Positions 1 through 64,000 of a stretch of DNA of 64,000 bases are shown here, piece after piece; position 1 is the first letter of the stretch, and every line of letters begins with the position of its first letter. The position numbers were made by a program, and so were the translations under genes. The stretch covers positions 20,026,001 through 20,090,000 of the forward strand of contig NW_026889805.1 of NCBI RefSeq assembly GCF_033153115.1, written 5' to 3'. The DNA comes from Saccostrea echinata. Taxonomy: Eukaryota. A model generated the notes under the pieces. It did not search any database and was not told the DNA's origin. It saw only the letters and a list, made by a program, of their open reading frames with translations.

Positions 1-2568
1 AAATAATAATAACATTATTTTCATTTCTTAATTTTGAAATAAATCGAAATATTCGAATAACGTCAATAAAACCGATATTTTCTTTGAAATGTGTCTAAAT
101 GTTTGCAACTTATAACGCGGTAAATATGAAACATAAACTAAGGGCAAAGAAATATTTGATTCCATGCAAAAAATTCACATTATATTTCTAACGAGGGTGT
201 AGTGAAATTAATAGCACTATTGTAGGCTTATAGCTTTGTTATGTAAATACATTACCTCTGACCCTGACGTTATATAGAAGGGACAGCCTGTTCTTCTAAA
301 TATGTAAAGGTTGTCGTGGTAACTATGCTTGATAGGTAGTCTGAAGTCAGCCCGTACAGTTCATTCTATCAATGCTGCTAAAATATCGATCATTTGTAAA
401 ATATAATCCATGCATAGTAAATCTCAAAACTATGAGGTGGGTCAATATTAAGATCATAAAAAAAATATTTATTCATTGATGAAATGAATTATATTTAATC
501 GTAGCAAACAAACTAACGTTTTATTAAATCGCCACAAGAAAAAATACACCAGCGTGAAAACAAGTTGTCTTCTTCAGCAGCCATGACAGTTCTCATGTGA
601 TGTAATGACTTTTGATTGAAAACGTTTAATACTGCAGAAGATTAACTTTTGTTATCACTAAACAGATATATAAATGTTTATGAGGTATGTATTTTATTTT
701 TACTGCATTATTTACGTATGAAGTAAGAAAAATTCCCATATTCAGTTCAAGATCCGCTCCCAAATTCTCATTGGCTGTCCCAAAATAAAATCGGTCAAGG
801 TCAGTAAACTTTAAAGTTTACGGTAAACTCGGACTTTACTAAATATTTTGAAAAAAAATATGCTCTGAATAATTACATCAAAAACATTTATTTTAAAATG
901 TTTCAGATTACATTGTATGATTTCATTTAAAAAGTGGAAATGGTATTGTATGATCCAAAGAGTTGTAACCCCTCCCCCCCCCCTCCCCAGGAAAAGGCTT
1001 CATTATTTCAGCATTAAGTACTTTCAAGTTCCTACTTTCCTACTTAGGATACCCTTGGTAAATGTCCGATATGCACATGGATGCATTCATAACAATGTCA
1101 ACCCGTGCACGCACAGGTCAAAGTCTAGTGTTTGTTAAAGCTTCTTTTAATTCTCAATTTCAATATTGTAAATATTTTTTACCATATATTTTTGGCATGC
1201 GTTTTTAAAATTGTTGCTCAAAGAGGAAAATTCACTACTTTGACCTACAAGATGGCGGCCAAGGGGAATAACTCCGGGGGAAAATACGTCATAGGAAAAC
1301 CATCTATTCTGACGTTCAAAAATCATTGTGACGTCATATATATTGCAAATGGCTTGACCATTAACTTTTCACATTTTAAACTTCTCAAGAACTGATAGAT
1401 AAATATTTAGCCTATTTGACAAAGTATCACTTAGCATCCTTGGATGAAGGAGAAGCAAGTTTTCCCCCCAAAAATGAAAAACAACACCCTCTTCAAAGGA
1501 AAGGAATTCAAGAAAAGGGAAAAATAAACTGGGTGTCTAATCTTCTTTGGGTAAATAAGATGAAATTCTGACATCGTGTAAATATAATTTTTTTCAATCA
1601 ATACCACCGTATATAAAACGATGCACAATAGTGAAGTAGAGTTTTACAAGTAAATAGGAAAAAATATATATAAAGAGAGAGAGAGAGAGATAGAGGAAAA
1701 ATTGTTCTTAATGGACTTTTGTGAGAAGCACTGACTTTTACAGTCGGCGGCTTACTTTGAGATTTAAACCTGCCAAGTATGTACGGAGGTACAGAATTGA
1801 TAAAAGATAAGAAATCCTTAATAGTGGTTATAGGTATTTTGTTTTGGACACTAACATGATTAACTGGTATGCAATCAATGCAAGAGATGATGGGAGGCAG
1901 AATTACGTATAGCTTAAATTACCTTATTCGTGAGAGTTAGTACATCCTTTCAATCCCATTTTCTAAAGGAATCAAGTAAGGAAGAAAAAGCATTCCGGAA
2001 GGAAAACTAAGCAAGAGTAGGTCAATGTGGGAAGGGAGAGGATTGAGGGTAGGGTGGTTGCCGTTCCCTTCCTAGACAACGTGCATTGAAATGGCCCATT
2101 ATTATCGTTTAATTAACTGTTAAGTTTAACATGTATATCGCAAAAGAGCTTCCATATACTTTCCAAGTGTAAAAGTAAGCCGTCGACTGATAAAATCAGC
2201 GCTTCTCGCAAAAGTCCAATAACCACTGGGCCAGGGAAAAATGAAACGCAGTCAAAATTTTTGTGACACAATGTTGATTATAAAATGTTGAAATCATGGA
2301 CCCCAGACATAAAATCTGTCTAAAAAGGAGAACTTTTGCTTTGGAATACATTGTTAGATTTTTTTTCTCAAGAACTACTGAACCTAAAAAGATGAAACTT
2401 ATGTTCAGTCTTTCTAAGAACGTGTAGATTCTAAATCATTCAAACTGAAGCTTCCTTGAAGATGGGGTAGGATTGAAGTTTAACATTGAGAGTGCTATTA
2501 GTATTAAATTGGAGAGTATTAAATCTGCAATAAATCTGCAATAATCCTGTTTCAACAATTACTTTCAG

Positions 2569-5405
2569 ACAAGAGACGGAAATTGCACAGATGAATAGAG
2601 AACTAGATAAAGAAAAAAAGGAATGCAAAAATCTAGAGGAAAAATTGAAGAAATGTACGGATGAAAAAGAAAGGTAATTTTTTTTTAATGAATTACACAT
2701 TTTTTTTAGCAGTTGACTTTACATTGGGTGAAGGTAGTGTGAAGCAATGTCAATCACCGTTAAACAATTCTTTTCAGCCAAGCGACAGAAATCGCAATGT
2801 TGAATAAAGATCTTGAAAAAGACAGAAAGGAATGCGAGAATCTGCAGAAAAGACTTGATAAAAATACGGAGGAAATTGAAAGGTTAACATTACAGCCGAA
2901 AAAATGATACTTATTTGTAAATGTCAAGAAATATTTGTCAAAATGATAAAATATAATACTTTTCTAATTACCAGTAAAGTTTATTCTCATAAAATTTCGT
3001 TGTTCTTTATAATGAGATATTGAAATGTGTGAGGAAAGATATATATATATATATATATATGTCAGTGTACTATGCATGTAGTTAGTGATACGGAAAAGGA
3101 TAAATATTTATCTCTCTTATTCTTTCTCCCTATCCCTCTCCCTATTTATTTAATGTGTAAAAATGTTAACAGTGCAAGTTCTGATATTAATTACAAAAAT
3201 TTTAGGAAAAAAGAAACCATTAAGGGTTTAGAGAGCATAATAGAAGAACGGACAGCAGAAAAAGAGAAGTGTGTATTAATTATAACCATTATGATAATAG
3301 AAAAAATAGATATTATAATTTTTTTATGTTTATGATAAATTTTATACTGATTTTACTTTCCCTGTTTATTAATGCTTTGTTTTTCATCATTTTCGTCTTT
3401 ATGATTTTGCTCAAGTCATAACTACTAGTATTCAATTAAATTTCATTTTATTTAAACTTGCGTTGAAAAAAAAGAATGTTTGAATTAACGGTTTTCTTCC
3501 AGATGATAACGAAATTTTCCTTAAATATCTAGTAAATGGTATTTTTTATATAAAGGAAATGCAAAAAAAAGTATTGTAACTCTGAGAAATTCCGATCTTG
3601 TTTGTAACCCTAATTTTCGATTAATCTACAGATCGATTCTTGAAATAGAAACCTCCAAATCCTTCATAAAGAAATTGGAAAAAGAAAAGAAAGCACTTCA
3701 AGAAGATGTAAAGTATGTACATATATAACTATTTTTAAGGGAGTCTTTGAAATAAAGAGTAAAATAATACATCTGCATTTTGATTTAATTGAACTAAGTT
3801 CATGCAAAAACATAGATCAACAGAAAAATACTTTTGATTTACACGTATTTTATATGTCTGAATCCAACTTACAATTCAGTATATGGTTTCTTATTTTGAG
3901 TGAAGTTTATTTTTATTACTTTTTAGTTCACCTGAGTTGAAAGCTCAAGTGAGCTTTTCTAGTCACAATTTGTCCTTCTGTCCCTGTACCTGTCTGTTCG
4001 TCCGTCTGTAAACTTTTGACATTTTCGACGTCTTCTCAAGAACCACTTGGCCAATTTCAGTCAAACTTGCCACAAAGTATCCTTGGGTAAACGGGATTCA
4101 AGTTTGTTCAAATGAAGGACAAAGGGGAGATAATTACAAATTATTAAAAAGTTAATGGCATCATTTAAAAATCTTCTCCAGAACCACTGGGCCATGAAAG
4201 ATGAAACTTATTTGGAAACATCCTTAGGTAGTGTTAATTCAAGTTTGTTCAAATCATGTTCCCCGGGGTAGGGCGGGGCCACAATGAACGATCAAATTTT
4301 GACATAGGAATTCATGGGAAAATATTTAAAAATCTTCTTCTCAAGACCCACTGAGCTAGGAAAAATGAAACTTATGTTGAAACGACTGAAGGTAGTGTAG
4401 ATTCAAGTTTGTTCAAATCATGACCCTTGGGGGTAGCACGAATCGACAACGGACGATCAAATTTTTAGATAGGTATACATAGGAACAATCTTAAAAATCT
4501 TCTTCTCAATAAAAGCAGAGCCATGATTGATCATATTTATATGGAAGCATCATCAGGTAGTGTATATTCAAATTTGTTCAAATCATGAACCCCGGGGGTA
4601 GGGTGGGTCCACAATGGACGAACAAAGTTTTACATAGGAATACATAGGTAAAATCTTTAAAAATCTTCTTCTCAAGAACAGCAAAGCCATGATTGGTCAT
4701 ATTTATATGGAAGCATCATCGGGTAGTTTAGATTCAGATTTGATCAACTTATGACCCCTGGATAGGATGTTGCCTCAATAGTGAAGATAAAACTTATAGG
4801 AAAAGAAATACTTAAGCCTTGATTTGTCAAAGAAATATGGAAGCATCCTAAGTTAGTGTAGATTCAAACCATGCCCCTCCCCTTGCTAGTTGGGGGTAGG
4901 TTGATACCATGCACATGAAATACTGGCCCATGGGTCTCTTGTTTTTTTTTAACTTTTGATCTCTGTCATACCATTTTTATATGTCGTAGTCAATCATACA
5001 TATGAATTTCATCAAACTTGTAGGTTGATATCTAAAACTTTTCATCGCTATATATACGAGGGGTGATTAAAAAGTTCGCGAACTATCTCTATATTTACAA
5101 GCAAAAACTTTAAAAATAAACAGAAACTTTCAAATTCGGTAACCGCTCTTGAATTCACTTTCAATTTTAACGTAATGTTACTGAAACAATTTACAGAAGT
5201 CCATAGCAATTTTGTGACGTGAACCAGGCTATTGTGACGTCTACTACTCTCGCGACAGGAATGGGGTCAATTACTTTAAAAAGTAATTAATTAAATTACA
5301 ATTACTTTTACTTTTTCTACAATTAAATTACAGGCTTTCTAAGACTTGTAATTAATTAAATTACTATTACTTTGCAAAAGTAATTAATTAAATTACAAAT
5401 TACAT

Positions 5406-5437
<32 letters not shown>

Positions 5438-8400
5438 TTTTGAAAATTTTTATAATCCTTACAGAACATCATTTATTTGTATATAAGCTCAGCCTCTGCA
5501 CAAACAGTACAAGAAATGCTATAGGCATTGTGTATCATTGTGGTTTAATTTATAACATTTATTTACAAAACATTAAAGAATCTCTTAAAGAACTATTCGA
5601 GATCAGTTTGATGCAGTTTCCACCACACAAAACCTACATGTACACAAATTGCATGGCTTATGATATTTGATTAAAACTGGGTATTTTAATAGAGTAACAT
5701 GAGTCGCAACTGTAACCCCTCAAATTAAATATTTCCTTTGAAGGTAACCTGAACATTCTAAGTTGCTATTTATGTTCAACAATTTTACTTCATAAATAAT
5801 ACTTGTACAGAAGAAAATTCATTCATAAATATCTGTTTAGATGTTAAAATGATTATCAAATCGAAAGTTTTTCTTTTCTAAAGCTAGCGGAGCATTTTAA
5901 ATTGAAATAGTTATCTCCATTGGCTTTGTCTTCTAAATCAGGGAATGAATATCTCTTTAGAGTAGTTGATTTGTTTTGATTGCAATTTACAGCTGTGATC
6001 CGGAAGGCAATTATCTCTCCCCAACAAGAGAGAACTTAATTAATGACACACACCTTCTTTTTCTTTATTATTGATCAAACAACAAAGATTGAAATATAAT
6101 AAATGTGTGTTTCATAGCTGAATAGACCAAAGAAGGGTGGTTCAAAATTCAGATTTATAAACATAAATAAAAAAAAAATTCAAAATTTACATAATGATTA
6201 GAAAGAAACTAGATTATTATTTATTTATCAAACCAATCATTTAATTATTTGTATGTAAACATTAACTTAAGATTTTGTTTTTAAAATTGAAGGATTGAGG
6301 ATATATTTTACAATAACATAAAAAAACCCAGTAAAGTTGGGAGGTACAATGTAGTGGTGACAATATGTCATGAATATACCATGAGTGTGTATTATATAAA
6401 GTAATTGAATTTAATTAAAAAATTAATTGACATTTCATGGTATTTTTTTCAGTGTAATTAATTAAATAATAATTACATTTAATTGAAAAAAAAATTCAAT
6501 TACAAATTACTTCCAATTACTTCAAAAAATGAGTTATTATTACTCTTAATAAGAGGTTAACTCCTTACTGGAAGAAGAAAAAAAAATGTAATTAATTACA
6601 GTCAATTACAATTACTTTTTTCAATTACCCTATCCCTGTCTCGGGAGTTTTCTTTCAACGAACGAGTGCGGGAAAATGCACTAAGTCTCCGAAGAGGTTG
6701 AATATGATAACTAAAGTGTTCCAAGGAATGCATGTGTCGCCTGTTTTGTAGCTTCATTAAAGATGTAAATAAATCTAAGTTTAGTTAGATATTTATTTAC
6801 TACTTCCATGATGGTTCATGCAGAAAAAAAACATCCACACATAGTATAAGACTGCGATAGAATCTGACAATGATAGAAAATATGATTCTTAACCCTAAAA
6901 TGAAGAATTAAGTTAAAGTTATCATAAATAATTATTTATCATTTTACATGCATTAATACGTATTTCAAAGTCTTTTCTCCAATTGTCAGTCTACAAGATC
7001 CATTGTGGGATCCATATCCCGATGTTAGTTCATAGTATTTCAGTATCAGTTTGTGTGGTAACTGAATATCATACAGTTTCAAAGTACAGTATCATGAGCA
7101 CATAAACATGTAAAAATGCTAATTATCAACACCCCGCCTCTCAAAATTCAAAAGACTTACGTTATATTAAACTGTCCGGGGTATATTATGCAAAGTAGGT
7201 CAAAGGTCAAGGTGAAGTGAATTGTAACGCTGGTAATTTTCATGATGTTTAATGACAATTAGTGCACATGCTAAATAGCGTAGATTTACCTCTTAAATGT
7301 CAAAAATATGATGTATATTGGCACTATTCACTTTTTTGTTAAGTAGGTCAAAGGTGAAGGTCAAGGGTCGTGAGGCCGGTAACCACGACAATTCACAAAA
7401 GCCATAGTGCCAAGCAATGTATGTGCAAAATATCAAGTCCATATGTCTTACAGTTCTTGAGATACAAGGTGTGACAGACGGACAAACGGACAGCTAAACA
7501 GACGGACAGACAGACAGACACCGGGTAAAGTGATCCCTCAGTGCAGCTCTGCTCTGCAGGCGACACAAAAAGCATGGCGACGACAGGGAAATATGAAGTT
7601 TTATGGGCCTGTCACGTGATAATCTAGAATCAATAACGCGTTGTATAAATTAATTATTATGAGGTATAATAAAATAATTTGTACAGGGTTTATGAAGTAC
7701 AAAGGACTTGCAAGAATTTCGGTCATTAATTGGATTGATTGTTTTAGTGAAGGAAGGGAGATGGTTAAAAATGATGTTTATTCCGGTGCCCAGTAAAAGT
7801 ATGCTGGGAAAGAGATGTGGCATTAGTTGAGCAATTTGTTATGAAAGATCGCCAAGTTACAGTTAGAAAAATACTTGAATGGCATAACAATGAAATATAA
7901 ATTAAATCCCTAAAATATCATTTACTTCAGATTTTAAACATATCAGATATGATAAAGAGAACGCATCCATACTTGATTCTCATTTAAAAAACGACGCATC
8001 CAAGACAGAGGAGTCGGGTTGTGTTGGTCACCATGCTCATTCTGGTAAAATATATCCTTATCCACCCACCCTATTTCTGAGATTTGGCCATTGGTGACAA
8101 AAGGACTATTCTTGTTTAAATATAATCAGCATGGTAAAACAAATAAGATTCAGGAAAATCTTTTAGCTGCTGTTAGCTGAACACTACGGAGCATGTCACG
8201 TGACTGCCTGGACCACGTGTTTCGCGCATGAGCAGAACGATGACAGATGTGCATTAAAATCTTTAAAAAACTTTAAAAAATAATACACACTGAAACCTAA
8301 TTTTGTTTCTTTTATTGAAGTAATTCAATTAATTCGCGAACTTTTTGATCACCCCTCGTATATGACATGTATATGTGAAACAAAATGATAGTGTTCCTTC

Positions 8401-11400
8401 GTAATTTCATATACACGCGTATTTAAAATGCATGTTTGAAATAACTCTCGATATTTTTATTGAACTTTTAAAGAAATTTAAGACATGAAATTCAGAGGCA
8501 GACGGAAATAATTCAAGAGTATACAAGAGCGTATGAAAATCAACATAGAAGTCTGGAAGAACAGAGGCGATCTATTGATAAACTACAGAAAAGTTTATCA
8601 GAAGAAAAAAAGGCGAAAGAAAACGCATTAAATAGGTAGATCTACATTTTCGAATTCAAACTATCTGTTTTATTAAAAAAAAAATACTTTTCTCTTCTTT
8701 TGATGTACAAAAACCAATACTGAATCACTTTAGACTTAGTGCTGCTGCAGCCAATAGACTTAGAGACCAGAATCCCGGAATAACAGACCTAAGTGATCCG
8801 AACCGTCCCCTGAAATTAGCTGAAAAGGTGTCCGAGTTGTATGACAACGAATGGACAAACGCCATGGAGAATTTAGAATCTGAGCTTAATATTCAAGAGG
8901 AAAAAGGGATAAAAATTTTATTAAAAATTATTAAAGTGAGTATATCTTCATATTCTATGGTCGATATACAAATGTAATGACCTTGTTTGCAAATACCAAC
9001 AAGGGTCGGATTTTGATAGACAATGCCAATTGTTTGGCCATTGTTTTTATACTTAATTTTGACTACGGATTACTCGTTTACCCAATCAATGTAGAGGGCC
9101 AACGTACGGCAGCTGTTACCAATCGACAGGGGATACTTACTCCTCCCAGGCAACTGATCCCTCTTCTGGTGTCGCAAGGGGTCCGTGTTTTGCTTTCTTT
9201 TATGAGATTGACCACTGATCGTTATCTTCTTTAATTATAATGTTATATGTATGTTTAATGCATTAAAAGCACTATGATTTAAGGATCTCCGCTTTATCCG
9301 ACAGGAAGGATGATTCTCAAAAATCATTGTTTAATTTAAAAAGTCTCAAAAGGAAGCTTGAAATTGAAATATTTTCATACAACAATTTTCATATTATTAG
9401 GCTTAATTCTCAATATGATTCAATCTTCTTTGAAGTCTTAGAAACAGTATTTTTAAAAATTTCACATTTTTACCCCATTCAAGAACAACAATAATAATTT
9501 TTAGATAAATCGAATTTCTTGACAAAAAAAAAAAAACAAAACACACAAACAACAAACAAACAAACAAAAAAACCAAGCGCAAGCAATTTTTTTTCCAAAT
9601 GTCTGGATACCTATACTATTTTATCCTAAAATATATTTGTTGATCAAATTTTGATTAGAAAATGCATAGCTGGTGCATTTATTCCTGAAATTATATCTAA
9701 GATTGATAATTTTCTCTTTATAATATGATAAACTTTAATGATGAACTTTGAAGAAATACCGTCGGTAAATACTCGTACACATTTCTTTTTTGAATTCAGA
9801 GACATTTTTGTGAGCCTTATCTATTATTTAACTGCTGCTTGTCAGAATCTGAGGAAGTTGTCTTCAATATTTAAAGCAAATACTTTTAAAAAAGAAAAAA
9901 CATTAAATGTATCCTAATTTGCGTGGCCGACGGAACTTGACAAAGAAAGGGGTCACTTTGACCATCGTATTTTTTTTCGCCCACCTGTCTGTGTATCTGA
10001 AGAAATCTCATTCACCTGTAAGCCCTGAGCACTTGAATTTGAGGTGCTAAATTGTTACCAGTTTTACCAACCAAATGAAATAAATAAGCTCTTCTTTGCT
10101 TAAAAAAATAATTTTTTAATGTGTTAATTCAAGTCCATACTTGTTAATCACTTAAAACAAATTGTAGTTTTTTGGTAGATAAATGTACACGTTGTTTTGC
10201 AACACATTGTATCATACATGTTAAGAAAATTTTTTTTAAGTGTTTATGTTTCAAAATTGTTATTAAGGTATTTGGAAATTAGCCACTAAAATAAAAAGTA
10301 CTTTCTCACAAAGGGAAGTAAAGTACATACTGTAGTGTCTGAGCTTTTCAAATAATATAGAAGTACATGTACTGGTACTATATTCGTACCACTGCAATAC
10401 AATGTACTTACACATCAGTATTTATTATTTTAACGTTAGGGACGTACAAATTTAGTCATTTAACTCAATTAGACATTATGTGTCACATTATTTGTGAACA
10501 TCAAGATTTTACAAACTTAATGTTTTATATGAAAAAACACTGTAGAATTAATTGTGAATTAGCTAAGTTTATAAATTTTGACTATTAAAACTATTTATAT
10601 TTATACAGAATGTTTTTGACGCATGCGCTGAGTTTGGAGACAACCACCTACAATCCTTCCCTGACATGTTGATTTTACCTCCATCTTTTATAAAGAGAGG
10701 GGAAGAAAAAATGGTAATTTTAAAATATGATAGAAAATTAAAAGCAAGGCTTACAAATATTCTAATTACCACAGTTGATATTATGTCTTTGTTAGCGTCA
10801 CATACACCAATAAAGATGTTTAAAATCAGCTGTGGGGACTAGATTCAGCGTATACGGGGAAAACAACCAACATAATAAGTAATATGTGTCTAGCAACCCC
10901 GACAACATTCCTTTGTACTCTCAATGCATTTGTTTTTATTTTAGATCAGCATTAGAGATCTACCCTCTGAAATGCTTAAACCAATGAAAGATTTTCGAAA
11001 ATCGCATGCAAAACACGCAATAAATCATTTGCAAAAGGTATGTAACATGTATTTTTTCTAAACATTATGATGTTTTATTATTTGATATCAATTACCGATT
11101 AAAGAACTACGCACGCTAACTCTCCATCCCCGCTTACATTTTACACCCATTTATTTCAATACTAATGTCAATTTGGCCGTAAAATATTTGTTGAATGCAA
11201 AGAACAGTTCAATGATAATTGACTGATAATTTTAACGCCAGCGTTAAATAGTTAATTATCCCTATTTCCAGCTCTTTAAATAAGGGGGGTAGACGATATT
11301 TTCCATTGAAATCGGGCTTTAAAGCATCACCACATTTTTAAATATTCTTGGATATAAACAGATGTTCCTTAAATCTTTTCTAATGTTTTACACATATAAA

Positions 11401-13151
11401 TTAAACATATATTATTAGCAAAATACAATGTTTTTAGTTGCAAACCCTTTTGATATTGGTGAAAAATAATCATTGTTGTAGTTTTTTGTCTGTAAACATG
11501 TGCCTCCCCCCCCCCCCCCTTGAAACACAAAAAGCTTTGGTACGAATTTGTGAAATGACAGTCCATATTACCTGTAAAATGGAATTTTTGTTTCACGGGG
11601 GGGGGGGAGAGAGAGAAAAAGAGAGAGGTGTTTTAAAAATGTTTTCCGTTTCTCTTGATTTCTATAGTGAAAAACTCAAGGTTTACCAAAATTACAATCT
11701 GATTAAAATCAGATCTTTGTTACGCTCCGAAATTCTGATGGTCGCTGTACAGCGACCATCAGAATTTCGGAGCGTAACAAAGATCTGATTTTAATCAGAT
11801 TGCCAAAATTATAGAGTTATCTCTCTTTGTTTTCCCAAAAAAGTAATGTTTTATGAAAATTCATATAAATATCTATATAAGTATGAAAAATCATTCAAAT
11901 GTGTTAACTTTTGAAAATTGACTTGGAGGTAGGCGGGAGAACCATACTATCGTTCGCAGTTCTTTGACGCAATTGCAATACCAACTGGACAAAGCTTTTA
12001 GGCATAAATCTTATTTGAATAAAGATTTGCTAGATAGATGATTCTGTATTTGCCAATGAATTTATGAGTATGTTGGGTGTGAAAGGCACTTGTGTAATTA
12101 CCCGGTGTCATTTTATTAGATTTAATGGAAAATCTAGCATTTACCATATGCTCTTATACGACTGTTTTTTTCTTTTATAACCTTGAAATAAATTTGCAAA
12201 GTCGTGTCACTGTTTCATGCTAGCATAAGTATTTCCCTGTTGTTTTTGTATATATTTCTCAGTTTAATCATTGAAAGGGAAAATGAAGTAAAACTGTGTT
12301 CAGCTCTGAAGATTTATTATTTTCTTTTGAAGTTCTTTTCCACAGATGAAGGAAAGCCGAAATTGCACATAAAGGAAAAAGTATTCAAGGCCTGTGAAGA
12401 ATACGTGAATAAGTGTATAGAGCTTTGCTGGATGATGCGCATTCAAGATCCACCAATTTACATGGAAACAGAATACCCGACTAATTCAGAATTTGACTCA
12501 AATAAAATGCGATCGTACACAAAGGCAGGAAAATTCATACATTTTGTTGTATGGCCTACTTTTTTCCTGCACAAGGATGGTCCACTGTTGGCAAAAGGGG
12601 TAGTGCAAGGGAGCAAAACAGAAATAAAAGATATAAAAGAAATCAATGGCGATGAAGAGTGTAGTTCGTCAAGCTCTGACTCTGACGGTGAAGAATTTGA
12701 TGACGCCCGGTCACGAACAGATTCACAGCCAAGGGATAATCTAAAGAAAACCGCCTCTCAAGATGACGCGGAGCCAAATCAGCAAGGGAATAAAGAAATC
12801 TCACAAGAAGCAGATGGAACATCAATCAATGAAACGAATGACAAACCAGAGGGACCAAATGACACCAACGACATCGCAAAGGGGCCAAATAACACCGACA
12901 CCACACCAGAAGAACCAAATAACACCGACACCAAACCAGAAGAACCAAATAACACTGACGAAAAACCAAAGGAACCAAATAATGATTTGCATATCAACCA
13001 ATCAAAGCCGCAAGGAAGTGAAGCAGCTGATCAAGAGGAACCAGTTAACTCAGACGAGACAGAGGGAGAAGACGGGAGTGAAAGGGCTGCTGAGCAGAGA
13101 GATGCATCCGTTGACAAAACACAAAATAAGGCAGAGGAAACAGATGTATAG
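2569..13151 (+). CDS. MIEAP/SPATA18-domain coiled-coil protein, paralogue 1 (about 580 aa; acidic low-complexity tail; 5' end uncertain)
   Basis: GT-AG exons that stay in frame: 2569-2673, 2778-2882, 3206-3268, 3632-3712, 8474-8635, 8734-8935, 10609-10713, 10945-11037, 12333-13151. They encode a K/E-rich coiled coil, then RLRDQNPGITDLSDPNRPLKLAEKVSELYDNEW, then CIELCWMMRIQDPP...FVVWPTFFLHKDGPLLAKGVV. This resembles the SPATA18 pattern C..AFAMQ..EPP...VWPAL....VIMKG (recalled, not searched). A phase-compatible start exon is possible at 674-684 (ATGTTTATGAG|gt), or the gene may start upstream of the window. Confidence 0.82.
3921..4950 (+). mobile_element. Helentron-associated non-autonomous element (HINE) with about 166-bp internal satellite array
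   Basis: Starts TTTTAGTTCACCTGAG..AGCTCAAGTGAGC, then a (GTCY)n-like tract, about 5 tandem units (AAAATCTTCT anchors near 4169, 4329, 4493, 4660), and ends with GGCCCATGGGTCTCTTG and a T-run. This is the architecture of oyster Cg170-type satellite-bearing elements. Confidence 0.8.
5256..6638. mobile_element. hAT-type non-autonomous element nested in the mariner
   Basis: Termini CAGGAATGGGGT / ACCCTATCCCTG, subterminal AATTAC repeats, 8-bp TSD TCTCGCGA / TCTCGGGA (one mismatch). Confidence 0.75.
6709..7572 (-). mobile_element. HINE-like element nested in the mariner
   Basis: Subterminal inverted repeat TGTGTCGCCTG (6733) / CAGGCGACACA (7557), adjacent (GACA/GACG)n microsatellite, internal AGGTCAAAGGTCAAGG motifs. 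Confidence 0.65.
9055..9232. repeat. Fragment of a common oyster interspersed repeat
   Basis: GC-richer CGACAGGGGATACTTACTCCTCC..CTGATCCC..GGGGTCCGTG tract recalled as an abundant ostreid repeat; class not determined. Confidence 0.4.
11101..11966. mobile_element. MITE (Kolobok-like termini)
   Basis: Imperfect TIR AAAGAACTACGCACGCTA / TATCGTTCGCAGTTCTTT with TTAA / TTGA flanks. Confidence 0.55.
11695..11802. mobile_element. 108-bp perfectly palindromic mini-transposon with 9-bp TSD
   Basis: Perfect inverted repeat centred on TGTACA, flanked on both sides by CCAAAATTA. Confidence 0.85.
12835..12985 (+). repeat. Coding 30-nt tandem repeat (EEPNNTDTKP-like, about 5 units)
   Basis: CCAAATAACACCGAC units with a 30-nt period in the tail of paralogue 1. 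Confidence 0.85.
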
Positions 13152-14603
13152 ATGACTTGATACGCTGAGTTTCTTGTATCTCTGTATCCTATATATATAC
13201 ATATAAAAATGCTTTATTTGCCAAAGATGTAGCCTGTATCTTCTTGTTTGATTCACTGTCCTTGTAAATAATTGTTATTTGGTAAGTAAGTTTGAGAAGT
13301 GATTCTGAGACTGGTAATTAATGAATTATTTATTTAATTAATCGGCAGTCAATAACTGGTTCTTCTTAATTAATTGAACATTCATTCCGATGGGACTTGA
13401 CTATCCAGTGATTCAGAAATATCTACATATACATGTATTCTTTTGTAGATTTTGCATATCATTCTTTGTCGGTAGATGTTTGTCTTATTTGTATGTTGCA
13501 GCTAATTATTTTGTTATTATGATCTATACAATGTAATAAAATACCAGAGGTTGTATTAGCTAAAGTATTTAAAAACAATGTTATTATCATATATTTGTAA
13601 AATTCACTTTTTGTAGTTTAGAGAACAGAAATAAAACCTTCGAAATAAATAATTTTTTGTATACAATCCTATTTTACTTTTTAAAGCGTTAAACAAATAT
13701 TGTCTTCTTTAATACTATAGAACAATGACCTTAAAACTTTCACATAGGATAGAGAGTATGAGGGGGATATTGAAATCTCGTATAAATCAATTGTATGAAA
13801 ATTGTGTACTGTCTTTCTGTTTTCAGAAGTGGGGGAAAGAAGAAGATACGTGTATATGATCAGTATGAACTGGTTCTAACCGACAGGGCATTTAATAACA
13901 TAGTTTTTTAAGGCTCATTGTTACAACTGCATTTTAGAAGGACTTGGCTTTAATTCTAGAATTGGTAATCAAACTTACATTTGCTTATAATCGCAGCTCC
14001 CTTTCAAAGGAAGAAATTCTTCAAAAATTTATTGGGCTGGGTATCGGCTTGAAATTTCGTATTGCGCTATACTGCGATATTTTTAATTGTATTGAGATAT
14101 GTTTTGCTATCTTCAATAAAGGTTCAAATGACCTTTTCTCATTTTATTAACCTCAATTCATAAGCAGAGTGTAATTTACTATTATAAAAACGTTTTACAA
14201 GAAAGTTCTTCAGTTGTTGATTTCACTATAGTTTTGCAACAAAATGTAACCATACAACAGCAATCTTACTGTTTGATACGATTGAAAACATTTTCAACAT
14301 CATAAATTTCATATTTTACTTCAAAAATCCCAAGCCCATGCATCATTTTCCGGCAATTTTTATCGGTACTGAGAAAACGTATCGCAATTATATTTTTGTC
14401 AATGAATCGCAATATACCAGAATATTGATATTATTGGGCAGCTCTAAAAATTTACGTTCTAGTTTCATATATTGATAATTCCAACAGGCAAAAACACCTA
14501 CACTAGATTCAAAAACCAAATTTAAAAAAAAAAAAACATATATGAAATAAAATGCATATATGGATCCAGTAAATCTGGACAAGCGAGGAAAGGAGTAAAT
14601 GGC

Positions 14604-15965
14604 TGTTACAGTGCGAAATGTAACGACAACGCAAAATGTAATAAACTGGGATTATTATATTTTGCGTTATTACATTTTGCGTCCAGATAGATCAACGCAA
14701 AAAGTAATAACGCAAAATATATAACACGATTTTTGGATTATTACATTTTGCGTTATTACATTTTGCGTTGGGATTAACGCAAAATGTAATAATGCACTTT
14801 TTGGTTGTTACATTTTGCGTTACTTATTTTTTGCGTTAAGGACATCGCAAAATGTAATAAAACAAAATGTAATAAAACAAAAATAATTATTTTTTTGTAT
14901 TGTTTTCAACGCGAAAGATCACAAAATTGATTTTAATATATAACAATGGGAAAAAATCGATTTACTAAACAGACAGACCTATGACTATTAGACAAACGTT
15001 ACGGCTTTAACGGACATTACTAAATCTATTTGTATATTTTTTAAACTCTGTTCCTAACATTTTTATTGAATTCATATAAAACATTAACTTAATTTTCATT
15101 GACATGTCTGTTTATAAATCAGTCTGTATTATATATCCATCACTGAAACTCTTGATTACCAAAGATTGACCATGGGTCCATTAAAAGCTCTTAATATGCA
15201 TGTACGACGTGCATGTGTACATTGGTTAGCAAAGAAGTGCATGTGTGTGAGTGTCCGGTGAGGGGAAGCGATTCGTATGTTGATCATTGTATTTTTATGC
15301 GCATGCAGAAACAATTCATTTTATTATTGGAGAGAGAGAGAGAGATTTTTATTTTTGCTGGTCTGCAATGCACATGATTTGTAAAACAGTGTGATATCTT
15401 AATTGTCAAGAAACCCCCTTCCCATTATACTTGCCAGTAAAAATAAATAGATTTCTTTTCTAAATTTCGTTCATGTTCCTATGAAAAAGCAAAAGCAAAC
15501 TGATACACTGATCAACGAAATAACACCCCCCCCCCCAACACACACACACAAAACACGTGTGCACGCACGTTTCTACTTTGCAACACCTATGATCTGAATA
15601 TCAACTGATTTTAAAGGGCTAATGAAATCAATATATGATGAAATCAGATCTAATGTAAGAATAAGCATATGTTTATTTTTCCTTTTGTTTTATTTTCTTT
15701 CTGTTTATTTTCTTCATCCACTATTCAATTGAAAATTATTCTCAACCTGACTGACCAAAAAATGTGTTACTACATTTTGCGTTGTTGTATTTTGCTTAAT
15801 CTCGACGCAAAATGTAACAACGCAAAATGTAATAATCCAAAAATCGTGTTATTACATTTTGCGTTATTATATTCTGCGTTGATATCGACGCAAAATGTAA
15901 TAAAGCAAAATGCAATAATCCCAGTTGTTACATTTTGCGTTGTTATTACATTTCGCGTTGTAACA
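14604..15965. mobile_element. Non-autonomous DNA transposon, Ginger-like
   Basis: TGTTACA...TGTAACA termini, about 250-bp inverted arms made of ACGCAAAATGTAATA repeats, 4-bp TSD TGGC. Confidence 0.7.
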
Positions 15966-17454
15966 TGGCTAAGGCGAAAAAAATCTATTTCATTTCAAGC
16001 AAGAGATCGGCTCAGTTCTTATTATAGGGTTATCTCCCCATGCAGATGGTACTACCTTCTTAACTGTTTATGGTCTTGGGGAGGATTAAGTTCTCTTGCC
16101 TTTAGGGAGGAGGGTCCCAAATTAAAGCATTAAAAGCCAAGTTTACTGCGCAAATTTTTTATAACACTGAAAAACCTTGGAGGGTTTGGAGCTTACGCCC
16201 CCCCCCCCCTTCTCCCATTAGATTCACTCATATAAGCAATACTTTTAAAGATAAAAAATAAAAAGCTGTTTTGAATGTTTCTGTTTCTTTAATGATTTTT
16301 TTGAGTAGATTAAAGTAATTTTATATTTATCTATGATTTTACAATACAATGTACCTTTGCCTCTTTCCTACAATCTTTTGTTATGCGATGGATTGCATTG
16401 TTACGGATCCATAAAAGTCGGGCATCCAAACGTCCTCCCAGTGTTATGAGGCAACGCACACTACATAATAATCGACAACAGAACTACTCATCAAACCATT
16501 GTCAAACGTCCAAACATGGTATCATGAGAGATACCACAGAGTCAGTATAAAGTGGAATTGACCTTATATCAGAAGTTAACAGTTGAAATTTGTCAATATA
16601 GTGCAGTACATAGAACTTCTCCGGGGGCTTTTTTTTTATCTATCATTATATAAGGCAACATTTTCAGTTTTTAATTAAACTTTTTTTTAACTGACCTTAA
16701 AAATACATATTGATAAAGAATCACACTTAGCATATATTTAATAAGTCTAATAATTAAAGTTATGGCAATTGTGAAAATTGCAAGCTGACTTTATTCCTCA
16801 CAAAGATCAAAAGGCTAATTCAACATTTCTGGACCAAAACAAATTATTGTTAACAAAGTTTGATTCGAATATCAAGAATGAGAAAAATATGGAAAGTAAC
16901 AGATCAGTGTATTGAACATAAGATAAAAAAAATTGACATAAGTATATACATCTTATTAATACAAAAGCCAGATTATTATCAATAGAATTAAGCATTTATA
17001 CACAAAAAATTACCGGTAGCAAATAAATTATAGAAATGAACATACCATCCTTTTTTCTATGACCACTAATAATAAAACTATAGTGTTCTTTTATTTGTTT
17101 AATCATAATCGTAAATTCCAAGCAGAATATGCCATATGTAAGATTAGCAAATTAATTTTCAAGTAATAATAAAGTGCATTCAGTGTAAAAAGAGAGACAT
17201 CATGAAAAATTTCACATCAGTATGGAATTCTAGAAAAAAAAATATCTATGATTAAAGTCATGTACAACAATGTACAACAATAAGCGTGCAGTAATAGATG
17301 GAGATTGACCATGCATCAGACTGGTTTACAGTAAAATTTGGAGTAAAACAGGGATTGAATATGTCAGGATTTTTATTCATACTCGTGATTGACTGGATCA
17401 TGAAGAAAACCACAAAAGAAAATATTTGTAACAAAGGTATCCGCTGAAACTTAA

Positions 17455-18008
17455 AGGGGCCTGGACATAGTTGCATTGTTTACAATTTTAAAATTCTATT
17501 TTAAATTTAAAAATATTTTCAGTTTAATTATTTAAAATTACCTGAATATTCTTAGAGATTCAATGACACAGGCATTCTTCATAACATCTTGTCAAAATAT
17601 TGTCTGTAAACAGGTCACGAGCTCTGTTATTGTTAATGTTTGTTTTACCGGGTGTGATCAATTTTTTTAGTCTGCACACATCACTGAGCACCTAACAATA
17701 CTGGTGAGTTAATTTTGCTTTCTCGCATTTCTACTCTACATATTCTTGATTGTAGTTTTCATATTTTTCATTAATATACAACGAAATCTCTACTTTTCTT
17801 AAGTATTATGGATAAAGTTTACCTCGTGAAAGTGCAAGGTTTTGTGTCAATCAAACGCGTACCGAGTTTTGATTATTTCCAGATAAAAGGAGTTTCTAAA
17901 CAATCTTTCACTATACTTCTGTGTGAATTGCTCTAGCAACATACAAGTCATGACAATATATCGAAAAGTTTAGAAAATATGACCTTTAAATCTGAGTCCA
18001 AGCCCCGT
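17455..18008. mobile_element. Internally deleted copy of the TTAA fold-back MITE at 57534
   Basis: TTAA-AGGGGCCTGGACA start. The segment 17603-18005 aligns with 57912-58319. Confidence 0.7.
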
Positions 18009-18030
18009 TATTAACAACCAAACTATATTA

Positions 18031-18770
18031 CCTCAATTATGCAAATGACATTGTCCTCACGTCAAGCAGTAAAAAACAAATACAACAGAAAAAATTGAAC
18101 ACCATATCTATGTCAACTGGATTATCCATTAATTCCGCCAAAACAAAAGTAATGAGATTAAACAACATCAATTACCAGAAAATAACAATCAATGGGAGCA
18201 TGATCGAAGATACTGACACCTTTGTCTATCTTAGTGCAACTTTTTAGTAAAGAAGGAGGTGGACAGACAGGGGGATCCGGAGAAGACTGGGTCATGCTAA
18301 GGTAGCTACAGCAGACTCCCCAAGATAACTTTCAATTCGGACCAAATTGAACATCTTCGAGTCAAACGAAATATCTGCTTTGTTGTATGGCTCTGGAACA
18401 TGGAAGATGAGCAAAGAAGATAAAAACTGCTTGCCATCTTCCTCCATAGATTTCTAAGAAAGATTATGAGGATATTTTGGCCGGTGAAAATCGTAAATGA
18501 TAGAGTAAGAGAACTAGCAAACATGGATAAGATCCGTAGAAATGGATAGGACATATGCTGAGAAAGAGAACAGATTGCAATGACAGAATAGCATTAACGT
18601 GGAGGGATGGAAGAGCTAAGGAAGACCAAAGGAAACATGGAGTGGAACCGTAGAAAAGAAAGGAAACAACTTGAATTTAAATTGTGGAGTGAAGCTGCCC
18701 TCCAAGAGAACTAATCAATGGCCCTATTCTCTACAGGGATATGGAATTAAGTCCAGTTTAAGTCAACTCA
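18031..18770 (+). pseudogene. 3' fragment of an RTE-clade non-LTR retrotransposon
   Basis: Frameshifted RT C-terminal motifs (YANDIVL, INSAKTKVMR, FVYL, KWIGHMLRK, RIALTW, GRPKETW) followed by a TAAGTC-type tail. Confidence 0.75.
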
Positions 18771-19152
18771 ATGAAGTATAGAGGCTTTTATTATATAATT
18801 GTATAAAAGATGAAATAAAGAGATGCCAAAGGCTTTGACAGGTTGGAAACGAATGAATATTACACGTATCAAGAGAAAATAAAAGAGCAGAAATAAGAAA
18901 ACAAATACATGTATTAAAAAAAAAACACGCAAAACTATTTGGGTAGTGAGAGAAAGAGAGAGGGAGGAGAAGAGAATCGAGAAATGCAAAACTTAGCATT
19001 TCGTTTTGGTGGTTCTTTTTATAACATACTGTTGAGTTTAAATTTTGACATTTATACCATCTTATCTTTTTATTTTTATTTTATGTTGTATATTGATTTT
19101 TTTTACATTGATTGTCATATATAACAGTTTTTATTGTATTTTGTTACCTTCA

Positions 19153-22100
19153 TTTGTGACCCGATAGCGGTGTTTTTCTTTGATGTGTGCTCTTCTGTAT
19201 TAGCAATACAGAACGGGACTACAGTTGGCAGAGCTACTTTCCGTTCTGTATTAGCCCTATATATATACTGTCTTGTATTGGCCAACTGTTCTATATCTAA
19301 AATACAGCATGGTCTATAAATAAATCTAATTCAATTTATCAAAAGCACGTACAAATAGTAAATGATGTTTTTTTTTCCTATTATAAATTTTGGAGAAATA
19401 TTTCCTTAGGAATGTAAAATGTCAAAATTTCTAAATCACTTTTTAAAAATCATTCCACACAGAATCTACACGTTATTTCGATCCAAACGAAAAAGGAAAA
19501 TTCGCAATTATGGAAAACATCCTATGTTGGATAAATTCCTGAAAACCTGTTTCCTCTTCCTGCTTTTTGTGTCCCCTTCAAAATAGTAAAGCCAATGGGT
19601 TCACGGATGCAGCATTAATTAGGTGAAATTCGCAATCCCCCTCCCCCTATTTTCCACTCTTCTCGTGCAAACTCAATCAAGTCCATTTTCAGGGTTTTTT
19701 TTTATTTCATCTTAAATCCTTATCCCTGAAGACTGTTGCACATCTCTTTCACTTCGTTTAATGTTGCATTTCATTAAGAAACATAAAAATCCGTAACATT
19801 ACAGTCCATCGAAAAACTGTCTGTATCGCCTGTATGTGTATCTAGTTTAACTTAGATTTTAAGACCCCTGAAATAAATTAAGATTAATCTCCATCTACAA
19901 CAACGTTAAATCGTCCACCTTATCAATTAAGACTGACTTCAAGTCTGTTACGTCTACCCCGTTGTCAAAACTAATCTGACTCCATGGAAATACGAGGGGT
20001 GATCAAAAAGTTCGCGAACTATCTCTATATTTACGAAACCACAATTCAGATCAAAATGAAATTTGGCACACATTTAGTCATACACATGTTCTATAAATAG
20101 CATATGTTATATAATATCTTGCTCCGTGTTTGTGACGTCACAATGTGAAAATGACGTCAATATGTAGGTGACTTGTGACAAAAAATGGTTGACTCATTCG
20201 TACTCGAGCAACGAATGGCTGTAAACTTTAACGTATATATCGGAAATTCCTTTGCAGTAGAATATGATAATTTGTACAAGGTTAATGAAGACAAAAGACT
20301 TACCAGAAGTTCCATCATTAATTGGATTGATTGTTTTAGTGATGGCAGGGAGATGGTTAAAAATTATGTTTGTTCTATTGCCCAGCGAAAGCAAAGCGGT
20401 AAAAAGATGTGTCCTTTGTTGAGCAATTTCTTTTGAAAGATTGCCATGTTACAATTAGAAAAATAGTTGAATATCTGACCAATAATATAATTATTAAATC
20501 CCCAAAATATCGTTTACTTTAGACTTTAAACATACGAGATATGAAAAAAAGAAGGCGTCCATACATTTTTACACATTCGATAAACGACGCTCCCGAGACA
20601 GAGGACTCGGGTTGTGATGGTCACCATAATTAATCTGGAAAGGGATATCCTTATCCACCCATCCTATTGCCGAGATTTGGCCATTTCTGACAGGTGGTCT
20701 GTTCTTGTTATAAAAAATAACATACATGGTAAGAAATATAAGACTCGGAAAAATCTCTTAGCTTCTGTGAACAGACCGCTACGGAGCATGTCACGTGACC
20801 GCCTGGATCACGTGATTCGCGCATGGGCAAAACAATGGCAGATGTGCATTAAAATCGGAGAGGACTACTTTAAAAAATAATGAAAACTGAAACCTCATTA
20901 TATTTGTTTTAAGGAAGTAATTCAATTAGTTCGCGAACTTTTTGAGCACCCCTCGTATATATACTGCAGATGTATACTCCCCGTCGAGGACTCACCTACA
21001 GAGAGAACAAACGAACTCTGGCGGAAGTTTGGATGCTGCACAGTTATAAAGTGGGCGGTGCTTTTTTTTTTTTTTTTTTTTTTTTTTTTTGATTGATCGT
21101 GTCACAAATCATTAAGAGAACTCGACATGCAGTTTCTGTATCGTAGATACAAATTTGGGGTTGGAGAATCGTGCTACGCACTTGTCCACCCCCAAATTTG
21201 TATCTATGATACAGAACCCGTCTCGTTCTCTAAATAATACTTAATCGACCTTCTATGGTATATTTCTTCGGTTGTGCCCCTCCTGACAACCCAACTGACA
21301 GCTGAGAATTAGGTGAAGCAATGCTGGACCAAATAATAGTTATTTGCCATTAGAGTTTTTTTTCTGTAAATCGGACCAGACTGTTATAAATTTGCAACAG
21401 TGAAAAAAAATACACTATGTATATCTTTTTTGTGACACGAAAGCGGTGTTTTCTTTGAAGTTTGCTGTTCCGTATTAGCAATGCAGAAGGGGACTACAGT
21501 TGGCGGAGCTATTTTCCGTTCTGTATTAGCCCTGTATACTGTGTTGTATTAGCCAACTATTCTGTATCTAAAATACAGCACGGTCTATAAATAAATCTGA
21601 TTCAATTTATCAAAAGCACGTACAAATAGTTATTACCGATTTTTTCCTATTATGAACTTTGGACTAATTTTCTTATGAATGTAAAATGTCAAATTTTCTC
21701 AATCACTTTTAAGAACTTATTCCACATAGAATCTACACGTTATTTCGATCCAAACGAAAAGGAAAAATCGCAGTTATGAAATCATACTGTGCTGGATAAA
21801 TTCCTCAAAATCTGTTTGCCTTCTCTGCTTTTTTGCGTTCCCTTCAAAATGGTAAAGCGTTTTTACTGTCGCATTTCAATAAGAAAATAAAAATCTGTGA
21901 CATCCGAGTCCACCGAAGAGCTGTCTGTATCGCCTGTATTTATACCTCGGTAAACTGAGATTTTGAGACCCCTCAAATATATAGCAGGATCAATCTCCAT
22001 AGTGTCATAAAACTACTAGAAAGTTAAATCGTCCACCTTATCCATTATGAAATCAAGTCAATTTACGTCTACCTTGTTGTCAAACCTAATCTGACTGAAT

Positions 22101-22320
22101 CTTACGTTGTCCGTAGAAATATATTTACTGCGGATGCTGCACAGCTAAAAGTGGGAGGTGCTTATTGTGATTGATCGTGCCACAAATCATTTAGAGAACT
22201 CGACAGGTTCTGTATCATAGATACAAATTTAGGGGCGGAGACTCATGCTACGCACTCGTCCACCCCCAAATTGTATCTACTATATACAGATCGAACCCGT
22301 CTCCTTCTCTAAATAATACA
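19153..22320 (+). repeat. Local tandem duplication of about 0.9 kb (19153-21240 including the mariner; 21428-22320)
   Basis: Long co-linear matches such as GGGACTACAGTTGGC and GAATCTACACGTTATTTCGATCCAAACGAAAA. Each copy ends in a roughly 120-bp hairpin MITE (21114-21231, 22192-22311). Confidence 0.9.
19993..20955 (+). mobile_element. Defective mariner element, copy 2 (963 bp, internal deletion)
   Basis: About 28-bp TIRs and TA TSD. Transposase remnants EQRMAVNF, HPSYCRDLAISD (a degenerate HPPYSPDLAPSD) and WQMCIKIGEDYFKK. Confidence 0.9.
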
Positions 22321-22634
22321 TAGATGAAAAAGAAATTCATTACGAACGTACAACTATTTTAAAAAAAGAAAAGTACATGTAGATGTGACCGGGAATTTAA
22401 AATAAAAAGCTTTCATATACTACGGGTTTTCATGTTCATAATTTCCTTCTCGGGCTTCCATAAAAATAAAAATACATGTAAACAAAACCGCTCATCAAAC
22501 AAGCGCGCAATAATATTATTAATTACGTGTTAAGGAAGATTTAAGTACAAAAGTCGTTTTTTTTTCTTAATTGGAAACAATAGATCAATGTTTGCAGGTA
22601 TTTTTAACGTTGCCCCTTCAGGGTAAAGTAAGTT

Positions 22635-22649
22635 CAAACCGAAAGTAGA
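22635..22649 (+). promoter_or_regulatory. IRF-element-like 15-mer upstream of the paralogue 2 ATG
   Basis: CAAACCGAAAGTAGA, identical to 47510-47524, ending about 20 nt before the predicted ATG. Confidence 0.5.
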
Positions 22650-22668
22650 TACTTTTTACCGCCTTGTA

Positions 22669-25600
22669 ATGTCGAAGAGAAAATCTAATGAGGAGTGGGG
22701 AGATTCAGACAGGCCTAGAAAGAGGTTATCTAAAGGGTGAGTAAATCATCCATTATAATCATACCTGTTTTCTGGAAAATTAGTAGATCATAATGACATT
22801 CATGAAACAGTCAAAGCTATTTAATTTGTACCTGTCCTCGGTCCGGAACAATATTACATCTGTAATAGTGATAGTTTTATGTTGTTTTAATTATTATGAT
22901 ATTCAAATGTATAATTTATTAATTATACATTTATGAATATGCCACAACTGATTTTAAACTCTGAAGTGCATGTATTAATCTGTGTGTCAATCATTATTGA
23001 CAAAGACAAATAATTTAAAATCAAATATCAATAATATTTAATAAAATAATTTATCAAATAAAATAATTAAATAAATTAAATAAAACAAACTAATTGAAAT
23101 AAAATAAACAATCAGCTAAAACCTTAGATCCACTCCTTGTTTTATCCCTACACCTGTAATAAGCTACCTGAGTAGAATTCAACTTTCTTTAATCCTATTG
23201 GTCAAAACTTTTACCTCCAAATTCTGGACATGAGACAAAGACATTATTCAGATTGCTTTCAGACTGAGAAGACATGATTCTCATATATAAATTATAACTT
23301 TTACTGTGAACTGGCAACCAGATCCTAATATTACATACAATGATAAAGTGCCAGTAATTGTTGTTAAAACAAAAGTACCTGATGAGGCACTCTGTTCCAT
23401 AAACAGGGTATTATTATCCACAGATATTATCATCTACATTAACAAATAAATCACCATCAACGAACCCGCAGGTGTCTTGGTTATATTTAACATCTTTACC
23501 TGACCCCTGTTACACATCGACGATTATAATGATGTTCTAATCAATCTTGATGAAGATATATAGAACTTTTCAGTTGCACTGTTTACGTACATCAAGTCTG
23601 CCTTGAAGAGTTAATTGTTAGAAACATAGCATAGCTAGCTACAGCTGCACACAGGTAACTTCTTTATTGTGGGCTTCATAGTGAAGTTCTCGATGAATGT
23701 TGAAAGCATTAAGGAAGCCTCGCTAACGTAATGGTGTCACTGTACTGCTGTCATTGTCAACCAAGTCCGTTTTAGATTGTGTAAAACACCTCTTGAGTAA
23801 AGCGGATTCTTAGAACAAGAGCATGTTTTACAATGCTAATCTGTTTTGCCCTTCCTTCTTTCTTTCTTATCAAGCTGTACATTTTCAGCTTTCTGAAGGT
23901 TCGTGTGCTCTACTTGGTGTCCTGTAGTCTAGTCTCGGAGACTTTAATATAAGCCGTTGTGAGTCTGTGAATTTCTCCAAATATGTGAATGTCAAGGACA
24001 ATCGTTGTAGATTCCCTGTCAACGAGCAAGTAACATACTCTTAGTTTTTACCCTGATTTTGACATCCGTACATTGATTTGGGTCACTCACTTCCATGTTG
24101 GTCTCTCCTGGCTTTTCAAGGTTTCCTCGAGTGTTTAAAATCATATCCGCCTACCTACTCTATCACCTTTTTGCACTAAGCATGAGATATTCTTCAAAGT
24201 TTACAGTAAAAATTTGGTGGACTGTTAGTCCCCGAGGGTCTCTACAGCCCAGTAGCTAAGTACTTCGGTACTAGCTTGAAAATAATTTAATTGCTGTGGT
24301 AAAATTCAGAAATTTATTTCAAAATTAAGGATGATCTCCCTCATGCATAGCTCTAGTCCTTCGATGTATTTGGCTCCAGTCTTTGGCACACCTTTTTCAG
24401 CTCTTCAAGGTTTTTTTTTTCTTTTTATATAAATATTTCGGATTTCCAAACTTTCGCATGAGCATCACTGAAGAGACGTAATTTGTCGAAATGCGCATCT
24501 GATGCATCAAAATTGGTACCGTATATGATTTAATTACATTATATATATATTGCATGTAGTTGAGGGTAACATGTTACCCTCAACTACAATCAACATTTGT
24601 TACACGTATATAAATCTGAATGTTTTATACAAATACATACAACAGTGAACCGGGCGCGCAAAGTTCTGCGAAATCTTTTTTTTTCTGTTGTTGTTGTTGT
24701 TGAAATAACACCCATCATTAAATAATGTTGACTGTTGCTATGTTCTGTCAAGCTGGAGAGCGTGATTTCATCTTTCAGAGGGTAACAGTGTTTTTTAACG
24801 AATGTACCTTGACGAATCAGATTTAATTAATTTACATGTATATGAAGGATTACACTGAAGTGACGTGTTCAGTAGTAAAGAAAACAGCTGTATTTGAAAT
24901 CTTTATTTAGCACAACTGTAGACGATGCATTGAACAAAATAGAGGAACAGGTTAAAGTAGTGAGACAGGAAATCCAAAATCAGGAAAACGTCCAGGGTCT
25001 ACACGAAACCATCGATCAACTGCAAAGGAAACTAGAAGCCGAAAAAAGCGCTAAAGCAGAGGCGCTTAAGGCTAAAGAAGAGGCCTTAAACAGGTTATGA
25101 TGATAGAAATAAATATTCAGAAAAAATAATTTCAGTGAATAAATTTTTTTCAGTGATGAAAATGAACAATTTTAAGGGGTTTTTTTTAACAGATTGAGCT
25201 CTGTGGCTGCAAATCGACTTCGAGATAATAATCCTGGTATTACTGATCTCAGTGACCCAAATCGACCAATCAAATTGGGAGAAAAAGCTTCTGAAATTTA
25301 CGACAACGAATGGACCAATGCTCTAGAAAATCTAGAGGAATTACGAAAAGCGACGGAAACTGCTTACGATGAAGAGAAGGATGTGATGCTTCTTCTGAGT
25401 ATTCTTACAGTAAGCACATTCCTACCTCAGTAGCAAAAGAACTCTTGTCTCTCTTTCTTTTCTTTCTAATTTTCAGACGCATTTAGCTATTTTTGCAAGG
25501 GAAGTGATTTTTTTTTTGTGTTCATAATGTTTTGCAGGATATTTTCCAGATGTGTAGAGCAGATGCCTTGGAACATATTGAGAACATATCTCGAGTGTTA

Positions 25601-26466
25601 CTCACGCCATCTTTTGTGAAAATCAAAGTACTAGTATATTAAAAAAATATCCTTTTTATCAAAATAAGTTTTCATTTCGATTAAAAGTCGCTCTTAGGAA
25701 AGTAAAATTAATGAATTAACTTAGATTGATCAATTTTTCAGCATATTTTGAACGAATAATAAAGCAATTCAAATTCGAATCGCAGATAAATTCTTTTGAT
25801 TGCGTAGATAAAGAAATGTTTAGAAATGAACTTAATTAAATCAGGTTTTATTAAAATCACGTGACAATTTTTGTATTTGGTTTTTTTTTCTTCTTACTCA
25901 TGCAGCATAAACCAAAAGTCCCCTTGGCTTTTTTGAAAGAAATTAAAGATTTTCGAAAACAGCATTGCACAGAATCGATACTCCAGAGTCTATCGGAGGT
26001 AAAAAAAAACAAACAAATCAAAACAAAGTAACACTGTTCTTTGTACTATTGGTATATGTAATATTCATAAGATAGAAAATAATTACTGCAGTATAAGTAT
26101 TGATTGTTGATTGAGAACCATTGATATACGTGAATATACTTGTGTTGGTTTTAGCATTATATGGAAAAGCTCCCGGAACAAAATCCAGATCAGCTTACTC
26201 CAGATGTTATTAAAGCCTGCAAGGAGTATATTCACAAATGTGTAGAACTGTCATGGTTGATGTCCATACAAGATCCACCTATGTGTTTAGAATGGCAATT
26301 CAAGGGCGGCGATTTCAGATCGGATACAATGCGATCTTTTACAAGGAGCGGGGAAAAAGTCCAGTTTGTCGTCTGGCCCGCCTTGTATCTTCATGATGGC
26401 GGACCTTTGGTTACCAAAGCAATTGTTCAAGGCATGAAAACTGGAAAGAAGAAAAGACGAAATTAG
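22669..26466 (+). CDS. MIEAP/SPATA18-domain protein, paralogue 2 (320 aa)
   Basis: Exons 22669-22736, 24911-25093, 25193-25409, 25538-25627, 25906-25998 and 26155-26466 sum to 963 nt with an open frame. Same core motifs (DLSDPNRP..YDNEW; CVELSWLMSIQDPP; FVVWPALYLHDGGPLVTKAIV) and same core intron phases as paralogue 1. The first exon is the least certain. Confidence 0.85.
24213..24535 (+). mobile_element. Terminal-repeat fragment of a Penelope-like retroelement
   Basis: Sequence surrounding the minimal hammerhead; minimal HHRs are characteristic of Penelope-like terminal repeats. No RT or endonuclease ORF recognised; boundaries approximate. Confidence 0.55.
24462..24505 (+). ncRNA. Minimal type I hammerhead ribozyme (Penelope-like element type)
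   Basis: GCATCA-CTGAAGA-GAC-gtaattt-GTC-GAAA-TGCGCA-TC-TGATGC. Stem I GCATCA/TGATGC, CUGANGA core, stem II GAC/GTC, GAAA, palindromic short stem III (ATGCGCAT), AUC cleavage triplet ending at 24499. Confidence 0.8.
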
Positions 26467-26919
26467 TTGTAATGAATCTAAATAAAGCGAAAGAAATTAA
26501 TGTTAAATATTCATTACAACAATAATTTGTATTTCAACAATATTGTATATTTTTCATAATATAGAACTCATAAAAGTTTAATGGATGAGGTATTGTTAGT
26601 TTGTAACAATATAGTTTTTATTCTTACATATGTTATTAAGCACTTATTAAATATACCTTGCTGATACGATCGATCTTCCATTTTTAGAAGCTCTGATATG
26701 TAATCCTCCTCACATCTTCTTGACTTTACATTAAATCAGTCAGACTCAAGTTATAATAGTATGTACGCCTTCAGAACCCCTTAAATATGTATGAAAATAT
26801 TGCAAAATATTGCAGGTAATGGTTCAGTATGTGACCTCAAGAAAACCCTTCAAAATAATGTTTTTTAGTGAAGGAGAATTTTAAATGTAACATTCAATTC
26901 CAAAATATATTATTATCAT

Positions 26920-40000: not shown

Positions 40001-43000
40001 GCCTTTCCGACATACTCTGAAAAGATTTTTTTCTGAGCTTGCCGAAATTATCCAGGAAAGTGGTGTAACTAGATGTCTAGAATCTTGGCATTATATGACC
40101 TAAGTTTTTCTTGTACTTTTATGTGTAGGTTAGACAATAAATAAAAAAAAATCAGAATCCGGATCTAGACTGGTATTGCATGTCTCTAACGCAAGAAAAG
40201 TTAACGTACATTCGCATGCTATACATTCTGGTTGCAATTCTCCAGTGAGTAAATATTCATTTGTTATTTTTGAATGACCAATACGTATTCTAGAAATAAT
40301 CACTTCGTCTTGACGTTTCAAGCCGAAATCAGATGATTTGTTGACTTTGTTTTCTATAGCATAAAGCTTACTTGTATCACAAAATTCCCAATAAATCAAG
40401 ACAAATGAAATACCCATTTAAAATTCCTTTTCTTTCAGACAATTTTCCAGTAAAAGAATAGTAAAATGATTGAATGTTTTCTTTAACAAGAGGCCAAAAT
40501 GGCGCGAAACTCCGAATGATGACGGAACGTCATAATCAGTTTTACCTGTGACGTAATGTGTTAACAGTAGGCCCAAAATAGGCCCATGGCACTTAACGTA
40601 GTTTTTGAAAATAGGCCCAAAATAGGCCCGCGGCACAAAGAATGTTAATGACACTACATTGCGGATTTCAAACAAGTGGTATTTATTGTAATAATGTTCA
40701 GTAACAAACTCAGCATCATGGAGCCATGCACTTGTTTTATAAATCCAAGTAGTGAAATATGGTGCAGAAGTTCCATTTTCCTTATGAAGAATACATGTAA
40801 CTCGTTTACTGTAGTTGCTGGGAATACAGACACACGAGGAAATCATCGAGCAGGAACAAGCTCTTGCTGCCGAGGAAAATTTTCGCCATAACACAAACAG
40901 AGATCTGAGGAGATGGAATGACGCCTTTGAGGTGTAAGTAAAAATGGTTAAAACATTATTTTATACACCGATATTGTTGAGGGTCAAAACCATGAAATTT
41001 ATTTAAGAAATAATGTATCATTTTTAAACATCTATCGGGATATAAATACGGGTTGGTCACGAGATTCGGGCTTTATGGTAAATTTGATCTCGTACCAACC
41101 CGTATTTATATCCCGATAGATGTTTAAAAATGATACATTATTACTTATATTTACATTTATGACTTATTCATATTTTATGTTTTCCTGATTATAATCTTTA
41201 ACGCGTGAAATGTTTTATTTTTCAAACTCAACGGCATGTATTTGATCCATTGATTGCGCGTCGACCCTTTATGACGTCACTGAGAAATTACGTCGAACGT
41301 TTATGACGCGAGGAACCCGTGTTTATACGGATATAGATACGCATTGCTTTTAATAGTGTTATATAAAAGAAAACATTTGCAAATGTAAATATACTAAAAT
41401 GAAACAATTTCTTCAGGAAGAAAAAGTATGAAGACGAAACCAACCAGCTTAACAGTCGATATCAAGACGAATTGCATAAAATTAGAAAAGAACATGAAAG
41501 TGTTCTAAGAAGGTAATTCTTATATATGAAAGCAGGTTATTTGTTTCTATCGTATTGTACAATTAATTTCCTTTGACTGTTGAAGTGCAGTTTTTTGTTT
41601 TAAAAATATTTGTCACTTTCAGTTTGAGAGAAAAGGAAATTCAACTGAAGAGGTAATGTTACTCATTTTGAAAGATTATTTTCTTGAACAGTTTCATTTA
41701 CTTGTTGCTAAAAACTAAATATTCATTACTCCAAAGTATTAACTGAAGCATATCAAACATTGTCCTAGGCGGGGGAGAAGGAAGCGTATTTTAAACTTTG
41801 AAATTTGTTTATTGCAGTTTATCTGAAGAAAAAGAAAATCTGTTGACAAGGTAATATGAATGATTAATTGAATGACTTTCTTTTGTTTCAATTCTTATTT
41901 TTATTAATACATAAGGCTCATCATGAATAACAAGAAATAGTAGGTAACATTAATGAATACGTTTTTTAAGATCTGATAAAATGTTATTATTTGTAACACT
42001 GTTCAGTAAACTCGGACTCTCAATGCTTTCATATTGAATACATAGAATAAACATGTTGAATATAATAACATGTATTAAGAAATTTCAGAGGGAGTTCCAC
42101 AGCATTTTAGTTTTATTCAAATCATTAATTTATAGGCTAAGTCAGGTTGCAGGAGCCAAATTACGAGACAATAACCCGGCCGTGTCCGACCTCAGTGACC
42201 CCAATCGACCCCTGAAAATTTCAGAAAAAGTCAGTGAGCTTTACGACAATGAGTGGACAGACGCAATGGAGATCTTGGAGAATGACTGCAGTGAGACCGA
42301 GGCAATAGAAACACTACTCACCATTATTCTGGTAAGTTTTATTTCTGACCAACATTGAATTTCAAGGTATTTAAAAGAAGAAATATATTAAAAAGCATTT
42401 TTCCTTCTTTTTTAAAGAAATGTTTTAGACTTTGTAAAGATTATTCCAGTTTCCAGTTGAAAACTATGACTACGGCTCTCGTTCTAAATGAAAAGGTAGG
42501 TTATATTTGATTTTGTTTCTTTAAGTATATAGGATATGGAATTTTTCTTAAAAACAGGTTATTTTATATCTATTACAACACTTCATTTTACAGCTGACAC
42601 CTGATCTTACTTTAGCAGAAAAATATGCCAAAGATATACAAAAGAGTTCCTCAGCCTGGATGTTGAGCGATTCTTGTCTACATTCTGTAATGCTTTGAAT
42701 TCCTATTATATCATTTTGTGCACTTTATTCATATACTTAACAGAAGATACAAAGCAACGATTCTGTTTCTTTGATTTTCAGATAATATGGCAAGAAGTTG
42801 AAAAGGCTGTTGGAATGCAAAATGCAAATAAATGCAAACCTTATATTCACAAATGTGTGCAGTACTGTTGGTACATGTGTATCCAGGACCCTCCAATGAC
42901 TGCAGTTGCTTTCCAGAAAGGGACAGAATTCAATAGCAATGGAATGAAGTCTTTTACTAAAATAGGACAGTTTGTTGACTTTACAGTATGGCCAGCATTA

Positions 43001-43690
43001 TACCTTCACGAAAACGGTCCCTTGCTTTCAAAAGCAGTAGTACAAGGAACCAATGTTCAAGGCACCAATAAACCACCTCCAGAAAAAAATTACGAGGACA
43101 GGAAAAATAAACAGACCAACAATCAAGAAATTCCTACTAGAAATTACCGAAAAATGGAACCTCAGAACTATCGACCCGCGGAAACGGCTTACCGTGCGAT
43201 ATCAGATGATCGGTACATCGAACCACATCTTGAAAGAACGAGGAAAGGATACCCTGAAATTCGCGATACCAAACATGGAAATGTTGGACAAAGAGACTAT
43301 CGACCAGAATTTGTTGAGAGTCAATACTCAGACCCCCTGCCAAACAGAGGCCAATACATGTCGTACAGTTCCCCACAACCTCCCCATCTGCCAAACAAGG
43401 GGCGATCACAGCATGTTCAATATACTACACAGACTGACATTCCAGCATCAGTTTATAGAAATCAGGCATATCCTTCAAACACGAGATATGAGCATCATGG
43501 GAACCACCCACAATATAGACCTGAAAAACAGTTTCTTCAGGCAACCCATAGCCGGAGTGCTCCAAATGAGTATTATAATGAAACTTATGAACAAGCTCCT
43601 CCTAAAACACAATATAAAAGACACGGCAATCCGCATGCGTCACGAACATATTTCAAAAATAACAAGGAATACAGATCAACAGAACTATGA
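37019..43690 (+). CDS. MIEAP/SPATA18-domain protein, paralogue 4 (608 aa; Y/P/Q/R/H-rich tail)
   Basis: Exons 37019-37122, 37287-37455, 40815-40933, 41417-41512, 41623-41652, 41818-41850, 42136-42331, 42418-42495, 42594-42686 and 42782-43690 sum to 1827 nt with an open frame. The 119-, 33-, 196- and 78-nt exons match paralogue 3 in length. Confidence 0.87.
37184..37197 (+). promoter_or_regulatory. IRF-element-like motif in intron 1 of paralogue 4
   Basis: AAAACGAAAGTAGA, 62 nt into intron 1. An ETS-like ACAGGAAGT also lies at 37001-37009, just before the ATG. Confidence 0.45.
37835..40644. mobile_element. 2.8-kb non-autonomous TTAA-inserting (piggyBac-like) element in paralogue 4 intron 2
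   Basis: TTAA at 37831-37834 and 40645-40648, imperfect TIR CCCTTTTGCTGCCG / CGGCACAAAGAATG. The uninterrupted target site survives in an adjacent duplicate at about 37694-37740. Contains a CAGGCCCG..CGGGTCTG MITE at about 38406-38714. Confidence 0.7.
40200..40400 (-). pseudogene. C-terminal fragment of an RNase H-bearing non-LTR retrotransposon (I-group-like)
   Basis: RQDEVIISRIRIGHSKITNEYLLTGELQPECIACECTLT matches the RLRIGH...PxCxxC zinc-knuckle region of such ORF2 proteins. Confidence 0.7.
41001..41150. mobile_element. Long hairpin MITE
   Basis: Near-perfect inverted arms of about 55 bp (AATAATGTATCATTTTTAAACATCTATCGGGATATAAATACGGGTTGGT). Confidence 0.75.
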
Positions 43691-44282
43691 ATTTAGATAT
43701 TTAAAGTTATGCTACTTGTGTCAAGAAATTGAAATGAACATGCTTAAATGCATAACGTTTACCCTTTAAACATCCGGAATGTTCTCAGCGCAATACTCAT
43801 GACAGCCATATTCTTAGTAAAAAGGAATAGCCATTCCGTTTGCAATCGATTTATTGATTATTTGCAAAAGAACTGATATCACAATGTTTTGTATTTGGAA
43901 TGTATTCTTTGGATATATTTTATGCGTCCTATTGTATATCTTGACCAGAACAAAAACACTGAACTATTGAATTCACGTTATCAATGTATATGATTTAAAT
44001 TTTAAATAAATTAAGAATATTCAAGATATAAGGATTGGTCTTTATGACTTCATAGAAAAGTCACATTTAGCTAAAATACATTTTTATCATCGGTATATGC
44101 ATACAAGTTCTGAATTTTCGCGTTACGCTTTTCAATATATATTTATATAGATTAACATTTAGCGCGCTTAATTCTGATTTGTATCCTACTATAATGTATG
44201 TTGCACGAAATATTTTTTTTTTTCAATACTTTAAACTGTACACACAGTCACAGATTAGGAGACACAGATTAAATATATCGGG

Positions 44283-46509
44283 TTAGTTATTTAGGAAATC
44301 AAATCTGGCTCGAAACGTCTGCCCAGTCGTTCTCTCGCTTGCTTCAACAGTAAGTTCTGTCTTACCAAAAATAAAACCAACAGACACGTTGTTTGACGCT
44401 TCCACGATATTACCGACATTAAGTATCATTTCTCCAAGGGGTTTACAACCTTCGTCGGTGACAAACATCGGATCTGTTTCCGATGACGAATACACCCTTA
44501 CGCGACTGACTGAAGATCCTCTTCCCATTGTAAATGGAACTGAGTGTACACATCCATGCTCCACTGACTCATCGCATTCCACATATTTGTGAAAAATGTC
44601 TTTGCACATAATCCCATTTGCTGTCGCAATTCTCTTTTCAGGTGGATGGTGTCCCTCTATAAATGGCTTGCTGATGGCTATGCCAAATGTAGAATGAGAA
44701 ATCCTAGATCTGATGGAGAGCGGCTTATGGCCGAATATGACAGCTCCTTTTAAGACCGTTAATCCAGCGTCACCAGGCGTTATTATCTTAATGTGGGGAA
44801 ACTGTTGCCTCAAGGTTTCTTGCACAATTGGTGATTCTGCAAATCCACCAACTAAAAGGAAAGTTTTCGTACCCCGAACATTCTGTACCAACAACACCTT
44901 TTGAAGATGCTCAATGAGTTTATCCAGAGGATCTCTGAAAAAGCCTTTCACCAATTCCGAGTCGATTTTAATTTTGTCGGAGATAGAACTTATTCTCTTG
45001 TAATACATTTCGTGATTTTCAACAGCTTCCTTGAAAGATCTGGATTTCATCTTCTCATACAATTCGCGTAAAGAAATAGGAACTTTGATTACAACGCGTT
45101 GTGGCATGTCTTCCTTGCATGTAACAGTTCGTTTCTTTAGTTCAAACTCTCTGAAAATATCCAAATAATCCCCGCCATGCTTTGAACGGAATTCTGCCCA
45201 AACCTCTTCTTCCACAATGTCGATCAAGAACTGTTCATAAGCTGCATCTACCTTTGTTCCACCCCAAGCCCCGCCTGTTGCACGGTGTAATTCCCTTAGT
45301 GTGCCATCATTGTCCACCTGATGGACGGTAATATCAGCTGTTCCTCCTGCAATTCATATTGAAATTGAAATCCCTTGCTAAATATAGGTTTTAAATAAGT
45401 TAACTATATAAAGTTTGACATTAGAATTTAACAGCAAATTATTTTTTTTTAAACTTTTCATACGAATAGTGATATATTCTAAAATGTGTACAAAGCTTTG
45501 AATTTGATGCAGCTACCTCCGAGATCGATCACCATGTACTTCGAACCCGAGTCAAACACATCAGCCCCAGTTGCATCTGGAATATGGCGACAAAAGACAG
45601 AGGCTGCTTCAGGTTCAAGTGCAATAATCAATTGGTCATTAGTAATATCTGCCTGAAGTTTAAACAAATTTGTTTTACTAGTATTTGGTATAAAACGGAA
45701 AATTTAATGCATATTATAATTGTTATTGATACGTCCTTTTCATATGAAGAAGAAAAAAGTGAACATTATGTTAAGACATCAATCTTTAAATCTAATACAA
45801 ATGTACACTTCTATATTTGAAAATAAAAATGACACTGCTTTTTAACAATGTAATTTCAATACATTTTTTTTTGTCAAAATAAAACCTTTTGTGCTGCTTC
45901 TCTCATGAATTGTTTTGCTGGCTCTGACCATATTGCAGGTACAGTTAAAACCCAACGAATTTCTGAATCTTCTATCTCGAAACCTTGCTGCTTCATTATA
46001 TTTAACGCATGGCTCTTAAGGTATGAAATACCGTGCCCAAATACAACTTTTGCTGGCAACTCCTTTCCGCTTGCGTCAGCTATTTTAGTATCCCTAGAAA
46101 GATGCTGTCGACAAAAAGAAGAACAATTAATTGTTCATTTCTTTTTCTGAAGGTACTTTGTACTTGATGATAATGCATTATCTTCTATATTTACCGGATT
46201 TCTGTGAAGAAGCATTTTGAATCGTCTGAAGAAATAGTATTCGTGATGCTCATCATCCACAGCTAGGTCTGCATACGTGTCCTCTGCTTCATACCCAAAC
46301 TTGTAGAATTCTTTATTTGGCTTCAGTAAGAGTGAACTCGGGGTTTTGGAAGAAATAAGTCCTCCTGAGGCAGGAATCCAGTTGGTAAAAGCATATATTT
46401 TTGTGGGGTCATTCTGGAATTGATTTAGGAGGGAAAACGCATACCCAGAGTACGTTGTCCCAAAGTCGATGGCTACAACAACTAAAGGACCTTCGTCTTC
46501 ATCAGACAT
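44283..46509 (-). CDS. HSPA12: Heat shock 70 kDa protein 12-like (atypical Hsp70, 577 aa)
   Basis: Coding exons 46509-46195, 46104-45886, 45652-45517 and 45346-44283. Actin/Hsp70 ATPase motifs IDFGTTYSG, IDLGGGTADIT (split by an intron) and LVGGFAES. HSPA12 signatures WVLTVPAIWSEPAKQFMREAA, ALEPEAAS and GGAWGGTKVD. No EEVD or helical lid. A versus B subtype cannot be assigned. Confidence 0.95.
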
Positions 46510-46537
46510 TATTATCAATGTGTCTGCTAGACAAAAA

Positions 46538-47167
46538 AAAAGGAAGCTCATGGGCTACAATGCTCATTTGGATCTCTCATCCTTCTAAAGAAACAACATC
46601 TTTATTGTGGCTTTAACTTGAAGTCTTTGTTATCAAGAATTTAAATAAGGCCTGGTGTTAAGTTTACAAAATGTAGATCCAGTTCTTCCTAATTTTTTTT
46701 ATGAACAAATGATGTTCCTGTTCTTCCTAAAAAAAAATTATGAACAAATGATGTGCAAAATTTTGTTTCCTTTTATAGTCCTACTTTGGCCCAAGAAGTC
46801 AAGATTTTATCAAAATTGAATCTGCACTATACTTTGATACAACTTATTCCAGAAATTAAGTTTTTACATATTTAGCCTCTTCATTTATAAAATCAAGATT
46901 GATCTTTGGTGGCCCCTTCTCAGTTACAAATGTAATTATTTAACAAAATTCTACATGTACATGTATATGGCAATGCCTTTATATCAAATTCCAAATTGTG
47001 ACCGCACTGTTCTCAAAGTTTTTTCTGCAAAATATACTTTGTATTCCATTGAAGACTTTATTTCCATTTGTGACTAAGTCCGAACCCTGGTTAAATAAGA
47101 TCTATAATTTAGCTTTTCTTGATTATCTCTCTTTGATGAGCACAGGGCCTTTAAATAAACAGTTGAA

Positions 47168-47198
<31 letters not shown>

Positions 47199-47240
47199 AT
47201 TCCATAATTGTGATGAAAGTATGGAAAATGTTTGAGGTGG
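46538..47240 (-). mobile_element. Degenerate HINE/satellite in the HSPA12 5'UTR intron
   Basis: Reversed terminal motif AAGCTCATGGGCTACAATGCTCA and satellite-unit remnants such as TGCCAAATTTGGTTGAAATTG. Confidence 0.55.
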
Positions 47241-47458
47241 AAATAAAACATAGCATTGTTCAATTCATCATTTACAACAAAACAGATACTTGGTGTTGAC
47301 ATTTAATTCGTACAGTTCGGTGATTCTGCATATTTTTACGTTTCAAATCTTTTAATAAATACTGTGTATCAAAAAGTGACCAAAGTTATCTTCCAAAAAA
47401 CTCTTTAAAAGAAAAATTAACATATTTTATGATAAGACGAAAGACATGTGATTCTTAC

Positions 47459-47545
47459 CTGCGCATTTACTTATTAAAATTTATTGTGGGGTTTTTTCAG
47501 AGTTGGTACCAAACCGAAAGTAGAAATTTTCAGTTTCGTTTTGAT
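47459..47545 (-). promoter_or_regulatory. Putative HSPA12 non-coding exon 1 and promoter with IRF/ISRE-type sites
   Basis: Minus-strand donor CAG|GTAAGA at about 47459 pairs with an acceptor about 20 nt upstream of the ATG. Just upstream lie CAAACCGAAAGTAGA (47510-47524) and TTTTCAGTTTCGTTTT (47527-47542), whose reverse complement contains GAAACTGAAA, the GAAANNGAAA ISRE core. Confidence 0.55.
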
Positions 47546-49608
47546 TATTCATCCTTGTTTAAATAAAATGAAGTAGGCGATGGTCGATAACAACTATATT
47601 CGCGACAAGTCGACCAATAAACTACACACAGTAGATTGAAATTGTCTTTCGGTGATATAATAAAACAAACTTGAAAACTGTCTCTTTTTATTTACAAAGT
47701 TTATTGGCAACAGAAATATACAATGAATTTCATGTATCCCTTTTCTTTTCCTTTTTGGCAGTTGCTTTTGGCTTCCATTTCCTTCTCTTATTCTTCGAAA
47801 TTCGAGTTCTTATGCTGAAGTCTTAAAAAGTAAAACGATGATAATAAAATTTAAAAAAAAGTCAGAATGCCTTTTTCTACTTTTTGATATTACAAATATT
47901 GATGAAAAAATAGGATCGACTTCCTCCCTCAATGTGAAATGGATCCATTTTTTACCGAGGAACTTAAAATCAATATAATATTTTGCAAATAAACCATCGT
48001 CTTTACATTAATTTAAAAAAGGATATTTTTTGAATAAAGTACTTTGAAGCATAACCCTTTTTTTTTAATATTCTCTCTGTGATTCACTATTTTTTGCTCA
48101 GTCACGTTGAGACAACTGTAAGAAACAATCAATCAATATAAAAAATCCTATATGTTACATGTACAGTGTACGTTAGATCATATTTATATTATTATTTTGG
48201 CAAAATTTTATAATCAGCTAAGTTCCGGACTTTCTCTTAACGTTCTTTTATTAAACGTGACTATCGCCGTATGTAGTGTGCTTGCCTACTTTTGAAGATG
48301 TAATGTATTCACGGGATCACGCTTCACTAAGGAACCATTTTCTCAAGAAAAATGAATTGAAAATACATGCTAGTAAACAAGGGATTATAATGACCATCCT
48401 AATCGAAAGGTTTCGAATCATTCCGGTTAGAAGAATATATGAGACATGCTAATTTTAACACGTTTATATCTCTTGAAACTTGATTTACTCTATTCCTACC
48501 CAAATGAATTTCTGTAAAGGGCGTTTTCCTTCTCAAATGTTTCTGGGATTTTTTTTTATGTTTTTATATACGACTGATGTCATTAAAATCTATTCTGATA
48601 CACTTTATGGGTGAATTCAAAACTAATTACCACCAAACTGAATTTTTTAAACATATTTTTCACTTATATCATCATATTGTACATGCATTCTAGTTAAAAT
48701 TCCTAAAGTTGCAATATAATAGACAATTGGATAAAAAACTAACTTTCAGAATTTTTATTTGAAAAAAAAGATAATATCACTACATCCTAAAAGACTTTCT
48801 AAAATACATAATCAAAAGAAATTATAGTTCATTATGCATCAAAATGGTGTATCAGGGATATAAATGATTAGATCTCAACCTTGAATAAGTTTCTTCTCTT
48901 GTATATGTGGGAAAAAATGGCTTTTTGATTGTTATTTTACATTATATTTTTCAATTCTGGTTTAAAAAGTTTTAATATGAAAGAAATATTAAACAATAAA
49001 ATTCCCCCAAAATTACTTTTTGGTCCATTTAAGGATATATAACGGAAACAGAAATTTGATGCATGGATTGACATATATTTTTTGATTGATTTTGAATAGA
49101 AATGACAAATAATAAATCCCTAAAATATTAAGAAATCGTAAGATTTCGTTTGTGCTTAGATGTGCAACTGTGTGATGTTTTCTATGTAATTCTATACCAA
49201 ATTTTGCACATATGTTTTAACATTATGACAAAATCTTACAAAATTCTCCCACTTTACATGGCAAACATTGTTCAGGTTACCTATTTGAATATAAATCTAT
49301 GAGAAATATTGTTGATTTCCGAAAAAAGTTTGTTTGTGTTATTTACCCTTAAGTCAAATTTTTAAATCTAAGCCGAAAAAATTGATATACAAGTTCTCTT
49401 ATAAAAAATACCAGATTTTGAAGTGACCCTATTTTACATAATTGCGTTGCTAACCTGACATTTGATATGTTATTTTATTGAACATTGTCTTAAAAATTAT
49501 AACACACAATAACCCATTCTTAATTTGTAAATCAGTTCGTCGTTTTGATATTTTTTTTTTATCATTTACGGCAAGTTTTGTCATATTTTCAATACTACAA
49601 AACATGAT

Positions 49609-49764
49609 NNNNNNNNNNNNNNNNNNNNNNNNNNNNNNNNNNNNNNNNNNNNNNNNNNNNNNNNNNNNNNNNNNNNNNNNNNNNNNNNNNNNNNNNNNNN
49701 NNNNNNNNNNNNNNNNNNNNNNNNNNNNNNNNNNNNNNNNNNNNNNNNNNNNNNNNNNNNNNNN
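49609..49764. other. Assembly gap (156 N)
   Basis: Run of N. Confidence 1.
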
Positions 49765-49926
49765 TAAGTGATGAAAACTATTCTCTGAATTGACTGTCAA
49801 ATATCTGTAATTTGTTGATAAACACAATATTTTGAACATCAAATAATCAAATCAAACATTTTTTTCAATCTATTTTTTAGTTAAGATAGATGAAGATCAT
49901 TAATAATTATAAAATACATGTAGTTT

Positions 49927-51202
49927 TGTTGCACTCCTGACTGCAGTAAAATTAAAAGTTAAAATCATATAACTCAAAAATGCATAATGTGTTGGCAACA
50001 TCAAGTGGTAATGAAATTGTGCAATATTTATAGTCCAATACTTCATAATTAAAACACATGGACGTATTTAACCTTGGTTTTATAACTTGAATTATTCCCT
50101 ATTTATGTCCAAAAACTTGCTAAAAGATATATTTAGAAGATAAAATATACTTTATAGTATATTTTCCTTCACAAGATAAACACTGTAAGCAACTGAGATC
50201 AACCAGAAACATTCTACTCATCAATTTTTTTCTTTATATTTATTCATATTTGATCAGCAATAATTTTTTATTGCATAAAATTTGTTGCACTCCTGACCAA
50301 AAACATGGGAGTCTTTAAAATAGAATTGTGAAGCGATAATTACATCAGAGCTTGTTCTGTTGTTTCAGTGAAGTTATGTGGAATTATTTGAATTTTAATA
50401 CATGTAATAACAATTTTGCAGTGTTTTTATTTTTTACCTTCACAAAAATATCAAAGAAAAGATTAAAAAAAAACACATTTGAATTGATAAAATTAAAAAA
50501 CGAGAAGGATTTTGATGATAAAACTGTCAATAATTTAGCACTAAATTGTTAAAATAGATCATTATTAATTAAAGAATATTTCCTAACATGAATAGAAGAA
50601 GTCTTTTCATCATATAGCATGAATCTTTAAAAAATATATTGCACCTCTGACCATAGAAATATAGATCTGAAATACAGTCAGACCCTGTAATTGATAAATT
50701 TATTTGGTAAAAATTATCTCTGTGTCTTTTTTTCCAAAATAGAAATCAGAGAATCATATACTGATAAAAGTTTTTTCATGCTGGGGAGCAAAATATCATA
50801 TATATGTTGCACTCCTGACATCATTGGGTATGCACAGATACTTGACTCTCATTAATGCTGCCTGTGATTTATATAACATTTTAAAGTTTTAAATTGTACA
50901 TCAGTTATTGTTTTACTCTTTGAAAATTCTTTTTTGACTTAATTGTCTTTAAGATTTTTAAAATCGATGTTTTTGGAAACACTACATTTTATATGTTGCA
51001 CTCCTGACATAGTATAACATTTTTTTCAGCATCAGCCGTGACCACAACTTGGTCAAACAAAAGTTGCTACAATTAAAGCTCAATACTTTGAATATTATCA
51101 GGAAAGTCTTTATTTCCAACATAAACTATTATTATTTATTTCATAGATCTTCAAAAAATATTGAATTTTCAAAATGTCACAAAAAAGTGTTGCACTCCTG
51201 AC
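49927..51202 (+). repeat. Dispersed 15-mer TGTTGCACTCCTGAC, 5 exact copies plus degenerate ones
   Basis: Exact copies at 49927, 50283, 50805, 50994 and 51188; variants near 50637 and 49445. Confidence 0.85.
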
Positions 51203-51334
51203 ATTTTTAGCATTATTTTTCGGCATATCTTTTTTATGAATTGAGATATCAATGAGATATTTGGCAGGTATTTAGATACGAAATAAAGATGTATGCTGAG
51301 ACATAGAAATGTATTCCCATTGCCTGTATTTTAA

Positions 51335-51670
51335 GAGCATACGCAACGTAGTTTGAACTTTATTGTCTTTTTCCCTGGTGTTGAAGAGTTCTAATACTTA
51401 AAGGAACTGTGTGCTACATTTTATGTCTATAAATGCTGTTGTACACTTCTTCTAAAACAAGTTTGGATAAACAAAACATCTAGAATATATGTTTAGTAAT
51501 TTTTGTTTATTTTTCTTTAAATTATACAAGTATTTTCATCAATTGATATCTTTTCAAAACCCCTGGTAATGCATGCTGATTTTTTGTCTACGAACATCTG
51601 ATGGCACTATAATCTTAAATTAAGAGTATCTTGAAAAATCATCAGTAGGTAAGGTACGTTGCGTATGTCC
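51335..51670. mobile_element. Kolobok-like MITE
   Basis: TIR G(AG/GA)CATACGCAACGTA, TTAA on both sides. Confidence 0.8.
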
Positions 51671-51878
51671 TTAAGTGCAGGTTGATAATTAAGTGTTTGG
51701 ACATTTTTTTTAAATTCACCCTTATTTCTTTTTATCCAGGAGATATAACATTTTAAATTTTGCATATTTCAGAATTACCATAGCTTACGCTAATACCAAA
51801 TATAAGCAAAATTACGAACCAAGTCACTGTTATGTACTATTTTGTATAAATAAGATGTTAACAAAATACCTGATTGCG

Positions 51879-54800
51879 TCAAAATGTACACATGCATTTT
51901 CCAAACTCGTATTTCTGTCCCTTTGGACAAGCAAAATCAATCAAGCCCATGATTCCGATCTGCATCCTGAAATAACTTTCCCCAAGTGGCGAGGGCATAA
52001 GCGGACAACCTGCTTACCAAAATAATTCATGCTAATAAAAAGCAAAGCAATTGGAGTAGCTGATTTGCAAAGCTGTGGTTGATTACAAATTCACTGCTGG
52101 TAAATATTTTATGTACAACTGAGTGTGTACATAAAATTTTATAGTAAATACATGCATAAAAAGGTTTATATAAACAAGCATAAGAACTTAATTGAAACGT
52201 AAAAAAATGCAGTGAAATTCATTTTTACTTGTACTTTGCAGTAACATTTTTTTCAATTGAAAAGTGATATTTATGAGTGTGGTATATATATACACACATT
52301 TTCCGACTTACCTGGAGTAATATATGTTGTTTTAGGTGTTGTTGACTTCGTGGCTAAAGAATTTAAAAGAAAAAGCTTGTAACTCATTTAAATTAGATGA
52401 TATAAAAAATCACCACCTCTATTTAACTGATACTTCGAAGTTATATAATTTGTACCTTCTTTCACACAACCACATTGAGTTTGATTGAAAACGAAGCCAA
52501 AATCACATTGATACAGGACGTCACCGTGTCCCTCCACATACAAAAGGAAGTAATCCTCACCCATATCAGACACCTTCATCGAGCAGGGGGAGGCCGCTGG
52601 AGTAAAATAATGAATTATTGATCCATTTTATCTAAGCGTGCCAGTGAATAGTTTGAATATTTTGATTTCTATATGAATTTTAAAAAAAACGTTGAATCTC
52701 ACTTGTTTGTCTTGGTCTTGGGGTGTTATTGGCACCATTTGACGTAGCATCTGCGAAAAATCAAGGAAAATAATCTGTACATATGATAAATATCAATTAT
52801 GTTATAGTGATAAAGAACATACTGGCACAAAATGCTAGTGCATCATCTCTTGTTCTCTCTCCATAATTCAATATAATAAATAACGAAGAAATTGCAACAC
52901 GAAAAGGTTGTAAAATTTGGTTGAAGGAGAATTCTTTTTACTCTCTTCTAGTAAGAAATTATATCAAGGTAACTATATCTGGAATTGACTTGAAGTAGAG
53001 ATGGAATACAAGTAATAGATGTTAGTGATAATAAAACACTTCTTTCTTATGTTACACATAAAAACAGTTCAATTGTTTACACAATTCAAAATGTCCATCA
53101 GACAAGGATCTTTATACCTTTTCCTGTACATTTACAGAGTTCATTGTCAAAGCGTTGGCCTATAGGACAGTCGTAGGACACCCACTGGCTGATTTCGTCC
53201 ACAAACTGTCGGTATGTTCCGTCCCCAGTAGATGAAAATGCACATCCTAGAGAAGGCGTAATGGAAATGAAGATGTAACTGGTAACTTAAAGATTTTTTT
53301 TTTCATCCAACCAGTATCTTTATACGTATACTTTATAATAACATCGTCAAATTACGGTTTTCATCCAATCACGTCTTCTACGTCATCAAAAGTATTAACA
53401 TGTGAGGCGAATTACCATAAGAAGCATTATGAAAGAGGTGCTGAAGAAATTATGTTCCCTACGAATTTATAGTGTTCCAAGTTAAAACAAAATAGTTAGT
53501 ACGTGTGTATTTGGTACTTAAAAAGAATGATAGGAATTTTTTCCCCTACACATTCCGATGTCAAGCTTGAATCCTCTCTCTATCTAGGCAAGGAACAATC
53601 ATTTGATCCATTTTGAATCTTTATAAGTTAAGGATGATTTTATATTAGTATGACTAATTGTAGCCCTTTTGTGAAATTCCTTTAATTTGATCTTGGCAAG
53701 ATTTTTTTTAATAAGATTTGTTCCACAGTATATGCCCATGCCAATTTTTAATTTTGCAAATGAAAATATATAATCATATTTTATTATTAACTTATGTCTT
53801 TTAAATATATTTCTTTCTTATCCGAGTTCCTTTATAGGTCACAGCATAATTATTCCACCTTGTACTTATAAAAAAAATCATGTGTTTCTGACTATGAAAC
53901 ACCCAGTCATATACCGTCTGTTGGAGAATATGTAGGTTTTTAAAGTTTTAAATTAAAAGAAGAAATATTAAAAACGCAAACGTAAAACTTTACCAGCTTT
54001 TTGACAGGAGCGTGTTCGAACATTAAACTCGGTGTGAATAGGACAATCATTTGATCAATTTTGAATCTATGCGGTAAGGATGATTTTATATTTAGTATAA
54101 CTAATTGTAGTCCTTTTGTGAAATTCCTTTAATTTGTTCTTGGCAAGATTTTTTATGAGATTTGTTCCTTATATACATGTATGCCCATGTAAGCTCCTAC
54201 TGTGGCGTTATCCAATGCCAGGGCACCATGATTTGAACAATTTGAATCTTGACTACTTTGTGATGTTAGTATATCAATAATCCTAATCATTGTTCTTCTC
54301 TTCTTAAAAAGACTTCGAAAGTTTTTTTTCTTCTAACCACGGAAACTATCACTTGAATTAACTAAAGGAAGCTTTCACTAAAGTAAAGGTTTCTTTTATG
54401 GGATTTTTTTTTTGGTTCTTGAGGAGTGTTTTTAAATGACTATCCCTTATTTTTTCTATTTAGTAATCATCTCTCCATGAAAAAGCGCAGTCCGTTATTT
54501 GAACAAACTCTAATCCCAGCGCTGAAGGATATTTTGTGTCAAGTTTGAAATTGATCCAGTGCTTTAGAATGGTGTGAAAAATGAACGACAGAGGGACAGC
54601 CGAGCGAAAATTTGATTAGAAAAATTCATAAGCTCAGGTGAGCTGAAACAATGTACTCTTCACGTGAATAGATTTCTCTAGTCTTTCATTCATACATTTG
54701 ACGTATATAATTACGCACATTTGTTTATTGGTGTTTCCTTTTCATTCATAAAATATAAAAGTTCTTCTACCAAAATCAATAGGTTCAATGGATTTTACAT

Positions 54801-57800
54801 CTTTGTACTTAAAATCAAATGTAGACATTTTATTTTCACAAAAGGAACAAATAAAATAAGCTAGTATATTTACAACTACTGAATGTCTATCGATAATTTA
54901 AACTCAATACATGATTTGTATTTCACATAAACGTTCAACTATGCTATGCGTTTATGAAGGAGTTGTGAGTGGTTCTTTCTTCACTTTATGCATGGTTATA
55001 GTTTGTCCCTAGGTAACAACGTCATTATTTTCTGCATCTAATTTAAAATCTTGGCCTTCAAAGTAGTTTCGATCAAAGAAGTATTTGTTTTTAACTTTCT
55101 TATTTTAAACGATACCTGGAGTTTAATGGGTGTACACTCCAGTTAACTCAATTAAAATGATAATGACGGATGCAGAAAATTTCAAAATTGCGATGAAAGG
55201 AAACCTCCATTTTTTGTTCTTGTGATACTAAGACAATAAAAATAACATAAAAACCAACTTTCTTGCTTTCATTTCATATAAAATCATGCGATTTTCGGGA
55301 GTCCTCCTCCTAAGGAGGAGGAGATTTAGTTCTAAAAGCTTATTCGAAGTCTTCGACTTCAAATTAGCCTACACTTGAAGAGAAAGGAATATACGCCACT
55401 GTCTATATTTGTAAATTTAATAAGCTTCGAATCCAATCGCTTAACAACGAAATACTCATTCATACATGTAAAAATAGAGGCATGTTTACTCACCTGTTTT
55501 ACCACCATTTTTATTTGGACCTCTTCCTAAAAGACAGAATGCGAACAAGGAGTGATAGTAAATCTAACTATAATGTCTATCGAATGCATATTTTAGGCAA
55601 TTTTTTGAAATCTGCAAAGGGTTAAAACAGAATTTGTATTATGTAAATAACATATTATGATATTTGAAATAATTTCTTCAAAACACTTTTTATTGAATCT
55701 TTTATAATTTCTTATGACATATGTACAATACGATGGCCTTACCAGTATATACACATGCGCAATCACTATCACTAAACACCTGCTCAACAGGACAATCATA
55801 GTAGACCCAGTCACCAAGTGAGGCCAAAAACTCCATATATCCGTTGTTTTTCTGAACTTTCAGGCAGTCTTTATGCATAATGACAAAACATAGACTTATT
55901 TTTTGAATGTGGAGGAAAAAATTATTCATGGGGGATCATAATACCACAGGCATTAGACGAATGATTGGTGTAATGGTTAATATATGAAAATACTAAAGAT
56001 AAGAAACAAAATCTTGTAAACACGCAGGGGCCCCGCTTCGTGGGAGATTTTCAACATTAATACAGTATTACCAATGAAATTTATGCAAGAGGCAGTTCAG
56101 GGAGATGAACTGGGGATTATTTACCAGACTTCCTTCCTTAATCTTAACAAGAGGTCATCAAGTACTTCTTTCTTTAGCGTAATTAATGAAAGATCCAAAG
56201 ATAGCTAAACGGAACTCCTTGGATGTTTTCCACAACCAAAAATCAAAACCCCCGTTTGCTTGTCAGCGAAAGGAAATTGGGTAAGTAAACGTGCATTTAG
56301 GGCAAATAAATCACTTTGATCGGGTGTTACTATAAGAGGTTTGTAAAACAGCATCTCCCTGAACAGCCTTTTGCATAAATTTCATTGGTTTCATTGAAAA
56401 TCTTTCTCGGAGTGGGGGCACCATGTGTGTTTACGAGATTTCGTTTCTTACCCTTAGTATTTTTAAATACTGTAAAGCGGCAATCTCTAAAACAAAAACG
56501 GAAAATGATATATCGAAGTATTGGTATGATAGACTAGGAATTCGTGTATATTTTCTAAGTTGTGTGTCTAAAAAAATTCTCAGTAGGAGGGGAGGGGGGA
56601 TACACCAACCAGTCAGGTGTCTGTGCATAATACATACGCATTGAAGACATTTGATATATACATAACAGCGTGCTTTTAATATAACAATAATATTCATCAT
56701 ACTCCTTTACAACAATTAAAATTCTTGAATTTGCAACATTGTAATGTGCAATGCTTAAAATCTAGTGAAACCCTATCCATTACAAAATCAGCTTTCCGAC
56801 AGTATATACACTGATTTTCTTATATCATAACTTACCAGAAGTGTTGTTTCCAGAGTCCCCCGGATGTTTACCTATTACACAAAAAAGTTAATTTGTTGTA
56901 TACCCTTAAAGAAAGATTTTATTGAATGAACAGATTACCTCGGAAAGAGGAAATTGAAGATTTGTTTATTACAGGTTTTAAAAATTTCTTTATCATACCA
57001 TTGTGATGATCTGGTAGCGTCGGTTTAAGTGTTGTCAAACGCTTTATTGAACCTGTAAATATGCCATTCAACAAAGATTATCTGAGGTGTACAAGCAACA
57101 ATGTTCCGAAAACTAAAAAGCAGGTCAACCACAAATCCCACCCCTAGCTTCGCACCTTGATGATTATTTGTCAAAAATTCTACTTATAAAAGAAAAAATA
57201 AAAAGTTGACCATATGAACCCACTTTCTTTATCACATTTGCAGCTGTCTTTCTGGAAAGAAGTCCCCACGGGGCAGTCGTAGAAAATCCACGTCCCCAAC
57301 AGATCCACGAACTCTTTGTATCCTGTCTGGTCTTGTACGTACTTACATCCTGAATTTAAATTCACAGTAAATTTATCTTTTTTACATTTCTCTTCATATT
57401 TCCATATCATTTGAACCAATGTTAAAGCAAGATTAGCAAACTACATGTATAAAAAAAATTTCACAGAGAAGAGAACAATTTCGCAAAATTACATTTTATT
57501 TTGCATGTAGTCGGTAAGGGATACTTAATTTAAAGGTGCTTAGACACAGATTTGAACTTATATATTTTTTTCAAATTTTCTGTATAATATCACGACTTAT
57601 ATATTGCAGTAGCATTTCACACGAAAATATAATTAAAAACTTATTTTATCTGGAAATTATTGGAACTACGAATTCCGGGACGCGTTTGATTAACACATCT
57701 TTGCACTTACACAAATTTTAACTTTATCCTTAATATTTTAGAAAAGAAGCGATTTTGTTATGTATTAATGAAAAATATTACATCTATAATCCAAAAAATT

Positions 57801-60800
57801 CAGAGTAGAAATGTTCGAAAGCAAAACCAACTCACCAGTATTGTCAGTCCGTGCTCTGTGATGTGTACAGAGTTTCACAAATTGAACACACCCGTGAAAC
57901 GTAAACTGTTTTTGTAAACAGGGCACGAGCTCTGTTATTGTTTAATGTTTACAATTCACCGGGTGTGTTCAATTGTTAAACTCTGCACACACCACTGAGC
58001 ACGGACTTACAATACTGTGAGTGGGTTTTGTTTTCGAACATTTCTACTCTGAATTTTCTGGGTTATAGTTTTAATATTTTTCATTAATACACAACAAAAT
58101 TGCCACTTTTCTTAAGTATTAAGAATAAAATTAAAAATATGTGAAAGCGCAAGGATGTGTCAATCCAACGCGTCCAGAAATTCGAAGTTTTGATAACTTC
58201 GAGAGGAAATAAGATTTTTTAATTATTTTTTAGTATGAAATGCTATAGCAACATATAAGTCATGAAATTATACAGAAAATTTGAGAAAATATTAACTTCA
58301 AATCTGTGTCCAAGCACCTTTAAAACTGTAGACCAACACTCAACTTGAATACTAAACTCTCAACTCTCAAAGTTATCATATGCCAAATTCGGTTCCCATA
58401 TCTGAATAAGTTCGCAAGACTTGTTGGTAAAATAAGTAGCATTTCAAATCAGAGTCCCCTTATATGTAACAATATAATTATTCCATCTTGTAAAACAATA
58501 CGTGACTAAGAAACACCCAGTCATATATATACCGTCTGTATATGTAGGTTTAAGAAGAAATATTAAAAGGTAAATGAAAGACTTTACCAGCTTTTTGACA
58601 GGAGCATGTTCGAACATTAAACTCGGTGTGAATAGGACAATCATAGTCCACCCAGCTGCCCACGGCCTGAATGTATCGCCTGTATCCACCAATCTTAGCT
58701 ACAGCCGGGCAATCTGTGATTATTATATACGTCAGAAATGCTCAACATATCAAACTGAAATTTCGAATTTGTTCTGTTAAATATTCCTTATGTCTATAAC
58801 TTAGAAATAGTCATCATGAAGATGCTGAATATTGTGACAAAATGAGATATTTCGCAAAAGATTTCAAACCTGCCGTGGTCACCCTAGATAAGGCTTCCGT
58901 TGATACTGGTAATGGTGTAGTTGTCACTGTTTGTACCACGTGGTCAGGGATATGAATGGCTGTTCCTCCACCTCCTGTTTAAAGTGATGGTCATGTAAAT
59001 GTAAAATATTTTATATGAGTTTTTAAAGAATTATGGATGCAAGCACTATAAAGATTAGAAAATGTATCTTTCATAAATAAACGAATATTACGTTTGCAAA
59101 AATAGAAGCTTAATTTGTCTTTTAAACTAATGAGATACATTAAGCAGTTAAATATTCAGATAAAATACCTTCATTGACACATTTACATAAAGATGGGCTA
59201 TAAATGTGGCTCTTTGGACAGTCTGATATCACCCAGTCTTTGATTTCCTCAATAAAGGTTCTGAAGGACGTTAAACCAACAGCCTCGTGTTTGCAGTCTA
59301 AAACATCAAAATTGTTCATATAGATTCACGTTTGATTAAGTTTGTATAAGGAAAGGGGCAGATCTCTTTAATGATGAAAAATTTCCTCGCGATTTTGAAT
59401 AATGCATAATAACTTAAATAATTATGAAGTCTACTGTTGCAACAGGGGATAAAATTCTATATCTAAAATATTGAGTCTTCTCTCTTTATCTAATGTACAT
59501 GTATAACAAAGAAATAGTCTTTTAAGGGTCAAAGACTAAAACTGCATATTAAAATCTTTCTTTTTCTAAATTATATTAATTTAAATATTAAGTATTAATC
59601 AACAATTGACAGGATTCTCGTAAAAAATCGCACCTTGCTGGACACATTTACATAAGCTGGGACTGTACGAGAAGCCATTCGGACAGTCGGACGTTACCCA
59701 CTCCCCCAATATGTCTATGTATTCTTTGAAGGAGGATTTATCAACCGCTATAAACGGACATCCTGAAATCATTAAAATATAACAGAATATCCTGGTAATA
59801 TAAAATAATATATAGAGAATTTTCCTCTTTATTTTGTTCAAAATATCATTTACATGTATATTCAATATAAATTACAGTATTTCACTTTTGAAAAGATAAT
59901 TTTTGATCATGCATTAGTATATACTAAATTTGTGTGAGATAATTAGTTGTAAATCGATTTTTAAATGGGTGAATTGATGATTATACTCTTTACCATTAAT
60001 AACAATAGTTTCAGGTTCACATCTACAAGCAGCTTGTTTGAACACGTGCTCTGGAGCGCAGTCTGAATACACCCACGACTGGATGTTTGCCACGTATTCT
60101 CGAAAAGAAGATTTTCCAACAGCAATGTATGGACATCCTATTAATTGTTATTGAATCAAATTTTACCAAATAACTAAATTTTAGATAGATATCATTTACT
60201 CAGTATTTGAGATTGTGTTTTATAATAAAAGTCCTTTCTTAAGCATAAAAGATTATGTACATCAACTGTCAAATTATTGCCAGATAACATATATAAAATG
60301 TTTCAATAAAAACTTTCTTTAAGAAGCATATGTTTTTTTAATCTATATCCAACAAACCGGGCGGTACTTCTTCTGTGGATGTCAACACTGTCAATAAAAA
60401 CAAAAGGAAATAATACAAGCACCTGATGATACTTATTTTTCTTTAAATAAAAAAATATACCCCCTACCTAATAATATCATTTGGTAGGGGGTATATTATT
60501 TAAAGAAAAATAAGTAACTTCAAGTGGCTGTGGGAAATAATAAAACAACATTCTTATTCAAATAAAGCAGGGTTACTTGAAGACGAAAAGAAAAGTACCA
60601 GGTGCTGTTGAAATGGGAGATGCTGTTGTCTTGACGAAAGTATCGTGGTCTCCGTCCGGAGAAGTTCCTGGAGGAAACCGATTCGTATACTATAGTACAT
60701 CAAACTTCAAAGTAAAACTAATTCGGGCTGATATTATGTTTGCTCATTAAAAATGTTATTCTTCTTTTTCATATGTTTTTGCATTTGTTTCCGAAAGATT

Positions 60801-63800
60801 TTACATAATTTTGTAAACTGTTGAAACAATAAAAAATATTTTCAAAAAACGATGGTAATTCTGCATCATAAAGGGTTCATTGCATAGGAAAAAGGTTTAG
60901 TACCCTCTAAAACACATCCGCATTTTAGCTGACTGAATTCATAACTTTCACCACATTCGGAAAACACCCATGTTTTTAATACATCTATGAATTCCCGAAA
61001 TGCCTTTTTCCCCTCTTTCACATACGGACATCCTGAAAATGTTATTAGAAAGATATTTGATATTTAAGTACATAAGTAATTCTTTTTTGTAAGTTTTATT
61101 AAGGGTGTTGTTGATTCAAATTCCAAAATGCTTGAATGAGTTAGAAACAATGAAAGCTGTACCTTTAGGAATGCCTATCGTCGTGATATATTCTGTTGTT
61201 GTTGCTGTTGTGCTTATTTCTAAGAAAAGAAGTTGATAGAAAACAACAGGAAAATAACTAATTTTGATTCAACGTGCAGAAACAATATTGTGCCAAATGT
61301 TTAGGGAATCGCTGTTTAGTTTGTTTGGTATGCCAGGGCATCAACGACAGTTGGGAACAAAGCCCGTTAGGCATAAATTATCCCACGTTTCCATTTGTCG
61401 TTGATGTCACTGGCATACCCAACAAACTAGACAGGGGTTCGTAATATTTATATGTGAAATAAAATATAAATAAAAATTTAAAATGCTTCGCCCCTTATGC
61501 AGATTGTCCCACTTTTCCAACTATCATTGATGCCCTGGTATACCCAACAAACTAAACAGAGGTTCCTTAAACATTTGGCACAGCGATTTCTAAAATATGT
61601 TACACATAAAAAGAGTTTTATCTTCATACCAGTACAAATTATATTTTTGGAATTCATATTTCTTATGCTTTCATTATGACATGGGTGAAAAACATGCTCA
61701 GTTCATACCAGCAAGGATTTGAACCCATTTACGAAGAAAAACACCCGCAATACACGACCAACTTGCTTAATCGCTTGACCATTCTCTACTCAACTGAATA
61801 CCAAGGCATGGAAGTACCGTTCTTGCATATCGGAGGTGTAATAAAAATTGTTTTTAACTTTTTTTTTTGAAGATATGCCTATTTGAAACAAAAATTGAAA
61901 AATGGCTGTTTTGAAGAGAATTCCTTGATCTTAATGTTCATACAAATTTAATTCTGCTACGATGAGTTTTTTTCTTTTCTTTTTTTTTCCAGAGCAATGC
62001 ATGGAGATTCACTATAGAAAAAGAACAAAACCTGTTAAATTCTGCTATGTGCTTAATTAAATTCCATTTCATCATATAATAAAAATCGGTATAAATTTAC
62101 CAAAATGGACATCTTTTTCTTTTACTTTAAAAGTGTTCGTATTATATTCTACAGCTTGAGGGGAAATAACAAAAGACTTGAATTTATGCAATTGGACACA
62201 TACCCATCATTAACCGAGGGTAAAAGTTCAATCTCGATAAAACAATAGTTAAAAGTTACCCATTGGATTAAAGCAGCCACATCTTTCCAGACTGAACTGT
62301 TGGTGATGGGGGCACTGGAAACGAATCCAACCTATGTCAGCATTTATGTATCCCATGTACGAAAACTTGTCGTCTGCAATCTCCTGGTACTTACAAGGAC
62401 TCACTATTTTCGTGAAAATGAAAGAGAAAATGGCTAAATTAATCGATGTTTTCATTTTTCATTAGTTTAAAAAAACGTGTTTTAACTATCGAAAGTCTTA
62501 TATATTCTGTTTTTTTTATAGTAAATAACTTTGAATCATTCATTGTTAAGTTTGATGATGTAGTTGTGGCTATATCTAGAAATTTATCGTGGCCTTTGGG
62601 CATAAACGGTTTAATAGACCATTCTGAATTGAGAGTGGACATAACTTTGTTGACGCATTAAGCAAACATCCACTTCAATAGACCTGTGTTCTTATCAGTT
62701 TAGAATAATTATCAATCTCACACCCACCTACCTCCAGATGGAACTAAAGGGGATGTATTAAAACTTAACTGAAACTTCTGACATTTTACTTATACAGAAA
62801 ATTAGTCGACCGATTGATATAAATGCTATATTCATATATTTAAAGGTTGTTTCACCGAATAACTTCTTTCTACTTGAAATGCTTGTCAATGTGTATGTTG
62901 GATAAAGGCAACTTTTACAAACACACAGAAAGATGTGTTATTTCTTTGTACTATATACTAGAATATACTTGTTGGAGATAATTTTGTTGAAGGCGACGTC
63001 GTCGTTGTTTTCATCACTGTCGTTGGATTTGTTGTTTCTCGTTTGCCGAGAGTAGATGCTTTGGTCGATAACAAAGAGACAGTCTGTGTCACGTTCGTTG
63101 TTACTGATGTATTTGTTGTAGAAGTTAGATTATGGTCATGTGGTGTCGTTTGATTTTTATGGATATTCGAATGTTCTTCAGAAATTGAAGACGACGTCGA
63201 AACTAATGGAGCCAGTGTAGTATTGTGAGCCATTGAAGAATTATCCATTTTGTTGTCTTCCGTAGCAGACGGTGTGGACTCTTTGGTCGCTGTTGTCGAT
63301 TCCAATGTATGGTTGTCATGCTTGTGTTTGTTGATAGTTGTATAGCTCCAGCTACTCGTCGATAACACTGTTGTAGTGGAAACTTTGCTTTCATTATCAA
63401 AGTCAGTAGATTCTGTCACTATTGGTTTTACTGATGTCAATGGTACGTGAGAATCTGATGTTGTCTCTGGTTTGGAAGAAGATGATAACATTTCGTTCTT
63501 ATCGGTGGTACGTTTATCTGATGTTGATGAAGTCTTTGGAGATGTTGTTGTTGTTGTTATTGATGTTGTTCTTACACTTGTTTTCCTTTGTGTTGTTGAT
63601 CGATCTGTTGTTGAGCTAACTTCATTGGGTGTGGTAGGCGGATGAGGTTGTGATGTTGTTTGTTTTGTTGTTGTAACTGACACTATGTCTTTATTTGCTT
63701 TTGTTAGAATCTCTATTTAAAGGAAGAAAGGTACATGTATTACTTTACAATAATATAACAGGACGTGGGGAAATATGGCTAATTCTACCAATTTCAATAT

Positions 63801-63975
63801 TTGCCTGTTAAATATCTCCAAGGCGTACCTTCCATTTCAGGATAATCACACCTGCACCATCTCGCTATGAATACAGTTTTAGGGGGGCACGGCATTTCTA
63901 GCCATTTCCCCCAGGGAGTCAATCGTCGGTAATACGTGGGTCCCCTCTCCAGTGAAGGCTCTAAATCACAGGTCA
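51879..63975 (-). CDS. Mucin-like protein with 12 four-cysteine chitin-binding type-2-like modules (5' part beyond the window)
   Basis: Module exons at 63975-63829, 62403-62260, 61032-60904, 60137-59994, 59762-59634, 59297-59169, 58713-58588, 57349-57224, 55868-55743, 53246-53118, 52596-52456 and 52009-51879 (stop); internal ones are phase 1-1. Consensus C-x(about 21-26)-C(P)-x4-F/Y-x4-C-x-C, usually with a Trp before the second Cys. A Thr/Ser-rich exon at about 63712-62969 and short linker exons lie between modules. A possible 3'UTR intron starts just after the stop, with a last exon near 47.7-47.8 kb. Confidence 0.8.
53590..54650 (-). mobile_element. HINE/satellite remnant with local duplications
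   Basis: Reversed HINE start AGCTCAGGTGAGCTGAAA at about 54632-54649. The segment 53591-53740 is duplicated at 54040-54190. Confidence 0.6.
55987..56465. mobile_element. MITE with about 120-bp inverted arms
   Basis: AAAATACTAAAGATAAGAAACAAAATCTTGTAAACAC / GTGTTTACGAGATTTCGTTTCTTACCCTTAGTATTTT, plus inner ACCAATGAAATTTATGCAA / TTGCATAAATTTCATTGGT. Confidence 0.75.
57534..58319. mobile_element. Fold-back MITE, Kolobok-like
   Basis: TTAA TSD, TIR AGGTGCTT(A/G)GACACAGATTTGAA, inverted arms of about 370 bp. Confidence 0.85.
60416..60532. mobile_element. Short hairpin MITE with 10-bp TSD
   Basis: Inverted arms TACTTATTTT..TATACCCCCTACC / GGTAGGGGGTATA..AAAATAAGTA, flanked by GGAAATAATA on both sides. 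Confidence 0.75.
61289..61581. mobile_element. MITE
   Basis: TIR TGTGCCAAATGTTTA / TAAACATTTGGCACA, with internal CCAGGGCATCAA inverted repeats. Confidence 0.75.
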
Positions 63976-64000
63976 CTACAACATACATTTAAGGTCAAAA

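Follow-up and report, generated by a model that had tools for sequence, protein, structure and literature searches.

The 64,000-nucleotide window of the Saccostrea echinata genome analysed here (contig C56) carries four divergent genes of the MIEAP family (Pfam PF16026), all on the forward strand, and a convergent gene for an atypical Hsp70 of the HSPA12 type. The genes and associated features, in window coordinates, are:

~2569–2676 and 2790–2900, forward strand: two short tandem coil-like open reading frames (ORFs) (TEIAxxNxxLxKxxKECxNL...), from translation
8732–13151, forward strand: MIEAP gene 1 (P0148, 407 amino acids), from tblastn and PF16026
24894–26466, forward strand: MIEAP gene 2, putative exon model, from tblastn and a genome match
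31466–34782, forward strand: MIEAP gene 3 (P0008, LOC133172903, 396 amino acids), from tblastn and AF2 models
36974–43690, forward strand: MIEAP gene 4, putative exon model, from tblastn with P0003, P0136 and P0142
44283–46509, reverse strand: coding region of the HSPA12A-like gene (P0016, 577 amino acids; 100% identity, large exon)
46528–47459, reverse strand: putative 5′-UTR intron of the HSPA12 gene, read from the sequence

With PF16026 membership defined as a score above the Pfam gathering cut-off, a genome scan matched the core exons of all four MIEAP genes (12324–13151, 26161–26466, 34495–34782 and 42740–43690 for genes 1 to 4), bearing out the original observation of four divergent MIEAP-like paralogues. 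The core exons of genes 1, 2 and 4 are 44%, 48% and 67% identical, respectively, to that of gene 3. Gene 1 comprises exons 8732–8935, 10591–10725, 10945–11037 and 12324–13151; P0148 matches three of these at 99.6–100% identity and exon 10591–10725 at 82% (tblastn). Its ORF matches PF16026 with an E value of 2.2e-12 (47.8 bits; cut-off 27), and its tail is acidic with PEEPNNTD-type repeats. The coil-like ORFs at 2569–2900 may be putative upstream exons of this gene; they have no homology support, and P0148 begins only at 8732. The putative exons of gene 2 are 24894–25100, a heptad-rich coiled coil; 25179–25430, with a conserved DNNP...DLSDPNRP segment; 25526–25627; and the core exon (genome match at C56:20052212, 55.3 bits). 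A putative first coding exon would start at an ATG near 22668 and end at a GT donor near 22737. Gene 3 has seven coding exons, and P0008 is 97–100% identical in the unambiguous ones (tblastn); it matches PF16026 with 50.8 bits over profile positions 2–194. For gene 4, putative exons lie near 36974–37120, 37288–37458, 40797–40934, 41376–41513 and 42059–42340, followed by the last exon at 42740–43690, which encodes a tail rich in Tyr, Gln, Pro and Arg and whose ORF matches PF16026 with an E value of 1.1e-9 (39 bits; cut-off 27). The tail of each paralogue is long, variable and disordered. A coiled coil had been proposed for the paralogues, and this holds for gene 3, in which the AF2 model has a helix of 100 residues, and for the heptad exon of gene 2; for gene 1 it comes down to the putative upstream ORFs.

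The HSPA12 gene runs from an ATG at 46509 to a stop codon at 44283–44285, with a large last exon (44283–45353). Its putative 5′-UTR intron would begin at a GTAAGA donor (about 47459) and end at a polypyrimidine-AG acceptor (about 46528). The stop codons of gene 4 and HSPA12 are 592 bp apart (43690 to 44283), close to the roughly 590 bp noted originally. P0016 is named ‘heat shock 70 kDa protein 12A-like’ in the database, and our sources call the protein HSPA12A/B-like. Its assignment to the HSPA12 subfamily follows from intact ATPase motifs (in the family alignment DFGTT, E191, DxGGGT and GG do not vary), a weak PF00012 match (28.1 bits; cut-off 20.6), a C terminus (...FDFLNN) that lacks EEVD, as had been claimed, and orthology to named HSPA12 proteins. 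In the tree it falls within a clade of 100% support with proteins from Pinctada, Tegillarca, Mytilus, scallop and Mercenaria, and its orthologues in other bivalves are 50–60% identical.

The 5′ ends of three of the MIEAP genes and of HSPA12 share a 14-mer, AAA(C/A)CGAAAGTAGA. In its extended form, CAAA(C/A)CGAAAGTAGA, it occurs at 22635, 31614, 37183 and 47510, the copy at 37183 having T for the first C:

22635–22649, forward strand: motif copy CAAACCGAAAGTAGA, ~18 bp before the putative first coding exon of gene 2
31614–31628, forward strand: motif copy CAAAACGAAAGTAGA, 47 bp past the first coding exon of gene 3
37183–37197, forward strand: motif copy TAAAACGAAAGTAGA, within intron 1 of gene 4
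47508–47552, reverse strand: inverted IRF/ISRE-like pair, CAAAACGAAACTGAAAA and TTTCTACTTTCGGTTTG, near the HSPA12 5′ end, 50–95 bp upstream of the putative first-exon donor

These four matches compare with 0.14 expected from shuffles of the window and with 0.063 expected per 64 kb from the genome-wide rate (p 6e-7), and the flanks of the four copies do not align beyond the motif itself. We took as an IRF-binding element or ISRE a AANNGAAA core or tandem GAAA repeats (GAAANNGAAA); all four copies contain AAACCGAAAGT and AAAACGAAAGT, and GAAACTGAAA lies beside the HSPA12 copy. The shared motif is real and, as judged from its letters, resembles an IRF/ISRE site.

Physical linkage of the two families extends beyond the window. 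Across this genome, which has at least 69 core exons of MIEAP and at least 117 exons of HSPA12, the distance to an HSPA12 exon is 20 kb or less for 6 of 26 MIEAP clusters, compared with 0.52 expected when clusters are relocated within contigs of true length (p about 2e-4); the reverse test gave 7 of 67 (0.52 expected). The predicted enrichment was found within this genome, and two control families showed no such linkage (C1q, 0 of 95 clusters; AIG1, 0 of 22). The linked HSPA12 genes are spread over separate, anciently diverged clades of the tree, and the linkage thus does not stem from one recent duplication. The remaining 20 clusters have their nearest HSPA12 gene at least 78 kb away or none on the contig, and the four largest MIEAP arrays (9, 6, 6 and 5 genes) are unlinked, at 0.39–1.3 Mb from any HSPA12 gene. 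Orientation at linked loci varies between head-to-head, tandem and convergent. Gene fusions, which had been suggested as further support, did not materialize: 164 and 120 proteins of the two families included no MIEAP–Hsp70 fusion. The two families are linked statistically rather than obligately, and the analogy with a bacterial operon is loose.

We know of no solved structure of a Mieap domain. The AF2 models of the gene 3 protein (pLDDT 84.9 and 95.6) combine a long helix and a helical insert with a GrpE-like β head. A Foldseek search with the 95-residue last-exon model returned GrpE or GrpEL1 for all of the top 10 matches (E 3.6e-3 to 6e-2; probability 0.90–1.00), with subsequent matches at E values of 1 or more. 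Among 48,161 PDB chains compared with VIA-align, four scored Z ≥ 5, all of them GrpE and all below Z 8, a range that the tool flags as possibly only a common arrangement: 9bls_B (Z 6.6, r.m.s.d. 4.5 Å, 85 residues aligned), 4ani_A (Z 6.3, 3.9 Å, 83 aligned), 3a6m_B (Z 6.0) and 1dkg_B (Z 5.9). These chains align 79–85 of the 95 MIEAP residues; the next best match scored Z 2.7. With the full-length model, only GrpE chains cover both helix and head (1dkg_B: Z 6.5, r.m.s.d. 4.4 Å, 145 of 151 residues aligned). The elements of the GrpE fold, namely a long helix, a bundle helix and a C-terminal β head, are all present in the MIEAP model, with the caution attached to Z < 8. The modelled C-terminal domain of MIEAP is of the GrpE type, with no other match among the 48,161 PDB chains. 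At the level of sequence, we rejected MIEAP as a GrpE: PF01025 is not among the matches listed for 66 MIEAP proteins at E values up to 10, and in hhalign the MIEAP alignment and the oyster GrpEL1 exon matched with a probability of 0.2%. Predicted structures of the plant GIL1/IRKI C-terminal domain (PF24994) and of unnamed fungal proteins also resemble the MIEAP C terminus (TM 0.71–0.78 by query), as Atlas leads with feature scores of 0.78–0.80, below the tool's trust level; we know of no function of these look-alikes that bears on Hsp70.

A complex of P0016 with residues 144–396 of P0008 was predicted with a score of 0.71 in all three runs, compared with 0.02 for the best of three controls; of 78 solved complexes, 51 reach the mark applied to this score, as do 2 of 108 mismatched pairs. 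At least 74% of contacts are common to the runs, and the partner pLDDT is at least 81. The HSPA12 contacts (residues 34–54, 290–297, 309–318 and 345–350), assigned to lobes by mapping the residue list through sequence motifs, place conserved MIEAP residues across lobes IB and IIB. On the MIEAP side, the interface contains 12 near-invariant family columns (3.9 expected, p 5e-5); on the HSPA12 side, it is not enriched in conserved columns (6 versus 8.5 expected). The confident predicted interface that the original proposal called for is obtained in silico, at the Hsp70 exchange-factor site. The modelled partner is the product of gene 3, not that of the immediately adjacent gene 4; the model cannot tell which paralogue binds which, and its score may reflect memory of GrpE–DnaK structures.

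Exchange factors, GrpE among them, open the Hsp70 nucleotide cleft at lobes IB and IIB. We propose, at slightly under an even chance, that the window holds a co-regulated gene cluster encoding an HSPA12-type Hsp70 ATPase together with four Mieap-family cofactors. Each Mieap would be built from a long helix forming a coiled coil, the conserved helical insert DNNP..DLSDxNRP..ELYDNEWT and, at the C terminus, a β head of GrpE fold; the insert, the head and the terminal part of the long helix would dock on the nucleotide-binding domain of HSPA12. This contact would link the lobe IIB helix and hairpin with the loop of lobe IB that corresponds to loop 28–34 of DnaK, which GrpE contacts. Because such docking falls on the exchange-factor site, Mieap would control the HSPA12 ADP/ATP cycle. 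The Mieap proteins would most likely be exchange factors for HSPA12, with the variable disordered tails setting location or clients, and the shared IRF/ISRE-like element suggests that the genes would be induced together in an interferon-like or stress response. What the analysis shows directly is the gene content, the linkage enrichment, the motif, the match in fold and a complex model that passes; actual binding, nucleotide exchange, dimerization through the coiled coil and IRF control are what we infer. Weighing against the proposal, the motif is rare at other linked loci (1 copy in 194 kb), and no copy lies within 10 kb of some 14 HSPA12 genes on contigs C1–C4.

An unlikely alternative, still to be taken seriously, is co-regulation without contact: both families would be interferon-like or stress-inducible effectors held in common chromatin domains, or under common IRF-type enhancers and bidirectional promoters, and linkage and motif would reflect joint transcription only. 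The motif common to three MIEAP genes and HSPA12 fits this account, as do its distribution as a genome-wide element (909 copies, versus 54 for the reversed control) and the head-to-head arrangement, by coordinates, of three linked loci besides the window. The motif is, however, nearly absent from the other linked MIEAP–HSPA12 loci examined, and co-regulation leaves unexplained both the GrpE-specific fold and a passing complex model centred on conserved MIEAP residues.

It is improbable, in our estimate, that Mieap binds HSPA12 in another capacity, as an adaptor to condensates or mitochondria, as a lock or inhibitor of the nucleotide state, or as a client. The modelled interface does include the helical insert (residues 202–231), which GrpE lacks, and the long disordered tail of each paralogue and the condensates that Mieap is reported to form would suit such roles, but exchange factors typically dock by bridging lobes IB and IIB. 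This is the one point against such a role, which overlaps with the exchange-factor reading in everything except the kinetic outcome. Chance adjacency of two huge, tandemly expanding families whose old neighbourhoods persisted on the same few chromosomes is very improbable: both are concentrated on C25, C56 and C30, most MIEAP clusters are unlinked, orientation is not conserved and the relocation null takes no account of gene density or of birth-and-death hot spots, but that within-contig null expects 0.52 linked clusters against 6 observed, two other expanded families lack such linkage, several old clades are represented among the linked HSPA12 genes, and genomic position has no bearing on the fold and complex results.

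The exchange-factor reading finds its closest parallel in GrpE with DnaK and GrpEL1 with mortalin, the bacterial and mitochondrial Hsp70 exchange pairs; bacterial dnaK and grpE are often neighbours. As in GrpE and GrpEL1, a long N-terminal helix in MIEAP is followed by a helix and a small β head; as in GrpE–DnaK, the predicted docking is on lobes IB and IIB and the genes are neighbours. MIEAP departs from GrpE in lacking detectable sequence similarity to it and in carrying both a further conserved helical insert (~100 residues) and long disordered tails. The oyster partner, in contrast to DnaK, is a cytosolic-type atypical Hsp70 without EEVD, there are tens of paralogues on both sides, and, in contrast to dnaK–grpE, linkage is statistical and the exchange role only proposed. 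The suggestion of a DnaK/GrpE-like module, with Mieap as exchange factor or adaptor for HSPA12, is partly supported: linkage, fold, complex model, the shared motif and the published joint expansion of the two families in bivalves speak for it, whereas the 20 unlinked clusters of 26, the unconserved orientation, the absence of fusions and the lack of sequence similarity between MIEAP and GrpE do not.

The roles described for human Mieap (SPATA18) are p53-induced mitochondrial quality control and condensates, and published work on it deals with condensates and cardiolipin. All four window genes share with it PF16026 and an architecture of coiled coil and disordered regions; unlike the human protein, the oyster family has at least 69 copies, with swapped N- and C-terminal regions. 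Our literature search found no reported connection of human Mieap with Hsp70 or GrpE, and no published proposal of a Mieap–HSPA12 pairing. HSPA12A/B and Mieap/SPATA18 both have disease-linked phenotypes and, to our knowledge, neither has a clear biochemical mechanism. In the part available of a 2026 Hsp70 review that mentions HSPA12A/B, no exchange factor or cofactor is named for them, and Mieap is a testable first candidate partner for HSPA12.

The window gene is an HSPA12A-like member of the bivalve HSPA12 expansion (Hsp70 orthogroup OG10; Regan et al. 2021, PMC8382680). According to the accessible portion of that study, bivalves carry 68 Hsp70 genes per species versus 4.4, and 53 Mieap genes versus 0.6, the two being parallel, ancestral expansions of bivalves, in agreement with the expansion originally noted; the same portion reports no physical linkage, GrpE-like fold or cofactor relationship. 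A broader extension, which we consider rather doubtful, is that the Mieap/SPATA18 domain is an unrecognized GrpE-fold co-chaperone for HSPA12-type Hsp70s across animals, including human SPATA18 with HSPA12A/B, and that in bivalves the partners co-expanded into tens of matched pairs as an IRF-inducible stress and immune chaperone system. If Mieap is indeed a GrpE-fold partner of HSPA12, both mechanisms would become testable by simple binding and ADP-release assays, and the pairing would explain why the two families are paired flagship expansions of bivalve genomes (PMC8382680). Alongside BAG, Hsp110, HspBP1 and the GrpEL proteins of mitochondria, Mieap would also stand as a fifth structural class among the exchange factors or cofactors of eukaryotic cytosolic Hsp70.

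The original prediction had placed four MIEAP-like genes beside a convergent gene for an atypical Hsp70, and both its coordinates and its description hold. Models built from exon-by-exon references and matching database proteins (P0008, P0016 and P0148) give the following genes.

8732–13151, + strand, MIEAP gene 1 (protein P0148)
about 22668–26466, + strand, MIEAP gene 2 (exon matches)
31466–34782, + strand, MIEAP gene 3 (protein P0008, LOC133172903; seven exons, 97–100% identity over the unambiguous exons)
36974–43690, + strand, MIEAP gene 4 (exon matches)
ATG at 46509 and stop at 44283, − strand, HSPA12 gene (P0016, 'heat shock 70 kDa protein 12A-like')

The MIEAP domain (PF16026) was found in all four forward-strand genes by Pfam profile and genome scans, and the core exons of the other MIEAP genes are 44–67% identical to that of gene 3, used as the reference. 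The large HSPA12 exon is 100% identical to P0016. A gap of 592 bp separates the last MIEAP stop from the convergent HSPA12 stop, and the HSPA12 protein ends in FDFLNN, without EEVD. A Pfam scan of six long MIEAP proteins yielded no further convincing domain, with one marginal match to Ins134_P3_kin_N (E = 3e-4). The C-terminal tails of genes 1 and 4 are wholly different from each other and resemble swappable disordered modules. These tails and other features of the window are as follows.

2569–2676 and 2790–2900, tandem pair of similar short coil-like ORFs (TEIA..N..L.K..KEC.NL), possibly upstream exons of gene 1 that arose by duplication
12640–13151, C-terminal tail of gene 1, acidic PEEPNNTD-type tandem repeats
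43060–43690, C-terminal tail of gene 4, low-complexity and rich in Tyr, Gln, Pro and Arg
7641–7796, 18095–18247, 20185–20880 and 40130–40417, transposon remnants, with fragments of mariner-type transposases between genes 1 and 2 and reverse-transcriptase-like pieces that include one in a gene 4 intron
about 49.5–49.8 kb, run of 156 N
62958–63683, − strand, 241-aa Ser/Thr-rich, mucin-like ORF without a Pfam match

The 14-mer said to be common to three MIEAP genes and the HSPA12 promoter is real. The motif, CAAA(C/A)CGAAAGTAGA, lies at 22635, 31614, 37183 and 47510, the copy at 37183 having T in place of the first C. A search demanding three exact copies of a 14-mer returned none, and the motif was recovered with a relaxed search, as one exact repeat plus mismatches. 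Shuffles of the window gave 0.14 matches against the four observed, and 0.063 copies would be expected per 64 kb (p = 6e-7). Genome-wide, the 14-mer AAAMCGAAAGTAGA occurs 909 times, against 54 for its reversed control, so it is in wide use; it has the look of a common regulatory word of the IRF/ISRE type. Because the sequences flanking the copies fail to align, the motif is not part of a duplicated block or transposon. It includes the IRF core AANNGAAA and, judged against the established consensus, is a putative IRF site. Upstream of HSPA12 it forms a pair with an inverted CAAAACGAAACTGAAAA, which contains a textbook GAAANNGAAA; this pair (47508–47552) sits 50–95 bp ahead, on the upstream side, of a GT donor, probably the end of a 5′-UTR exon. 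The motif immediately precedes the putative start exon in gene 2; in genes 3 and 4 it follows the first mapped coding exon by 47–63 bp. The other loci at which the two families are linked hold a single further copy in 194 kb. That Mieap and HSPA12 are co-regulated only seems to us unlikely.

The proposal that MIEAP proteins are GrpE-like is borne out at the level of predicted fold. An AlphaFold2 model of the gene 3 protein P0008, based on 66 aligned homologues (mean pLDDT 84.9), has a 100-residue helix (90–190), a helical region (203–335) and a six-strand beta head (341–391). For the full-length model, no Foldseek match reached E = 1e-3; GrpE made up 9 of the 13 top weak matches, at E = 0.05 or worse. 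In VIA-align, GrpE chains reached Z scores of 6.0–6.7, with 145–148 of 151–159 residues covered, and were the only chains to span both helix and head. The single-domain model gave a clear view of this match. The last exon of gene 3, modelled alone (95 residues, pLDDT 95.6), had GrpE or GrpEL1 as all of its top ten Foldseek matches (E = 3.6e-3 to 6e-2, probability 0.90–1.00), after which E jumped to 1 or more. An unbiased VIA-align search over 48,161 chains gave Z scores of at least 5 for four chains only, all of them GrpE; the next best was 2.7.

GrpE chains matched by the last-exon model
9bls_B, Z 6.6, r.m.s.d. 4.5 Å, 85 residues aligned
4ani_A, Z 6.3, r.m.s.d. 3.9 Å, 83 residues aligned
3a6m_B, Z 6.0
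1dkg_B, Z 5.9

All of these fall below 8, a range in which, the tool warns, Z can mean a common arrangement; the GrpE match exceeds every other by more than 3 Z units and takes in about 90% of the domain. Homology in sequence was rejected: PF01025 was absent among the matches listed for 66 scanned MIEAP proteins, and hhalign of MIEAP with the oyster's own GrpEL1 exon gave a probability of 0.2%. The MIEAP C-terminal domain is thus GrpE-like in its modelled fold and, without a sequence-level link, not a demonstrated member of the GrpE family. In the ESM Atlas, P0008 residues 300–396 (window 34495–34779) lie near the C-terminal domain of plant GIL1/IRKI (PF24994) and unnamed fungal proteins (TM 0.71–0.78), a resemblance between models that hints at a wider eukaryotic superfamily.

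A MIEAP–HSPA12 interface is likewise predicted. Full-length P0016 modelled with P0008 residues 144–396 scored 0.71 in each of three runs, against 0.02 for the best of three controls; 51 of 78 solved complexes reach that mark, as do 2 of 108 mismatched pairs. Contact overlap between the runs was at least 74%, and partner pLDDT was at least 81. On the MIEAP side, contacts fall in residues 190–231 and 353–387 and include 12 near-invariant family columns among 38 (3.9 expected, p = 5e-5); conserved residues among the predicted contacts include D196, R202, D215, N216 and K385. On the HSPA12 side they fall in 34–54, 290–297, 309–318 and 345–350, and are not enriched for conserved columns (6 against 8.5 expected). 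HSPA12 residues were mapped approximately, by family comparison and established Hsp70 numbering. Segment 34–54 precedes the conserved KTPS and, by approximate motif anchoring, corresponds to DnaK loop 24–34, with the GrpE-contacting Gly32 loop. Segment 290–297 lies on the outside of the REFELKKRT helix, the inside of which carries the adenine-pocket residues approximately equivalent to Hsc70 E268, K271 and R272. Exchange factors act by bridging Hsp70 lobes IB and IIB. The model supports binding, without showing it, and is silent on which paralogue is the true partner; its score may draw on the model's memory of GrpE–DnaK structures. Binding of HSPA12 by Mieap without exchange activity is in our view unlikely.

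Linkage between the families extends beyond the window. Six-frame scans of the whole 923-Mb assembly, in which family counts are lower bounds, found at least 69 MIEAP core exons, grouped into 26 clusters, and at least 117 large HSPA12 exons, grouped into 67. Six of the 26 MIEAP clusters have an HSPA12 exon no more than 20 kb away (0.52 expected, p ~2e-4), and seven have one within 100 kb (1.36 expected, p ~4e-4). The expected values come from a null that moves each cluster to a random place on the contig that holds it, with true lengths for C25, C56, C30 and C57, and that ignores gene density. The reverse test placed 7 of 67 HSPA12 clusters near MIEAP (0.52 expected). In the control families, no cluster of C1q (95 clusters, built from the top 150 of 695 candidates) or of AIG1 (22 clusters) had either HSPA12 or MIEAP within 20 kb. 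With linkage enriched in this way within the Saccostrea echinata genome, mere chance adjacency is improbable. Other observations weigh against a tight module: 20 of the 26 MIEAP clusters are unlinked to HSPA12, the four largest arrays among them, and orientation at linked loci is head-to-head at three, tandem at two and convergent in the window. Gene fusions were among the checks suggested, and of 164 MIEAP-family and 120 HSPA12-family sequences not one carries the two domains together.

In a tree with 56 proteins of other bivalves, the linked HSPA12 exons fall into separate, well-supported old clades, so the linkage signal is not a single recent segmental duplication; the window's HSPA12 shares a clade of 100% support with proteins of Pinctada, Tegillarca, Mytilus, scallop and Mercenaria. 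Just past the window's right end (C56:20092759–20097482; 2759–7482 of the fetched stretch L007) lies another HSPA12 gene, highly divergent (32% identity, − strand), and four HSPA12 and three MIEAP genes occupy C56:19.93–19.99 Mb; the window (C56:20026001–20090000) thus belongs to a mixed array that extends over about 170 kb. The MIEAP copy at C57:6809088–6814457 (partly in the fetched stretch L016) has the best Pfam fit among HSPA12-linked copies (87 bits), is head-to-head with an HSPA12 about 3–4 kb away and is possibly the SPATA18 orthologue. Several HSPA12 and AIG1 matches are paired at equal or near-equal score between contigs C19 and C41, C19 and C23, and C9 and C24, and occur as inverted copies within C25; these pairs may be haplotigs or recent duplications, in which case family counts are slightly inflated.

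Literature searches found no paper tying Mieap (SPATA18, 'mitochondria-eating protein') to GrpE or HSPA12/HSPA12A and no induction data for HSPA12 with OsHV-1, and no cofactor of HSPA12 is named in the consulted passages of a 2026 Hsp70 review. According to Regan et al. 2021 (PMC8382680), both Hsp70 (68.1 versus 4.4 genes per species) and Mieap (53.1 versus 0.6) are ancestral bivalve expansions, tied only loosely to 'intracellular damage'. The exchange-factor hypothesis survives the linkage, fold and interface tests and remains computational; Mieap and HSPA12 may, on a reading we hold tentatively, be genuine cofactor partners whose site of action is the nucleotide cleft.

What the first reader, a model, noticed from the sequence alone, without database searches (positions are those of the whole stretch)
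22635..47524. Same IRF-type 14-mer at the 5' end of three MIEAP-like genes and of the unrelated HSPA12
Seen: AAA[A/C]CGAAAGTAGA at 22636 (just before the paralogue 2 ATG), 31615 and 37184 (early intron 1 of paralogues 3 and 4) and 47511 (HSPA12 promoter). The paralogue 2 and HSPA12 copies are identical over 15 nt, and I saw no other copies by eye. The surrounding intron sequence of paralogues 3 and 4 is not visibly conserved, so the motif stands out. Known: AANNGAAA(GT) is the IRF recognition element, and oysters have IRFs and a dsRNA-inducible antiviral response. Inference: the cluster is a regulon.
Basis: partly seen in the sequence, partly recalled or inferred. Interest (0 to 1): 0.78.

Follow-up and report, generated by a model that had tools for sequence, protein, structure and literature searches.

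The report
ISRE-like promoter motif, oyster stress genes
A 14-letter DNA word that resembles an interferon-response element sits at the starts of several HSPA12, Mieap-like and TRIM-like genes of a rock oyster and probably lets them be switched on together, but neither binding nor induction has been measured.

Summary
AAAMCGAAAGTAGA occurs exactly four times in the window, all on the + strand and all in single-copy DNA. Each copy lies at a gene's 5' end: 19 nt before the paralogue 2 ATG, 48 and 61 nt into intron 1 of paralogues 3 and 4, and at the predicted start site of HSPA12. HSPA12 is on the minus strand, so its copy is antisense to the gene.

The genome is Saccostrea echinata. It holds 909 copies, mostly in repeat families. 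Of 96 non-window copies that could be listed, 5 lie within 10 kb of an HSPA12-like exon (0.22 expected, P 3e-6). Four lie within 30 kb of Mieap-like genes (0.23 expected). Three precede tandem B-box/NHL genes. Neutral sites between the paralogues are near saturation, so the word appears to be under selection.

It reads as an ISRE with a degenerate first half (cAAA-NN-GAAAGT), and the genome has four IRF loci. IRF binding and induction by virus or dsRNA were not tested. The word is mostly sense-oriented, just after TATA-like boxes, which also fits a start-site or leader element.

Paralogue 1 and neighbouring Mieap-like genes lack it, so "the cluster is a regulon" is only partly supported.

The parts
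22636..22649 (+). Motif copy AAACCGAAAGTAGA, 19 nt upstream of the ATG of Mieap-like paralogue 2 (sense)
   Evidence: The 414-bp flank is single-copy in the genome.
31615..31628 (+). Motif copy AAAACGAAAGTAGA, 48 nt into intron 1 of Mieap-like paralogue 3 (sense)
   Evidence: Exon 1 is confirmed by NCBI protein P0127. The flank is unique; a repeat fragment starts only at about 31703.
37184..37197 (+). Motif copy AAAACGAAAGTAGA, 61 nt into the 164-nt intron 1 of Mieap-like paralogue 4 (sense). An ATAAAT lies 27 nt upstream and a GT donor-like site 11 nt downstream.
   Evidence: The flank is single-copy. A possible alternative first exon is inference only.
47511..47524 (+). Motif copy AAACCGAAAGTAGA at the HSPA12 5' end, antisense to the gene. 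It is the left arm of a 32-nt imperfect palindrome (12/16).
   Evidence: The flank is single-copy.
47529..47542 (-). Sense-strand variant AAAACGAAACTGAA (11/14 to the motif). It contains the canonical GAAACTGAAA.
47559..47565 (-). TATA-like TATTTAA, 23 nt (start to start) before the sense variant. It predicts a start site near 47535.
   Evidence: match at window 47532-47565, minus strand. The start-site position is inferred.
47459..47542 (-). Predicted non-coding exon 1 of HSPA12. The donor is GCGCAG|GTAAGA, and intron 1 runs about 46529-47460.
   Evidence: the X2 contig carries 12 letters beyond 46528 that equal window 47461-47472. The upstream limit is not measured.
44283..46509 (-). HSPA12A-like coding region. 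Exons: 46195-46509, 45885-46104, 45516-45651 and 44283-45345.
   Evidence: Spliced contigs. NCBI protein P0001, 577 aa, 100% identical. Pfam HSP70, 28.1 bits.
22669..26466 (+). Mieap-like paralogue 2
   Evidence: PF16026 E 1.6e-15; exon map.
31466..34782 (+). Mieap-like paralogue 3 (NCBI LOC133172903, 396 aa)
37019..43690 (+). Mieap-like paralogue 4. Its 3' end converges on the HSPA12 3' end.
   Evidence: PF16026; intron 42687-42781 and expression.
8735..13151 (+). Mieap-like paralogue 1 (5' end not found). It has no motif copy.

Best explanation
The 14-mer is a selectively maintained cis-regulatory element. It sits at or just beside the transcription start of a subset of three bivalve-expanded stress/immune gene families in Saccostrea echinata: HSPA12-like, Mieap-like and B-box/NHL TRIM-like. 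Its sequence is an ISRE/IRF-E with a degenerate first half-site ([c/t]AAA-NN-GAAAGT, followed by AGA). Most likely one of the oyster's four IRF-family factors binds it, as a pair on the palindromic HSPA12 version. The genes that carry it would then be raised together after viral or dsRNA sensing.

Shown: the word's positions, its non-randomness, its single-copy context, its linkage to these gene families, and the presence of IRF genes.

Inferred: the exact start sites, IRF binding and inducibility.
For: 1. Chance is excluded. There are 4 copies in 24.9 kb against 909 in 923 Mb, so 0.002 such clusters are expected genome-wide.

2. The four copies are not in repeats. All four flanks are single-copy.

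3. The word appears constrained. Four-fold sites are identical at 24/49 between P3 and P4, and at 15/46 between P2 and P3/P4. Yet the word is kept at 14/14 and 13/14, while the flanks do not align.

4. It recurs independently elsewhere in the genome.
- Of 96 listed non-window sites, 5 lie within 10 kb of one of 116 HSPA12-like large exons, against 0.22 expected (P 3.3e-6).
- A sixth site, on C27, lies 1.7 kb upstream of HSPA12-like exons 1-3.
- Four of the 96 lie within 30 kb of PF16026 hits, against 0.23 expected (P 8.5e-5).
- These HSPA12-like genes are only 33-34% identical to the window's protein in the large exon, and 59-60% in coding exon 1 for the C27/C30 genes.
- Three copies precede tandem B-box/NHL genes on C2.

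5. The position is consistent. It is sense-oriented, with a TATA-like box 23-33 nt before it and an ATG 32-36 nt after it at C22:10427417 and C25:8824182. The same TATTTAA spacing occurs at the window's HSPA12. HSPA12's 5'UTR exon is supported by RNA 39 nt away.

6. The form fits an IRF site. It contains the IRF core AANNGAAA plus GT (PMC7819612, passages). The HSPA12 site adds GAAACTGAAA on the other strand.

7. The factors exist. The genome has four IRF loci. Oyster IRFs activate mammalian ISRE reporters (PMC5557890, passages), and CgIRF1 is said to bind ISRE (PMC13524488, introduction passage).

8. No heat-shock element lies within 200 nt of any copy.
Against: - No binding or expression-response data exist here. 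The RNA contigs only show that P4 and HSPA12 are transcribed.
- The 14-mer has one perfect GAAA; the first repeat reads CAAA or TAAA.
- The AGA tail lies outside the IRF core quoted in PMC7819612.
- The word is nearly always sense-oriented and sits at the predicted start site, which is not required of an IRF site and fits an initiator or leader element equally well.
- None of the four IRF loci has the word in the 10 kb fetched around and upstream of each.
- P1 and the two neighbouring Mieap-like genes in L070 lack it.
- Only about 7 of at least 117 HSPA12-like genes carry the exact word.
- TATTTAA-N15-21-AAAMCGAAAST is not enriched genome-wide: 14 sites against 23 for the reversed control.
- Most genomic copies are in repeat families.
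- The C27 and C30 genes are recent duplicates (96% identical), so they count once.
- The main texts read gave no statement that HSPA12 or Mieap-like genes are induced by virus. Supplementary gene lists were closed.
Confidence: 0.5

Rival explanations
1. It is a start-site (initiator-type) or 5'-leader element of a special promoter class, and not an IRF site. Transcription would begin at the C|A just before or inside the word. The word would then be read by a core-promoter factor or another sequence-specific factor (for example a PRDM1/Blimp-like zinc finger, whose sites overlap IRF sites; recalled). Alternatively it acts in the first nucleotides of the mRNA.
For: - It is sense-oriented in P2, P3, P4, the C27, C30, C22:10427417 and C25:8824182 HSPA12-like genes, and 3 TRIM-like genes.
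- Position -1 is C in most copies.
- A TATA-like box lies 23-33 nt upstream in four gene promoters. By eye, one also lies 20-25 nt upstream in repeat families A, D and F.
- An ATG follows within 6-36 nt in P2, L074, L077, L078 and repeat family G.
Against: - The exact copy at the window's HSPA12 is antisense.
- The P3 and P4 copies lie inside intron 1 of the annotated models.
- TATTTAA plus the core at this spacing is not enriched (14 sites against 23 for the control).
- The predicted 5' hairpin of the HSPA12 leader is unremarkable (-10.8 kcal/mol, z -1.27).
- No start site was measured.
Confidence: 0.3
2. The word has no function. It was inherited by tandem and segmental duplication of Mieap-like/HSPA12 blocks, and its survival is luck.
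For: - P3/P4 are sister genes, and C27/C30 are 96% identical duplicates with alignable flanks.
- Mieap-like and HSPA12-like genes travel together.
Against: - Neutral sites are near saturation while the word is intact.
- Flanks of the independent copies do not align.
- Carriers include HSPA12-like genes only 33-34% identical to the window's in the large exon (59-60% in coding exon 1 for the C27/C30 genes), and an unrelated B-box/NHL family.
- The enrichment P values are 3e-6 and 8.5e-5.
Confidence: 0.08
3. The copies are eroded fragments of interspersed repeats that carry the word, with or without later co-option.
For: - 24 of the first 30 genome copies fall in 5 repeat families. 21 of 30 copies with a non-A next base fall in groups, including a 9-member family with the word twice in tandem.
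- One family lies beside LINE gag/endonuclease ORFs.
Against: - The four window flanks have no second copy in the genome.
- By eye they do not resemble the flanks of any family seen.
- Their position is tied to gene starts.
Confidence: 0.07

Closest known systems
Vertebrate ISRE / IRF-E (GAAANNGAAA(C/G)T), for example the ISG15 ISRE, recalled as GGGAAACCGAAACTG
   Same: It has the AANNGAAA core with a CC or AC spacer and a GT or CT tail. It lies next to the promoter. The HSPA12 site has two such units in inverted order, one of them containing a canonical GAAACTGAAA.
   Different: The first half-site starts with C or T instead of G. A conserved AGA tail follows. The word is mostly sense-oriented and sits at the predicted start site. 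No IRF binding or interferon-like induction has been shown. The ISG15 sequence is recalled from memory, not from a call.
Invertebrate IRF targets: shrimp Vago and the oyster CgIFNLP promoter (PMC4602278 from the search listing; PMC13524488, introduction passage). Also IRF motifs upstream of poly(I:C)-induced genes in Nematostella (PMC8476169, passage).
   Same: These are invertebrate IRFs acting through ISRE-type sites on antiviral genes.
   Different: The carriers here are HSPA12-like, Mieap-like and B-box/NHL genes. None of the texts I read names these as IRF targets.
Transposon-borne interferon-inducible enhancers (MER41-type; recalled)
   Same: Several repeat families carry the same word. 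One carries it twice, beside an ETS-like CCGGAAGT.
   Different: The gene-side copies here are in unique DNA. No evidence shows that any repeat copy regulates a gene.
Class-specific initiators such as the TCT/5'TOP start of ribosomal-protein genes (recalled)
   Same: It would be a fixed word at the very start of transcripts of a functional gene class, in sense orientation.
   Different: It is A-rich, not pyrimidine-rich. The start sites are unmeasured. One exact copy is antisense and two are intronic.

Membership tests
ISRE / IRF-E | IRF DNA-binding-domain core AANNGAAA | tested here: met
   All 4 copies read AA[AC|CC]GAAA followed by GT. The consensus is from PMC7819612 (passage read).
ISRE / IRF-E | Two or more GAAA repeats (GAAANNGAAA) | tested here: not met
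   The 14-mer has one GAAA; the upstream unit reads cAAA or tAAA in P2, P3 and P4. Only the HSPA12 site has a true GAAACTGAAA, on the minus strand at 47528-47537. It is therefore filed as ISRE-like, not as an ISRE.
ISRE / IRF-E | IRF-family factors present in the organism | tested here: met
   PF00605 gave 8 exon matches at 4 loci, all above the cut-off.
ISRE / IRF-E | Bound by an IRF protein | not testable with these tools
   Needs EMSA, DAP-seq or ChIP.
ISRE / IRF-E | Carrier genes induced by virus, dsRNA or an interferon-like signal | not tested
   The runs found were unlabelled contigs. Main texts gave only 'Hsp70 family' and TRIM induction in C. gigas. Supplements were closed.
ISRE / IRF-E | Promoter-proximal position | tested here: met
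   All copies lie within about 170 nt of the first exon's start or end. The same holds in other loci.
Heat-shock element | Alternating nGAAn units (GAANNTTCNNGAA) | tested here: not met
   No match within 200 nt of any of the four copies.
Interspersed repeat fragment | Flanking sequence present in many genome copies | tested here: not met
   Only self-matches for three of the flanks. For P3, repeats match only from 75 nt downstream of the motif onwards.
Initiator-type / 5'-leader element | Overlaps mapped transcription starts at a fixed distance from the TATA box, in sense orientation | tested here: inconclusive
   TATA-like boxes lie 23-33 nt upstream in 4 promoters, and the word is mostly sense-oriented. 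But no start site was measured, and the TATA-plus-core pattern is not enriched.

The most novel reading that the evidence does not exclude
The word marks an interferon-independent, IRF-driven 'ISG-like' module of lophotrochozoans. Its core would be the recurrent HSPA12 / Mieap-like gene pair, which earlier notes of this scan propose as an Hsp70-cofactor pair, together with B-box/NHL TRIM-like genes. In this reading the element works as a combined start-site and response element, and several transposon families carrying the same word have been spreading it to new promoters.
Probability: 0.22. Interest if true: 0.75.

Novelty: new variant of a known kind. Interest (0 to 1): 0.55.

Why it matters
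Bivalves have expanded the HSPA12 family (89 members in M. gigas, PMC11268181) and the Mieap family (PMC8382680). How these genes are controlled is unknown, and so is what most of them do.

A defined 14-nt element shared by subsets of both families and by TRIM-like genes gives three things. It is a concrete handle for reporter, EMSA or DAP-seq work. It sorts paralogues into a predicted inducible class and a non-inducible class. It also offers a test of whether oyster IRFs control effector genes beyond the interferon-like cytokine.

In the papers I could search, I found no promoter-motif study of oyster antiviral genes and no mention of this word.

Tried and rejected
- Orthologue footprinting was planned from the close HSPA12 hits P0002-P0007 and the O. 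edulis P3 orthologue P0128.
- IRF loci were checked for the word. It is absent from 4 x 10 kb, which is only weakly informative.
- Neighbouring Mieap-like genes in L070 have no copy. This rejects the idea of a family-wide feature.
- A general 'TATTTAA + core' promoter architecture was tested and is not enriched: 14 sites against 23 for the control.
- An RNA hairpin in the HSPA12 leader is not significant.
- Heat-shock elements, GAS sites and NF-kB sites near the copies: none, except one NF-kB-like match inside P3's coding exon 1.
- The genes downstream of the C57 and C56:17.74 Mb copies could not be identified within the letters available.
- The six 'singleton' copies were over-counted. Two of them (the places of L026 and L004) proved to belong to groups seen. 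Truly unique copies are therefore nearer 4 of 30.
- Literature searches for virus induction of HSPA12 or Mieap-like genes gave nothing specific in main texts. Supplementary gene lists, which may hold such data, were closed.

Full report
OBSERVATION. AAAMCGAAAGTAGA matches exactly four times in the window, at 22636, 31615, 37184 and 47511. All four are on the + strand, and none of 100 dinucleotide shuffles gave a match. Allowing two mismatches adds only two unrelated sites. The sub-word GAAAGTAGA occurs nowhere else in the 64 kb. It is the only non-trivial word shared by the four 5' regions. Every other 12-mer that recurs four or more times and passed the script's filters lies in a tandem or dispersed repeat. 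The word's own sub-words fell just under that script's entropy filter.

GENE MAP. The genome is Saccostrea echinata. [quoted passage not shown] Four PF16026 (MIEAP) genes lie on the + strand.
- P1: mid exon at 8735, last exon to 13151.
- P2: ATG at 22669, exon 1 to 22736.
- P3: exon 1 at 31466-31566. The NCBI protein P0127 begins with exactly this exon joined to the next one.
- P4: exon 1 at 37019-37122, intron 1 at 37123-37286.
- P3 and P4 are sisters (61/88 and 48/62 aa identical). P2 is more distant.

HSPA12 is on the minus strand, with its ATG at 46509. Spliced contigs of four public runs confirm its three coding introns. They also show that P4 and HSPA12 are transcribed. One contig carries 12 letters beyond 46528 that equal window 47461-47472. 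This reveals a non-coding first exon whose donor is at about 47459.

The word therefore lies 19 nt before the P2 ATG, 48 and 61 nt into intron 1 of P3 and P4, and 39 nt upstream of the last RNA-supported base of HSPA12 exon 1. At HSPA12 it is antisense to the gene. I searched spliced models exon by exon and left out the step of joining exons.

CHANCE AND REPEATS. The genome (923 Mb) has 909 copies, against 54 for the reversed control. Most copies belong to repeats.
- Of the first 30 copies, 24 fall in five families.
- Of 30 copies followed by a non-A base, 21 fall in groups.
- Two of the six apparent singletons turned out to belong to such groups.
- The refutation test 'part of a repeat' fails for the window copies. 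The 411-414-bp flanks of all four have only self-matches. A short repeat fragment begins 75 nt downstream of the P3 copy.
- Even at the full density of 909 copies, only 0.002 clusters of four within 24.9 kb are expected genome-wide.

CONSTRAINT. Four-fold degenerate sites are identical at 24/49 between P3 and P4, and at 15/46 between P2 and P3/P4. That is at or near saturation. The non-coding flanks do not align beyond 15-21 nt. An intact 14-mer in this background points to selection or repeated gain.

THE WORD ELSEWHERE IN THE GENOME. I listed all 64 AAAACGAAAGTAGAC sites and all 35 AAACCGAAAGTAGAB sites. That gives 96 sites outside the window. I compared them with 75 PF16026 exon hits and 117 HSPA12-like large-exon hits.
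- Five of the 96 lie within 10 kb of an HSPA12-like exon, against 0.22 expected (P 3.3e-6).
- Four of the 96 lie within 30 kb of a Mieap-like hit, against 0.23 expected (P 8.5e-5).
- At C30:3472712 the word is 575 bp upstream, in sense, of an HSPA12-like first coding exon (60% identity, E 7.5e-40).
- At C27:3161972 it is 1.7 kb upstream of HSPA12-like exons 1-3. These two genes are 96% identical duplicates and count once.
- At C22:10427417 and C25:8824182 the fetched 200 nt show a TATA-like box 24 and 33 nt before the word, and an open ATG 36 and 32 nt after it.
- The window's HSPA12 has the same TATTTAA 23 nt before the sense variant AAAACGAAACTGAA.
- A third family carries the word: three tandem B-box/NHL (TRIM-like) genes on C2. 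There it lies 395 bp and 1.6 kb upstream of two of the ORFs that were examined.

WHAT IT RESEMBLES. With the preceding base the word reads cAAA-(A/C)C-GAAAGT. That is an ISRE/IRF-E unit whose first G is replaced. It contains the IRF core AANNGAAA (PMC7819612, passages read). At HSPA12 the exact copy and the sense variant form a 32-nt imperfect palindrome (12/16), which includes a canonical GAAACTGAAA. The genome has four IRF loci, matching the 'only four IRF genes' stated for C. gigas (PMC5557890, passage). Oyster IRFs activate mammalian ISRE and IFN-beta reporters (same paper). CgIRF1 is reported to bind ISRE (PMC13524488, introduction passage). No heat-shock element lies near any copy.

RESULTS AGAINST THE IRF/REGULON READING.
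- P1 has no copy.
- A 10-kb stretch just upstream of the window, holding one Mieap-like gene and the 5' half of another, has not even CGAAAGT.
- The four IRF loci have no copy in the 10 kb fetched around and upstream of each.
- Only about 7 of at least 117 HSPA12-like genes carry the exact word.
- TATTTAA plus the relaxed core at this spacing is not enriched (14 sites against 23 for the control).
- The 14-mer alone fails the 'two GAAA repeats' criterion.
- The strong sense bias and the start-site position fit an initiator or leader element as well as an IRF site.
- The leader hairpin is not significant.
- No induction data could be obtained. The runs are unlabelled contigs. The main texts I read mention only 'Hsp70 family' and TRIM induction by OsHV-1 in C. 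gigas, and IRF2/IRF8/viperin induction. Supplementary tables were closed.

VERDICT. The word is a real, probably selected, start-proximal element. It is shared by subsets of HSPA12-like, Mieap-like and TRIM-like genes.
- I put about 0.8 on its being functional in some way.
- I put about 0.5 on the specific mechanism 'ISRE-like site bound by an IRF that co-induces its carriers'.
- I put 0.3 on a start-site or leader element read by something else.
- The remainder goes to non-functional inheritance or eroded repeats.
- It is a subset regulon at most, not a property of the whole cluster.

Site lists cover only copies followed by C (AAAAC form) or by a non-A base (AAACC form). Earlier notes of this scan report head-to-head HSPA12/Mieap pairs (s1-810032, s1-814300). 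The first two match pairs I saw. I did not examine the place of the third.

Noticed in passing
G000: C57:6809088/6813450, C30:15691690/15696995, C30:3464315/3473287, C27:3157515/3163660, C25:23696898/23705080: Five head-to-head pairs of a minus-strand Mieap-like gene and a plus-strand HSPA12-like gene, 3-9 kb apart. In the window the two families are tail-to-tail instead. On C27 the motif lies between the two genes, as if in a shared divergent promoter.
   Followed up: partly
G000 loci L034, L035, L037, L047-L049, L052, L058, L059 (repeat family 'F'): An interspersed repeat carries the word twice in tandem (the second copy as CGAGAAAGTAGA). A TATA-like TATATTC lies 25 nt upstream and an ETS-like CCGGAAGT further upstream. 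It looks like a mobile promoter.
   Followed up: no
window 37157-37209: In P4's intron 1 the word is preceded by ATAAAT (27 nt upstream) and followed after 11 nt by CAG|GTATCT. This could be an alternative promoter and a 25-nt first exon. It is untested.
   Followed up: no
window 43690-44283: P4 and HSPA12 converge, with about 600 nt between their stop codons. One RNA contig (X1, 3665 nt) runs through both, so their 3'UTRs overlap or abut.
   Followed up: no
window 47165-47203: A 34-38-nt piece is matched by many high-depth RNA contigs that continue into unrelated sequence on both sides. It is a short fragment of an abundant transcribed repeat inside HSPA12 intron 1.
   Followed up: no
window 47694-47823: One low-depth contig (X2, 266 nt, depth 3.7) lies here with half its length, 170-300 nt beyond the HSPA12 start region. 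It may be an upstream or divergent transcript.
   Followed up: no
window 5054-8351 and 19990-20948: Two copies of an element bounded by inverted AAAAAGTTCGCGAA ends, with transposase-like ORF fragments (INWIDCFS.GREMVKN). They lie upstream of P1's mid exon and of P2.
   Followed up: no
window 4100-4580, 14627-15931, 27142-27622, 49927-51192: Four tandem-repeat arrays, with units of roughly 165 nt, 15-35 nt, 155 nt and 190-520 nt.
   Followed up: no
L062 7639-9999 (C2:32.435 Mb): One of the three B-box/NHL genes is cut after 165 aa by an endonuclease/reverse-transcriptase (LINE-type) ORF.
   Followed up: partly
L061 5910 and 6071 (C2:28127809/28127969): Two exact copies of the word face each other 160 nt apart in unique DNA. 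No gene could be recognised within the fetched 10 kb.
   Followed up: partly
L073 (C57:8323085, minus strand): Here the word is preceded by further GAAA-type units (GCGTTTCTTTTCC, then TGAAACGAAC). The arrangement is inverted, like the HSPA12 palindrome. The downstream gene was not identified.
   Followed up: partly
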